From NCBI RefSeq assembly GCF_021869535.1, contig NW_026262712.1:47368001-47432000 (forward strand): DNA of 64,000 bases. Direction: 5' to 3'. Under the pieces are notes generated by a model that saw nothing but the letters and a program-made list of their open reading frames with translations, was not told where the DNA came from and ran no database searches. The position numbers were made by a program, and so were the translations under genes. This DNA is from Mytilus californianus (lineage: Eukaryota). Positions 1 through 64,000 of the stretch are shown one piece after another. How positions within the stretch are numbered: the first letter of the stretch is position 1; each line of letters begins with the position of its first letter.

Positions 1-1029
1 TATGGTTTGCCTTTCGCTCATTGTTGAAATCATACGGTGACATATAGTTGTTTAAATTTACGTCATTTGGGATGTGGTGAGTAAATGTATCAATGGCAAT
101 CATATCATATCTTCTTATTTTTATTTAAACTATATATCACGTAGAATAACATAGAGTTTGCTATCATATCTGACTGTTAGTTAATCTTTTGTATTTTTCT
201 AAAAATGAAAATCATTTAGAAAAAGGTTTGGTTTCGCTCTTTTATGTATCGCCTTTTTAATTGCGAAAAAGTGAAAACAAAATTTCAAGATTATGTTTAT
301 CTTGTTAAGATACTAGAACACACCCATGACATCGGGAACGTCTATTTTTTTCTGTGATTTTTGATATTCGCATTGTCATCTGATGAAATCAGACAGTGCT
401 TACAATAGCTTTCTGTCTGCACCCGTCCTTGTTTTCTACCTTAGACCTACTTTTGTCTCTAGATTTATTGGCGTGTATGAATGCCACATGGTTGGCGCAA
501 AATTTGAAACAAGAAAAAAATTACAAAACCACCTATTTTAAACGTGCGTTGAATATCTTAACATGCTCTATATGAATAAAAGAAAACCAATTCCCCTGAA
601 TCTGACATTTTTATACGAAATATATAAGTAATTCAATACTCTAGATCTGAGATTTTGTATATGAAATATGTAAGGGTAAGCAGTTCTATCTCCGCATGCG
701 ACACCTGTCGTGTTACTCTTATAAAATAAGTTGATAAATTATATCACAAAATAGAGGAATGGTAATTGACTCTCTCCTAACCCTAAGACATCACCAAATT
801 TATAAACCATCGCCAAAGTAAATGTTCCAATCCTCAAACTTATTATAATGCAGTTTAAAAAATCAAGGATCAAGCATAGCAGTGGACACATAATCCGAAA
901 CCTGTGTAATGACGGAAAGTACACTAGAAATCATTTTGTTTTTTTTGTTTTCCAACCCCCCATTTAACCCATAATGAATAATCATCAGGGCGGAACCAAA
1001 CAATTTGCTTACGTCCTTACCGGAAGAGA

Positions 1030-2030
1030 GTCATATTGATTGATTGAATCTGGAAAAGAGAGGCGAAAGATACCAAAGGGACATTCAAACTCATAAGTCA
1101 AAATAAACTGACAACGCCACGGCTAAAAAAGAAAAAGACCAACAGAAAAACAATAGTAACCAAAACACAACATAGAAAACTGAAGACTGAGCAACACGAA
1201 CCCCACAAAAAACTGGGGGTTATCTCAGGTGCTCCGGAAGGATAAGCATCTCCTGCTCCACATGTGGCACCCGTCGTGTTGCTCATGTTAGAACAAACAG
1301 GTAATGAGTCTTATTCGGTAGGTCACATTCGGGAGAAGGGGACGAGATTTCAGTTACGACATTAGGAACATATCCGCTATCATCTGTAAAACGGATATTC
1401 TGTAACGGTCAACCAACTCGTGATGACGTCCGTAAAATTTACTAAGGGATGATTTCAACTTCACTACTTTGAACTCTTGGTTTATTAGCTTCCTTGTGAG
1501 CAGAAACCCTCTATCAAGGAAATCATGATAGGAAATACAAGCCCTGGAGTATCGTATCAACTGGGAGATATATAGTCCGTATGCAGGCGCTGCTGGAATG
1601 TTGCTACATAAAAATGGAAAGTTCACAATTGGGAAGCTGAAATCATCTCTTTTGTCATAAAGATTTGTTTTCAAACGACCCGCATTGTCAATTTCTAGAT
1701 GTAAGTCAAGATATCAGACAGACTTAACTGTATCTGTTGTATCCTTTATCGCAAGTTTGATGGGATAGATGCGTTCAACAAAGTCACCACATTTTGAATT
1801 ATTTTGTGAGAGAACATCATCTATGTAGCAGAAAGTAAAGTTAAAGGATACTGCTAACTTCTTTTCTTTCTTCCTAAGAAGTTTCTGTATGAAGTCAGCC
1901 TCATATGAATAAAGGAACAAGTCGGCAAGAAAAGGGGCACATTTGGTTCCAATGGGAATGCCGATTGTTTGTTGAAAAACAGGTCCTCCAAACATAACAA
2001 ATTTGTTGTCAATCGTAGTGGCGACAAATG
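1030..2030 (-). mobile_element. 5'-truncated, disrupted retroelement reverse transcriptase fragment (Penelope-like) plus its 3' flank
   Basis: ORFs 1714-1995 and 1354-1674 carry QQTIGIPIGTKCAPFLADLFLYSYE, CYIDDVLS (YxDD) and YDKRDDFSFPIVNFPF...ISQLIRYSRAC. They are broken by a stop/frameshift. The family assignment is from motif recall. Confidence 0.75.
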
Positions 2031-4021
2031 AAAACAGGTCTCCTCATTTAGTATTGTAGGGACTATATAAAGTCATTTATTTAAAAAAAAAAAAATATCA
2101 ACCCCAGTCTGTATGTTAATGTTAGCTGCAAAAACCAACTTTTTCTAGTTACTAGTAAAATACGGAAAAACGAAAAAAAAAATATTTAAAATGTGCTGCT
2201 CTTGACTAAATAAGTTTTAATAATAATCGTTTTTTTCTGTAGCTATAAAAGATATTTATTGCGGGAAATGATTAAGGCTTTAACTTTCTTGCTTGACAAT
2301 AATTTTGTTCGTTATGAAAATGCTTATATCGTCAAATAATCTGAATTCGTAAGAGTACTGACTGAGCACCTCTAAATACAAATCGTTTTCTTTATCGTTA
2401 TTAATGTTCTTTAAAGGAAAATAGTAATACTCGTTGATAAAACCAGAGTTTATGAAATATGCATTTTTATCATTAGCTTGAACACGAGTACATGGACCCC
2501 TCTTTTTTAAAATGACATTTGACTTGATACTGTATGAAGGTTATTTATTCCAATTTTTATGAAAAAATCACCAATGATTTTTTTTTTAAATTAGATAAAT
2601 ATACAGCAAAAAATGCCGGTTTTTTCTAAAATCATGAAAATTTAATAAAAATGAATTATATCCAAAGAATTGTTACACAAATTAAGAAGATACTTTTGTA
2701 AAGAAGATATTCCAAATCGTTTTACAAAAATCCGCATGTATTTATCTTTTGAAACAAAAAAGTTAAGTAGTTCTATCCAAAGAATAGAAATGTCCAAGAA
2801 ACCAACATTTTAGGTAAATGTCTTAAATTTCGACACCATTTATCTCTAAAATTAGCACATGAAGGTATATTTTTCATTACATATTTGAATTGACCAAGTG
2901 AAAAATAGCTTGTATGCAAATTTTCGTAAAAAATTCACCGTGGGATCGAAACTGTATCGTATGCCCTTAAATATAGATTCTACCACTGCAACAAGTGTGA
3001 TACAATTTTTATCAACTCGCGACAGTAAAATATTCAAGTTTAAAACGCGAGGCTCGTCTAGCGTTTTAAATATTTAAAATGTAACTGTCGAGAGCGGATT
3101 ATTATCGTTTTGCACGAGATTTGGTGGTGGAATCTGTTTCTCTAATGATTTTTAGACGATATACAGACAAATTTAATCCTTCTTTTCAAATGATCTGCAA
3201 AAAAGATGTGTTCTTTATATGTGACGTCATCAGGCAGGGTCGCCTTTTTTCATGACGTCACAATGGTAATTTCAAAGAAGAACAAGAAAATTTGACGTCA
3301 TAATCTAATATTGACAATAAAGAACTGAGATTAAACAAACTACACGTTGATTAAATAAAAATAATCAACAGGTCAGGAAAAGGATAAATCGGGTAAGAGA
3401 AATATATTTACAAAAAAAAAAAAAAAAATAAAAACAATATTCAGCTGAATATCATTTCTATTTGTAGTTAATATTATCAATTCTTAGAGATAACGGTATT
3501 GGTACAAAATTGAGATGGCGATGTTCTTCTTGTCGCATTTTCAAAACTATTGTTTTCTGAAATATGTCATAATATAGCTGACTTGACTGAATGTATCCTT
3601 GCGTTAACACAAACAAAACTTTCACAGCGCTTCAGATATCACAGACCTTTGGTCGAAAGTTGTCTCATTGGTAACTATACCACATCTCCTTATTTTTAAA
3701 CTGTAACAAGTTTCCAGCAGTTGCAAGCACATTTTTACGCTGTTTTCAATTATATCTTGCTAAATTGATTACACAACTGTGCAGGTGTTGTATTAAGTTC
3801 TTTAGTTTCACGATAAACAGTCTGGGTATGCAAAACAAGTAGAGGGGGAGGGCAATTAAAACTGGTTTAACCCATCACAGTGTGTGTCTGTACCAAGTCA
3901 GGCTAGCTGACCCTTGTGATGTTCTCTGTTTTTTGTCATTGTTTTTACCTATTATTTGTTCGGGGGAATCGGATGTTTGTGGTATGTGGTGTCTGTCGAA
4001 ATGTCCAATATTTCACTCATT

Positions 4022-4420
4022 GCTTTGAAGGATGTTCGCTTGTCATGTTTTGGAATTTTTGTCAGATTTTCGGAATCCTCTGGTTTTATCCATTTGAATG
4101 CCTTAAACAAATTTGCCCATTGACACCCATTTTTCTTTTTTATAAATCCTTTACATGTATAATGATAAGCCATCTGTAAAAGTCTTATAAAATTTTAATT
4201 ATTTTCAAATAGTTTTTGAGAACTTAAACTTGTCAATGATAAAGCTATGAAAAGTCAAGAGAGAACATTTTCCCGCCAAAATTTCAATGGCTAATATCTC
4301 GAAAACAAGCACCTTGACCTATATATTTTTTTTGCTCTTTTGATTCCTCTATTTATCCCCTATAAATATAAACTAGTGTTTTAAAAAGCTTATTATTTTG
4401 AAACTGAGAAGCGAACTCCC
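4022..4420. mobile_element. Probable truncated non-autonomous DNA transposon end
   Basis: Ends in ...GCGAACTCCC followed by TTAA, the same CC|TTAA terminus style as the MITE at 37297-38019. No matching left TIR was found. Confidence 0.35.
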
Positions 4421-5410
4421 TTAAAAGTTTTAATATAATCTTTTCGAAACCGTTTTTTCATTTTAAAAAAAGACAACATACAAACATATAATATGATGAC
4501 TTATTTCATAAATAATAAATATTAAGTAATTCAGCATTTAAAAAGTTTTGTATCTTGGAAGTTTATTTCAAAAAAAAAAATTAAAAATTACAAGATTATA
4601 ATTTTTAAGAACCAGTGGTTGATTTTAGTTGTTAAATGTTGTATAGACTAATTAATTGAGATCCAAAATATCCCAATTATATACCTTCATGGCGGACGCT
4701 ATATCATTTCAATGTAATGAGGTATCAAAATTTTCAGCCAACTTGAGAAAAAAAAAACCCCAGGATCGTATCAATATTCTGTACACGTTTAAGGTTGATA
4801 ATACTTGAGTTAAAATTTCCAAATACTTACCGCTTTTCTAGTAATAACTCCTCAATCATTCAAAGCTATCCCTATTTCAAATGAATCTTTTCCTGTTTTA
4901 AAGCTGTGTTAAACAAAAAGATTGACACGTAAAATTGGAATGGTCCAAAGAGAATCGTTTGGTGCTCTGAAAAAAATTCTGTTAACAATTTCGAAAATAG
5001 CAATTCGTCAGTAATGGAGACCTATCTAATTTTCCAAAAATGAACCAACTGAAATGTTTAAAAGATGATCAACCAATCTTCTGAAATTTCATTCCATTAT
5101 TTTAATTCATTTGCAGTAATAAATATTCTACAACATATCGACCACAAAGACAAAGGGTCGAATGAAAGATTACAATTATGTATTCTCAATATGATAATAA
5201 TGTACATATTGATGTCAGATTTGTGATCGTCGTTAAATCGTTTTACTACATGATTCGACGCTTGATATTGTCGATTCATTTTTCTATTGGCTAAGAACTT
5301 ATATGTTGACCTCTAAATTAAAGTCGTTTAAGTCGTTGAATTGTTGTCTCAACGGCGTAAAACTTATATTTCTTTTTAGGCATATTTACACAGTTAACTT
5401 AAATGTACTG

Positions 5411-5913
5411 TCATAACATGTCAAGACAAGTAAATGAATAAATGTCTGCTAAAAAAACCAAAAATGATACATACGTTTTTACATCTATTGTGCAATGTAA
5501 AGCATATAACAGTTGTTCCAACCACATTTCTATATCCTTTGTAGCGTCAATACATTTCATATTAGTACGAACAATGGGAAGAGAACATTCCTCCACCATT
5601 ACCACAACCAATTTTTCAATATCTTCGAAATCTCTAATTGTAGTATGCATTCTGCCTGACTTCTCTGAGAAGGTTACAACAACTGGCGTATGCTTCTCAA
5701 TAAATTGAAAGCTGTTTCCCATTTGGAGACCAAGTAAAAAGTCTCTGCCAATAAGTCCACAATTAAGGTTATATATCTTCTCAAGCATATCCACAACTCT
5801 CTCGACCCACGTTCTTTCAATGTCGACATCAAAATTTACGAACACAGCATCAAATGGTCTTGCGGGTAATTTTGGCCTTTGTTTCGAGTTAACATGATAA
5901 ATGTACGACTCTT
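5411..5913 (-). CDS. TIR-domain exon, probable terminal exon of the minus-strand receptor gene
   Basis: Translation FDAVFVNFD..ERTWVERVVDMLEKIYNLNCGLIGRDFLLG...PVVVTFS matches TIR box 1/box 2 (FDAF, RDF.PG). Strong acceptor ttctctttttgcag|AA GAG TCG in phase 1; TGA at 5411-5413. A possible internal donor (AC|GTATGT) lies near 5475. Confidence 0.75.
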
Positions 5914-6490
5914 CTGCAAAAAGAGAATACACTATACAGTGGATTCAACCTTTGTGCAAAAATATTCGACATAGTTTGTCTACGCTTAACTACAAAAAAA
6001 AAATCCGAAACAATGACACATCAACGAAGATCGCAGCAATTATAATAAATATTGTTCAAGATATCCCCTCGTTTTTGGTTGCTTTTCCATGTTTTGGACT
6101 TTCACCGAACGGGAACGCTTTTTATCATTAGAAGACTATAACAACGAACCTTGGTTTATTTTGTAATGGCTTATTGAATCAAGTACATTTCAAACAGTGT
6201 GCTCCATTGTCTTCATGTCTTAAAGAAGAGAGGTTTACGTGTCAAGTCGTATCTTAACGTTCAGACTGCAGGAATTTGAGAAGGTTGACACCACAAGCAA
6301 CTAATTCCGCTAACGGATAATTTGTCGCGACTTCTCGAGTAAATAATGACTAACCTATCAGTCGTCGTGAATAAGTACACTTGTGTACTCTATTATATAA
6401 AGACAATTAAAAATTAAATCGAAATGAAGTGTTTGTAAAAAAAGTTAGTTTACATTAATCTAAAAAAAGGCTGTCCTATAAAACATGTTT
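5914..6490 (-). pseudogene. Decayed signal-peptide/TM segment directly 5' of the TIR exon (TLR-like remnant)
   Basis: IFIIIAAIFVDVSLFRIFF..VVKRRQ is TM-like with a basic stop-transfer, broken by an upstream TGA and a frameshift in a T10 run. 6236-6300 and 6456-6482 align with 11851-11938. Confidence 0.35.
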
Positions 6491-6794
6491 GATGAAAGTT
6501 AAACGGGGAGAAAGTAAATCAAGATTATAAATTAAACGCATAAAACAGGGAGACAAAAGTTGAAATATAGTCGCATAAGTTTACACTCCTATGCAAGCAC
6601 ATTCATTCAGTCGTACAGTGTATGCAAGTTCACTTTTAAGAGTTTTGGCTTTTTATTTGCAATTATACCATTTCGTTTTAATTTCGTGTAAGGACTTACA
6701 TAATTTGTCTTGATGATAAACTATATTTCTAAACACAACTGAAAGTTCAAATAAATCAGCAGTAGATAATCGAACCATGTTGAAAGCATATTGA

Positions 6795-7445
6795 TAATGC
6801 TCTCCAACTTCGTTCTTTATCTGGCCTTTTTTAAAACGTTTTTGATTCGAGCGTAACTGATGAGTCTTTTGTAAACGAAACGCGCGTCTGGCGTACACAA
6901 GTTTAATCCTGGTATGTATGAGTTTATTAACAACCACTGGGTCGATACGACTACTGGTGGACGTTTCCTCCTTGAGAGTTAAACCAGCCCAGTAGTCAGC
7001 ACTTCTGTGTTGACATGCATCATCATTGATATGGTCATTATTATAAATTACCTGTTCACAAAACTTTGAATATTTCGAAATACTAAGGATTTTCTACCCT
7101 AGGAATAGATTACCATAGCTATTAGGCAAAGCCTTTATGTATTTAAGGTCCTGAATGCCATTCAACTTCGTACTTTTTTGGCCTTTTTATTTTCTTTTAT
7201 TTACAATCACAAATGTTAACAAAACTAAGATCTTGGATACTAGTGATTTGCGACCAAGGAATAGATTACCTCACCTATTTTTGCCAAAACCTTTCGGAAT
7301 TTTGTGTTTTAGATGCTCTTCATATTCGTTCTTTGTTTGACCTTGTTAAATATTTTGATAAGAGCATCAATGATGAGTCTTTGAAGACAGTACGTGCGTC
7401 TGGCGTACAAAATGTTAATCCTGGTATCTATGATGAGTTTGTTAA
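6795..7445 (+). repeat. Head-to-tail copies of a dispersed non-autonomous repeat family
   Basis: Core ...CTGATGAGTCTTTTGTAAACGAAACGCGCGTCTGGCGTAC...AATCCTGGTAT occurs twice here and again at about 42835-43120 (-), 44350-44490, 51780-51865 and 52525-52630 (-). Confidence 0.65.
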
Positions 7446-7664
7446 TATTTCTTTATGCTAAAATAGAATGGGTGTTATATATCTTGCCAACTACATAAAT
7501 GTAAGTGTATTGTAGGCCCATTTCCTTACGTCGTGGGGGTATTTATACATCTGTAGCTTTCGAAGGGTTTGGTTTGAGCGTTCTGATGAAGCTGAATCTG
7601 CCAAAACGCTTAAATGGTTTCATTCAGCATATCCAATTCATTAGAGAATTATTATAAAAATTAC

Positions 7665-7757
7665 CTTCTGGTAGCTGTAAAATTTCATTAGCTTGTGTAC
7701 TTTCCTCTCTGATAACGTTCTCCACCACATGATTATTCATTTGAAGAGCTAACTCGT
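7665..7757 (-). CDS. 93-nt cassette exon copy 1 (DELALQMNNHVVENVIREESTQANEILQLPE)
   Basis: ttgtag|AC...GAAG|gtaatt; phase 1-1; no stop; paralogous to four other copies. Confidence 0.7.
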
Positions 7758-8141
7758 CTACAATTGTAAAGTTGTAATTTTGAATTAACTGGTTGTTGCA
7801 ATGAATCGATATCATAATTGAATAATATGTTTCGATGAGTGATAATCATCATTCAAACTTGAAGAGGATCTGAAAAGTAACGAAGTTGCGATTTTGGCGA
7901 AAAATTAAAGGGATTTTTATACAAACCCCACAATAAAAAAATGATCCCTCCTTTCAGAATTTCGAGCCATCATATTACGGACGGGACAAAAACATTTTAT
8001 CAACCCCAACGTCGTTGCTTAGGGTGTGCCTAAACTATTTATCAATAAGCTGAACAAACCACATTATTTTGAAGCTATTATTGGAAATCAAGAAAATAAA
8101 AGTGAAACAAACAAAGGCTCAAAATCTGTAAACATATTTAC

Positions 8142-8234
8142 CCTCTGATTTCTGTACAATTTCATTAGCGTGAGTACTTTCCTCTTTGATAACGTATTTT
8201 TCACCCTGACTATTCCTATGAGGAGCTAATTCGT
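8142..8234 (-). CDS. 93-nt cassette exon copy 2 (DELAPHRNSQGEKYVIKEESTHANEIVQKSE)
   Basis: tttatag|AC...GAGG|gtaaat; phase 1-1; no stop. Confidence 0.7.
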
Positions 8235-9417
8235 CTATAAATGTAAAATTGTGATTGTGAATTAACTGTTCATAGCAATTTATCAATATCATAACTGTTT
8301 TTTTTTTATAGAAAAAAAACCCCCACTTTTTGATTAAATGTCTCGATGTCATCATCATTCAAACTAGAAGATGATCTGTAAAATAGATAAGTTACTATTT
8401 CGTCGAAGAAAAGGGATATGTATTGAAACCCCACAATCGAAAATATCGCGTTTCGAAAACTTATGTCTAATTAGAGATGCTCGAGTCCAAAATTTTTGAA
8501 AACCGAAACCTTAAAGAAACGTTGCAGAGCTACTATTATAAATAAGACCAAACATATTGCCATACCCGGACAAGAAATCAAAGCTATTTACAAGGGAGAA
8601 ACATTCCGCAATTGAAAATGATTTCCTTAGTGACAACAGCACATTTCAATTGACCATATCTTTGTATTCATGTCATTTATTTTCATCCTCGATTTTGATG
8701 AGTGAAAACTTCATTGAAAATTGAAGAGAATTTGATAAAAAATAAAGGAACTATCAAAATGACTAGAATGCACATGGGATATTGTAACAAGTCCCTCTTC
8801 CTTAATAAATACCCCCAAGCAAAAGGGTCCACCTTTTAACATTTATTTTGTTATGGAATTCATTCAATGTTTTGCTTGATGAGGGGACACCTTTTTACAT
8901 ATTTGAAGAAGGTCTCAGAAAAAATGAAAGCTCAGTTGGCAACAAGAACTAATATGCGATATTTATACCCTCCCACCAATGTATCTCATTCAGATTTTCC
9001 GGTTCATCAAACTCCCACATAGTTTAGGTCAGTTGAAATTTTCATTCAAATTGGATGAGGATAAATAAAAAATGAAAACTTTTCAAGGCGACAAGAATTA
9101 ATAAAGAATACTTTAACAAGTCTCCCTCCTCAAAAATTGTTGGTTTTGCTGGGTGGAAACCTTAATTCCAATTTTAACAGGATCTGGCAATTAATAAAGG
9201 CGCTAGCATGGCAGAAAAAAAGATGAAGAATGACTTAATGATCGAATAGACTTAAGAACGGAACAGCAACTATTACATACCACAACGTCGTTACTTAGCG
9301 TGTAACTAAACTATTCATCTAAGAGCTCAACAAACCACATTGTTTTGAAATTTATTACTGGAGATCAAGAAATTAAAAGTGAAACATACAAATGCTCAAC
9401 ATTTGTTAGCATATTAC

Positions 9418-9510
9418 CCTCTGATTTCTGGTCAATTCCATTAGCTTGTGTACTTTCCTCTCCGATAACGTGTTTTTCTCCATGATTATTCATTTGAAGA
9501 GCTATTTCGT
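9418..9510 (-). CDS. 93-nt cassette exon copy 3 (DEIALQMNNHGEKHVIGEESTQANGIDQKSE)
   Basis: attgcag|AC...GAGG|gtaata; phase 1-1; no stop; too short for the ORF track. Confidence 0.7.
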
Positions 9511-10398
9511 CTGCAATTGTAAAATGTAATTATAAATTAAAGGTTAAAAGCAACTAATCAATATCATAACTAAGATTTATTGATATGGAATTCTAAAATA
9601 ATATAAGTTTTAGATGTTTCGAAGAGTGGATATCATTAAAACTTGAAGATGATCTGAAAAGAAGTTTAGTTACTATTTAGTCTAAAACAAGGGGTATTTA
9701 TACAAACCCCACAATTGAAAAACAAATGGTCCATGATTTCAGATTTTTTGGATTATCGAGTCATCGCATTAAACGGTATTCATTTTACCACTTCAGATAC
9801 ACGGCTTGAAAATGTATGTCTCATCGGAGATGCTCAAGACCACAATTTTGAAAACCAAATCTTATAGAAACGTTATAGAGGTGATGTTATTAAAACGGAT
9901 CAAAAGTATTACCAAATTCTGAACAAGAAATCAAAGCTACACATGAGGGAGATACATCCCTTGTTGCAAATGATTTCTTTAGTTTGCAAATTGCAATAAA
10001 ACAATACCCTTATATTTATTTTTAACCACGGCTTTTATGAGTGGAAACTGCATTGAAAGTTGAGGAGTATTTGATAAAATGAGACAAGAATGTATATGTA
10101 TATGGATTTCCGTGTTATTAAAAAACTCTTCCGTGACTTCGGTAAGTGGAAATTTTCGTTCAATTTGATAAGTATATAAAAACAGAATGACAATCGGATG
10201 GACACCGGACGGACAGAAAACATTTTACCAACCACACTGTCGTTGCTTGGGATTTAACTATATCATTAATCAATTAATTCAACATACCACCTTATTTCAT
10301 CTTGCAATATATAATCAATTTCAAATATACAGACTAGATTGAAAGCAAAGAAATGAAAGTAAAACAATTTAAGGCTCAACATTTGTAAAAATATTTAC

Positions 10399-10491
10399 CT
10401 TCTGATTTCTGTATAATATCATTAGCTTGAGTACTTTCTTTCCCTATAATGTATTTAACTCCCTGATTGTTTATTTGAGGAGCTAATTCTT
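10399..10491 (-). CDS. 93-nt cassette exon copy 4 (EELAPQINNQGVKYIIGKESTQANDIIQKSE)
   Basis: attacag|AA...GAAG|gtaaat; phase 1-1; no stop. Confidence 0.7.
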
Positions 10492-10799
10492 CTGTAATTG
10501 TGAAATTAAAATTGTTTATAACAACTTATCAATGATATAACTGATTTATTTTTCTTATATGGACTTCTAAAAAGACCCATGGGTCAGATGTTTCGATGTA
10601 TGGAAATCATCATTTAAACTTGAAGAGGATTTAAAAAATAGTTCAGTTGCAATTTTGGCGAACAAAAGGGATATTTACTCATACCCAATAATCGTAAAAC
10701 ATTACCCCACATTTCAAACATAACATCCAATGGATTTAGTGTAAAGACGTCATTAACAGCTTATTAAACGGTTTAGGAAAAAGAATGATTTCTTTAGCA

Positions 10800-11940
10800 A
10801 ACGTTCTTCTTATAAAAATTTACATTCCTTACCAGGATAAAATTAATAAACATGTTGTAAAAATGTAAATGTGTAACAAAAGTGGATCTTATATTCATTA
10901 TTCATTTATTGCTTCATAAGCCTCAATCGCAATTTATGGCCAAAATAAAACAGACCATTCGAGCTTTGCTTTATTAAAAAAGCTTAGTGACAACTACGAT
11001 TATCTTTGTGATACAGTTTCCTTTGAATATTATTAAATCTGTTTTTTAGCACTTGTGTAGGTTTGAAGTTACTTGGGATTCTTGTGAAGGAAAGTGGAAA
11101 ATCAAAACGACCAACTTTGTTTTTGGCTGTCAAATTCGATTATCTTATTGATATTATCTGTTGAATATTGCAGTTATCACATATATATGATAAGCAAACA
11201 CATACTCAAGGATATTGACTTAATACGTGTACCCTTTCGTACTTGAGTAATTTTAGGAAACAGAAGTTTAAAATATATAAATCTATTAAGATGATACAAA
11301 TTAAGATCACAAACAAAAGCTGGTTAAAACATGAACCCCCAAAGGAAAGAGACCAATTGTGTCGACAGCGTAAGCGTCCAATGATATGCATGCAACATCC
11401 GCCACGCGATACACTCTTAAGTTGAAATGTCAGAATCGAAGTAATTACAGATGATACGACTGTTGGTATTGAGAATGTCTCAATATTGAGTACATTGGTA
11501 CATAAATAACCCATTATCAGTATTTGCCTTTTAGACGATTTCACATTGTTAAGTAGCTCAGTTATGACATAATGGTTCCTTGTACTTTTCTTACTTAAAT
11601 GTTGACATTGTGAAATTATCAAGTAAATGACGTCTGAGGTGCAGTGATTGGTATTGTAGTCAATGGTTGAAGATTATAGTAGATCATCTATGTTACTTGG
11701 TGTTCGTATAATCCTTAAATGAAAGCCGGCATTTAAGGGGTCGGTATTCCGTTTTCAATGTACTTTCTGAAGATAATGTTGACTTAAGTAACTGTCCAAT
11801 GGGTTGATTCAGTATGTTCTGATGGCTTAATGTCATACACCGGCGAAAGCTACGTGTCAAAACATATTCTCAGTGCTTGAATTCAGGAATTTGAGAACGC
11901 CGACACTACAAAGAATCTATAAAAGGCTGTCCTGTAACGC
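10800..11940 (-). pseudogene. Decayed TLR-like remnant (signal peptide, LRR-like, TM, possible TIR traces)
   Basis: LRR N-cap-like YNLQPLTTIPITAPQT; LRR-like stretch and TM LLFVILICIILIDLYIL in ORF 11206-11622; KIIVVVTKLF resembles TIR betaC. Many stops and frameshifts. DNA homology to 6236-6482. Confidence 0.3.
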
Positions 11941-12330
11941 CAATTTAGAAAAAAAAGATATTTCGGGTACACATTACATTTCAATCAGCTACTTAAAGCA
12001 TAAAATGGGATGACAATGTATTATTATATTCACTGCAATACATGCTCCTATAAAAGCACTCTTGGTGAATCGTAAAGAGTGTAAATATGTCCTTTCTTTG
12101 TTTTTTAGTTTGTACTCTCAACATACCTGAATATGTTTCTGTTTTGTGTGTAAGGACAATTATCGTTTGTATTTCTTAAATGAATTTAGATTTCGAAGAT
12201 ATTATCAAACCTGTTGCAGTCATTTTATGTATCTTTATGCTTACAAAATACAACTATGGAGGTTGTACATCTGGCCGAATCTGTTTGTGTTTTCATCATA
12301 TATTCATGATGGATTTAAGAAAATATTTAC

Positions 12331-12423
12331 CTTCTGATTCTTGTACAATTTTGTTAGTCTGATCATTTTCCATTCCGATAACGTGCTTCTCGACCTGAGT
12401 ATGAATTTCTGGACCCGTCGCAA
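12331..12423 (-). CDS. 93-nt cassette exon copy 5, most divergent (VATGPEIHTQVEKHVIGMENDQTNKIVQESE)
   Basis: gttacag|TT...GAAG|gtaaat; phase 1-1; no stop. Confidence 0.65.
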
Positions 12424-13179
12424 CTGTAACAGTTAAATTGTAATTATAAATGAACTATTCATAGTAACTCATCAATATTAAGATCGCTACTTTTGGATAG
12501 CTTTGGTCTTTTTAAATTTTCAGACACGTTTTTTGTCATAGATGTTGTATTTGAGCCACAAAGTCAAATACATTGATTTCATCTTGTTTCGAGAAAACAT
12601 GAATTGACATATTACAAGTCTGTCATTTCTTAACTTAGAACAGTCCCAAATTTTTCATTAAAATACAGAACTTTACTTCTCTGAGTTATCATAATACTTA
12701 ATTAAACTTCTGTAAATCACAAAAAGACTTGTTTATGTCTCAGATCTAGGTTCCAGAGGTGTCTGATCACAAAATAACCGACCTATAAATATAATTCTAT
12801 TTATTTATTTATGATCACCATACATTGTAACTTTGATACTATTTTTTTAAAGATGAATTAAATTATTTCGTTTTATCTCCTGGTTGAGTTTTGTGACAGA
12901 ATTACTCTGAATTTCAGGCTTTAAATATGAATACTGGTTAATAAGAAAGGAAGAAGTGATTTTTTTTGTATATTGTTCTAGTATGTTAAACTATATTTGC
13001 AGTTGGGAACTATTTGCAAATTAAAGTAATTTTCGAATGCACATAAAAACCCAATACCAACTATACTTGGAAGCTATTTGCAAAGTAATGTCAGAATCAA
13101 GGTGAGAACCAAATATCACCTATTCCTCGAAACTACAGGAACGTACTGTCAGAATCACTATAAGAACCAAAGATAAACA

Positions 13180-13400
13180 ATATTTAATATGGTCTTTTAC
13201 AAGTTAGAGGTTTCGCTAGCTATAAAACCAGGTTTAATCCACCATCTTCTACATAAGGAAATGCCTGTACCAAGCCAGGAATATGACAGTTGTTTTCCAT
13301 TTGTTTTATGTGTTTGAGCTTTTGATTTTGCCATTTGATAAAGGACTTTCCGTTTTGAATTTCCTTGGAGTTCGGTATGTTTGTTATTTTACTTTTTACA
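13180..13400. repeat. Dispersed repeat insertion
   Basis: AAACCAGGTTTAATCCACCAT...AAATGCCTGTACCAAG..AGGAATATGACAGTTG, recognised as a common interspersed family; partial similarity at about 3860-3900. Confidence 0.5.
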
Positions 13401-13637
13401 ACACTCGAAGATATTTTGAAAAAAAAAGAAATGTTATAAAATCTATTAAGAGATGTTTTTAATTATTTTCTTGCTCTCTGTTGTGAATTTTGCTTCATAA
13501 ATATACTGCAATATCTTCATTGATTTAAGAATAATAAGCGGAAGAGAATTGCTTATTTCGGAAGTCATATTAGCACATGTGAGTTGTGTGAAATGCTCTT
13601 GCATGTCCCACATCTGTAACCTCATTCGACAACTGAC

Positions 13638-13709
13638 CATTACGACAACTTGAAACATTTCTATCATTTGGGATTTGTTGTTCATCTTTATGCCAGTCAG
13701 TAGCAGTTT
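13638..13709 (-). CDS. Candidate 72-nt phase 1-1 cytoplasmic exon (ETATDWHKDEQQIPNDRNVSSCRN)
   Basis: actttag|AA...AATG|gtcagt, open frame. It overlaps the TLR-like remnant, so it may be fortuitous. Confidence 0.3.
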
Positions 13710-15726
13710 CTAAAGTCTGTTATGGATAAAAGGATATGTATTTTAAGTTCACTAATACAATAACAAAAAACAAAACAGAAATAATACATATACGTTAGTC
13801 GAAATCAACTGTGACAGTTGGGAATTGGGTTTATAGGGTTTACATGTATAATATGGTGTTTCGCTGTTTTACAAACTCATCATCAATCACCATGATTAAA
13901 ATTATTTACATCAGGTAATTGGTTTACAAATCAAACATAAACTTAATCCTAACAAGCTTCCAGGAAATGATACATTTTGATTTATTTTTACCCTAATTAT
14001 GACTTGATAACTATTAAATATTTTTCGCAAATGTTTCTAAGAATAGAAATGGGAACAATCTAATGCCTGACAGTTTTAAACATATATCCGATTTTAGGAT
14101 TGGAGAATTGCTACATTTTGAATTATGCTTGATAAATCTTCTAAATTCAATCTACCATATGGAAATAAACGTTTATAAAACCCTCTAAAGATTACTTATC
14201 TGACGGAAAAAATGATCAATCAAATTTTTCATATTTTATAAGCGTAGCATGTATGAGTAAAATGATATGCAGAATATATATAAAAGAGACAATTACCCAA
14301 CAACTTAAAAAACTCAAACATGTATTAAAGAATATGTAGTCACAGTTGGAAAAAAGTGGAAAATATCCTGATACTTCTCGTTTGTATTTAAGATATGATA
14401 GGTAACACTGTTTGCTTGTGAGCGTTTTATTTTGAAAAAAATACATATTTCATTATGTAGTGTTGTTAAGTAGGATTTGCCAAACGCAGTTATCATTGTT
14501 GAAAGGCAAATCAATATTTTTTAAAGTACACCAGCAAATCTGCTTATTAGCCATTGTCAAAATTGATTCATTGGGTCTTACAGATATGACAACTGTCTTA
14601 TACTCAAGGTCTACGTTGAACCTCAAATCAAATATATCATAAAATAATAAAAGATTGGCTCATGCAGATTTGATAAAATGTTAGGCCGAAGGCAATTTTC
14701 ATTTACAATGTCACAACGATGCATGAAAGTCCTTTTGTAGAATATATAGATTGGTTAATTGTTGCTTGCTGAATATCCAATGGTAAATATTTTATGCATA
14801 TTAAGGACGAAAACATATTAATGATCAATACAATAGGTAGGTTATACACAAGAAGGTAGGAAATTTGAACCGTCACTGGTTACTGAAGGTATGTTTGATA
14901 TTTCCAGAATTTCCAGTTCCAACTGGGCGAAGCTGCTGATTTATTTATCCAGCAGTACGGAGACTCTACTTTAACTAGAGGTTTGAATAAGTCTATGGAT
15001 AACCGCTATTCCTAGACTAGTTGGGTAATATACTATATAAATAACACATAGCTGAGAGGATGATAGAGCAAATTGTTACCCCGAGAAAATATTGTCAACT
15101 GAGGCAAAGCCAAGGTTGACAATTTCTTTTCGAGAGGTAACAAACTGCTTTATTACCCTCTCAGATATGTTTTATTTAATTTATTATACAGAATGTTCTG
15201 TTATAACTGTCTATTAAATTTTAAATTCAAAGCAATAAACTATGACGTCTTGTACATAACAACCATCCGTATTTAATAAAGCGCACAAGTAATCAAGCGT
15301 CTCCGTGAAGGGTAACAGAATATTTGCCATGGGATAGAGTAATTGATCTCCCTCGTATTAACCAATTAAAATCTGGCATTTTGATATAAAGTATACTAAA
15401 ATGTATTAGTCTTTCTGAGGGACATGTCGACACGAGGATGAATGTTTAGTAAGGTATTGTCCTCGGAATAGTAATGCAGTCGAACAGTTTATTTCATCTG
15501 GTGATTCGGGATGAGATGCTCTGAGTATACTCCTTTATGTACTCAAAATTAGAAATTAGAGTAGAGAATACAGCGTACACGAAACTATGCCAAAACAACA
15601 GTACACAAAACACAACATAGCAAACTAAAAGACTGAGCAACACGAACACTACCAAAAAAAGCAAAAACCAGGGGTGATATCAGGTACTCCGGAAGGGAAG
15701 GCAGATTCTGCTACACAAAAGTCGAC

Positions 15727-15816
15727 CATTTCAACTTTGTAGACCCTTGCAAGGCTGTTAGATGTTGAAACATATAGGTTTAGCCTCTTCGCGTTTGTGA
15801 AGATCTAACGTCATAT
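15727..15816 (-). pseudogene. Dead duplicate of the 16072-16161 exon
   Basis: Same 90-nt length; MTLDLHKREEAKPICFNI*QPCKGLQS*N versus MKPVLHRQEEATPLCSNISQSREDLQSLK; two stops; acceptor AG lost. Confidence 0.65.
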
Positions 15817-16071
15817 CATCAGCAATAAGTTGAGCATTAACCACTCAATTATAAAACATTTGCCATATTCACAGGAAAACAAACGCTGTATCCGCTTTCC
15901 CACCATGTTAAAGGATTACATTGTAACTGTTTTGTATAATATAGTATCACTTTGTATTTTGTAAATTAGCATAATTAGGACTGATTCTCAGTTGTTTCGT
16001 TGTTTTTTGCAGCACCAATACAGACAAATAATATTATAAACTAAGACATACATTGTTAGCTTTGAATTTAC

Positions 16072-16161
16072 CTTTTAAACTTTGTAGATCTTCTCTAGAC
16101 TGAGAGATGTTGGAACATAACGGTGTAGCCTCTTCTTGCCTGTGAAGAACTGGTTTCATAT
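16072..16161 (-). CDS. Juxtamembrane cytoplasmic exon (MKPVLHRQEEATPLCSNISQSREDLQSLK)
   Basis: ttattgcag|AT...AAAG|gtaaat; 90 nt; phase 1-1. Confidence 0.7.
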
Positions 16162-17614
16162 CTGCAATAAATTGAGAATAAACAACTAATTTTGTACGAC
16201 ATGTGTTATATTTGCAGAAAATAACCCAAAGATTGTTTTCGCTTTTCCACCTTGATAACAATAGCTGTTTTATATAATTTGATACTGTAACGCTTCGTAT
16301 TAAACAATGCCACCCATATTTGAAAATTGGCATTTTAACACTTACACAGATAGCTAGTATTTTTTTAATTACCTTTTATCATATTTATGCCTTGTCCTAA
16401 CAAAATTCTAAAATCTATTGGTAAATATTAACGTAACGAATATCATCACTTCCACAACGCCATAGCGTTGATATACAAAGAAAGATTTGATTATTTAGCA
16501 GATCGTTTGTTTCTTTTTTCCAACGAAGCTAGTTAAATTACTCTATGTGTAGCAGTGAAGAAATTAAGTATTATCAAGAAAACGTCAAACATTGTTTCCT
16601 GCATTTCAACTGTTTTGATAATAGAGTTTAGGACGGCATAAGTTTATGTAATGTTTTTTTTTTAGAAAAATCCCCGAAACGGCCAAATGTGAAACACTTC
16701 AAGAGAGAAAAACAACGGCCTGATTTACAATGTATTCAAAAATAATAACCGAAAAACAAATATAGTCGATAGCAACCAACGACAACCACTAGATAACAGG
16801 TTTTGTGTAAGTACAAAACTAATGTGGTGGGGATAAACATGTTAGTAAATGCTCAATCATGTGCTTTTGCCTAAGTCAAGAACATTGTAAGATGTTGTCT
16901 TTTATTTGTGCTATTTCTTATTAGATTTATTCACAACATTTTTTTAAGACACCCGTAGACCTACAGCTTGCAACTGTATACAAAAACTATATTTCAGAAG
17001 AGGCTGTATGTATATCTCTATACGCCTTCTGATCCTTTTGTCGTTGTGATTCTGTCTGGTTGATATACACCCACGTTTCTATTTAAGTTAATTACCATCG
17101 TAAGTTTTCCGTTGAACTTTTAAGTGACGTCCATTGTACATGTTTTGAAAATATCAGATAATTCGAGGAAAAAAACCCGAATTGCTTAATTTTTATAAAA
17201 CCATATTTTATATCATGAACGATGTAGTTAATAGCAAAGAAGCAATATAATATATTATGTTAACAGGACGAAAGAAACCGATTTTCATTTGATTAAAACA
17301 AATCAACATATTGACCGTTTTTTTAATGTTTGGATTGAAATGTTAAGATTTGAGCAGTCCTGAAGGTAAATGCTAAACACCGCTTCGTATGCATATAATT
17401 CATAAAGTGTAATTGTCATATACTTGTTTCAATCACATTTGTTGTCACTTGAATCTTTAAATGTGGAAAACTAAAGATGAGTAAATGGTGTTTTGCTTCT
17501 TTCTCAATTTCGAAGTGCATAAAACAATTAACTCGAAAGGATGTTCATGAATTGGAGATGCATTTTCTTTTTTCACAAATTAAATATAAAAATTATGATA
17601 ATGATATTTCTTAC

Positions 17615-17704
17615 TGTGCTTGGTCCTTGATTTCTTGCACACAACAATCACTGCAACCACAGTTATAAAAACTATCACAAGTAGACAAATTCCTATCAAC
17701 GGTC
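17615..17704 (-). CDS. Transmembrane exon (GPLIGICLLVIVFITVVAVIVVCKKSRTKH)
   Basis: tttttgttttccag|GA...CACA|gtaaga; 90 nt; phase 1-1; ~21 hydrophobic residues followed by KKSRTK. Confidence 0.8.
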
Positions 17705-19737
17705 CTGGAAAACAAAAAACATATTCACAGAATACCGTGTATGCAGGTTTTAGATAAGTATGGACTAGCAACTTTATCAAACTTTATTATGATGGAAACG
17801 CATCAAATCAAACAAATAACATAAATTAAAAAGTAAAACAAGATGACACAACATATTTTAATAAAGAAATAATGGATTTCTTATGTCCGATATTACTTTC
17901 AAAGCAGAACAGGTAAAACCAATGCTGTAAAAGATTATGTGATACTGATATTAGTTTTATAACGGAAGGATTAAGAGTACCTACATTAGAAACGATAATT
18001 TAATTGCACAATTTGTCCATGTGAATTGTAGTTTAGAAGACTACACTAAGAACACTTTCGAAAAGGAAAGATTCTCATTTATTAAAGAAGATGTGGTATG
18101 ATTGCCAAAAGTCATAGTGAGGCCTTCAACAAGGAACAAAAATTCTCATCTCACTGCAAGTTTAAGATGGCCATTAACGCCGGTTTGAGCAGAATTCATT
18201 GCAAACTGACGATCACTACACAAATGTGAATTGAAGATGTAACCCATGGAGTAATATCAATAAAATGAATCTGGTAAAGAAATCAAACATTGACTGTTAT
18301 AATTTAGCCCGACAATCACAATGAAGCGTGCAAAAACAATACGAGCATTAAGACAACCACGGGGAACATCGATATATATATGTGTTAGATAACTAGGAAG
18401 GAAATAAAGTATGTATAGGAAAATAATCAGGGTAGACTTTGTAAGTTGTAACACCATTAGCTCGGGCCCGGTTAAAAAAAACATACCGGAAAGTAGTACA
18501 TATTTAAAACAAATAGTTCCTACGCATAGATGTAGATATCAAACTATAAGAATATGTATTGGTCGTTTATCAATAAAAGTAACATTATAATGGAAAGCTG
18601 GAATACTTTACTTTTTTTTAATTTCAAGGGCTAAATACTGACTCTGATCATATCTTATCATTTAATATGAAATTATCGTTTACTATCCGTCGTTTGTAAT
18701 ATATATATAATGTTTTCATGATAACGGATACAATGCCACGACGAATGAGTTCTGAAAATGATGCCATTATGAAACAAACCATAAAGGTTACCAGTTCGAA
18801 TGTTAATGTCGTAGCATAAATGAGTATTGCTAACATCAATGAAAGAGAGATTCTAGAAAACAAAAAGGGAAAAACATTACTTTAAAAAATAAGGAGGTGA
18901 GGTGTGAAATGCAAATGAGATATCTATCCACAAAAAACTAAGGAACAATGACAACTACATGTTATCGTATGACATTCATCAATGTGCAAACTACATACTG
19001 TAAAGTTAGCGATACAATATGCCGGAATATAACAAAATATGAAACAAAAGAAAATCACTGTCTGAATTAAACTAATGATAATATTGAATTAAATGCAATC
19101 ACTATGGTAATAAGTTATGATCAACAGCAACTTGACTACAGGTTCCTTAACAATTCGTTTAAACACTCAATCATAACACTTATCTGGGACAATGTGTAAC
19201 AGTACAACATTATATCACATAATAAAAACAATTGACAAGAGTGCGACTAAACTGACTGGTACTGAACATAAAACACATTTAACAAAATGACAAAAGACAC
19301 ATATAGCCAATTTAAGAGAACTCGGGGTTACTCAAAAAAAGTTTTAGTCCTATCTTAACTAATAAATTGACCATGTTTTCTTTGATGAAAATACGAATAA
19401 GAAAATCTCCATTGGTAAGGCGTTATCAATAGTTTCAGAAAAGCACACCTCTGTGAAATGCAAAATATATGTATCGACATAATGCCAAGTCATATGTGTT
19501 TATGAATGTATATCAACATCAGTTTATAAATTAGTACGTATCAAATGATTGATAAAAAAAAAGAAACTAATACAATGTGAAATTGATCATTTTAAATAAA
19601 TCTGTTCTTATGGACAATAGGTTAACATCAATCATATCATAATCAAAGAGCTGTATAAACAACATATTTGTTATAATAAGGATGCTTTGTCCGTTTGTAG
19701 CAAAAAAAGGCAGCTACAAAATAAGTTATTTGACAAC

Positions 19738-19791
<54 letters not shown>
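19738..19791. repeat. (GTA)18 microsatellite
   Basis: Perfect trinucleotide run read directly. Confidence 0.95.
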
Positions 19792-21351
19792 ATCGAAAGC
19801 AATTTTGAAAAGAATATACAGCAACAATTCATGATTAAGATCATTTAAAAGTTTGTTGCAATTATGAATGTTAAATATTTGATAACGGATGAATATGGAC
19901 AATTGGTGGTGACAGAGACTTTCGTTTCTGTATGAAATGACTAAGATTTAACACAAGCAGCCACACTATTTTCGAAAATCCTCATCAAAGTTTGAAACGT
20001 TTGTAAAAAAGAAAGATAACACTTAAGTTATTTAATGCTTCCGAAGAAGCGATTTTCTGGAATAACCTTCATATGGAAAGCTCAATGCCGAATATTTGAA
20101 AGTCAAGGATGTATAAGATCCGAAACAGTACAAAAAATCTGTATGACCAAATAAGGACCTAAAAATAATAGCCAAATCCATGAAAGTTTAACTTTGCCTG
20201 AGAGAGATGAAACCTCAGTTTTTTAAAATATTTTCTAAATCTATAAATGGACAATATTAGAATAGTTTGTTATAAAGCATGTCAGTACTAGGCTTATGAA
20301 GAGTTTAGTTGAAATACTGCGTTGCAGCACATTTTACTTACAGCTGACAAACATGAAAAAAAGGACAAGAAAATGTTTATCAAAGATGTATTTTTTTTTC
20401 GTCTAAATTTGCCTAAACTATTCAAAGGTGGACTAGTTTAGTATGTTTGACAGCACAGTTCCTGATCACAGCTAGATCGCAGATGCTTTAGACAACCAAC
20501 CGGCAAACTTCGTTTTTATGCTAGACAGACATGATTATGGGAGTTTTTAACGACCTTGAATGGCTATACATCCCTAGACAGACAAACCAATCAGGAAACG
20601 TAGAATTAAGGTAACATGAATCATATTTACCCAAATGGCTTTGTCATGTAATCAGGTACAAAATTAGTTATACAATCATGTGAAATAAAAGATAATTTAC
20701 AATCATAAAACATGACGTATATCAAACAATCGAAAAACAACAATATGAACCTAAATTTAAATCACTCTGGTGTACATTTAGGCTTCAGAAATGTGAGTTA
20801 AGAATTGCATCTTTGAATTGCAGATACTAGGAAACATTTTACTATTATGTGACGAAACGATGATGACAGAAAAGTAAAGTAACTTCAATCTAGACGGAGT
20901 TCACTTTGGCTAACATAATATCAGCAAGCTTTTAAGTTCAGATCTTTAATACCGAGAAATATACAGTTTGCACGATGCAAAATGCTATCTAGGGCAGAAT
21001 GGTAGTATTTAATAATAAAATAGTGATTTTGATCACAATTTACATTTGAGTACAACATGTAGAATGTGATATAAGGATAAATCTATGAGAAAAGACCCAT
21101 CCCCGTTTTTCAGTTAAATAACTCTGACTTACACTTGAGAGATACAGGTTAAACCCTCAGACACTGACTATGCATACGCTTGTAAACGTTATTTACATGT
21201 ATGAATCGATACTTAGGTTCATTACTGCCTCATACTTAACGTTTACATTTCATTCATCAGTTTAATGTACCGCCCATAGCGTTGATATTCTAATATGCAC
21301 CATAATTCACATATGTGTAACTTTAAATTCATAAAACATTTTTGAGTCTAC

Positions 21352-21441
21352 CTGTAAAATCTTTTCCAGCATAGTCTTTTGTCTTATTACTATTTTCAGA
21401 TGAATTCTTCTTATTTGTTTTTGTTTCTTTAGAGTGAACGT
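21352..21441 (-). CDS. Extracellular stalk exon (DVHSKETKTNKKNSSENSNKTKDYAGKDFT)
   Basis: ttccattattag|AC...ACAG|gtagac; 90 nt; phase 1-1; polar with NSS and NKT sequons. Confidence 0.65.
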
Positions 21442-22454
21442 CTAATAATGGAAAAAAAATTACATCAATGAATTACACCAGATGCAAATAAAACATGATC
21501 GATTTGAAACCGTAATTATCATCACAATAATATGCGACAAATTGCTCGTTCATAGGTAGTGTATACACACACAGAAATATATTGATTTTTTTTGTATTGG
21601 TAACGATACAGAAATTTGAAGGTAAATTAAGGAAGAATGCCATGTTGAACTTGAAGCAAATAACGATATTCCGAGACGTGATTGATTGCTCTCCTTTCAA
21701 GTTTAGTAACACTTTTGTCGTAGTTACTTGAAAGCACTTTGTTGTTTGTTAATATCCGTTAAAGCATGTAATTACTTTTGCTTAACACTGGTAACCTAAA
21801 ATCAATAATTTATCAACCAATTAAGTATGGCATTTAAAATTTTATCGATGGTACCTAGCATTTACAAATTTGGCTTCTTAACCGTGGTTTTAGGCCTTAT
21901 AGGTTACTGATATTACAAACACATATTATGTGGATTGCTTTAAATTTAACTTTTATTCAGTTTAGTAATTTCTAAATTTTTACCTTTGTTTACTGTTTAA
22001 TTGTTCATTCAGGAGACAGAGCTAAGTTCATATATTCAGAAACTCTAGTAATCTTACTTGAAAACCTACGGTTAAATAAGGCGTAAATGTGTATATTTTT
22101 GACCGGAAAATTGCTTTTATTAAAAGACGACACTTTAGTATTTTTCCAACTATATTTTTGATTCTGTGTTATTTAAGTTGCTCTGATTGGTATCCCGATA
22201 TCGGTATTATTATTATATATATCGTTCATATTTCAATATTTCCATACTATTTAGCCTTGTTTATGTTAAATTGAACTTGATTCGTTTTGTTCATTTGATA
22301 CAAAGATGCAATATTTGAAAAACATCATGTCACCATTTTAGTTCAGAAGATAAAGATTTTACCTCCATATGTTAATTGAAATTTGAGACCGAAGAAAACC
22401 CAGAGAAGAACGGACCCTTGTTGACTCTCTTTCTTAACGAAACTTGTTTCTTAC

Positions 22455-22745
22455 CTGTTCCATCGTAAAATAAGGTTGCATATTTTGAAAACCATGACGT
22501 TACAGTTCTGTCCACAAACATCATATCGCATGAAAAATTTACAGTTTCTCTGGTATTTTTTAGATGAAATGAACGGGAAAACTCGTTTCCAGATGGACTA
22601 CATGAGCAAATTTCAGGATTGCACTCTCCTGCTTGATGTGTACATTTGCCTGTTGTAGAATTCAGCGTTAAGCTGTCTTCTGATCTATCATTGATAAGGA
22701 ACTCAACATTCTTTCCATAAGGTGCTCTACAGGCAAAACATCTCA
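22455..22745 (-). CDS. Ectodomain exon D2, Cys-rich Ig-like/beta domain
   Basis: gtcacag|TG AGA TGT...ACAG|gtaaga; 291 nt; phase 1-1; VRCFACRAPYGKNVEFLIN...CNPEICSCSP...NFSCDM; 7 Cys; NST and NFS sequons. Confidence 0.85.
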
Positions 22746-24779
22746 CTGTGACTTTAGAAATATTAACCTCGCCTGTGATATATATATCTGTAGATCCTAT
22801 AAAACCTATAAAACAGGTAAAGTGAGATATTTATAAGGAATACAGAATAAGTGATGGTACCCCAGTGATATAATCTCATTTGTCCCTTTAAACAGATACA
22901 ATAATTCCTACATCTTTTTCATCACACGGAGGCAAAACATTACGATATTAAAGACAATACAATAGTCTTAGTTTATATCTATCATCAGACCACAAAGACG
23001 AAAGGACAAAGTGCATGATTACTTTTGTTTTCATATTCTAGTAAATCATTATTATTATTATTATTTACAGTGCTTATATAGCGCTTATCTTAATAAACAT
23101 TTAAAAATCATCGTCCCGTTTTGTTAGAAATATACACATGTGTGTAGCGTATACGCATCACAGTTGGAAAGCTTCAAAAGAAACAAACTGCTGTCAACTG
23201 CAGAAACTTAATCGAAAAAAAACAATCGTTTTCGATATTTGATTGCCATTCTACAAAGCTATTACATAATGATTTAAAAAGAGACAAATATGTGAAGAGC
23301 ATGGTAAAAAAAAACCATGTCAACGTACTGATTCTTGGTATCAATTTAGTCTTAAAAGTTATCAATTAAACACTGCAGTAAGATCTTAAACGGTTATTTC
23401 ATTAATTTTTTTTATGAAATAAATATGAATTGCGAACTGCTGGAAACACTTATGATATTTTATCCTTTTCTCAGAATGTTTATGACCTTTTTACACTTAA
23501 ACTGTGGCATGTGTACTGATTGATATTCTAGTCGAATAAAACATGATTTATGAATAAGTTGTAATAGGCTTTAAACTAGCTTTCAGTTACTGGAAACAAT
23601 TTAAGAACGGTTCGGTGCGTCATTTGCTTTTTGGTAGTTGTTTTTGTTTGTGAGTGGTTGTTGTCTGACGAGGCACGCTCTTTATACCTGCTTTTTACAG
23701 GTTGTGCTTTTGATTTTCAAATACACCACTGACCAAGTTTGGGAATGTTGAGCGCTCATAGATATGTTTAATTACATCAACTTAATTGCTTACGTGACCA
23801 AAGCAAGGAGCTTGTAATTCAGTTGTAGTTGTTAGTTGCTGTATGCAATTTTTGTTCCATAGTTTTTAAAAAAATAAGGCCGTTTGTGTTCTAGTTTGAA
23901 ATGACTTACATTTTGATTGCTATACATTATGGGGTCTGCTCTTTGATGAGGACCGCATTGTTACCTTATAGTACATTACATCTACGTCCTTCGGTCTCTG
24001 GAGGATATTTGTCTCATTGAAATCATATTCCATCTTCTTTTTAATTGCTAGTTTGGTTGAGGAATCACATATCCCATACGATATATCTGATGGAACCAAG
24101 TGTTAAAAAGAATCACGAGGAAGTGAAAAGTAAATTTAACTTTTATGACAAAACAATTCAGTAATTTGAACTTAGACAACCAAACGTATAATCAAGTTTC
24201 CCACCAACACAGAATTAAAAAAAAATGTATATACATGTTTCCTATTAGAACCAAGATAATAAGGAACATTTCAAAAACACACTTTCATTTTTTATGTCTA
24301 TCAATTTGAATTTTTTTTTATATCAGCTGGTGATAAAAGTCTTCATAGAAAATACATTTGTTCCAGATTATTCAATCAAATCACTATTTCATAAATAACC
24401 TATATTCTATATAACAGATACCAAAAATGAAAATACCAAATAAAAGTTACCGTTTTATAGCAATCCTCTGTTCAGTTTTTTGTCACACTGCTCACACATT
24501 TTATATTACAAACGTAAAGATAACATAAACAAAATGGTATCAATGCATTTATCAGTAAATATATTCCATATAAATGTTTTCCCTAGAAAAATTTCGTAAG
24601 TGTGACACTTGTCTTTGAATATCAACCAATTTATGATATAACAATCAATATCTTCTTCATATAGCAGAAGTTGATGTGCCAATAACAGAATAACAACTGT
24701 GATGATTTAAATATCATAGCTACCACACAATGTTTTTGATGTCAGAAATCTGACACGTATTCATCCTCGAGATACTAAA

Positions 24780-25330
24780 ATGACATAGAAGTTTACAACT
24801 ATAGGTCACCATACGGCCTTCAAAAATGAGTAAAACCCATACCGCACAGTCAGCTATAAAAGTCCCCGAACTAAGAAATGTGAAACAATTCAAACGAAAA
24901 AATAACGGCCTGATTTATGTACAAAACAATGTACGAAAAACAAATATGATATACAGACTTAATCGACAACCACTGAGTAAAAGGCTCCTGACTTGGGACA
25001 GGCACATACAGAATGTGGCGGGGATAAACTAGTTTTTTTGGCGCAAAACCCTCCCCCAAACCTTGGACAGTGGTGTAACAGTACAACATAAGAACTATAA
25101 AAATAAGTTGAAAAAGGCTGAACTCATCAGACCGATACAAAGAAGAAAAACATCTAACAAAAACACAGACCGCACGTGGCAGGGTATTTATACATCCCAC
25201 AACAAAAAAGAAACTAAGTACAGATCTAGGAGTACTCACAGTTACTGACAGCTATTTCATAGCCATTTACAACTAATAAAAAAATCATGCATCTAAGACT
25301 TAAATATCAATCAGTACACATCCAACATCC
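24780..25330 (+). repeat. Dispersed repeat (ACAACTATAGGTCACC..ACGGCCTTCAA..ATGAG family)
   Basis: Same core as 33050-33240 and 35920-36200; inverted relatives at about 23700-24040 and 36300-36440. Confidence 0.65.
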
Positions 25331-25379
25331 AATTTTTCAAATGTTGTGTTCATCTTTGTAATCGATATAACTGAGTTTG

Positions 25380-25720
25380 TTTACGGATTGGTTTGTTTGT
25401 AGGCATGTCAACTGTGTCTGCTGTTCCTGTGTGCGCTCGATGTTGTACCTAAATACTCGTTCAAAACAAAAACACTAATATCCTTTGTACAACATGTTGC
25501 ATCCTGTCGATTGTGAATGCAATCTCTTTATATTGATGTTTTTTTCATATTTGGATACCTTGAGGTTTTTTGGTTTTATTCACACTCCGGCTAGACTTAT
25601 TTTGTTTTTAGCCGATGAGAGGAATTGTTGCAAACAGTATCTTATCTCAGGCTTTAATAGGGTTTTGTGCTTGTTATTGTTGTAAAAACGGTGGAGTACG
25701 GGCATGTAAGATTCCTATGC
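25380..25720 (-). pseudogene. Possible decayed duplicate of ectodomain exon D1
   Basis: With a frameshift, NINI-KEIAFTID resembles D1 NINRNEIIFTIED; RNLTC upstream; multiple stops. Confidence 0.25.
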
Positions 25721-26538
25721 TTTAAGCAGTCTATCTCCTTTTCTTCTCTTGATATGTTATAACATAAATTATGCTTACTACCCTGATAGCCGTGAATATC
25801 ATATCACATGATTTATAAATACAATAGATAAGAGGAAGAGGTAATCGGTAGGTTTTTAGGTCTCATTGTGTCTGCACTTTCGAAAGTTTGTCCGTACGTT
25901 AATTCTCTTAAGCTAATCACCGTAGTAACTAGTAGTTTATAACTCTCCTTATCTAAATCAAAATTAAACATCCGTTATTGTTTCAATTTGACCTAAAACA
26001 TTCCAAGAGCTAATAGCTAAACTTTGACCTTGTCATTTCCGCAAACGTAGGACGGAGCATTTTAAAACAGGCTACCAAATGACTTTTTTTTATTAATAAA
26101 AACGTTCACATATAGTGAATCATTGATACATGATACAATTGTGTACCTCTTTTTTTATTTTTGTTTCTATATCAAAATAAGATAAAAGGTATGCAGCATT
26201 GAATACCAGAAACTCAAAATAAACCATGGGCTGGATTTTAATGATTCTTTCATTGAATTATCTAAAGCCTTAGACGCAATCAACTTATCAACTGATTCCT
26301 TCACCTGACATGTTTGGGGTTTTCCTATAGAAGATCACGGACTTCCATTTCTTAAGTTAACGATTACATGGAATTAAAAAAAGTGTCAACTTTAACAATG
26401 GTAAATGGAAACATCCAAATATTGTTTATCGAGTATACAAAAACATTAACAAATTTAAGTCTTAAATTAAGTTATTACCAATTTATTTACTCTCAATCGC
26501 ATACTACAATACATTATATGTTATCTCTGTTACCTTAC

Positions 26539-26868
26539 CATTTGTTAATGAAACAGTTGTGCTAAATGTCTTGCCTCCTTGTGAAATATACCATGTTCCG
26601 TCCACGTCCTTACTCTTAACGTCTTCTATCGTGAATATGATCTCGTTCCTGTTTATGTTTGGATTGATCACTCCAAACATTGGTATATGGTGACAATGAT
26701 ATGTCGTCTTTTCGAAACTGCACATTGTTTCGTTTCCATTGTTATCTTTTAAAGATACTGGTTTTAAAAAATCATCAGTTCTATAGATTAGATTCAAGTC
26801 ATCTTGAATGACGTCCCAGGTGATGCAGTTGAAAGCAACGGCCTTGCAAACTAACCATGCTAAATAAA
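26539..26868 (-). CDS. Signal-peptide C-terminal part plus ectodomain D1 (Ig-like) exon
   Basis: cactttcag|TT TAT TTA...AATG|gtaagg; 330 nt; phase 1-1; VYLAWLVCKAVAFNCITWDV...EIIFTIEDVKSKDVDGTWY; no stop; NET sequon. Confidence 0.8.
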
Positions 26869-26889
26869 CTGAAAGTGTGGTAAAGTGGT

Positions 26890-27235
26890 ATTTTAGGATA
26901 TTTGTATTTTATATTTGAATTTTGATTATATTCTTTACTTAAGCACTTATTAGTTAATTTACTTAAGCACTTATCAGTGAAACTTATTTAGTCACTTCTT
27001 AGTGAAAATTATCTTAGTTTATTCTTCATTATTTACATTTTGGTTATTGCTTACTTTACTTATCATTTTCTTTTCAGAATATTTAGTTTATTATTATCAA
27101 ATTTGAGTGAAAACTTTATTTCATTTTCTCACTATTGAGTAAATTTTTGTTTTCCTATATCACTTTTGAGTGAAATTTTGTTTTCTTTATTCATTTTCTT
27201 TATTCATTTTTATTTATAAATCACTTATAAGTGAA
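26890..27235 (+). repeat. T-rich imperfect short repeats, probable 5' leader of the gypsy element
   Basis: Recurrent ACTTAAGCACTTAT and AGTGAAA..TT units directly upstream of gag. Confidence 0.5.
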
Positions 27236-27247
27236 ACACATATCAAC

Positions 27248-28349
27248 AGGGCGGAACCAGAAGCAATTGCACCTGAAGATATTGCTCTGTTGAAATTATT
27301 GAAGAAAGAGGTAGGAGAACACCCAGAAGATATCAAAGAATGGATGATGAAATGTTTGGCTGCTAAAGGTGAGGAGGCTAAAGCTAAAGTGCAAGATGAA
27401 CCATCCAAACATACCAAGTACAGAGATCCACCCAGGATATCCAACTTCTCTGGAAACAACACCAAAGGTGAAACCAGCTATGAACTTTGGAGATATGAAG
27501 GTACTGGATTGATGGCTGATAAATTGTACGACCAAGAGAACATCAATTATGCTGTAAGACGATCACTGAAAGGAGATGCAGGAATGGTTGCCACTTGGAG
27601 CAAAAGCCAGCATACCAGATATCTTGCACAAGCTTGACAGTATATATGGAGCTGTGGAGAAAAAGGAAGATTTACTTGCTCAATTCTACCGAGCCAGACA
27701 AGATGATACTGAGACAGTTACTAAATGGAGTTCTAGATTGGAAAACATCATTGGTCGAGCAGTAGATAGAGGATTAGTACAACAAAAAAAAAGAAACGGC
27801 ATGCTACATTCTATGCTATGGACTGGTTTGAAGACAGAATTAAAGGATATATCAGGCCACAAGTTTGACACGATAAAGGATTTTGATGAGCTCAGAGTTG
27901 TACTTAGACAGATAGAAACAGATCATGAGGAGAGGAAGTTATCAGCTCATAAGCCACAACCAGCCAAAGCAACTGCAATTTCTGATATCAAAATGCAGGA
28001 ATCACAGATGAATGAATTTAGAGGATTGAATAATCAACTTACTACCAGGATGGATAGATGGGAAACAGATTTTAGAGGAAGAGGATCAGGTAGAGGTCGA
28101 GGTTATAGGAACAATAGAGGATATTTCAACAGAAACCAAGGACAGTACAACAGAGAAGGAGGACAAGGACAACAACAGGGATATCATGAGTCATCTACAC
28201 CACAAGCTACTTTAGATTATCAACACAAGGAAGAAAAGAAATGCTTTAGATGTGGATTACCAGGACACTATAAGATTGGTTGTACAGCAATACTAGATGG
28301 AAAGAAGAATTTAAACTACAAGAAGTCTATGGGTCAGGACCACCATTAG
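27248..28349 (+). pseudogene. gag: gag with PNMA/Arc-type capsid and CCHC zinc knuckle
   Basis: PPRISNFSG...SYELWRYE, AVRRSLKG, LHKLDSIYG; CFRCGLPGHYKIGC (CX2CX4HX4C). Frameshift near 27590. The likely start ATG appears mutated to AGG at 27248 (inference). Confidence 0.85.
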
Positions 28350-28360
28350 GCTTATGTTAG

Positions 28361-31300
28361 TCAACTACGACAGGTCCCACAACACAAGTACCACCAGGAT
28401 TATTTGGAAGCCTTACAGAAACTGAGGTTATATTACATGGTAAAACAGTTAAGAGTCTTTTTGACACTGAATCAACAGTTTCAACAGTCAGCCACACATA
28501 TTACAACAACAACTTGATTGATTTGCCACTTCAACAGCTTAACACCTTATTAGACATAGAGTGTGCAGATGGACAGCAACTGCCATATGAAGGATATATA
28601 GAAACAGAACTTCAGCTACCACTTCAGACTGAAAAATATCCATGCATTATATTGGTTGTTCCAGATAGTAGCTACAACATCCACGTACCACTACTTATTG
28701 GCACCAACTTCCTTCAACACATCATGAACTTATTACAACATCAACATGGCAACAGGTATTTACAGACATCTAAACTCAGCACTTCATGGTACCTTACCTT
28801 TAGAACTATCACACTAAGAGAAATGGAACTTCAACGTCACAACAACACATTAGCTGTTATCAAGAATGCTATTGGCAAACCAGTTACCATCAAGCCAAAT
28901 TCAACGGTTCAGATACCAGGTTACATCGACAAAGAACTACCATATAGTACAACACCAGCTATGCTTCTTCCATCAACTTTACAACCCAACTGCAACGATC
29001 TTGAAGTAGAACCATCACTTATAGAATTCAAGTACAGAAGTAATAGACAGATAGACGTACAACTTGCCAATGTTACATCACGCACAATTACCACTCAACC
29101 AAGTGCAGTACTATGCGAAATACAACCAGTCTGTATTGAACATCAAACAGAAGACACTGAAGCAAAGATACCCATTATTGATCAAGTGGAAATCAACACC
29201 ATTGACTTAACAGAAGAGCAGTTGAAGATGGGGAAAGATTTTATAAAGTCATATGAAGACATCTTTGCTAAGAATGATCAAGACATTGGCAACACTACAG
29301 TGAAACACCGAATAGACTTGTTAGAGGAACACCCGTTTAAACAACGATACAGGCGTATACCACCAGCCATGTATGATGAAGTGAAGGCACATCTCAAACA
29401 GTTATTAGGTAACGGAACTATCAGACCATCACATAGCCCTTATGCTTCGAATGTAGTTCTGGTAAGAAAGAAGAATGGCAAGCTGCGCCTATGTACAGAT
29501 TATCGTCAACTTAACAGAATCACGAAAAAAGACAGCTATGCTTTGCCTCGGATAGAAGATCTCTTTGATGCTCTTGCAGGCAGTTCATACTTTACATGCG
29601 TTGATATGAAGAGCGGATATCACCAAGTCGAGATCTTAGAGCAGCATAAAGAAAGAACCGCCTTCACAGTGGGTCCACTCGGGTTCTACGAGTACAACAG
29701 AATGCCGTTTGGTTTGACCAATTCGCCAACAACCTACCAAAGATTGATGGAGGAATGTTTATCAGATTTGCACCTTAAGATTTGCTTCATCCTTATAGAC
29801 GAAGTCATCATCTTTGGCAGAACATATGAAGAACATTTGGACAATCTCCGCCTAGTATTTGACAGGATCCGAAAACACAACATGAAGCTTGCACCAAAAA
29901 AGTGCTCATTCTTCAAGAAAAAAGTGAAGTACGTCGGCCATGTTGTTTCAGCGGAAGGTGTGGAGGTTGACCCAGACAAGACAGATAAGGTTGTGAATTG
30001 GCCAAAGCCCACCAGTCCTGAAGATGTACGACGATTTCTTGGATTCGTCGGATATTATCGTCGCTTCATTCGACACTTCAGCAAGATCAGTAAGCCACTT
30101 ACAGAATTGATGCCGAATCCAATGAAGAAGAAAGTAAAGAAGCACGAACAGATACCATGGCACTGGGGTCCAGACCAAGAAAAGGCGTTTGAATCACTGA
30201 AGGAACGGCTTGTGTCAGCACCTATATTGGATATGCCATTAGCAATCTTCCATACGAGCTACATACAGATGCATCAGGATTTGCACTTGGAGCTGTATTG
30301 TACCAGAAGCAGGGAAAGCATTTGAGGGTTGTCAGCTACGCCAGCAGAAGCTTATCTAAATCTGAGAAGAGATATCCACCACACAAGTTGGAATTCCTCG
30401 TTTTAAAGTGGGCTGTTTGTGAGAAGTTCAGGGATTGCCTCTTAGGCAGCAACTTTAGTCATGACAGACAACAACCCCATGACATATGTTTTGACCACAG
30501 CTAAACTCGATGCCACCGGTCACAGATGGTTGAACAGCCTTGCAGACTTCAACTTCAACATCTTGTACCGACTTGGAAAGAAAAATGGAGACGCAGATGG
30601 ACTCCGAATTCCAGATGTACAAAGTACAGATTTTGATAGTGAAGAAATCATATCGATAGAGTCCGTACAGGCTATCTGCAACTCACAGCTTCCGAACACA
30701 TTCATCGAGAGTTTAGCTGTTAACCCAGATGTTGTGCAATCTGATGATGATGAAGAAAAATACAAAGATGAAGATATCATCGATTGGAAACAAGCACAAG
30801 CCATGGATTCACAGATAGCGCCGTTTGTGAGATATGTTAGAGAAGGAAGGAAACCTACAACAGCAGATATCGGATCATCACTACTCTTGCGACAGTTTCA
30901 ACACCTTATTCTCAAAGATGGCGTTTTATACAGAGACGTGATGATTAATGATGACAGTAAATCACAGCTGGTATTACCATCTGCACATATAAAGATCGTC
31001 CTTGAGGCACTGCATGATGATATGGGCCATCCAGGCAAGGATAGAACACTATCACTACTGCGTGACAGATTCTACTGGCCAGGAATGGACAAGGCAGTTG
31101 ATGATTGGATAGGACAGTGCAGTAGATGTTTGAAAAGGAAAACACCAGCTAGCAGTCAAGTTGCACCCTTGGTCAGCAATACTACCAAATTTCCACTAGA
31201 GCTAGTTTGCATTGATTTCCTAAAACTTGAGCGTTCTAAAGGAGGATACGAAGATGTACTTATCATCATGGACCACTTTACTAGATACGCCCAGGCTATA

Positions 31301-32620
31301 CCAACGCGGAATCAAACAGCTAGAACTACTGCCCAAGCACTCTTTGACAACTACATCGTTCACTATGGAATTCCGCTACGTATCCACTCTGACAGAGGAG
31401 CGAATTTTGAAAGCAAAGTGATCAAAGAGTTATGTACCTTGACTGGGATGAAGAAATCGAGAACAACGCCGTACCATCCTATGGAAAATGGTATGCCAGA
31501 GAGGTTTAATCGCACCTTGATGGGGATGCTTGGTACATTAGACCGACAGCAGAAGTCTAACTGGAAAGCTTCGGTTGCACCCATGGTTCACGCCTACAAC
31601 TGCACTCGTCACGAGTCAACAGGAGTTGCACCGTATTTCCTCATGTTTGGACGACAGCCACGTCTACCGATTGATTTAGCTTTTGGACTTCACAAAGACA
31701 CCAAGATGCCAGCCACAAAGTACATCCAAGGTCTTCGTGATAGACTTGCCTGTGCCTACCAACTGTCAACAGAAGCATCCAAGAAAGCACAAGCAACTCA
31801 GAAGGAAGCATACAATCTTCGAGTCAGAGGAGCCTCTAAACAGAAGGGTGACCGTGTGTAGGTGAAGATCGTATATTTCGATGGCAGACACAAATTGGCT
31901 GATAAATGGGAAGATGTACCATACGTTGTTTTGGATCAGCCAAATCAAGACATTCCTGTATTTACCGTCATCCGTGAAGATGGAGAGGGAAAAATAAAGA
32001 AACTCCATAGAAATCTACTTCTTCCAGTTGGCTACATCAGAGACCAGGAACCAGTAGAGTTACAAACTACCAAACAGAGACCAACTCCACGCCCATGTGC
32101 TAGTAAGCAACAGAAAATACCAGTGGTTCAGGCAACCAAGGAGGATTCAGCTGATGACACAGCATCAACTATTCCAGAGGACTCCGAGGTTGGATTTGTG
32201 TTGACAGTGGACAGCGAATCATCTCTTGCTGAAGACTCCAATGCCAACATAGATATCATTGATGAGGTTACCAGTCTTTCTGGGGACGCCCAGATTGAAG
32301 AGACTGAACCTACTGGAAGCGCTTCCGAGGATGCTGAGAGTATTTCATCAGAAGATACTACGATTGATGATGATGTACCTCAGGATACAGACGGATTACC
32401 ACCGGTAGAACTCAGACGTTCTGGAAGGGAACGAAGACCACCTTTTTGGTTTCGATCCGGACAGTTCGAGACAAGTATGGCTGTTGCTAGATCAACTAGT
32501 ATTCCAGAGTGGCGACAGAAATTTTGGGGTAGTTCTATATTTAGTATTTCTTTCCTCAAGGCTACATTACCACTCAAGTTTTCCCAAACCTACTATCCTT
32601 TCAAAGTCAATAAAAGATAA
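28361..32620 (+). pseudogene. pol: pol (protease, RT, RNase H, integrase)
   Basis: FDTES (DTG-like); HPFKQRYRRIPP; LRLCTDYRQLN; VDMKSGYHQV; ILIDEVIIF (YxDD degenerate); HTDASGFALGAVLYQ; LHDDMGHPG..WPGM..CSRC; IDF..MDHFTRYA..IHSDRGANFES..ERFNRTL. Frameshifts near 30230 and 30460; TAG at 31859-31861. Confidence 0.92.
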
Positions 32621-33049
32621 GTAAAATGTATCATGTCGAAATACCTATCGGATTTTTTTTTTAAATTACAAAACAATCTTCTAAAATTGGCTTTCAAATA
32701 TACCCTTTAAATTGGTTCTGAATGTCTATTCTGTAACTGAATTAGCCCGAAATGATATGAATTTTCTTGAAGGTGTTATTTTCGTACACGTAATATTATC
32801 TTATATAATATGGTTGTAGATGATCACAATTATTCCTTGTTTTCTCACAAACTTTTTGCGTTTATGTCTTTATCAAAACGCTATAACCAATCAGTTCTTA
32901 GTTAACAATATAAACCGTAAGTCGTATGCAAAGTGGGTCCTGAATACAATAAAGTTGATCGCGTTTTCATAAATGACCTCATGAAATGTGAAAGGTCATT
33001 TACATTTTCTGACATGCACAATTTCTTTAACTGTTACTATTATAAAAAT

Positions 33050-33240
33050 ATGAAGATGTGGTATGATTGCCAATGAGACAACTCTCCACAAGAGACAAAA
33101 TGACACAGAAATTAACAACTATAGGTCACCGTTCGGCCTTCAACAATGAGCAAAACCCATACCGCATAGTCAGCTATAAAAGGTCCCGAAATGACAAATG
33201 TAAAACAATTAAGACGAGAAAACTAACGGCCTGATTTATT
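33050..33240 (+). repeat. Dispersed repeat (GAAGATGTGGTATGATTGCCAATGAGACAACT family)
   Basis: Related copies at about 60-125 (-), 3650-3700 (-), 18085-18140, 24000-24040 (-) and 35920-36440. Confidence 0.7.
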
Positions 33241-34920
33241 AGTTTGTGACAAGCAGTTATTCGTTTGACAAAGCATTATTGCACATGTAAAACAATAAAA
33301 GTTCCTCTTATGGGTAAATGTGATTTTTTAACGAATTTTGAAAGAATCAAAATCAACCTTTTACGAACAATACAAATATTACTATTATTATAAAACTTCA
33401 AATATCATATCAACCGAGACTTATGCCGTACTGAAAACATCCTGGTCTTGCTTGTAGAATTCTTTGTAAAATTAATAACAATATTCGTTGATATTTTTGC
33501 TAGATAGACAGTATTGAAAAAAATATCAGAAAGCGTGCTTATTTTTCCAATCTTCAAAGAAGCATTGCATGTTCAAAGGTGTTAGCATGTTTAAGTGCCT
33601 TGAATGTTCGATACACAATGGAGATATTAAAACCCATGAAAAATATATTAATGCACTGGTAAGCACAGGTCAGATAATACGACGGAATGTGACATACAAT
33701 CGTTATTGGTGCATACTAGTAAAAAAATTCTGAAAATGTTAGCAATATCTCTAAAAGATATAATAAAAGTCAAACACAAGCCCATTCCTTTTTGGGCAAA
33801 CTATTCAATAACATAATTATTTTCTACTTAGAAAATGTATTTTTCGACATATTAGAGAACAAGAACATATGCGCTTACAGAAAAGCGCTTCGGATACGCG
33901 AAACTATTGCAATACTATGTTCTTTAATGCAGTTTTTGTAAGTTTTCTATTGATAGATTTGCCTACCATTGTCAACATAGTAAAATTGTGTCATTTAAAG
34001 AATGTGTTATCACTTTTTAAAATGTACCAGATTGTTTTCAATAGTTGTATTTCTAATACTTACTTGAAAATAGAATCAATATGGGAATGCTCCTCTCAAA
34101 TATCATATTCTTAGCCTGAAATGAAAATGTAATGGTTAAATCAGGTAAATATAACATTTTAAGAAATATAAAATGATGATGAAGAAAATAAGAATAAGGC
34201 CATGAAATTCATTATTCCAGCACGTTATTGAATTTAAAGCAAGACAAAAGAGCAACAGGAAATATCTATAATGTAAGGTCAAAGATAAAAGGGACTTAGC
34301 TTTATTATACATGTTTATGAATATAAATACCAATTTCCCGACAGCCCATGGTAATGCATGGACGCCAGTTATCAATCATAAAAAAATAAATTATTGTTTT
34401 ATAACAGCAGTTTAGGTGTCAGACCACTAATTCACCCACTCCAATTTAGAACGTATGTAAAAATAGCCCTTCCCTGACAAAAAATAGTGCTTTTGATGTC
34501 ATTGTTTACTTAAACTAACCAACAAATTTATAGAAATCAGAAATATATGTAGACCATTTTGAGCCAAAATTTACTTGTCAATGAGTTTGCATTAAACATT
34601 GAGGATTAATGCGCTCCATAGTATATTTATTTAAGATTTCCAAAAAAGGGGTTATCTTTAGCAGTACTTGTCTTCCGAACGTTAGTATATCCTTACAAGA
34701 CTTTAAACATAGGTTGAAAATTGGCATGTAGAAAGATGATACATGTCCAATTCAGGATATACCTGGTTTCTACGACGTTAAACTTAAGGTTTAATATTTA
34801 GAAAGCTGTGAAATTTGAAAAATTTGATTGAATAGATAGGGATTTTGAATTGGTGGTCTGACACCAGGTTACGGAAGCGTATTAGCGCCATACAAACTTT
34901 TCATTTATATTTCTTTCTAT

Positions 34921-35017
34921 GTTTGCGTTATAACGCAAACCTTGGCGAAATAGCGCAAAACTTTGCGTTATAACGTAAACATTTGCGGAATAACGCAAAC
35001 CTTTGCGCTACAACGCG
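34921..35017. repeat. 20-bp minisatellite of palindromic units (about 5 copies)
   Basis: First unit GTTTGCGTTATAACGCAAAC is a perfect palindrome; later units are degenerate. Confidence 0.85.
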
Positions 35018-35919
35018 ATCATATGTTTTTATCTTATTTCTTATTTAAGTTTCAATTAAGGAAAGCAGTCGTTATAAATGGAGGAGGCATCATGTATTAA
35101 AATTTATCACTCTTTGTACTGAATGCAAAGTAAAATGCTTGAGTGTTTAGCGCATATCATTGCATAATAATGAGCAGAAGAATATATGTATATATATATT
35201 ACAAAAACAATTGAGTAAATTGAAGTTATACCGAAGAAAATAAATAATCAATCAAGTTAATGTAGCCGAATTTAAATATACTTCCAAAGTAAGCGATCGT
35301 TTGAGCATCGTGTAAGATTGGTTAGCCACAAACAAGCTACCGTCCTAAAATAAATGTATAAGATGAAGATTTTTTATTATTATTATTATAATTATGTACT
35401 CCTTATTCAAATTCCTACCTAAACATCTGTTAAAAATAGGTACCTAACCAGACTGAAATTTAAAACTTCATGATTTTTTATCAAAGAATCTTTATCATAT
35501 TCTGATATTTCAACAAACGATTTCTTACATAAAAAAAATAGTTTTCGTTCAAAATTGTTCATTTTAAAGCCGAAAGATCATTTTGTCTATTTGACACTAT
35601 AGTTTCACAATTGTATGACATTTTTGTTTGCTCCTCTCTTCTTTGCCACTTCCCCTAAAACAAAATTTTCAAAATCTTATCTATTTTCATGTTAAATTTA
35701 TATTAATTTCTGATACAAAAATCTTTCTTAATTTGTGTATAATTGCGATACAATTATCCCAAATTATTTTAAGAAAAACCTCTATCCGAAGATATGTATA
35801 TCCCAAGATAATGCAAAGTATATTTCAAGAAAAAATGTGTTTGGACCTCACCTACTATAACGAGTGAGACATCACACAAACGAATGATACGATAACATGG
35901 CTTATTGCATGCTTATATA

Positions 35920-36440
35920 ATTAGGAAGATGTGGTATGGTTACGGATTAGACAATTTTCAACCAGAGGCCACATGGTGTTAAAGTTATATTTTTCACAGT
36001 GCGGCCTTCAACAATGAGCAAAAGTCATATCGCATACACATATAAAATGCCACGACGTAACCAATGTAAAACAATTCAAACGATAAAATTAACGGTCTGG
36101 TTTATGAACAAAAAATAAACGAAAAACAAATACTTGTATGATATACAAGAACAAACAACAGTCTACTAATATAGGACAGGCATATGCAGAATGTGGTTGA
36201 ATAAAACATGGTTGAGGGCGCTCAACCCTCCATCAGAGTGGTGTAACAGCACAACATAAGTTAAAAAAACTATGAGAAACTGTTGAAATAGTTTGTAGTC
36301 TTTTGTAGCCGACTGTGCGATGTGGGTTTTTCGCGTTGTTGAGGGCCGTCCGGTTGCCTATTAATGCTTGCATTCACTTCATTTGAACTTTGGTGGATAG
36401 TTGTCCCATTGGCAATCATACCACATCTGCTTATTTTTAT
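35920..36440. repeat. Two oppositely oriented copies of the GAAGATGTGGTATG repeat family
   Basis: Plus copy from about 35925; reverse copy ending ...ATTGGCAATCATACCACATCTGCTTATT near 36435. Confidence 0.55.
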
Positions 36441-37296
36441 ATTGACTCCTTAGATCGACACCTTTATTGGTTGCACTTTTGTAAATCTAGACAATGCAAT
36501 TTTCTATAAGAACTCCTTTAAGGGCTGAAACTCTGCCACTTTGTTGTATAAAAATAAAAATATCCTGCAATGGAAATGTCACATGCACTTCTATGTTTTG
36601 CAAAGGTAAAAAAATAGATTTGTGGGGCATATGTTTAACCTTGATATGCCTCTAACTTCTAAGCGTTAAAACTTGTACTTAAATACTGCACTACCCTCCC
36701 TGTACATTGAGTCTTCCTGAGAATTTAATATTACTACTATCCAACTGTATTTATACTGGTAAAATTCCAAAGTTGTGTCTCTATGATATGAACATGGAGA
36801 TCATATCTGGGAACCAGAAGGTAAATAAAACAAAATATCTAATAATATTAAGTATCTCCCTAAAGAGGCGTGGATTGTGAAACAACTGTATTTACAAAGG
36901 GCAACATATAGCCTAGTTTGTAATGCATTAATAAAAGGAAACAGTCCGCAAATATAAATTCTAATTATGCCAGGACTGTTCCGACAGCCAGGAAACAGTT
37001 TTACCTGTTCTCTTGTATCTTTGTTTTTATTCATTACATACGTTCACGAGGTCACAACAAGATAGATAGTTCCTGCAGTGTTATTGGCACTTATCGTTAT
37101 ATTTCCCAACGGAAATTTTGACCGAAAGATTTTAAGTTGTTACAATATTTTTGAATAATGAAATAGTACATAATACGTCTTGAGATATAAAATTGAATCA
37201 TTCAATATGCACGAGTTGCTTTTAATAGAAAAAGAAGAGATATTTAATTATAACCAATTCATGTTTGCAATTCAATATTTAGATGTTTCCTTTTAA

Positions 37297-38019
37297 GGTA
37301 GCACAATACAAAGATTTTTTTACTTCCAATCTCGAACCTTTAAAAAGATGTTACTTTCTTAAAAATGCATATAAATTAATAAAAGAGGTATATATAGAGA
37401 GATAAAAGATTAATCTTTTAAATGAATGCAATATTTTTGTTATGCAATCATTATGTAATCAATTATCATGCAATTAATGGCAAAATCTTGGTCAGTTTAC
37501 TTGAATGAATTTAGCTCTTTCATCTCTATAACTATACAGGAAATTTTAACGAAATCATAATCAACACAGCAGGAGCTACAAAAGGGTGTCTCAAATTATT
37601 GCTATGGTATTCCATTCTCTCATAAATCTGTAATTAGTGTAAACATCCTTACCACATAAAAGTAGATAATGTTTGATTAGGTGTAAAATTTTATCTAAAC
37701 ATTCTATCCGAAATCTGAGAAACCCTTTTGTAGATAATGGCTCTAGGAACAACATATAATAAAATCAACTTTCTAGGGGTTACCATGAAGAAGCTAATTT
37801 CAATTGAAAGTGGAAATTTCTTGTAAAATTTTGTAGACACAGTTAACATTATAATTGATTACATAATTGTTGTATAATACTAACATTGCATTAATTTGAA
37901 AGATTAATCTGTTAGCTATCCATAAATACCACTTTTATAAATTTTCAAGCATTATAAAGAAAGTTACAGCATTTTTAAACTGGGGAATTGGAGGTATAAA
38001 ATCTTTGTATTGTGCTACC
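37297..38019. mobile_element. Complete 723-bp MITE with ~33-bp TIRs and TTAA target duplication (Kolobok- or piggyBac-type)
   Basis: TTAA|GGTAGCACAATACAAAGATTTTTTACTTCCAAT ... ATTGGAGGTATAAAATCTTTGTATTGTGCTACC|TTAA. Confidence 0.85.
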
Positions 38020-39073
38020 TTAAAAATAAATGATACACGTACTATTGCTCTGTAAAATTATACATAATGGACTCACACATTTCAGAAGTGATCAGCTAAT
38101 TTTCAAGCCGGACACACAAATTAATTTAGTCTCGATTCATATTCAAAACATTCAATATTGATATTGCAACTTTCTCGCATAGGAAGTATCTCCAGAAATG
38201 TAAAAACCCGACATGTTTTCATTTTCCCCCTTAAATAATTATTCATGTTATATAGGTATTTTTATTACAATTGGAATATCGTGTAAACGAACAAGGAACG
38301 TTTGAAATATGACAGTGTTTCAGTGATAAGTATAATATTTCACGATTTCATTTTATGATTGTGAAGCTTATTTTAAATGGGAGACATATATTATATGTCA
38401 GCCAGAAGGTTTACACAATGTAATATTTGAAAAGCCTTTTATTTGATTTAGATAAATTGTTTAACCTAATATTTCTGCTACCTGATCTTGGATCTGTCAT
38501 TGATGTTTAAAGTTTATTTAATCGGCATATTGTATGAGCATTGTGATAATTAATGCTAGATTAAGTATTATGTAGTTTAAATAATTTTTTAACAGTTCAA
38601 AAGGAAAATCGTAGCAAATTATTTTTAGTGCAAAGTTTTAACTTATTTAATACCTTTGAACCATTCACTTAATTGAATAATTGAAATCTACCATTTGCAT
38701 TTTTGTTCTAGTCTATTTTTGATGATATCGATCTAAGCTATATATTGTATATTCCATTTATAAATGGCAACATTAGCATTAAGAGTTTTAATTATAACCT
38801 ATGTCCAGATAACTCAAAAAATGGTTCAGTGGTGAACTAAATGTGTGTAGAAGTCATCGATGTTCATTATTTTTTAGTTTGTTTTTGAAGGAGTAGTTGA
38901 TAAAGTTAACAAAAAAAGGAAAGAAAAATATATGCAACCAAAGAACGATGTTTCCATTTGAAATTTGAAATTCTCGAAAGTCACAGCTAGATGAAGGAAC
39001 AATACTAAGGGAGCAGAACGTTGTTTAGAGTAGTTTAACGGTTATTGTCTTTGTAACGAATGTAACCATAATA

Positions 39074-40291
39074 AGGTCATTCCACTTCCACTTTTTCGTG
39101 GAAAGACCTTTTGATTTTGTTCTGATTATGTTCTTTCTTCCGCCAGATTTTATTCTTGCGTGTTCTTTTTGTTTCGTAACATGTCGCTTAGATATTTGGT
39201 ATGTGATATCTTACAGTTTATGCGCTTTTAAAGTTGACCCTGCTAATGCGAACAATTATCTTTGTTGGAATTATCTCCCCGTACATTGTTTTTTTTTGTT
39301 ATTGCTACTCCATCGCAACCGTATAAGAAACCGACAATTTTTTTTTCTCCTAATTGCTCATTATATCTTCAGGATAACCGAAGCCACTCAGAGACTCCAT
39401 ATGAGAGTTATTTCTCATTATGTGTATAAACCGTAAGTAATAGAGACCTATGGTATTTTTATTTGAGGTCAATGGTCCACAAAAACTAAAATGAGTTCAA
39501 GGTCAAAGGTCAATAACGCTTATTCTAAGAAACCGTATAAGGTATCTACAAAATGTTTTTACTAAATAGTTAGTTGCGGCAAGTCGCAACATATTTATTT
39601 TGTTTGAATGGGCACGGTGACATTTAATGGTAGTTTTCGCCCCTCTTATATTAAAAAAAAACTAGCTGTATGGTGATATAACTCATATATAGTAAAGAAC
39701 TAGGGTCTTTTGGTTTGAAGTCCTTGCCTTGTGGCCTTGAAATTGAGGTCAAGATCAAAGTTAAATTGACGTTCTAGATTTTGAACTTTGCTATTACTTC
39801 ATATTAGTAAATGATAACGTCATAGGATTTTTGCATTAGGTTGAGGAAATATGAGAAAGGTCAACAGGAAGTGACCTTTATAGAACCGGAAGCAGCCATA
39901 TTTTGCAGGTTTTTTTTTATAAATGTACCTCAAACTATAAATTTTTGAAATCAGTGTGAACTAACCAATCATATGTAACCGGACGTGAAGTTTTGTAAAC
40001 AGGAAGTAGCAACTTATCTCCTTTGTTTCAAGCAAAGGTATATAGAAACCATATATATTTGGAATCAGGGTAAAGTAAGCTGTTATTTGACACCGAAAGT
40101 GACTTTTAATTACCAGAAAAGGCTTAAATATATCCCTTATTTCAAGAAAAAAGTTCTATACACGTTGCATTTTCAGAATCGTTTGGAGATAAGATATCTT
40201 CTAACACCAGACCCTCTATTTTCATTCAGATGCTCTTGTATAAGGTTGAAAAGACCGTCAATTGTTCTCTGAACAATTGGGTTTTAATTAT
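39074..40291 (-). mobile_element. Helentron-like non-autonomous element (HINE-type), apparently full length
   Basis: Reverse complement of the 54003-55381 element: 5' CAATTGTTC/GAACAATTG palindrome near 40260-40280, TGACCTTGACC-type and CCGGAAG motifs, 3' AGGTC..CCAC/GTGGAAAGACCT hairpin at 39074-39109. Confidence 0.75.
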
Positions 40292-41885
40292 GTTAAAAAC
40301 TTTGTATTTGTAAACACGTTGATATCATGAGTCTTATGTCATACATAAATCATCGTTTTGTCCCTGTCACATGATCGCGTGTTTTTAATGTAGTTTTTGG
40401 TATTTTTCCAACTTTAAACATTATGAGTTAATTTGCTTCATCAAGGTAATGTTCTATCAGTTTATTCTTTTAAAGAACTCAAAATATAAAAACCCACATA
40501 TTCTATTGACAATGTATTTATAGAAAAAAGATATTGTACACATATATCAATGGAATAATGGAATCAATCTTTAAAAAGATTGACGTTTTCATGGTTATTT
40601 GAAATCGAAAGGAGTTTCAATTAGGTTGAATTTTGTCATGTTCATGTTTTGTAATGACCCAGTTTTTCAGTTATCAAAATTAAGGCCACAAGCTGCTTAA
40701 AATAGTCATTTTGTTTATAGAAAAAGTATTAAGCAAATCGCCCAAGCAAAACAAATAGATGAAAAATAAGAAAAATCAAAGCAAAACATTAAATTGTTTA
40801 TAAATTATAAGCAATAGTACTTTACCGATATTTAAACCTCATAACATATTAAAAAGATGCAAATCAATATTTTCGCATCAACTCCAAAAAGAACACAACT
40901 GGATGCGTCGTCAGAGTGAGCATCCCCAGTTACACATAGATCACCCGCACTGCGAATCCACACTCAGTCAAAATGTTCTGAATCGTTTATCCAACTTTTA
41001 TATTCTTAGGGTGGAAAGACCTTCAATTGTTCTCTGAGCAATTGGTTTTTAATTATGGTTGTGTTTGTAAACACGTAGATATCGTGAGTCTCATGTCAAC
41101 ACATATCCCAAACTACTTTGTTGTTGACTTAGAAGAGACAATCTTAGAGGTCTTCTTATCTATTGTAATGTGTAACTGTTAAATAATTTGGCAATGTTAG
41201 TGCATAAGATTATGATTTCTGTAAACTACCGATGTAAAATGTTTCTAACCTTGAATCAGTGATTTATGCATTTCCCAGTCACATGATCCGTGCTTTTAAT
41301 AAAGTTTTGGCCTAATTTTAACATAAAACATTTTATAGTTAATTAGGTTGATCCAGGTAATGTTCTATCGTTTTATTTATTTTTAAACAACTCTAAAAAT
41401 AAAGACACGCATATTCTATTCACAATGTAATTATAAAAAAATATATTGTACAAACATATCAATGAAATAAGGCATTGATCTTTAAAAAGGTTGACGTTTA
41501 TTTTAAATCGAAAAGAGTTTGAACTAGGTTGAATTTTGTCATGTTCATGATTTGTAACGACCTAGTTTTATAGTTATCAAAATTAAGGTCACAAGCTGCT
41601 TAAAATAGTTATTTGTTTATTGTAAAGTATAAAGCGAATAGCCTAAGCCAAGCCTAAGCAATACAAATAGATAGAAAATAAGAAAAATTAAGACAAAAAA
41701 TTAAATTGTTGATAAATTATATGCAATAGTATTTTACCGATTTTTAAACCTCATAACCTATCAAGAAGATTCAAATCACAATAATCGAACTAAAAAAAAA
41801 AGAACACATTCGGGTGCATTATAAGGGTAAGCATCTCCTGTTTGGCATGGATCACCCGCACTGCAAATCCACACTCCTCTGATAG
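40245..41885. repeat. Diverged two-copy tandem duplication (about 40245-40970 and 41010-41885)
   Basis: Collinear matches from CAATTGTTCTCTGA.CAATTGG through GATCACCCGCACTGC.AATCCACACTC; the second copy has about 170 bp extra. Confidence 0.8.
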
Positions 41886-42639
41886 CATGATAAAAGAATT
41901 GAATGTCTGCTTCATATATTATAAATATATTAGCCTGAGATAGAAAACGATTGACAATTTGGTTGAAAAGTAAAGAATATGGTATGTAAAGAATATTTTT
42001 GCAATAATATTTGTGGGCGAGGGATGGCGCCACTGTTAATTTGGTCAAACTGTCATACATTTTGCCAAATTATGCTATATATCAGGTTTTGATGAAAGTC
42101 ACCCACATTTATGACGCTACAAATACATCACTAATGACGCAATTGGTGAAAATCTTTTTTTCTTACTGAAACAATTAGACATTTTAACACACGTTATATT
42201 TATCGTAGTTTAAAAAAATTAGACTTTTAGGGCCAAAATTATGAGCTTGTGAATCAACAGATCAGACGGCTATTCTGTAATTATACGATCTAACATGTCA
42301 ACCAAAACGTTTATACATATATAAAATCTTTTTATGACATCATTAGTATTAAACTCTGTAAGTGGTAATTCAATATTTGATCTATGCAAAATTTCCAGCT
42401 CGTTTTATTGTAATCATAAGTGATGAAAGTTATTTGATGTGTACACTCCTTCAAAATATCTTTAATACTATGTTATTTTAATGAATATCGTTTTGAAATG
42501 AAACAAAAATCTCCTTTAGTACTTACATTAACACTTTAAATAAAAATGTACAATGCGAATTGACTTTTGTTGTCAAAGACACACGTAAAAAGACAAATCG
42601 AATACACATATTATATATCCAAGTTCTAGCCGAAAAGAT

Positions 42640-43442
42640 TATTATGTTAAACAGTTAGCCCAACAAGTAAATGTAAAAACTCACCGAATAAAAAAAACAA
42701 AAAAGTGTGACTAGAATTACATCTTCAAATTAACACAGAGTAAAATTAACCAAGGTCAATAGTAAAATGCAACCTAAGATGCTAGCAGTAACACAATTCC
42801 TGTAATGAATAATAATGTTGATGCGTGTATAACTAATAAACTCATCATAGATACCAGGTTTGAAATTTTGTATTTGAGCAAGACGCGCGTTTCTTCTACA
42901 AAAGACTCATCAGTGACGCTCGAATAAAAAAAAAAGTAAAAAAGGCCAAAAAAAAAAAGTTCGAAGTTGAAGAGCATTAAGAACCAAAACTCCTAAAAGT
43001 TTCGCCAAATACAGCTAGGGTAATCTATTCCTTAAGGTATAAAAGAATTCAAAGTTTTGTAAACAGTTACTAGTAATTTATAATTATGACCATATCAATG
43101 ATAATTCATGTCAACATGAAGACCTTCTGTCAAAATGGACTTAAATAAGAATAAAATAGGAATGGAATTGCTAAATGCAAATCAAAGTCTAACAAAACAT
43201 ATTTTATTGAAAATAACAAATAAAGAAATCTCCGACAAAGAAGAAAGCCAGTTGACAAAACTCATATAGCTGTTCACAATGAGTAGACATAATATCTTTG
43301 AATTGATGCAAGAATGTATTCTTTCATAATTATATGATATACAACATCAGTTATTATTTCAGAAAAAAAAGTAAGAAAGAAGGAGCAAACATGTCACTGT
43401 TTGAAAACTTTAAGGTATCCTGAAGTTCACAAAGGACCAAAG
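42640..43442. repeat. Solitary copy of the B half of the 923-bp array unit, with a ~290-bp repeat inserted
   Basis: AGCCCAACAAGTAAATGTAAAAA...GATGCGTGTA [insertion about 42830-43120] GACCTTCTGTCAAAATGG...GGACCAAAG matches array positions about 46885-47412. Confidence 0.85.
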
Positions 43443-46400
43443 GCAGTTAAGATTCTTTTTTATTTAAAACTAGACCAGGACCAATTTCTGTCATAATTTT
43501 AAGTACAATACAAAGTCCGTTGTCATAAGGCTTTTTATATAAAATCATTGAAAATATTACTTTTTTGCGAAACATTAAGATTTTTTTTTCAATTTTGAAT
43601 ATGCCTTGCAACAAAGTTGTGACTTTGAAATAAGTGCAAGCCAGAATTAGATATCTGTACTTTTGGAACCTCGAATAGACATTTTCCATAGACCTAATGC
43701 AAATATTTCCTAACAACGGTGTTAAGACAATCTCATTTTTGTGCCTATAGTCAGTATTTTCAACAAATTATATTATATATAATTGTTCGTAAAAGTACAG
43801 ATGTTGCACTGAACGATGACACAAAAGCAGTGGTACACTCAAAAGAGAATAACTTTTTTTTCAATGCATGGTCTGCATAACGCTGTTACCACAACTTTAT
43901 TTGATAACAACTACAGCAATTAATCCAAATATACACATATAAACAATGGTTAAATTGTACTGAACATGTGTCAAATGCGTCTTATCTGTTTTGCTTGTAT
44001 TGTTACATGTAACACATACGTAAAATGTATGTATCTATGTTTGGTCTAATTTAGTTTGTTCTAATGATGTTATTACTGCTCTTTGTCAGAAATATATTTT
44101 TCGGTCGTTTCGTTGGTTGAGATAGTCGAGCGTTTAGTTTTGTAAGGTTTATAGACTTCGCCTATTTTGAATTTACCTTGGAGTTTGATGTTTTTATACA
44201 TGCATTTTTTGTTACAGTGTAAACTGTGCGGCTGTATAATAAAATGTCAAAATACCTTCAATCATAATAACATAAATACCACTACAAGTTACAAGAGTCC
44301 AAAAGGTAGTACTATCTTTTCATTAATAAGACGACTAGGAAGTCATGTCTTTAAAAATGACTATGAACTTCGTACTTTATTTGGCCTTTTTAACCTTTTT
44401 GATTCGAGCGTCACTGATGACTCTTTGCAGACGAAACGCACGTCTGGCGTACACAATTTCTGTCCTGGTATCTATGATGAGTTTATTTACTATAACACAG
44501 AACGACGGGATCAGATGAATGGACTGTCCACTTATCATTGTAAAGACAAAGCCAGAATACATATGAAACTGTGATATACAGTTTGGGTGTTTCAAAAGAG
44601 GGCACAAATCAATTCATGCGTATGAAATATACAAAACAGGCTGATAACCTTAAACATTAGAATTAAGATAACAGATGATTTATGAAATATTGTATGAGTA
44701 GAAAAAAAATGAGCAATTCGACACAGAAGGAAATGTTTGTGACTACAAAGATTTTGAAATAACAGAAATAGATTGATTGAAGGTTTTTAACACCACTTTC
44801 AGCAAACTTGTTGGCCAGTGTTTTTTTTAGGAAAAGAACTAACGACCTACGTCATACCAACTTTCAAATCGTAGAGATTGAACTCTCATTGACGCCAGAA
44901 GGGTTCAAACTCACAATTTCAGTCCGACTAGGCTAAGTATCACTGTAGAGGAACTACTTCGAGAAATTAGCCACTGCTCATGAAAGGAAAAATGAAAAAT
45001 ATAAGTAATTATGTATAAATATAGCTTTAGGAAGGAAAACATGCCTTTGACAAAATGTTTAGGGGATATTTTTTGAAATATATAAAGATTCATGACAATT
45101 AATGTTAAACTAAATTAAAATGAAGTTTATCATTCAAATAACATTAATGAATCATATTTTGATACCTTTTGCATAATTGTCATTCTGTTAGAACAATTAA
45201 TATTACCCCTCCCCTGCTCCTAGAAATTCACTTACTCCATTTGTTTTGCAGTAACCATTATTAAAGCTGCAGAACCATTAAGGACTTATATCATTAGAAT
45301 ATCTGTAGGTTACGCACATGCCGGTTAACACTAAAAAGACCTCATTTACAGAACAGGGGTGTGCTCCTTACATAAAACTGTGTCAAAAGAGTTGTGAAGA
45401 AAAACGACAATTAATCTACACAACATACGTTAACGGTCAACATCATGAATTAGTTTACCAATACGATGTCTGAGTCTTAATACACTAGCAATATATTGTC
45501 GTGGTCTTAGTCATCTGATCTGTAAATTAACCAATTGTGTCATTTTAATTGAGTGTAGGTGAGCATGGCGGGTGATGAAAGAACATCCGGAAATGTTTAC
45601 TCTGTTGACGAACTGGGTCTTGCTTCATTTGAGACTTTTGCGATTTCCCCTAATTTATACTTCGACCAATGGATTTGTTCAAATACAAGGCAATATCAAA
45701 ATATGTGTTGTATTATCAATTTACTATGTGATACTGGAATTCCCGAAAGAAAAAATAATTATCCCTTTACACCATCACATATTGAAATTATGACAGAAGA
45801 TATAAGTTTGTAAAATCCTTTATACAAGTTATCTTTGTACAGTTGTATCGAATGGTAAAGGTTCAAAATATGACATTGATATTCGAAGTTCATTGTTTGA
45901 AATACCAGTAGATGCATTAATGAATAAAAAAGTGTAGTTAAAGGTCTTCATATTTGTTTAATTCATTGTGGTTTAAATAAAGGAAAAAGCGAGCACTCCA
46001 TTGAGAAGGCAGTAGTATCTAAATGTTTTAATATAGTACACTATATGAAATGTATGTATAGACCCGCGAACAGCCCGTACATGAAAATAATACTTGATAA
46101 ATTAAGTGAGTCTGAAGCACTTTTCTGGATTAAACCTTATCCGGAACGCTAAAACACGTGTATTTGAAAACCAGAGAAGTATAAAAATGAAGTGTTCATC
46201 GATCTCCTTCTTCGAGTTGGTTGACCGATTCGACATGTCTGTGCCTCATCGCACTAGCTACATGTTTTTGCAGGCTTGGGTATTTGAATGGTATTATGGT
46301 CGATTAATTTATGATTTTGCCAATTGTGTCCTATTACCGGCTGTGACATTTTGGCGGGTGGGTGCTTGCATGGTGGTTAGTGCTTACATTGTGGGCGGCA

Positions 46401-46487
46401 CTTGCCCGGTCGACGCGCCTAGTCTAGCTTCTTTTTGAATTCATGTTGTTCCCTCGAGTTTCGTTTGGTGCATTGATTTGTATAGTA

Positions 46488-49400
46488 GTTTGGTTGTTAT
46501 ATCATTGACATATACCTCCTTTATTCAGCTACAACAAAAACCAATAAGAGTTTGAGTTAAAAGCATATGATACCGTCAAACAGTATACAATGTACAATTA
46601 GCTGAATGTACAGTGATAAAATTGTTAATTTCAAACTTAATTGGAAAACGAAAATAGAATAGATTAAATCTTACCAGATCATCTGAAATCAAAAACAGAA
46701 CGGATATATAAAAGTTTGTCTATTTTAAGAATTGACGATGTAGTAGTTTCCAAAAATTTAAATATACATACACGTAATTGTGATAAGTTGTTCATGCAGA
46801 ACAATGTAATTCGGTTACGAATTACACAATAAAAACATACGATATTTATCCAAGAACACGCCAAATACCTTCAAGTGAACATTATTATGTTAAATAGCTA
46901 GCCCAACAAGTAAATGTAAAAAAATCACCGAATAAAAAACAAGAAAGTTGGACTAGAATTACATCTTCAAATTAACAATGAAGAACACTGGGTAAAATTA
47001 ACCAAGGTTAATAGTAAAATGCAACCTAAGATGCTAGCAGTAACACAATTCCTGTAATGAATAATAATGTTGATGCGTGTAATACAAATGTGGACCTTCT
47101 GTCAAAATGGACTTAAATAAGAATAAAATATGAATGGAATTGCTAAAGCAAATTAAAGTCTAACAAAACGTATTTTATTGGAATAACAAAAACAGAAATT
47201 TCCGATAAAGAAGAAAGCCAGTTAATAAAACTCGTATAACTGTTCACAACGAGTAGACATAATCTCTTTAAATTGATGCAAGAATGTATTCTTTAATAAT
47301 TTTATGATATACAACATCAGTTATTATTTCAGAAAAAAAAGTAGGAAAGAAGAAGCAATTATGTCACTGTTTGAAAGCTTTAAGGTATCCTGAAAAACAC
47401 AAAGGACCAAAGGTTTGGTTGTTATATCATTGACATATACCTCCTTTATTCAGCTACAACAAAAAACAATAAGAGTTTGAGTTAAAGCATATGATACCGT
47501 CAAACAGTATACAATGTACAATTAGCTGAATGCACAGTGATAAAATTGTTAATTTCAAACTTAATTGGAAAACGAAAATAGAATAGATTAAATCTTACCA
47601 GATCATCTGAAATCAAATACGGAACGGATATAAAAGTTTGTCTATTTTAAGAATTGACGATATAGTAGTTTCCAAAAATTTAAATATACATACACGTAAT
47701 TGTGATAAGTTGTTCATTCAGAACAATGTAATTCGGTTACGAATTACACAATAAAAACATACGATATTTATCCAAGAACACGCCAAATACCTTCAAGTGA
47801 ACATTATTATGTTAAATAGCTAGCCCAACAAGTAAATGTAAAAAACTCACCGAATAAAAAACAAGAAAGTTTGACTAGAATTACATCTTCAAATTAACAA
47901 TGAAGAACACTGAGTAAAATTAACCAAGGTCAATAGTAAAATGCAACATAAGATGCTAGCAGTAACACAATTCCTGTAATGAATAATAATGTTGATGCGT
48001 GTAATACAAATGTAGACCTTCTGTCAAAATGGACTTAAATAAGAATAAAATAGGAATGGAATTGCTAAATGCAAATTAAAGTCTAACAAAACGTATTGTA
48101 TTGGAATAACAAAAACAGAAATTTCCGATAAAGAAGAAAGCCAGTTAATAAAACTCGTATAACTGTTCACAACGAGTAGACATAATCTCTTTAAATTGAT
48201 GCAAGAATGTATTCTTTAATAATTTTATGATATACAACATCAGTTATTATTTCAGAAAAAAAAGTAGGAAAGAAGAAGCAAACATGTCACTGTTTGAAAG
48301 CTTTAAGGTATCCTGAAAAACACAAAGAACCAAAGGTTTGGTTGTTATATCATTGACATATACCTCCTTTATTCAGCTACAGCAAAAAACAATAAGAGTT
48401 TGAGTTAAAGCATATGATACCGTCAAACAGTATACCATGTACAATTAGCTGAATGCACAGTGATAAAATTGTTAATTTCAAACTTAATTGGAAAACGAAA
48501 ACAGAATAGATTAAATCTTACCAGATCATCTGAAATCAAATACGGAAGGGATATAAAAGTTTGTCTATTTTAAGAATTGACGATATAGTAGTTTCCAAAA
48601 ATTTAAATATACATACACGTAATTGTGATAAGTTGTTCATGCAGAACAATGTAATTCGGTTACGAATTACACAATAAAAACATACGATATTTATCCAAGA
48701 ACACGCCAAATACCTTCAAGTGAACATTATTATGTTAAATAGCTAGCCCAACAAGTAAATGTAAAAAAATCACCGAATAAAAAACAAGAAAGTTGGACTA
48801 GAATTACATCTTCAAATAAACAATGAAGAACACTGAGTAAAATTAACAAAGGTCAATAGTAAAATGCAACCTAAGATGCTAGCAGTAACACAATTCCTGT
48901 AATGAATAATAATGTTGATGCGTGTAATACAAATGTAGACCTTCTGTCAAAATGGACTTAAATAAGAATAAAATAGGAATGGAATTGCTAAATGCAAATT
49001 AAAGTCTAACAAAACATATGTTATTGGAATAACAAAAACAGAAATTTCCGATAAAGAAGAAAGCCAGTTAATAAAACTCGTATAACTGTTCACAACGAGT
49101 AGACATAATCTCTTTAAATTGATGCAAGAATGTATTCTTTAATAATTTTATGATATACAACATCAGTTATTATTTCAGAAAAAAAAGTAGGAAAGAAGAA
49201 GCAATTATGTCACTGTTTGAAAGCTTTAAGGTATCCTGAAAAACACAAAGGACCAAAGGTTTGGTTGTTATATCATTGACATATACCTCCTTTATTCAGC
49301 TACAACAAAAAACAATAAGAGTTTGAGTTAAAGCATATGATACCGTCAAACAGTATACAATGTACAATTAGCTGAATGCACAGTGATAAAATTGTTAATT

Positions 49401-49890
49401 TCAAACTTAATTGGAAAACGAAAATAGAATAGATTACATCTTACAAGATCATCTGAAATCGAATACGGAACGGATATAAAAGTTTGTCTATATTAAGAAT
49501 TGACGATATAGTAGTTTCCAAAAATTTAAATATACACGTAATTGTGATAAGTTGTTCATGCAGAAAAATGTAATTTATATCATACCGTCAAACAGTATAC
49601 AATGTACAATTAGCTGAATGCACAGTGATCAAATTGTTAATTTCAAACTTAGTTGGAAAACGAAAATAGAATAGATTAAATCTTACCAGATCTTCTGAAA
49701 TCGAATACGGAACGGATATAAAAGTTTGTCTATTTTAAGAATTGACGGTATAGTAGTTTCCAAAAATTTAAATATGCATACACGTAATTGTGATAAGTTG
49801 TACATGCAGATAAATGTAATTCGATAACGTATTACACAATAAAAACAAACGGTATTTATCCAAAGACACGACAAATAACTTCAAGTGAAC
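46488..49890. repeat. Tandem array of ~923-bp units (three full, one partial, one diverged partial)
   Basis: GTTTGGTTGTTATATCATTGAC starts at 46488, 47413, 48336 and 49259; restart at about 49581; units are near-identical. Confidence 0.95.
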
Positions 49891-50299
49891 ATATTGGACC
49901 TATGTAGACATAATACATTCATTTGTTTTCTTGTCATATGACAAGTTAATATAAATAATAAATATTTAGTTGTATATATATGTTATAAGCAATTTCCATT
50001 TAGGCATTTTGTAAAATTCCTGTGAGATTCAGGCATTCTAGACATTCACCAATTTTTGAAGACATTTTAAAAAAAAACTTAAATTTTTTTATAGAATGAT
50101 ATGTTCACAAAAACTGATGTATTGGAAGTATTAAAAACAATGCAGTTTTATCCATGATAGTTGCTGAATATAAACGCTTGCAGTTTAAGATTTTAATAGT
50201 AAAAAAAATTCTAATGAATAATCTAAAATTCACATAAGGACTGAACTAGACAAGTATTTGTTATTTCGTAACATGTTTGGATATCAGGTTCTGTTACTC

Positions 50300-50700
50300 A
50301 TTTGTCATGATTTTTTGCATTCATTGTACATCGTTTGGCGTAAAATTTGGTCTTAACACTACAACCACATTTGTTGAAACCCAGTAAAGTACTGTCGCCT
50401 TAATTCTTTAGATTGTTAAGCACCGAAAAATACCTTGAGGCAGTGATGTGAGGACATTCATATTTTCGAATCACAACCAGATAGCCTTGTAAGGTTAAAA
50501 CCCATGCTATAGAGGGGAATCCGTTTTGTTGTGTAGGATGTATCAATACGTATTTTTTCTGAATGGGCACATTAAATGATATACTTTGTGCAAGGAGAGT
50601 GTCCAGCTTTCTGCACGTTAAGAACTCTTTGACCGTTCCATAGATGGCCTGTTGGAAGGCAACAATCCTATCACCATTTAACATTTAAAGCGACAGCCAA
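50300..50700 (-). pseudogene. Decayed LRR plus LRR-CT fragment
   Basis: One-base shifts link GFNLTRLS, MNVLTSLPQGIF and SVLNNLKN, followed by LGFNKCGCS. Confidence 0.4.
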
Positions 50701-50979
50701 AATTTCTATCCTTTATCCGGGTCAATCCATTGCAGAATTTACCTATTTGATTTATGATCAATTTGTTCCCGTCCTAAATATACATGCAATCTTTACTACC
50801 GACCGCACGCAAACAAGCAACAATCAGTCAATAAAAAACGTCATTAATAATCAGAGAAAAATATAATCTAGTGCAGTGACAAAATAAAGGTATCGACGGA
50901 TTGTAGTACCGTGAATGTGCAAATATGTATCACAATAATATTTAGTATGGTTTGAATTTACTGATAACAAAATCAATAT

Positions 50980-51420
50980 TTTTACAAAAAAAAAAAAAAA
51001 AAAAAAAAAACAAAAAAAACAATATTCAAAGATCTAATTACTGTGTTGAATTGGTAATCTTTTAGAATAAATTTACTTGAAAGATTGATAGGTGTACCCG
51101 GATCGTATCTAAATTTCTGACCTCGGAAAACAACATTCCCGTAAAAATTAGGATGTGCTATTCCTTTTGAAATAAGTATTCCACAGGTACAGCCAAACTT
51201 GCAAACCAAATCTTTGTTTCTATGGAAGAATCTAGTTAAGGTTTTAAGTAATGTGTGGTAACTTGTCTGCATAAGTTTAAGAAATGCATAGTTAATGTTA
51301 TTGATTTCAAAAAAATTGAGAAATACAGTTATGACTTTTATAAAGGTTATGGTTGGTGTTAGAGCTATCAAGATTTAACTGTAGCAGCTTTTATGTTTAT
51401 GTCCAAAGCTACATATAGCA
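50980..51420 (-). mobile_element. C-terminal fragment of the Penelope-like RT family
   Basis: YHTLLKTLTRFFHRNKDLVCKF..KGIAHPNFYGNVV continues the YHKLVKTFTKF motif seen in the 56.1-56.5 kb fragment. Confidence 0.55.
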
Positions 51421-52885
51421 ACGATTACTACTCTTGTATTTGTCCCACTGTTATGACTGTAAGGTATGTGTCTTTTAGGTTTGTCATGGATTTTCAACAT
51501 ACATGTTCTGGTCATGTAAGTACTAAAAGAATATTATCAAGACCCAAGCACGAGAGGACGATAATGAATACTCAAAAGTACCCAAACGTGTATAAAAAGG
51601 GTTGTACAAAAGGGAAATTAAATGTTTGAGCGGGAAAGATAAGCAAGGCTAGCAGCTTGGGAAAACATAAATTATTCTTGCAAAACAATCTCCTGTATCC
51701 CCCAACCAGAAAATCTTATGGCCTTCCCATTATAGAAATGCAGACCGGAACACTTTTGTCAACATATTTTCAAAAATGTTTTGATCTGAGCGTCACTGAT
51801 GAGTCTTATGTAGACGAAACGCGCGTCTGGCGTATTAAATTATAATCCTGGTACCTTTGATAACTAACTCACAAGTACCACATAAAAGCTTCGGTTACAT
51901 TTCAGGGGTGCCACTTATTCTACTGTGAATTCATTTATGCTTCTATATGATTTTTGTTATGCTGTGCATCACATCGCCATGATTATCTTATATAGTCATG
52001 GTATATTGCAAAATCATTATCAGAAGGGTTTTAATACTTAGTTTTTTGACAGTATAGCCTCTTGTGTTTACACACCCGTTTGGGATACGTGTATTTACTT
52101 GTCCTTTTCTTTCGTAAATTAAATGTGAAACTGCTTCATAAGCTTCCAATGAAGATCGATGTCTATATTTATCATCTGCATTACAGTATTTATGAAACAC
52201 AGTCCACATATTTGACATGTTTGATTATTATGAATCTCCTTGTCTTTGTTTTTTACCCGACCTCAAATATATGTTTTCCGACACAAAAGTGCTTTTGAAG
52301 CAAAGAAAAACACAATAATACACGTTAACACGATATACAGTTATAAAACCTGCAGTTTTTAATTATTCAACTCTTTGTTCATATATTGAATTAAAATTTA
52401 ATATTAATAATGATACAAATTATCTATAACTGTCAATACGACAATAAGTCTGATTTTTGGCACTATGTCGATACAACATGCACAGAAGGCGCGAAAATGT
52501 AAACCCCAATACTACCTTAGATAAAATCATCATAGATACCAGGATTAAAGTTGTTTACGCCAAACGCGCGTTTCGCCTTCAAAACCCTTTCAATGACGCC
52601 CGAATCAAAAAAAGTTAAAAAGGCCCAAATACTGATTACTCTATTCCTATTGGATGTTTTTTGGTTATTTTTGTTCAAAATTTTTTTTATGTAAGGACAA
52701 TAACTCATATAAACAGTCATTAGATGGTTTTAGTCAAATGTGATTTTTATAGGTCCTCTCTTGTTGGCTACGTTAACTATAGCGCTTTCTTTTTGGCAAT
52801 GACAATTTTATATATAATAGACAATATGCGAAAATAAGTCAATAATCGTCATATAACTGTTATAACTAAAATAGGAATTATTCAG

Positions 52886-54002
52886 ATAATTAAAAACCAA
52901 TTGTTCAGAGAACAATTGAAGGTCTTTCCACCCATACAGATCAATTTTGAAATAGAACTATGAAAATTCAGTTTGAAATATCATATCCAGCGTCAAATGA
53001 TAGCTTATTGTAAACTGATTCCAAAAATATATGGTTTCTATACATTTTTTTTATAAATAAAGGAGATAAATTGTTACTTCCAGTTTGAAATATGTCACTT
53101 TCGCTTTTATTTGATAGTTTACTTGATACTGATTCCAAAAATATATTGTTCAATACACTTTTAATCAAATAAGTACAAATGAAAGCTATTTCCGCTTTAC
53201 ACAAGGTCACTTCCGGTTGGCTTTCAATGTCATGTAAATTGCAACCTAATAAAAAAAGTCCCATGGCTTTATCGTGTTTAAATATGAAGTTAAAGCAAAG
53301 GTCAAAATCTAGAACATCAAATTAAACTTTGACCTTGAGCTCAATTTCACCTAGGTCTTTATTGTACTTGGTAAATGAGTTATACCACCATACATGTAAT
53401 TTTAAATATAAAAGGGAGAAAACTCTCTTTTACGGTCAACGTACCCTTTCAACCAAATTTCATGTGTTACGACATGTCCCAACTTACAATTAAGTAAAAA
53501 TATTTTGTCGATATCTTGTACGGTTTTGGGAAGTAAGTGAAAATAAGCCAAAATCAAAATTTAGAATGTGACCTTGACCTTTGACCTTGACCTAATTTTC
53601 ATTTTTTTGGACCAAGGACCTCAAATCAAAAGACCCTAGGTCTCTATCACTTATGGTTTACCAGTTAGAAATGCATATTACTTGTATCACATGCATAAGG
53701 GGAAATAAATCTCATATGGAGTGTTCATATCGCTTCGGTCAAAATAGGACAAATCATGCAAAGAATATGACGAGCAATTTTATAAAATAAATTTGTCGCT
53801 TTCTTCTGCCGTTACGGAGTAGATGTAGTCACAAGGAAAACAGTGTTTGGGGAGATAACTCTTACAAAGAAAATTGTTCGGCTTAGAATGGGTGAAAATA
53901 AAAAGCGCATAAACTGTATGATACTATATAAGAAATATCTTAGCGACATATTGCGAAACAAAAATGTTATGCGAGAATAAAATTTGGCGGAAGAAAATAA
54001 TA
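52886..54002 (+). mobile_element. Helentron-like element, 3'-truncated, head-to-tail with the next copy
   Basis: 5' CAATTGTTCAGAGAACAATTG-AAGGTCTTTCCAC at 52898-52931; internal GACCTTGACCTTTGACC; ends at AAATTTGGCGGAAGAAAATAA. Confidence 0.75.
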
Positions 54003-55381
54003 ATAATTAAAAACCAATTGTTCAGAGAACAATTGAAGGTCTTTCCACATCAATGTTCTAAATTATTGATGAGAAGCTACATCCAGTTTACTCAAAATTA
54101 CTATTGGCGTCCAAGCTTTGGTTTCTTCATACTGATTCAATTAATATGTGGTTTCTATATACTTTTGCCTGAAATAAGGGAGATAATTGCAAACTTCCGG
54201 TTTAGAAAATGTCACTTCCGGTCTCATATGACAGCTTTATTTATACTGATTCCAAAAATATATGGTTGATATATACTTTTGCATGTAAAAAGGGAGATAA
54301 TTAGCTACTTCCGGTTAAGAAAATGTCACTTCCGGTCTCATATGATAGCTTTATTCACACTGATTCCAAAAATATATAGTTTGTATATACTTATGCCTGT
54401 AATAAGGAAGATAATATGCTACTTCCGGTTTATAAAATGTTACTTCCGGTCTCAAAAGATAGGTTAACCTATGGTCATTCAAAAAATATATGGTTTCTAG
54501 GTACTTTTCCATGAAATAGGTGCAAAAAATACTACTTCCGGTTCACTCAAGGTCACTTCCGGTTAATGTTTTTCAAGGTCATATGTCAACCAACAGTTTG
54601 CAAAAGACCTTATGGCTTTATCATGTAACAAGTTGGAGTAATAATCAATTAACCTTAAATTGAATCATTTCAGGGACAATAACTCCTATAAGATGTCATC
54701 GGATTGTTTCAGACCAAATGTATCATATCTTAATCACAATTAGGCAAACATTTTGCACTTGTTCTTAATTTGTATCTTTAAAAGTGACAGAGGAGATCAA
54801 ATAACAAGGAAAAGTCAAAATTTAGAATATGACCTTGACCTTTGACCTTGGCCTCAATTTCATTTAAATGGACCAAGGAACTCAAATCAATATACCTTAG
54901 GTCTCTATCACTTACCATTCATGCTATACATTTATATATCCCTTATGTCAAATACAGAAGGGGAAATAACTCTCAAATGGAGTTTACGTACCGCCTCGGT
55001 CAAAATTGGACAAAACATCCTGAGGATATAACGAGCAATTTGGTAAAATAAATTTGTCGCTTTCTTTTACGGTTACGGAGGAGATGCAGTAACAAGGAAA
55101 ACAGTGTTCGGGAAGATAACTCCTACAAAGAAAATTGTTCGGCTTAGAATGGGTAAAAATAAAAAGCGCATAAACTGTATGATATTATATAAGAAATATC
55201 TAAGCGACATCTTGCGAAACAAAAATTTTACGTGAGAACAAAATTAGGCGGAAGAAAAAAAAAAAATAATAATAATAATAATAATCAGAACAAATACAAT
55301 AGGTCTTTCCACAGAAAAGTGGAAAGACCTAATAATCAGAACAGAAACAATAGGTCTTTCCACAGAAAAGTGGAAAGACCT
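54003..55381 (+). mobile_element. Helentron-like element, complete, with duplicated 3' hairpin
   Basis: Same 5' palindrome/subTIR; ~114-bp internal repeats; AGGTCTTTCCAC-AGAAAA-GTGGAAAGACCT at 55301-55330 and 55352-55381. Confidence 0.8.
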
Positions 55382-56094
55382 AATAAATGTTTGTAGAAAT
55401 GGCAAATTGAAAGAGCTTGACTCTTTGTGAAAGCCTTTTAGAGTATATAAATTCTAAGTCCTCTTTCAATAGTGTAAACTCATTTGAATTTTCTTATTTT
55501 AACACTAGTATTTCCCATTTTAAACTGAAAGACCGAAAGAATTACATGTATTCCGACTTTGTTTCATTGAATACATTGTAATTTTGGTAGATATCTGACT
55601 CTGGTGGGTAATGGTATCATTGACGATCATGTCACATCTAGTTATTCTATATTGTATATTCTAAATAAATATACTATACTTGAACATTGCTAAACTGTTG
55701 TTGCATCTACTTAGTTTTCTATTACTTGTAGTCTCTACTTAATGCATGCAAGATATTTATACAAGTGTGATAATAATGGCCAATCAGAAAGACAATTTTA
55801 GTATTCTAGAACTTACGATACGTTCATTTCAGCTATTTTGTAAATGGTATTCAGTTTTGATTAATTATTATTATTATTTAGAAATCATTACATATTTTAG
55901 AAGGAAATATAACTGAAAAATGTATATTTTATTACTATCATTCATTCAAAATAGTTCTATTTAGTACACAAGTTTTCAGTTGAATCTAATGTTGGAAAAA
56001 TTAAATGTCAAACTTCTAGTGAAAAAAAAACCAACTATATATTCTAGCTTGAGATGTAAAAGATACGTCTTTATTATCTATGTTTCAGAATTTC

Positions 56095-56490
56095 ACTGCA
56101 TCTATCTGTTGTGACAGGTTATTATCATGACATTTGTACACATCTAATACTAACAATGAACACTGCCTTTTCCTGGATCTTGATATCTATATCTTTAACG
56201 GGAAGCTTAATACCACAATTTACGATAAAAGAGATGATTTTTCATTTCCTATTGTTCATTATCCATTTTTAAATGGTGACGTTTTCTTGTCGCCATTTTA
56301 TGGTGATTAAATATCTCAACTTGTTCGATTCGCTCGTGTATGTAACAACGTATTTGATTTTAACGAAAGAAATCTTTGTATTACTGAAAAATAATTACAC
56401 TTACACCAAGGTTTTCGATATCACAAACTTGTCAAAACATTTACAAAATTTTGTCTTTGGTACAAGGACATCATCCGTAAATATAAATCA
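56095..56490 (+). mobile_element. Penelope-like RT C-terminal fragment
   Basis: FLDLDIYIFNGKLNTTIYDKRDDFSFPIVHYPFL..ISQLVRFARVCN..QGFRYHKLVKTFTKF, with stops. Confidence 0.7.
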
Positions 56491-57845
56491 ACGTGCAGGT
56501 AGATGGGGTGTCTAAATCAAAATCTATAGATGATTTTCATAATTTGTCAAAATGTAGTTTATATCATGCTTTTTTCAAAAATATAATAAAAAGTTGGGTC
56601 ACGGGGCTTTTTTTCACGCTACAGGTTGTGCTTAATTGTCAAATTTTGTATAGATTATGTATGGAAAACCCAATTTTGTGTGATAAAAAGAAAACTAAAT
56701 CATAGAATTTTAAGATAAAATATGAAAAGATAGCTCTAATAATATGCTTTCAGATAAGAAAAAGAAAAAATGGGGTCACCGGACTCGTTTTCTTGCTGCA
56801 TAATAAAATAGGTAAATTCACAACACATTCTATTATAAAAGTTACTTTATCTGAGTTATCTCCCCTTATATCTGAGTTATTATCTCCCTTTTTTGGCAAA
56901 GTTGAAAAAAAAAAAAAACGAATCAAGTAAAAATAGTTTGTTTTTTTGTAAAATATAGCCGTAAATATGGTAAAACCCATAATTTTCCATATTAGTATGA
57001 AAAGTCTTACACATGCATTACATACTACATTAGAAATTTGCACATTTAATTAAAAATCTAGACCGATTGTTATCTGCTATTTCAAAATCCAAGATGGAGG
57101 AAGACACCCTAGCCACCTTAAATTGAATTAAAAAGTAGTTTTCCTCTTTAAATGAAATGTTTGTAGTCATACGTTTTATTTTTCTGTTTTGCTTCCTTTC
57201 AGATAATAGGGAAGTATGAAAAATACTTTTAGTTTGCTTGTATTGCTATTTAAGACTCATCTAAAAAATGCATAAGATTGTTGTTCGTTGTAATGAGCAA
57301 AAGGAAAGAAAAATCGATGGGTTATGCATAATACACTGTTTTATTTTATTTCATCTAATAGAATAGTTTGAAATATAGAATCACATTTTGTTTCCGATAT
57401 GACTTATAATCGAGCACACCCTTATTAGTTAGGGTTGTTGTCTCAACATACTACAAATAAAGTACACAACGAGCGTAACCCATGAATTGATGCACTGTGA
57501 TGCGAAGCAATAAACACTATGTCATGTGAAACAACAAGACGATTTTACGTTTTGCGAATTCGTTGACTGAATATCATTCAGGAATAATAAATAATGCTAC
57601 AAAAGAATTAAACTAAGTGTTAAGAAATATAGCAGGTACATCTTGCAAATAGATACATTATAGAATTACATAAACAAGATAATAATCATAAAACAAAAGT
57701 GGTCTGATTTATCTGCACCCGTGGAAAAGAAAGTTACAAACTCGTTTTTAAGCCAGATCAGAAAGGATGCATATAATGATAATTTTCAATCAAGGTAATT
57801 TTATAAAGTTTCCACAAAAGAAAGGGAAAAAGTGATACCTTTTAA

Positions 57846-58830
57846 AATTAAAAACCAATTGTTCAGAGAACAATTGAAGGTCTTCCCACCAAAAAAAACA
57901 TGTATTTTGATATGAAAATTTCAAATCGAGTTTAAAATGTCATTTCCAGTGTCAGATGATAGCTAACTGTGCGCTGATTCCAAAAATATATGGTTTCTAT
58001 ACATTTTTGTTTGAAATAAGGGATATAATATGTTACTTCCGGTTTGAAAAATGTAACTTCCGGTATAAAATGACCGTTTACTTGACACTGATTCTAAAAA
58101 TATATGGCTCTATATAATTATACATTAAATAAGTACAAAAAATAGCTACTTACGGTTCACATAAGGTCACTTCTGGTTGGCTTTTTCAAGGTCATATGGC
58201 TTGCAACCTAATTCAAAAATTATCATGGCTCTATCATGTATAAATATAAAGTTAAAGTAAAGGTCAAAATCTAGAACGTCAAATTTACCTATGACCTCGA
58301 CCTAAATATGAAGGTCATAAAGTAAGGACCTCAAACCAAAGACCCTAGGTCTTTACTATATATGGTTAATGAGTTATATCATCATACAGCTAGTTTTAAA
58401 TATGAGAGGGGAGAAAACTTGTACCCGTTCAACCAAAATGTATGTGTTACGACATGTTGCATATAACAATTTAATAAAAAAATGTTGTCGACATATTATA
58501 AGGCTTCTGATAATAAGTAATAACAAGCCAAAATCAAAATTTAGAACATGACCTTGACCTTTGCCCTTGACATTATTTTTCTTTCAGTGGACCAAGGACC
58601 TCAAATCAAAACACCCTAGGTATCTATCATTTGTGGTTTACCAGTAACACATACATTTCACTTAATTCAAATACATAAGGGGAAATAACTCTCATATGGA
58701 GTCTTCGTAACGCTTCGGTCAAAATTAAACGTAACATTCTGAGGATATAACGAGCAATTTGGAAAATAAATTTGTAGCTATCTTTTATAGTTGCGAAAGA
58801 GTAGTCATAACAAGAAAAACAGTGTTTGAT
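57846..58830 (+). mobile_element. Helentron-like element, 3'-truncated
   Basis: Same 5' palindrome at about 57856-57876, ACTTCCGGT pair and GACCTTGACCTTTG.CC. Confidence 0.7.
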
Positions 58831-61800
58831 ACATTTTTATATTAGTTTGAATATGCCCAGACTATTTAGTATAATACTGATGTATACATGTAATGATCAA
58901 AATTACCATTTCAGATCAAAATGTGCTCACGCGTGTATATTCATAACTCGACTATATCAGGTTCAGTGGAATAAATCATATTTTACCGTACTGAAAACAT
59001 GTAGTTATAAGTGGATTCCATCAAATTCAAGAGAGATCTATCTAACTAATTGTATATCAAAAATATTTAAGACAACACCTAAATGAGAGTATGTAAACAG
59101 TTATGCAACATTTAAATGAAGATTTAAACTCACATTTTCGAATCAGTGAAATTACAGAAAAACAGAGATGTCTTTATTAACGACATTGATTCATTGATAT
59201 ATACATAAACTTGATAGAAATTTATTTATATATACATCCAGTATGCAATTGATTCAGTGTTGAATTTTTTTTTTAAAACAAAGTAGCAACAATCGGTATT
59301 GGGCAATAGCTTATTTAATGTTTTAAAAAACCAGTTCTTGAATATTGAGGCTACTTTTAAATAGAAAAATACTTTCTCCCCTTTCTTTGACATCTTTAGA
59401 GTTGTAAGGCAAGGAATTCATCAGCCAGCATTGCTATGAGCGACATAAATACAATTTTGAATGTAGTGTCCGGCCCTAGCAACAGTTACCTCCAATCTAT
59501 GGGCCATTTGCCATTTGCCATTTGCGAATAATCTTCTTTTATCATTGGCGAGTTAAGAAAGACCTCACAGTATTATAAATTAACTTTACAGATTTTGTGA
59601 AAACTAACAGCTCACTTTAAATATAAGGAAAAAAAACGTTGATAATACATTTATCATGTTTATATAAAACAAAGTCAGAAAAGTTGTGTTTTCAATGAAA
59701 TCTGCTAAGGTGACTTCATTATCAAATACTCCAATACAAGTATTTAATGATCTCTGAGTTTCATTAGTACAGCCAGTTTAGACAATTCAGATATTTCATG
59801 TATGCATTATTAGTTTTAATAACACAGTGCTACATTTTTGTAATATCGGAAATGGTCGAAATAATAAAAACATTGATAAATCTTTTTAAAGATAAAACTC
59901 TATTTAAAAAGGTTTATGATGAAGGTTAATCCAGGACAGCATTTTGAACGTATCAAAGTATTTCTTTCATTAATACCTCTGTTGACATACTGATAGTCAC
60001 CAAGTGCATCATCATTTTAGTAGTCACAGCTTCGGTACTGACATGATTTATGTCATGCAGATTCATTCGTAAATTCTCTTTTCATACATTTAGAAATTAT
60101 TAAGAAACTAAGTTGAAATTCCCTAAGGTTAAGTTGACCTAAGAAGGATAAGTTTTAATTCAAGTCCCTTCTTGAAATATAGCTCACGTTTTAAATAATG
60201 TATGCTTCATTGGCTTTCAAATATTTTGCTATTAGCAGTCCTGTGGAAGTTTAATCCAAAAGAGCACTGCGGAGATCTAAAGTGTTAATTCTATGTATTA
60301 GCACTTGGTCGATACCTTTTCTGGTGGACTGGCAGTCCCTAAGGGTATCAATTGCTGAATAGTCACCGCTTTGGTACTGGTATAATTTATATCTAACACG
60401 CTCTGAATTTCAGCGTTTATAAATATAGAAATTACTCAGAAACTAGACCTCAACTCCCTAAAGTTAAGTGACCATTGGTGGAATTTGCCTTTTATGTAAA
60501 ATGTTGGCTTTCAACGTTTCTGAACAGTTTAAACCATTAAAGAGCTTCAGACGCTTCTTTGTTTTTTTTTTCTTCATTTATTAGCAATGGATCGGCACCT
60601 CTGCTGGTAGACTGAGAGTTGCCGAAGTTTCATCAACACAGTAATCGTTGCTTCAACTCTTAACTGATTTGTGACATACCTTTTCTTAAATTCTCCGTTC
60701 ATTAATATAACGTAACCGTACCCAAATTGCACCGAGTACCCAAAATTGCACCCATTCCGAAAAAAAAAAGCAGCGGAAATGTTACAAGTTTTCTTAGAGA
60801 CTAAACAATTTGTATTTTTATGATTTGACATTATGCATGTTTTTCAACATAGCTAAACATGCTAAATATATTTAAATATACACAAAACGGTCACAGTATG
60901 TATCAATAGAAGAAGTTTTCAGTAAAAAAATAAAATCTACGGAAACGTCGCCATGCGACGTCCACAAGAAGTCAGCTTTTAAAAGTGAGCAATAAAAATA
61001 CGTTGCAGGCATCCATTTCTTAAAAAATGAACAGTAAGCATGGACTATTGTCAATTGTTCTAATTATTTTGAGAAATAGAACAAATTATTACTTATTTGA
61101 TTTTTACGGATGTGAATTTAAGCATGAATGCAATTTGGGTACGCCTCATTACGGAATCATGGGTCGTTTGGACGTCGGTTCAAACCCTTTTTTAATGATT
61201 CAAAAGGGATTCAAAATTAAATTGATGGAACTATATGGTAAATAATGATACATCTACAAAATAAACACAGAATGGAAAATTTTGTCTAGATCATAAATAA
61301 ACGTAGGTGACAAAATTGTCATAATAGGTGCACTTTGGGTAGAGTCACGTTATATAGTTTTGTAAAATTTGGCGGGCAAACAAATATTTCGCCTCAATTA
61401 ATGAGTGAACTAGGAAGAATGCCATTTGAAGCATTAAAAGTTTGCAGTTTTAATCTTGAAATGAATAGATTATGTACATTTAGTAATTATGTCGATGATA
61501 AATACTTCTTCCAAGCAAATTAATAATAACTTTGTAGAAAGATTTGTTTAAACATTTTCAATGTCGCTCTTTATTTCAAAATAACAACTACTGCGTTTAG
61601 ATTTTCGATTGACTTATAATTGTGTTACCGTTTGCATTGCAAATAAACAGGACTTGCACTGTAGTTTTGGACTTGGGAGACTACCTGGTACTAGTTTTGA
61701 TACTGTGGATTCATTATTCATGGGATACCAATTTTCGTGGACACAGATGAACCACGAATTTAAATGTCAACAAATAACGAATTTTCTGTAGGCTTGTTCA

Positions 61801-63617
61801 TAGACTGTGGAAAAAACCTCGAAATCAAATATCCACGAAAATGTTAGTATTCCTCAATCCACGAAAATTGGTATCCACGAAAATAAATGAATCCACAGTA
61901 GTTTATTACATGCATTGTAAAATTTTTGTTACAGATATTAATCAAGTCCCTTAGTTAAAGCCAAATTGCGATTAGTGAATGTACTGAATCAAACCCAATT
62001 CTATTTATACATCAACGACTCCAAACTATTGTGAGTACAGAATAGTAATAAAGAGACATTCGATGGCAACGTGCATGTTGTGAAACTGGAATCGACCAAA
62101 TTAAGGTAGTTGAAAAAGAACATGACTGACTGTTAGTTAACTGTGTCAAATTACAAGCTGAAAACTTGACCATACTACCAGATTAAAACAACTGCAAAAA
62201 GTAACAAAGAGACTATGAGATTTGGAATGTCCCGTTTGATATATTATCTGTGTTTAAGACAGACAGCTAGATACCATAAACATACTATGTATACACAGGT
62301 CAGAGTCTGAGCTTGATTTGCTATATGATATAAAAACTAAACTGACGAAAAAAGGTCATTTATTCAAAATCATAAAATGCAAAAAATACATTTTGCAAAT
62401 AAAACATTTGACATAAAAGTTCATATTTAATATGAAATAATAATACATAATAAATACGAAATTACATCAACTAATATCATATCAATTGAATAAATGACAA
62501 CAAATAGCAAAGGTGGGGAGAAAAATCTGCCCCACAAATAAACATATATACATATCTACTTCAAAAGATAACATTAAGGGAGGTAAGTGGGTGGGAATTT
62601 TTAACACATTGTTTGATAAGAATCACAAGTTAACACATCAAATGCTGATGATAAAAGGAAGTGACCACAACGCACTTACACGTGAACTCGTGCTGACCCT
62701 GCAAGATCATTGACCAGTAAGAAAGATGTAATCCAATCATGCACTGGTCATGAGTGAAATTTCTCTGCACGTGAAAACATGTTATCTAATTTCAACAATT
62801 TATCGTTTAATTAAGTAGGACATTCTGACCCTTTGACCAGACTAGAGACATCATAAATTTACAGTATAAATAGCTCACTCTTTATTTAAGTCTTAGTAAT
62901 AAACAATTAAAACATAATTATCTTCTCTGCTGTCTTAAATTATTTTATTCAGCTGAATTTTCAATTAGCAAATAAAATTGGTTATGTGTATTTTGCACAA
63001 CAACTTTATAGTACTTGAACTTATATAGAGTTAAAACAAACATTTTCATTAAAAAATACGTTAAAACATTCTTGCAGTGCACGACGGCAATTGTTTTAGA
63101 AGGAATAGACAGCGTTCACCCTATCCGGTACACATCTATCTTGTTTGTTAGTGTGAAATAGAAACGATACAATTTTCGTGTACATGTGAATGAACAGCAA
63201 CTATTTGAATTGATATCTAAAGACAGTGAAACGTTTTTCTTTTTACGTTTATTTAAACATTAAGATATATAAAGAATATTACAACAATTTATAAAAGCAA
63301 TTCAAGTTAATGAGATCACTGATATTTGCCTTTAATAAAAGGATATAAATATTAAACACACACACCCCCCCCCCCCCCCAAAAAAAAAAAAAAAACAAAA
63401 CACAAAAACGTTTTCTTTCTACATTTTTTAAGCATCAAAATATGTAAATTTTACAACATTATTTATGCTTTCCTGCTTCAATCCAAACAAACAACCAGAG
63501 ATTTATCATTCACTTGAATGAATCAGCGATTAGCTCATGTCTTTTACTTTCTATTGGTCCATAGGGGCAATGCATGAATGAAAAGAGAAACAAAAAGGTG
63601 AATCGCGAAATGTTTAC

Positions 63618-63793
63618 TTTTTCAGAGAAAAAATGTTTCTCATACAAAAATAAACAACAAGATAATAATGAATGCAAAATATTAAACGATAATAAAATAA
63701 TACAGACTACAATAGCTTGGCCAAGAAAGGGGTCAACTAATCCACCAGTAAGTGCAATAAAATAAATAATTCCTATTCCACAAAGGCCGAGCA
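63618..63793 (-). CDS. Candidate exon of a multi-pass membrane protein whose 5' part lies outside the window
   Basis: ttttctttttttgccaag|TG CTC...GAAAAA|gtaaac; VLGLCGIGIIYFIALTGGLVDPFLGQAIVVCIILLSFNILHSLLSCCLFLYEK gives two hydrophobic helices. AT-rich DNA can mimic this. Confidence 0.3.
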
Positions 63794-64000
63794 CTTGGCA
63801 AAAAAAGAAAATCGTTCGTCATAACTGATGTTTAAAAGCGATTTATGCTACCACAGAATGTACAGTTTGCCGTATTAGCTATATTAGTTCAAGCTCTATC
63901 TATGTTTATAACTAACAGTGAAAAACTGAATGTGATGAATAATATTTGAATAGCTATACATAGGGATACAATACCAGCCCACGCAAGTACAGTACTGCAA

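What the first reader, a model, noticed from the sequence alone, without database searches (positions are those of the whole stretch)
5411..26868. Hidden ~21-kb type-I receptor gene: two Ig-like/Cys-rich domains, stalk, TM, repeat tail, TIR
Seen: exons 26539-26868, 22455-22745, 21352-21441, 17615-17704, 16072-16161, (13638-13709), five 93-nt exons and 5411-5913 all have GT-AG boundaries in phase 1. They join without a stop into about 640 codons, lacking only a short first exon. N-glycosylation sequons precede the TM and basic residues follow it. Established: Ig-TM-TIR is the IL-1R/TIR receptor architecture, and bivalves have expanded TIR-protein repertoires. Inference: a non-canonical ectodomain plus a long modular linker before the TIR is unusual and may be an undescribed receptor family. 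The TIR link is the least certain junction.
Basis: partly seen in the sequence, partly recalled or inferred. Interest (0 to 1): 0.85.

Follow-up and report, generated by a model that had tools for sequence, protein, structure and literature searches.

The report
Mussel Ig-TIR membrane receptor gene
This is a real, expressed mussel (Mytilus californianus) gene for a cell-surface protein with two antibody-like outer domains, a membrane anchor, a repeated acidic spacer and a stripped-down Toll/IL-1-receptor signalling domain. It is already in RefSeq as an uncharacterised protein, so it is a lineage-specific member of a known receptor type, not a hidden gene.

Summary
Thirteen minus-strand exons (CDS 34106 to 4852) reproduce, exon by exon, the 649-aa RefSeq protein [quoted passage not shown]. 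There are five corrections:
- 13638-13709 is not an exon.
- The D2 exon starts at 22805, not 22745.
- The TIR exon ends at a donor at 5475, not at 5411.
- A 52-nt last exon (4852-4903) was missed.
- The missing first exon is 34064-34106, beyond a retrotransposon remnant in intron 1.

The ectodomain folds with confidence (pLDDT 94) as two Ig V-like domains. The C-terminal domain gets no Pfam hit, but it is a TIR homologue (hhalign 97.9%, E 3.5e-13). It lacks the alpha-C "WCxxE" segment and the BB-loop proline.

Relatives in other Mytilus have 2 or 3 cassettes instead of 5. The Ig pair belongs to a family of at least 30 exon copies in this genome, and only this member has the TIR.

Verdict: a new member of the known Ig-TM-TIR receptor kind. 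Function is untested and interest is moderate.

The parts
34064..34106 (-). Exon 1: ATG plus 14 codons and 1 base, the N-terminal part of the signal peptide (MIFERSIPILILFS)
   Evidence: Matches P0013 residues 1-14 exactly. Donor A|GTAAGT. 11 of 14 residues are identical to the start of the M. coruscus protein P0002.
26869..34063 (-). Intron 1 (7.2 kb). It holds a Ty3/gypsy-type retrotransposon remnant on the opposite strand (ORF pieces 27170-32620).
   Evidence: ORFs. Pfam finds a PNMA/gag-like domain, RVT_1 (6e-35), and Integrase_H2C2 plus rve. No direct repeats of 80 nt or more were found.
26539..26868 (-). Exon 2: end of the signal peptide plus Ig V-like domain D1. In this orthologue group the canonical B-F cysteine pair is replaced (LIYR, WYIS).
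   Evidence: P0013 residues 15-124. AF2 pLDDT 94. V-set matches at Z 10.9 to 9 over model residues 1-101. Paralogue exons keep LICR and WTC.
22455..22805 (-). Exon 3: interdomain strand plus Ig V-like domain D2, with a Cys-rich insert (C179, C186, C191, C193).
   Evidence: P0013 residues 125-241. Acceptor TTTTATAG|. C147 and C217 lie on the predicted B and F strands. ICOS V-set_2 and PVRIG Ig models align to residues 110-220 and 76-222.
21352..21441 (-). Exon 4: 30-aa K/N/S/T-rich stalk with two sequons
   Evidence: P0013 residues 242-271. Sequons N254 and N260.
17615..17704 (-). Exon 5: transmembrane helix plus the basic stop-transfer stretch KKSRTKH
   Evidence: P0013 residues 272-301. Kyte-Doolittle peak of 3.45 at residues 274-292.
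16072..16161 (-). Exon 6: juxtamembrane cytoplasmic segment
   Evidence: P0013 residues 302-331.
15734..15817 (-). Decayed duplicate of exon 6, with an in-frame stop. It is not in the RefSeq protein.
   Evidence: 75% nucleotide identity to 16070-16162 (family D7). tblastn shows the stop.
12331..12423 (-). Cassette exon c1 (93 nt, phase 1-1), the most divergent copy
   Evidence: P0013 residues 332-362. The loose end of the RNA contig behind 10492 reads into 12331 onward.
10399..10491 (-). Cassette exon c2
   Evidence: P0013 residues 363-393. Joined to c3 in RNA contigs X2 and X3.
9418..9510 (-). Cassette exon c3
   Evidence: P0013 residues 394-424. Joints 9510/10399 and 8234/9418 appear in the contigs.
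8142..8234 (-). Cassette exon c4
   Evidence: P0013 residues 425-455. Joint 7757/8142 appears in the contigs and in 2 raw RNA reads.
7665..7757 (-). Cassette exon c5
   Evidence: P0013 residues 456-486. Joint 5913/7665 appears in the contigs and in 2 raw RNA reads.
5475..5913 (-). Exon 12: divergent TIR domain. It has box 1 FDAVFVNF, box 2 GRDFLLG and box 3 MW, and lacks the alpha-C WCxxE segment.
   Evidence: P0013 residues 487-632. The RNA contigs leave the genome at 5475, where the donor is GTATGT. TIR homology.
4852..4903 (-). Exon 13, coding part: the last 17 residues plus the stop
   Evidence: The 30-nt loose end of the contig maps uniquely to 4874-4903. Acceptor AACACAG| and stop at 4852-4854. 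P0013 residues 633-649.
   Evidence: X3 contig 13 carries 615 nt beyond 5475.

Best explanation
**What it is (shown).** The locus is the annotated, transcribed gene LOC127706385 of Mytilus californianus. It has 13 exons and encodes a 649-aa type-I membrane protein. In order, the protein has:
- a signal peptide;
- two Ig V-like domains, D1 without the canonical disulfide and D2 with it plus a Cys-rich insert;
- a glycosylated stalk;
- one TM helix;
- an acidic cytoplasmic spacer of about 185 aa, which includes five tandemly duplicated 31-aa cassette exons;
- a divergent TIR domain.

**How it most likely works (inferred).** It is an IL-1R/IG-TIR-style surface receptor. A ligand bound by the Ig pair would cluster receptor chains. 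This would bring the TIR-derived domains together as a docking scaffold for cytosolic TIR adaptors of the MyD88 type. The flexible acidic spacer would set the reach of the TIR from the membrane. The domain lacks the alpha-C segment with the conserved Glu, so it is not expected to be an NAD-cleaving TIR.
For: - **Gene model.** Every exon translates to consecutive residues of P0013. All borders are AG/GT.
- **Transcription and splicing.** Contigs X2 (1518 nt) and X3 (2480 nt) join 10399-10492, 9418-9510, 8142-8234, 7665-7757 and 5475-5913. Raw RNA reads of X15 show two of these joints. X15 covers the exons only with first mates on +, which means RNA from the minus strand. The genome has no second copy of the TIR exon, so the spliced contigs do not come from a retrocopy.
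- **Ig domains.** pLDDT 94 and pTM 0.86. More than 500 Foldseek hits to Ig V pairs. D1 matches VH, nectin-2 D1 and CD8 at Z 10-10.9. A two-Ig I-set cluster reaches TM 0.50 over residues 3-222, and ICOS and PVRIG align on D2.
- **TIR.** phmmer hits to proteins that Pfam calls TIR_2, at E 1.7e-7 and 3.5e-5 in 1.84 billion sequences. hhalign gives 97.9%, E 3.5e-13, over 128 columns. The family profile hits canonical TIR exons of this genome at 3e-11 to 1e-7. The best PDB hits are the TIRs of IL1RAPL2, IL1RAPL1 and IL-1RAcP, with best E 0.0033. ESM features point to TIR clusters.
- **Topology.** Six sequons lie before the TM segment and a basic stretch follows it.
- **Conservation.** The same architecture is found in M. 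coruscus (P0002), in two intronless transcript contigs (P0014, P0008) and in a partial M. galloprovincialis model.
Against: - No Pfam model matches any of the three globular domains.
- The TIR lacks about 15 residues where canonical TIRs carry S-x-W-C-x-x-E. It has Leu in place of the BB-loop Pro. In distant members (P0007, P0008) the BB loop itself is deleted. Canonical adaptor docking is therefore not assured.
- No structure model of the TIR part was obtained. The single-sequence AF2 run gave pLDDT 32.
- No ligand, partner, tissue or induction data were seen.
- Junctions upstream of c1 rest on the RefSeq model and on contig length only.
Confidence: 0.55

Rival explanations
1. It is a decoy or negative regulator, working like SIGIRR (the single-Ig IL-1R-related molecule). 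The same protein sits at the membrane, but its degenerate TIR cannot nucleate a signalling complex. Instead it sequesters adaptors or partner receptors and so damps TIR signalling.
For: - The alpha-C WCxxE segment is deleted and the BB-loop Pro is replaced.
- The BB loop is not conserved across the family.
- The TIR part differs much more between species (64% identity to P0002) than the ectodomain does (87-91%).
Against: - Eight positions are invariant across the 10-sequence alignment A1, including both of its distant rows. The E-E-C-S-x-P / M-K-C-x-D-A-T block is kept in most rows. This argues for a constrained surface.
- There is no functional data either way.
Confidence: 0.22
2. It is a cell-adhesion or tissue-organisation receptor, not an immune sensor, as with IL1RAPL1 and IL1RAPL2 at synapses. 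The V-like Ig pair would bind a protein on another cell, and the TIR and the tail would serve as an organiser.
For: - The best solved-structure sequence hits of the TIR profile are IL1RAPL2 and IL1RAPL1.
- D1 resembles nectin-2 and Necl-2 domain 1 as closely as it resembles antibody V domains.
Against: - Those hits are weak (E 0.003 to 0.24) and cover only the box 1 to box 2 region.
- V-set similarity is generic.
- The Ig pair belongs to a large, fast-diverging, tandemly expanded family. That pattern is more typical of immune-type receptors.
Confidence: 0.13
3. It is a decaying or mis-assembled gene model. On this reading, the TIR exon is a remnant of another gene that is only occasionally spliced on, and the protein is not functional.
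For: - There is a retrotransposon remnant in intron 1, a decayed duplicate exon and repeat-rich introns.
- Expression is low: depth is about 4 in the 6% of run X15 that was read.
- Constraint on the cassettes is weak, with pN/pS about 0.5.
Against: - The frame is intact over 649 codons.
- The spliced contigs carry the cassettes and the TIR together.
- Relatives in at least three other sources have the same architecture, including intronless transcript contigs with complete ORFs.
- No TLR-like remnant lies upstream of the TIR exon.
Confidence: 0.05

Closest known systems
IL-1 receptor family (IL-1R1, IL-1RAcP, IL1RAPL1/2, SIGIRR) and the invertebrate 'IG-TIR' class
   Same: - Both are type-I proteins with extracellular Ig-like domains, one TM helix and a cytoplasmic TIR.
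- The best PDB sequence hits of the TIR profile are TIRs of the IL-1R family.
- IG-TIR is listed as a class for oyster, sea urchin and Aplysia (PMC9334734).
   Different: - It has two V-like Ig domains that Pfam does not recognise, whereas most IL-1R family members have three Ig-like domains and SIGIRR has one (from general knowledge).
- D1 lacks the canonical disulfide.
- An acidic repeat spacer of about 185 aa separates the TM helix from the TIR.
- The TIR lacks the alpha-C WCxxE segment and the BB-loop Pro.
- No orthology to vertebrate IL-1Rs was shown.
Toll-like receptors of bivalves
   Same: Both have a single-pass membrane topology with a C-terminal TIR. Both belong to expanded, lineage-specific repertoires in mussels (PMC10279657, from the title and abstract listed).
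   Different: There is no LRR ectodomain and the gene is multi-exonic. No LRR or TLR remnant lies next to the TIR exon.
Neighbouring paralogue LOC127706387 (P0016) and the other D1-D2 genes of this genome
   Same: They share the signal peptide, D1, D2, stalk and TM design. D2 is 53% identical. The genes lie in the same orientation, about 70 kb apart on the same chromosome.
   Different: - The P0016 tail has no TIR.
- P0016 and the genomic paralogue exons keep the canonical D1 cysteines.
- Among at least 30 D2-type exons in the genome, only this gene has a TIR exon of this subfamily nearby.
NAD-cleaving TIR proteins (SARM1, bacterial and plant TIRs)
   Same: TIR homology. ESM features place the domain nearest to bacterial TIR clusters.
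   Different: The segment that carries the conserved Glu is absent, so enzymatic action is unlikely.

Membership tests
IL-1R-like / IG-TIR receptors | Extracellular Ig-like domain(s) | tested here: met
   AF2 pLDDT 94. D1 reaches Z 10.9 to V-set domains. D2 aligns to the ICOS and PVRIG V-type models. A two-Ig I-set cluster gives TM 0.50. Pfam Ig models do not hit.
IL-1R-like / IG-TIR receptors | Signal peptide and a single TM helix, type-I topology | tested here: met
   Hydrophobic peaks occur only at residues 2-30 and 266-299. All six sequons on the N-terminal side of the TM lie in the ectodomain, and KKSRTKH follows the TM. No dedicated predictor was available.
IL-1R-like / IG-TIR receptors | Cytoplasmic TIR domain | tested here: met
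   hhalign 97.9%, E 3.5e-13, to a Pfam-verified TIR_2 domain. phmmer E 1.7e-7 and 3.5e-5 to TIR proteins. Pfam itself gives no hit.
IL-1R-like / IG-TIR receptors | Canonical TIR motifs: box 1, box 2 with the BB-loop Pro, and box 3 | tested here: inconclusive
   Box 1 (FDAVFVNF) and box 3 (MW) are recognisable. Box 2 reads RDFLLG, without Pro. The alpha-C S-x-W-C-x-x-E segment is deleted.
IL-1R-like / IG-TIR receptors | Orthology to vertebrate IL-1R family genes, or signalling through MyD88 and IRAK | not testable with these tools
   There are only weak profile hits to the TIRs of IL1RAPL2, IL1RAPL1 and IL-1RAcP. No tree was built and no interaction data exist.
Toll-like receptors | Leucine-rich-repeat ectodomain | tested here: not met
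   The ectodomain is two Ig-like beta sandwiches. There is no LRR hit in Pfam and none in the DNA upstream of the TIR exon.
Enzymatic (NADase) TIR domains | Conserved catalytic Glu in the alpha-C region | tested here: not met
   In alignment A4 the family has a gap of about 15 residues where canonical TIRs have W-C-x-x-E. hhalign places a His there.
Pfam TIR / TIR_2 | Score above the Pfam gathering threshold | tested here: not met
   No hit at E<=1 for the exon, and no TIR model at E<=0.1 for homologues P0001-P0008.

The most novel reading that the evidence does not exclude
The D1-D2 Ig pair defines a mussel-specific family of paired surface receptors. The family has at least 30 D2-type exons here, with members that share an ectodomain type but carry unrelated tails. 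LOC127706385 is its only TIR-coupled member in this genome. Its alpha-C-less TIR and its cassette spacer, which varies in copy number (2, 3 or 5 repeats between relatives), would form a tunable signalling or decoy arm. That would be a previously undescribed way of wiring Ig-type recognition to TIR pathways in molluscs.
Probability: 0.15. Interest if true: 0.6.

Novelty: new member of a known kind. Interest (0 to 1): 0.35.

Why it matters
Bivalves have very large TIR and receptor repertoires, and most members are named only "uncharacterized".

This gene is a clean, transcript-supported example of an Ig-TM-TIR receptor in which all three globular domains escape Pfam. Domain-based immunome surveys that rely on Pfam-type models would therefore probably miss or misclassify it.

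It also supplies three usable facts:
- a TIR subtype without the alpha-C segment;
- an Ig pair shared with many TIR-less paralogues;
- a cytoplasmic spacer built from duplicated symmetric exons whose number differs between Mytilus relatives.

None of this overturns current ideas. It mainly refines the annotation and gives a candidate for functional work on mussel immunity.

Tried and rejected
1. **Pfam.** Scans of every exon and of homologues and paralogues gave no Ig or TIR hit for this family.
2. **Single-sequence AF2 of the TIR exon.** pLDDT was 32, so the model is unusable. Both fold jobs were then spent, so the TIR part has no model.
3. **phmmer of the TIR exon against PDB.** It gave only a spurious designed helix bundle.
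4. **Downstream exons next to paralogues.** tblastn with our TM, cassette and TIR exons found nothing in 10-20 kb downstream of seven D1-D2 paralogue genes. Short exons may escape such a search.
5. **Exon 13638-13709.** It is open and has AG/GT borders, but it is absent from P0013 and from M. coruscus P0002. Rejected.
All three frames of 5914-6600 are full of stops. Genomic TIR-containing ORFs match only the TIR exon itself. No support.
7. **LTRs around the retroelement in intron 1.** No direct repeat of 80 nt or more was found.
8. **The look-up of encoding contigs for P0002.** The protein is not on record, so the M. coruscus locus could not be compared.
9. A script strung the exons together to compare them with P0013. 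It had an off-by-one error at exon 1 and gave no valid result. I replaced it with the exon-by-exon check.


Full report
**Observation**

Each proposed exon is flanked by AG and GT and is open only in the frame expected for phase 1. A scan of 5.9-16.1 kb recovered the five 93-nt exons at 12331-12423, 10399-10491, 9418-9510, 8142-8234 and 7665-7757. They sit in diverged tandem genomic units of roughly 0.5-1.9 kb that include intron sequence. The window contains no N.

**Identity of the gene**

A HMMER search of the last exon against 1.84 billion representative proteins found a 570-aa protein, P0002, with the whole predicted architecture. A homology search with P0002 then returned P0013. This is 649 aa, named [quoted passage not shown], and lies on a contig of 120,330,192 bases, the same length as the window's contig C132.

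Exons were searched one by one by reference, and for whole-protein work I used the database protein P0013.

An exon-by-exon translation shows that 13 exons give consecutive, gap-free stretches of P0013, residues 1-649:
- 34064-34106
- 26539-26868
- 22455-22805
- 21352-21441
- 17615-17704
- 16072-16161
- the five cassettes
- 5475-5913
- 4852-4903

An earlier script that concatenated exons had an off-by-one error and yielded nothing. No joined sequence left the script.

- 13638-13709 is not an exon.
- The D2 exon begins 60 nt further upstream.
- The TIR exon ends at 5475, not 5411.
- A short last exon was missed.
- The missing first exon lies 7.2 kb upstream of D1.

That upstream intron holds a Ty3/gypsy-type retrotransposon remnant on the other strand, with gag-like, RVT_1 and integrase matches.

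**RNA evidence**

I laid four runs on 4900-10899.
- Two contigs, X2 record 9 (1518 nt) and X3 record 13 (2480 nt), join 10399-10492, 9418-9510, 8142-8234, 7665-7757 and 5475-5913. Every skipped piece is CT..AC on the plus strand, which is GT..AG on the minus strand.
- Raw reads of the RNA-seq run X15 show the joints 5913/7665 and 7757/8142, with two reads each.
- X15 covers the exons only with first mates on the plus strand, as expected for a minus-strand RNA in a stranded library.
- The loose end behind 10492 reads into cassette c1 (compare).
- The loose end before 5475 maps uniquely to 4874-4903. The donor at 5475 is AC|GTATGT and the acceptor before 4903 is ...AACACAG.

The genome holds only one copy of this TIR exon, so the spliced contigs are not a retrocopy.

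They rest on RefSeq, on the homologues, and on contig length: the 1053 nt upstream of 10492 compare with 1044 nt for exons 2-7.

**Ectodomain**

Paralogue searches in the same genome found at least 11 D1-type and at least 21 D2-type exons. With the more distant relative P0008 as query, 30 D2-type and 6 D1-type exons were found on nine contigs, often as adjacent D1-D2 pairs.

An alignment of these with the full-length relatives (A3) gave an AlphaFold model with mean pLDDT 94 and pTM 0.86, all beta.
- Foldseek returned more than 500 matches, all to pairs of Ig V domains.
- VIA-align gave Z 10.9 (rmsd 2.9 A over 95 residues) to Z 9 for D1 against VH, nectin-2 D1, CD8 and TCR V domains.
- The ESM-Atlas shape search aligned a two-Ig I-set cluster over residues 3-222 (TM 0.50). 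It also aligned ICOS (V-set_2) and PVRIG Ig models on D2 alone.
- In D2, C147 and C217 fall on the predicted B and F strands. Four more cysteines form an insert between them.
- In D1 the canonical pair, kept in the genomic paralogue exons, P0008 and P0016 (LICR, WTC), is replaced by LIYR and WYIS in this gene and its close relatives.

Six sequons, the single TM peak and the KKSRTKH stretch fit a type-I topology.

**TIR domain**

Pfam gives no hit, and the single-sequence fold was useless. Five results nevertheless support TIR homology:
- phmmer links the exon to proteins in which Pfam finds TIR_2. P0009, from the freshwater mussel Potamilus streckersoni, scores E 1.7e-7, and P0010 scores E 3.5e-5.
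- The family profile A1 aligns to the P0010 TIR over 128 columns at 97.9% probability, E 3.5e-13.
- The same profile finds canonical TIR exons of this genome at 3e-11 to 1e-7.
- Its best solved-structure hits are the TIRs of IL1RAPL2, IL1RAPL1 and IL-1RAcP, with best E 0.0033.
- Language-model features point to TIR clusters.

Alignment with canonical TIRs shows that box 1, a box 2 without the Pro (RDFLLG), the E-E-C-x-x-P block and the box 3 Trp are kept. A gap of about 15 residues replaces the alpha-C S-x-W-C-x-x-E segment. This is a truncated TIR that is unlikely to be an NADase.

**Spacer**

The stretch of 185 residues between the TM helix and the TIR has net charge -20. The five cassettes are 74-84% identical at the nucleotide level among c2-c5, against 64-80% for the upstream intron flanks. 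Pooled pN/pS is about 0.5, which indicates weak constraint. Relatives have three cassettes (P0002) or two (P0014). A decayed duplicate of exon 6, with a stop, lies at 15734-15817.

**Family context**

- P0014 and P0008 come from intronless contigs with complete ORFs, which are therefore transcripts. P0008 has D1-D2-TM, a long non-repeat linker and the same TIR subtype.
- The neighbouring paralogue P0016 (LOC127706387) has D1-D2-TM and a tail without a TIR.
- In this genome the profile finds no other TIR exon of this subtype on the chromosome.
- The M. coruscus protein is 87-91% identical in the ectodomain but only 64% identical in the TIR. This hints at exon exchange between paralogues or at non-orthology. 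I could not fetch that locus.

**Interpretation**

Shown:
- a real, spliced, conserved gene for a type-I protein;
- two Ig V-like domains;
- a divergent TIR.

Inferred:
- It acts as an IL-1R/IG-TIR-style receptor. Ligand-driven clustering would let the TIR-derived domain dock adaptors.
- A SIGIRR-like damping role and an adhesion role are the main rivals.

Ig+TIR proteins are an established class in invertebrates (PMC9334734). The gene and its relatives are already in public protein sets, and one of them is labelled as TIR-containing. It is a new, lineage-specific member of a known kind, of moderate interest.

Noticed in passing
window 27170-32620 (+): Remnant of a Ty3/gypsy-type LTR retrotransposon inside intron 1, antisense to the gene. 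It has a gag-like ORF with a CCHC knuckle, RVT_1, and integrase. The ORFs are split into at least four pieces, and no flanking direct repeat of 80 nt or more was found. I only described it.
   Followed up: partly
window 15734-15817 (-): Decayed tandem duplicate of the juxtamembrane exon (75% nucleotide identity to 16070-16162), carrying an in-frame stop. It is not used in RefSeq protein P0013.
   Followed up: partly
window 6700-7100, 7300-7500 and 10700-10899: Very high read and contig depth on both strands in RNA and contig runs, with loose ends on both sides. These are probably pieces of abundant, transcribed repeats lying in the introns. They are not part of the gene.
   Followed up: no
G000:C35:41.34-41.64 Mb (L043-L046): A cluster of four exons encodes a sister subtype of the same alpha-C-less TIR-like domain (E 2e-49 to 2e-22 with profile A1). 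One of them has a TGA inside the match. Their ectodomains were not examined.
   Followed up: no
G000:C132:47204584-47205876 and 47462448-47464222 (outside the window): Two more D1-D2 paralogue genes lie on the same strand, about 163 kb downstream and about 30 kb beyond the window's end. Together with this gene they form a local trio. The second is LOC127706387 (P0016), which has no TIR.
   Followed up: partly
P0002 compared with window exons: The M. coruscus relative is 87-91% identical in D1, D2 and the stalk but only 64% identical in the TIR exon. Its TIR groups with P0004 and P0014, not with the M. californianus type. This may reflect exon exchange between paralogues or presence/absence variation.
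   Followed up: no
window 19738-19791: A perfect (GTA)18 microsatellite in the intron between the stalk exon and the TM exon.
   Followed up: no

What the first reader, a model, noticed from the sequence alone, without database searches (positions are those of the whole stretch)
7665..12423. Array of five paralogous, frame-neutral 93-nt cytoplasmic cassette exons
Seen: five copies, each exactly 93 nt, phase 1-1 and stop-free, with intact splice sites despite clear amino-acid divergence (consensus about xELAxQxNxQGEKxVIxEESTQANxIxQKSE). Duplicated intron flanks show tandem exon duplication. Inference: length and frame conservation imply selection. Any subset could be included or skipped, giving a tunable spacer or multivalent docking tail between the membrane and the TIR domain.
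Basis: partly seen in the sequence, partly recalled or inferred. Interest (0 to 1): 0.75.

Follow-up and report, generated by a model that had tools for sequence, protein, structure and literature searches.

The report
Five duplicated exons, spliced together
Five tandemly duplicated 93-base exons of a mussel receptor gene are real and are all spliced together into one mRNA, giving an acidic 155-residue repeat linker between the membrane and a divergent TIR signalling domain; this is ordinary repeat growth by exon duplication, with no sign so far of pick-and-mix splicing.

Summary
On the minus strand, five units at 7665-7757, 8142-8234, 9418-9510, 10399-10491 and 12331-12423 are each 93 nt, AG/GT-bounded, phase 1-1 and open in one frame. 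Their intron flanks are homologous.

They are true exons. Transcript contigs from three runs join all five, in order, at exactly these borders. Reads from a recorded RNA run show two of the same junctions.

The gene has 12 exons and every intron is phase 1. It encodes a signal peptide, two possibly Ig-like ectodomain exons, a stalk, a membrane helix, a juxtamembrane exon, the five cassettes and a divergent TIR domain. The TIR exon has no Pfam hit, but it matches TIR_2-bearing proteins at E 1.7e-7 and folds like a TIR.

The annotated Mytilus coruscus relative has four intact 93-nt cassettes. More distant relatives have units of 102, 66 and 42 nt, all multiples of three. No decayed copy was found, whereas a duplicate of the neighbouring exon is dead in both species.

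Selection on length and frame is supported. Amino-acid constraint is weak (pN/pS about 0.6).

Mutually exclusive splicing is refuted. Subset skipping was not seen, but read depth was about 1x. One hint remains: the M. coruscus models skip or truncate the first cassette.

The scan has not found this elsewhere.

The parts
12331..12423 (-). Cassette exon c5. First in the transcript and the most divergent copy (57-63% nt identity to the others). 93 nt, phase 1-1.
   Evidence: AG/GT borders and single open frame. Joined to c4 in the contigs of X1-X3 and in 2 raw RNA reads of X6. Lies in a segment of about 3.6 kb (14508-10885) that has no counterpart in the M. coruscus locus.
10399..10491 (-). Cassette exon c4, 93 nt, phase 1-1.
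   Evidence: Junctions 10491>12331 and 9510>10399 are present in the contigs of X1-X3.
9418..9510 (-). Cassette exon c3, 93 nt, phase 1-1.
   Evidence: Junctions are present in the contigs of X1-X3.
8142..8234 (-). Cassette exon c2, 93 nt, phase 1-1.
   Evidence: Junctions are present in the contigs of X1-X3. Junction 7757>8142 is also seen in 2 raw RNA reads of X6.
7665..7757 (-). Cassette exon c1, last of the array, 93 nt, phase 1-1.
5411..5913 (-). Exon for the divergent TIR domain. Acceptor tttttgcag|AAGAG, phase 1. The open frame runs to the stop codon at 5413-5411. A conserved GTATGT donor after 5475 may instead splice to a further exon, as in the M. coruscus model.
   Evidence: Sequence. 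No Pfam hit. phmmer gives E 1.7e-7 and 3.5e-5 to proteins whose matched parts are Pfam TIR_2 domains. AF2 model has pLDDT 77.9, and its top Foldseek hits in the PDB are all TIR domains. Donor comparison.
16072..16161 (-). Juxtamembrane exon, 90 nt, phase 1-1. Inferred by homology to M. coruscus CAC5360199.1.
   Evidence: tblastn; splice sites. The 182 nt that contig X1 carries upstream of c5 equals 90 + 90 + 2.
15722..15817 (-). Decayed tandem duplicate of the juxtamembrane exon, with two in-frame stops. It serves as an internal control for neutral decay.
   Evidence: tblastn. The M. coruscus locus has the same pseudo-exon with a stop at the same place, at L016:24152-24247.
17615..17704 (-). 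Transmembrane exon, 90 nt, phase 1-1. It encodes a hydrophobic stretch followed by KKSRTKH.
   Evidence: Sequence and translation; homology to P0015 residues 267-298.
21352..21441 (-). Extracellular stalk exon, 90 nt, phase 1-1, rich in K, N and S.
22455..22805 (-). Second ectodomain exon, 351 nt, phase 1-1, cysteine-rich and possibly Ig-like.
   Evidence: 91% identical to P0015 residues 122-238. No Pfam hit. The Atlas structure look-alikes are Ig-like at TM 0.51-0.53, which is a lead only.
26539..26868 (-). First ectodomain exon, 330 nt, phase 1-1. It also carries the end of the signal peptide.
   Evidence: 84% identical to P0015 residues 7-122.
34064..34115 (-). Exon with the start codon and the beginning of the signal peptide (MIFERSIPILILFS). 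An LTR-type retroelement lies in the intron that follows it.
   Evidence: tblastn; sequence.

Best explanation
The five units are constitutively co-spliced coding exons. They arose by tandem duplication of a unit made of one exon plus its intron, inside a mussel-lineage receptor gene. The gene encodes a signal peptide, two ectodomain modules, a stalk, a membrane helix, a juxtamembrane segment, 5 x 31 residues of repeat, and a divergent TIR domain.

Every intron of the gene is phase 1, so a duplicated 93-nt exon is frame-neutral and is simply added to the mRNA. Together the five exons encode an acidic 155-residue linker rich in Q, N, S and T and probably disordered. This linker holds the TIR domain about 190 residues from the membrane.

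Linker length changes through gain and loss of genomic copies between species and paralogues, not through regulated exon choice, as far as the data show.

Shown: the exons, their exact splicing, co-inclusion of all five, the gene architecture, TIR homology, the copy-number difference from M. coruscus, constraint on frame and length, and weak purifying selection.

Inferred: that the repeats act as a flexible spacer or tether, possibly carrying a repeated short motif (the conserved STQAN-I-Q core and the acidic S-E-D/E-E at repeat joints), and that their number matters for TIR signalling.
For: - Exact 93-nt AG/GT phase 1-1 units.
- Contigs of 1679, 1518 and 2480 nt in runs X1-X3 lay all five exons end to end, with introns reading CT..AC on the + strand, i.e. 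GT..AG on the minus strand. RNA run X6 shows junctions 7757>8142 and 10492>12333. In X6, reads on the exons have their first mate only on the + strand, as expected for a minus-strand RNA in a stranded library.
- No retrocopy: the genome holds only these five copies.
- Gene model from M. coruscus CAC5360199.1. All 11 introns are phase 1.
- The M. coruscus locus has four intact 93-nt cassettes with the same splice-site motifs. No decayed copy in either locus. The exon-6 duplicate is dead in both species.
- Relatives carry cassettes of 102, 66 and 42 nt, all multiples of 3.
- Pooled pN/pS is 0.62, and 30 of 36 pairs are below 1. Third codon positions are the most variable.
- Each cassette has net charge -1 to -6. 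Eight of nine fall on the disordered side of a charge-hydropathy plot.
- A distant relative, P0010, also has a long E/K-rich stretch of about 250 residues between the membrane helix and the TIR-like domain.
Against: - No experiment bears on function.
- Exon nucleotide identity (61-84%) is about the same as in the alignable intron blocks (70-80%), and two pairwise dN/dS values are near 1. Amino-acid constraint is therefore weak, and the repeats could be nearly neutral filler.
- The contigs come from one study and two samples, and contigs hide minor isoforms.
- In the M. coruscus annotation, one model skips the first cassette and another uses only its last 45 nt. This may reflect real alternative splicing.
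- Disorder is judged only from composition.
Confidence: 0.6

Rival explanations
1. One reading: the five exons are alternative cassettes. Because each is frame-neutral, cells include different subsets, giving receptor isoforms with tails of 0 to 5 repeats, i.e. a spacer tuned by splicing.
For: - All exons are symmetric phase 1-1, so any subset would stay in frame.
- The two annotated M. coruscus products differ only at the first cassette. P0006 skips it and P0015 uses its last 45 nt, although a full 93-nt exon with canonical sites is present.
- X6 had zero reads on c3 at about 1x depth. With so few reads this is uninformative.
Against: - All three transcript contigs contain all five exons in order, and no skipping junction was listed in any of four runs.
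- The M. coruscus difference may be a gene-prediction artefact.
Confidence: 0.15
2. Mutually exclusive exons of the Dscam or sodium-channel type: only one of the five homologous exons enters each mRNA.
For: Tandemly duplicated homologous exons of equal length are the usual substrate of mutually exclusive splicing (PMC9013439, read).
Against: Contigs in three runs carry all five exons in one molecule, and raw RNA reads join neighbouring cassettes directly.
Confidence: 0.01
3. Nearly neutral filler. The duplicates persist only because a copy that loses frame or gains a stop would destroy the downstream TIR domain. Selection then acts on 'do no harm', not on the repeat sequence or the copy number.
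For: - Exon and intron nucleotide divergence are similar.
- pN/pS is about 0.6, with some pairs near 1.
- Copy number and unit length vary freely among relatives: 5, 4, and units of 102, 66 and 42 nt.
Against: - Third positions are clearly more variable than first and second (entropy 0.74 against 0.47).
- A core motif (I15, E18, N23, I25, Q27, E30) is invariant in the five copies here.
- A broken copy could be tolerated through loss of its splice sites, yet no such dead copy exists in either species.
- A long acidic linker is kept even in a relative only 39% identical.
Confidence: 0.2

Closest known systems
Mytilus coruscus CAC5360199.1 and CAC5360201.1 (UniProt A0A6J8A2T2 and A0A6J8A2B6, 'TIR domain-containing protein')
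   Same: Same gene architecture and exon order. The ectodomain exons are 84-91% identical, and the pseudo-exon next to the juxtamembrane exon is the same. It also has 93-nt phase 1-1 cassettes with the same splice-site motifs.
   Different: Four genomic cassettes instead of five, and the annotated proteins show only 3 or 3.5 of them. There is no counterpart of c5. The TIR exon is only 66% identical and lies 13 kb, not 1.75 kb, from the last cassette.
Tandem exon duplication in animal genes (Letunic, Copley and Bork 2002, as cited in PMC9013439)
   Same: Adjacent homologous exons of equal length arise by duplication of a unit of exon plus intron. About 10% of animal genes are reported to carry such duplicates.
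   Different: That literature stresses mutually exclusive use. Here the copies are all included together and lengthen the protein.
One-repeat-per-exon elastic or spacer regions such as the titin PEVK exons (from my own knowledge, not tested here)
   Same: Short symmetric exons each encode one repeat of about 28-31 residues that is charged and disordered. Repeat number sets the length of a linker.
   Different: PEVK length is set by extensive regulated exon skipping, for which there is no evidence here. The sequences are unrelated and the protein context is different.
IL-1 receptor family, including IL1RAPL1 and IL1RAPL2
   Same: Single-pass receptor with a cytoplasmic TIR domain. The best sequence-profile and structure matches of the TIR exon in the PDB are the IL1RAPL2, IL-1RAcP and IL1RAPL1 TIR domains. 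The ectodomain is possibly Ig-like.
   Different: No Pfam Ig or TIR hit. The BB-loop reads RDFLLG, not RDxxPG. A linker of about 190 residues lies between membrane and TIR, where IL-1R-type receptors have a short one (the last point is from my own knowledge).
Mutually exclusive exon clusters (Dscam, sodium-channel exon 5)
   Same: Arrays of tandemly duplicated homologous exons of equal length.
   Different: One and only one exon is chosen there. Here all are co-included.

Membership tests
Tandem exon duplication array | Adjacent exons homologous to one another | tested here: met
   61-84% nt identity between the five copies. Profile E-values are 1e-15 to 1e-17 for each copy.
Tandem exon duplication array | Homology extends into the flanking introns, so the duplicated unit is exon plus intron | tested here: met
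   Repeat families D1-D5 are shared by 3-5 units. Intron blastn blocks are 70-80% identical.
Tandem exon duplication array | The copies are used as exons | tested here: met
   Exact junctions in the transcript contigs of X1-X3 and in RNA reads of X6.
Mutually exclusive exon cluster | Exactly one exon of the cluster per mRNA | tested here: not met
   All five exons are in the same contig in three runs.
Alternative cassette (skipped) exons | Transcripts both with and without the exon | tested here: inconclusive
   No skipping junction was listed, but raw depth was about 1x and contigs drop rare forms. The M. coruscus models differ at the first cassette.
TIR domain (Pfam PF01582 / PF13676) | Match to the Pfam model above its gathering score | tested here: not met
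   No Pfam family even at E 10 for the window exon. None either for the M. coruscus protein or P0010.
TIR domain (Pfam PF01582 / PF13676) | Significant sequence homology to bona fide TIR domains | tested here: met
   phmmer over 1.84 billion proteins gives E 1.7e-7 (P0011) and 3.5e-5 (P0012). The matched parts coincide with their TIR_2 domains. Own-genome paralogues L003 and L004 are TIR_2. A family-only profile hits the IL1RAPL2 TIR at E 0.009.
TIR domain (Pfam PF01582 / PF13676) | Flavodoxin-like TIR fold | tested here: met
   AF2 model with pLDDT 77.9 and pTM 0.73. The top Foldseek hits in the PDB are all TIR domains (prob 1.0, best E 2.5e-3, TM up to 0.59/0.75). Caveats: the input alignment included true TIR sequences, and no hit reached E 0.001.
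TIR domain (Pfam PF01582 / PF13676) | Box 2 / BB-loop RDxxPG with the conserved proline | tested here: not met
   The window has GRDFLLG, with leucine in place of proline.
Toll-like receptor | Leucine-rich-repeat ectodomain | tested here: not met
   No LRR or any other Pfam hit on the ectodomain exons or on the full M. coruscus protein.
IL-1R-like receptor | Immunoglobulin-like ectodomain modules | tested here: inconclusive
   No Pfam Ig hit. The Atlas structure look-alikes are Ig-like at TM 0.51-0.53, but the Atlas model is poor (pLDDT 0.54).

The most novel reading that the evidence does not exclude
The array is a length-variable tether used at two levels. Copy number differs between individuals and species, as with other presence/absence variation in mussels. 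In addition, individual cassettes are skipped in particular tissues or after infection, as the two M. coruscus models hint. The distance or valency between membrane and TIR domain, and hence signalling strength, would then be tuned much as titin PEVK length is tuned. That would be a new way to modulate a TIR receptor.
Probability: 0.12. Interest if true: 0.55.

Novelty: new member of a known kind. Interest (0 to 1): 0.3.

Why it matters
This is a clean, RNA-verified case of a protein linker growing by tandem duplication of a symmetric exon. It sits in a lineage-restricted immune-type receptor family: only 12 relatives were found among 1.84 billion representative proteins.

It shows that the existing M. 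coruscus gene models under-count the cassettes. It also shows that this family's TIR domain escapes Pfam.

If copy number or splicing of the linker turned out to modulate TIR signalling, it would be a useful natural series (4, 5 and shorter units) for asking how tether length affects TIR assembly. As it stands, the mechanism of origin and the mode of use are ordinary.

Tried and rejected
- **Pfam scans.** Scans of the TIR exon and both ectodomain exons gave nothing.
- **First AlphaFold run.** With a 7-sequence alignment it gave pLDDT 44.5 and was unusable. The second run, with 15 sequences, worked.
- **Copy phylogeny.** An ML tree of the nine cassettes plus flanks was unresolved: no starred fork, 6 of 7 inner branches open. 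No one-to-one orthology or order of duplication can be claimed.
- **Decayed or extra cassettes.** I looked with a protein HMM on six-frame translations and with nhmmer, in the window, in the M. coruscus locus and in the whole assembly. None were found.
- **A cassette-related 'ORF' between c1 and the TIR exon (7093-6656).** Rejected. That stretch is a high-copy repeat, with depths in the hundreds to thousands and reads that run on into unlike sequence.
- **P0006 look-up by exact sequence.** It failed because only the longest product of a gene is on record. P0015 gave the locus.
- **Literature.** Searches for a described mussel Ig-TM-TIR receptor with such a linker found nothing specific.
- **Joined spliced model.** Only exon lengths and phases were summed, and exons were searched one by one by reference.
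Full report
**1. The observation**

The window is AT-rich eukaryotic DNA (about 31% GC). It comes from a 1.65-Gb assembly of 175 contigs.

The five units lie on the minus strand at 7665-7757, 8142-8234, 9418-9510, 10399-10491 and 12331-12423.
- Each is exactly 93 nt.
- Each is preceded by a ...(t/c)ag acceptor and followed by a gtaa donor.
- Each is open in only one frame, the one that puts both flanking introns in phase 1.

The peptide consensus is ELAPQxNNQGEKxVIGEESTQANxIxQKSE, with six invariant columns.

The copies are 61-84% identical in the exon. Copy c5 at 12331 is the outlier.

Homology continues into the introns on both sides. Repeat families D1-D5 are shared by three to five units. 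Intron-against-intron blastn blocks are 70-80% identical.

The flanks are full of indels. The exons have kept their length.

I also placed the observed number of substitutions at random on the consensus. All five copies stayed stop-free in only about 0.5% of trials.

A profile of the five peptides, searched over the whole assembly in six frames, finds these five places and nothing else credible.

**2. They are real exons and are used together**

I laid one recorded RNA run (X6, raw reads) and three contig sets (X1-X3, two samples of one study) on 6470-12469. This gave the decisive result.

- One contig in each of X1 (1679 nt), X2 (1518 nt) and X3 (2480 nt) carries the five units end to end, in genomic order.
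- The junctions are 7757>8142, 8234>9418, 9510>10399 and 10491>12331.
- The skipped DNA reads CT..AC on the + strand, i.e. GT..AG on the minus strand.
- In X2 and X3 the last junction is laid one or two bases differently, with one unlike letter between. Its length is the same.
- X6 shows junctions 7757>8142 and 10492>12333, with two reads each.
- In X6, reads on the exons have their first mate only on the + strand. This is what a stranded library gives for a minus-strand RNA.

The assembly has no second copy of the cassettes. A processed retrocopy therefore does not explain the joined form.

No junction that skips a cassette was listed in any run. Two limits apply. X6 depth on these exons was only about 1x, because 6% of the run was read. 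Contigs also drop rare variants.

Co-inclusion of all five is thus the observed state, and mutually exclusive use is refuted. Minor skipping isoforms are neither shown nor excluded.

**3. The gene**

A search of the last open frame (5913-5414) against 1.84 billion representative proteins returned only 12 relatives.

One is a 570-residue Mytilus coruscus protein, CAC5360201.1. Its 585-residue sister product is CAC5360199.1. UniProt names both 'TIR domain-containing protein'.

tblastn of the 585-residue product onto the window maps a 12-exon gene on the minus strand:

| Exon | Coordinates | Length |
|---|---|---|
| Start codon and signal peptide | 34115-34064 | 52 nt |
| Ectodomain 1 | 26868-26539 | 330 nt |
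| Ectodomain 2 | 22805-22455 | 351 nt |
| Stalk | 21441-21352 | 90 nt |
| Membrane helix | 17704-17615 | 90 nt |
| Juxtamembrane | 16161-16072 | 90 nt |
| Five cassettes | 12423-7665 | 93 nt each |
| TIR | 5913-5411 | 503 nt |

All borders are AG/GT and all eleven introns are phase 1. The summed coding length gives 653 residues.

The exons upstream of c5 are placed by homology only. Their lengths fit the transcript contigs:
- X1 has 182 nt upstream of c5, which equals 90 + 90 + 2.
- X3 has 959 nt upstream, against 951 nt for the five exons between exon 1 and c5.

Exons were handled one by one by reference, and only lengths and phases were summed.

The 3' end is open. The frame runs to a stop at 5413-5411. 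However, a GTATGT donor after 5475 is conserved with M. coruscus, whose model splices there to a last exon that supplies little more than the stop. An earlier follow-up note on this window (s1-340078) also calls this exon the second-to-last coding exon. I did not have reads on that stretch.

**4. Is it a TIR domain?**

Pfam gives no hit, even at E 10, for the window exon. It gives none for the M. coruscus protein or the more distant P0010 either. Three independent lines still support a divergent TIR domain.

- *Sequence.* phmmer E-values of 1.7e-7 and 3.5e-5, for the whole 1.84-billion library, go to P0011 and P0012. Their matched segments coincide with their Pfam TIR_2 domains. The weak paralogues in the same genome (L003, L004) are TIR_2 as well.
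- *Profile.* A profile of the family alone, with no canonical TIR in it, has the TIR domains of IL1RAPL2, IL-1RAcP and IL1RAPL1 among its few PDB hits (IL1RAPL2 E 0.009, the others about 0.5).
- *Fold.* An AlphaFold model from a 15-sequence alignment has pLDDT 77.9 and alternating strands and helices. Its nine best Foldseek matches in the PDB are TIR domains (IL1RAPL, Hydra TRR-2, MyD88, TLR5, IL1RAPL2, TLR15), and TIR domains dominate the rest of the list. Probability is 1.0, but the best E is only 2.5e-3. The alignment also contained true TIR sequences, which may have steered the model.

The box-1 strand FDAVFVNF and the final W are in place. The BB loop reads RDFLLG instead of RDxxPG.

The ectodomain has no Pfam hit. 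Atlas structure look-alikes are Ig-like at TM 0.51-0.53 on a poor model, which is only a lead. There is no LRR, so it is not a Toll-like receptor.

**5. Comparison with relatives: selection on frame and length**

The M. coruscus locus (L016) is collinear with the window from the membrane exon to the pseudo-exon, at 79-88% nucleotide identity.

It holds four cassettes, at 32465-32557, 34255-34347, 38262-38354 and 39409-39501. Each is 93 nt, open, and bounded by gcag|...|gtaaata.

Neither locus has any decayed cassette detectable by a protein HMM or by nhmmer. All nine detectable copies are intact.

The tandem duplicate of the juxtamembrane exon gives a contrast. It lies at window 15817-15722 and L016:24152-24247. 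It is dead in both species, with a stop at the same position, so it has been decaying since before the two species split. This shows what an unused duplicate looks like in this very gene.

Genomic contigs of more distant relatives carry cassette-like exons of other lengths: 102 nt (L006), 66 nt, and a 42-nt fragment without an AG (L017). All are multiples of three.

Pooled over the 36 pairs of the nine copies, pN/pS is 0.62, and 30 pairs are below 1. Third codon positions have entropy 0.74, against 0.47 for first and second positions (five-copy values).

Length, frame and splice sites are therefore clearly constrained. The amino-acid sequence is only weakly constrained, as is usual for a linker.

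A tree of the copies is unresolved. Identities between species (72-84%) equal those within species, so neither orthology nor the order of duplications can be given.

Copy c5 lies in a segment of about 3.6 kb (14508-10885) that is absent from the M. coruscus locus. This accounts for the 5-versus-4 difference.

**6. How it most likely works**

Every intron is phase 1, so a duplicated symmetric exon is spliced in without any cost to the frame. The array adds 155 residues between the juxtamembrane segment and the TIR domain.

Each cassette is acidic (net charge -1 to -6) and rich in Q, N, S, T and E, with a proline and glycines. Eight of the nine fall on the disordered side of a charge-hydropathy plot.

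A relative only 39% identical in the TIR region (P0010, from a transcript contig) also has about 250 E/K-rich residues between its membrane helix and TIR-like domain. A long charged tether thus looks like a family trait, while its sequence is free to vary.

My best reading (confidence 0.6) is a constitutively included, flexible acidic spacer whose length is changed by genomic gain and loss of units.

The conserved STQAN-I-Q core and the S-E-(D/E)-E at most repeat joints could be repeated docking or phosphorylation sites. That is inference from sequence alone.

Rival readings are regulated subset skipping (0.15), nearly neutral filler kept only because damage would kill the TIR exon downstream (0.2), and mutually exclusive use (refuted). 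One hint for skipping remains. The two M. coruscus products differ only at the first cassette: one skips it and one uses its last 45 nt, although the full exon has canonical sites. This may equally be a prediction artefact.

**7. Known or new**

Tandem exon duplication is common. About 10% of animal genes are reported to carry such duplicates (Letunic et al. 2002, as cited in PMC9013439). Growth of repeat regions one exon at a time is a familiar pattern; titin PEVK is the closest functional analogy, from my own knowledge.

The gene itself is already annotated in M. coruscus. I found no description of the cassette array or of this receptor family in the searchable literature.

I rate it a new member of a known kind, with interest 0.3. 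The attractive part of the interpretation, combinatorial use, is not supported by the RNA seen so far.

Noticed in passing
window 15722-15817 (minus); L016:24152-24247: A tandem duplicate of the 90-nt juxtamembrane exon is a pseudo-exon with in-frame stops. The M. coruscus locus has the same dead copy with a stop at the same position, so it predates the split of the two species.
   Followed up: partly
L016:32465-32557 (M. coruscus CACVKT020000551.1): The M. coruscus gene models under-use the first cassette. A full 93-nt open exon with canonical cag|..|gtaaata borders exists, but CAC5360199.1 includes only its last 45 nt and CAC5360201.1 skips it. This is either alternative splicing or an annotation error.
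   Followed up: partly
window 5411-5913 compared with 22455-26868: Conservation against the M. coruscus protein is mosaic. The ectodomain exons are 84-91% identical, but the TIR exon is only 66% (72% at DNA level, where orthologous introns are 79-88%). The TIR exon also lies 13 kb from the last cassette in M. coruscus, against 1.75 kb here. The TIR end may evolve fast or may have been exchanged with a paralogue; P0001 from another run is 73% identical.
   Followed up: partly
window 27170-30325 (+ strand), GC-rich to about 32000: An LTR-type retroelement sits inside intron 1 of the receptor gene, on the opposite strand. It has a gag-like ORF (PNMA hit) and a 603-residue pol ORF (RVT_1, E 6e-35).
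   Followed up: partly
window 6840-7120, 7397-7440, 10722-10760: Short high-copy repeat pieces have RNA and contig depth in the hundreds to thousands. Nearly all reads run on into unlike sequence, so the reads come from other copies of an abundant, transcribed mussel repeat. 6868-6921 and 7380-7433 are 81% identical copies.
   Followed up: no
window 10885-14508: A segment of about 3.6 kb containing cassette c5 has no counterpart in the M. coruscus locus. There the two flanks are adjacent (L016:29477-29920). Part of the segment (13220-13400) matches a repeat elsewhere in L016 at 86%.
   Followed up: partly
window 1357-2043 (minus): Reverse-transcriptase fragment (weak RVT_1 hit, E 7e-4) in two adjacent open frames. 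Probably a decayed non-LTR or Penelope-like element.
   Followed up: no
window 19738-19791; 49335-49821; 54122-54563: A perfect (GTA)18 microsatellite in an intron of the receptor gene. Further along are a 242-nt x 2 tandem repeat (94% matches) and a 114-nt x 3.9 tandem repeat (80% matches).
   Followed up: no
L017:340-405 and 628-669; L006:1162-1263: Paralogues or orthologues in other sequencing runs carry cassette-like exons of 66 and 102 nt, plus a 42-nt remnant lacking an AG acceptor. All are multiples of three.
   Followed up: partly
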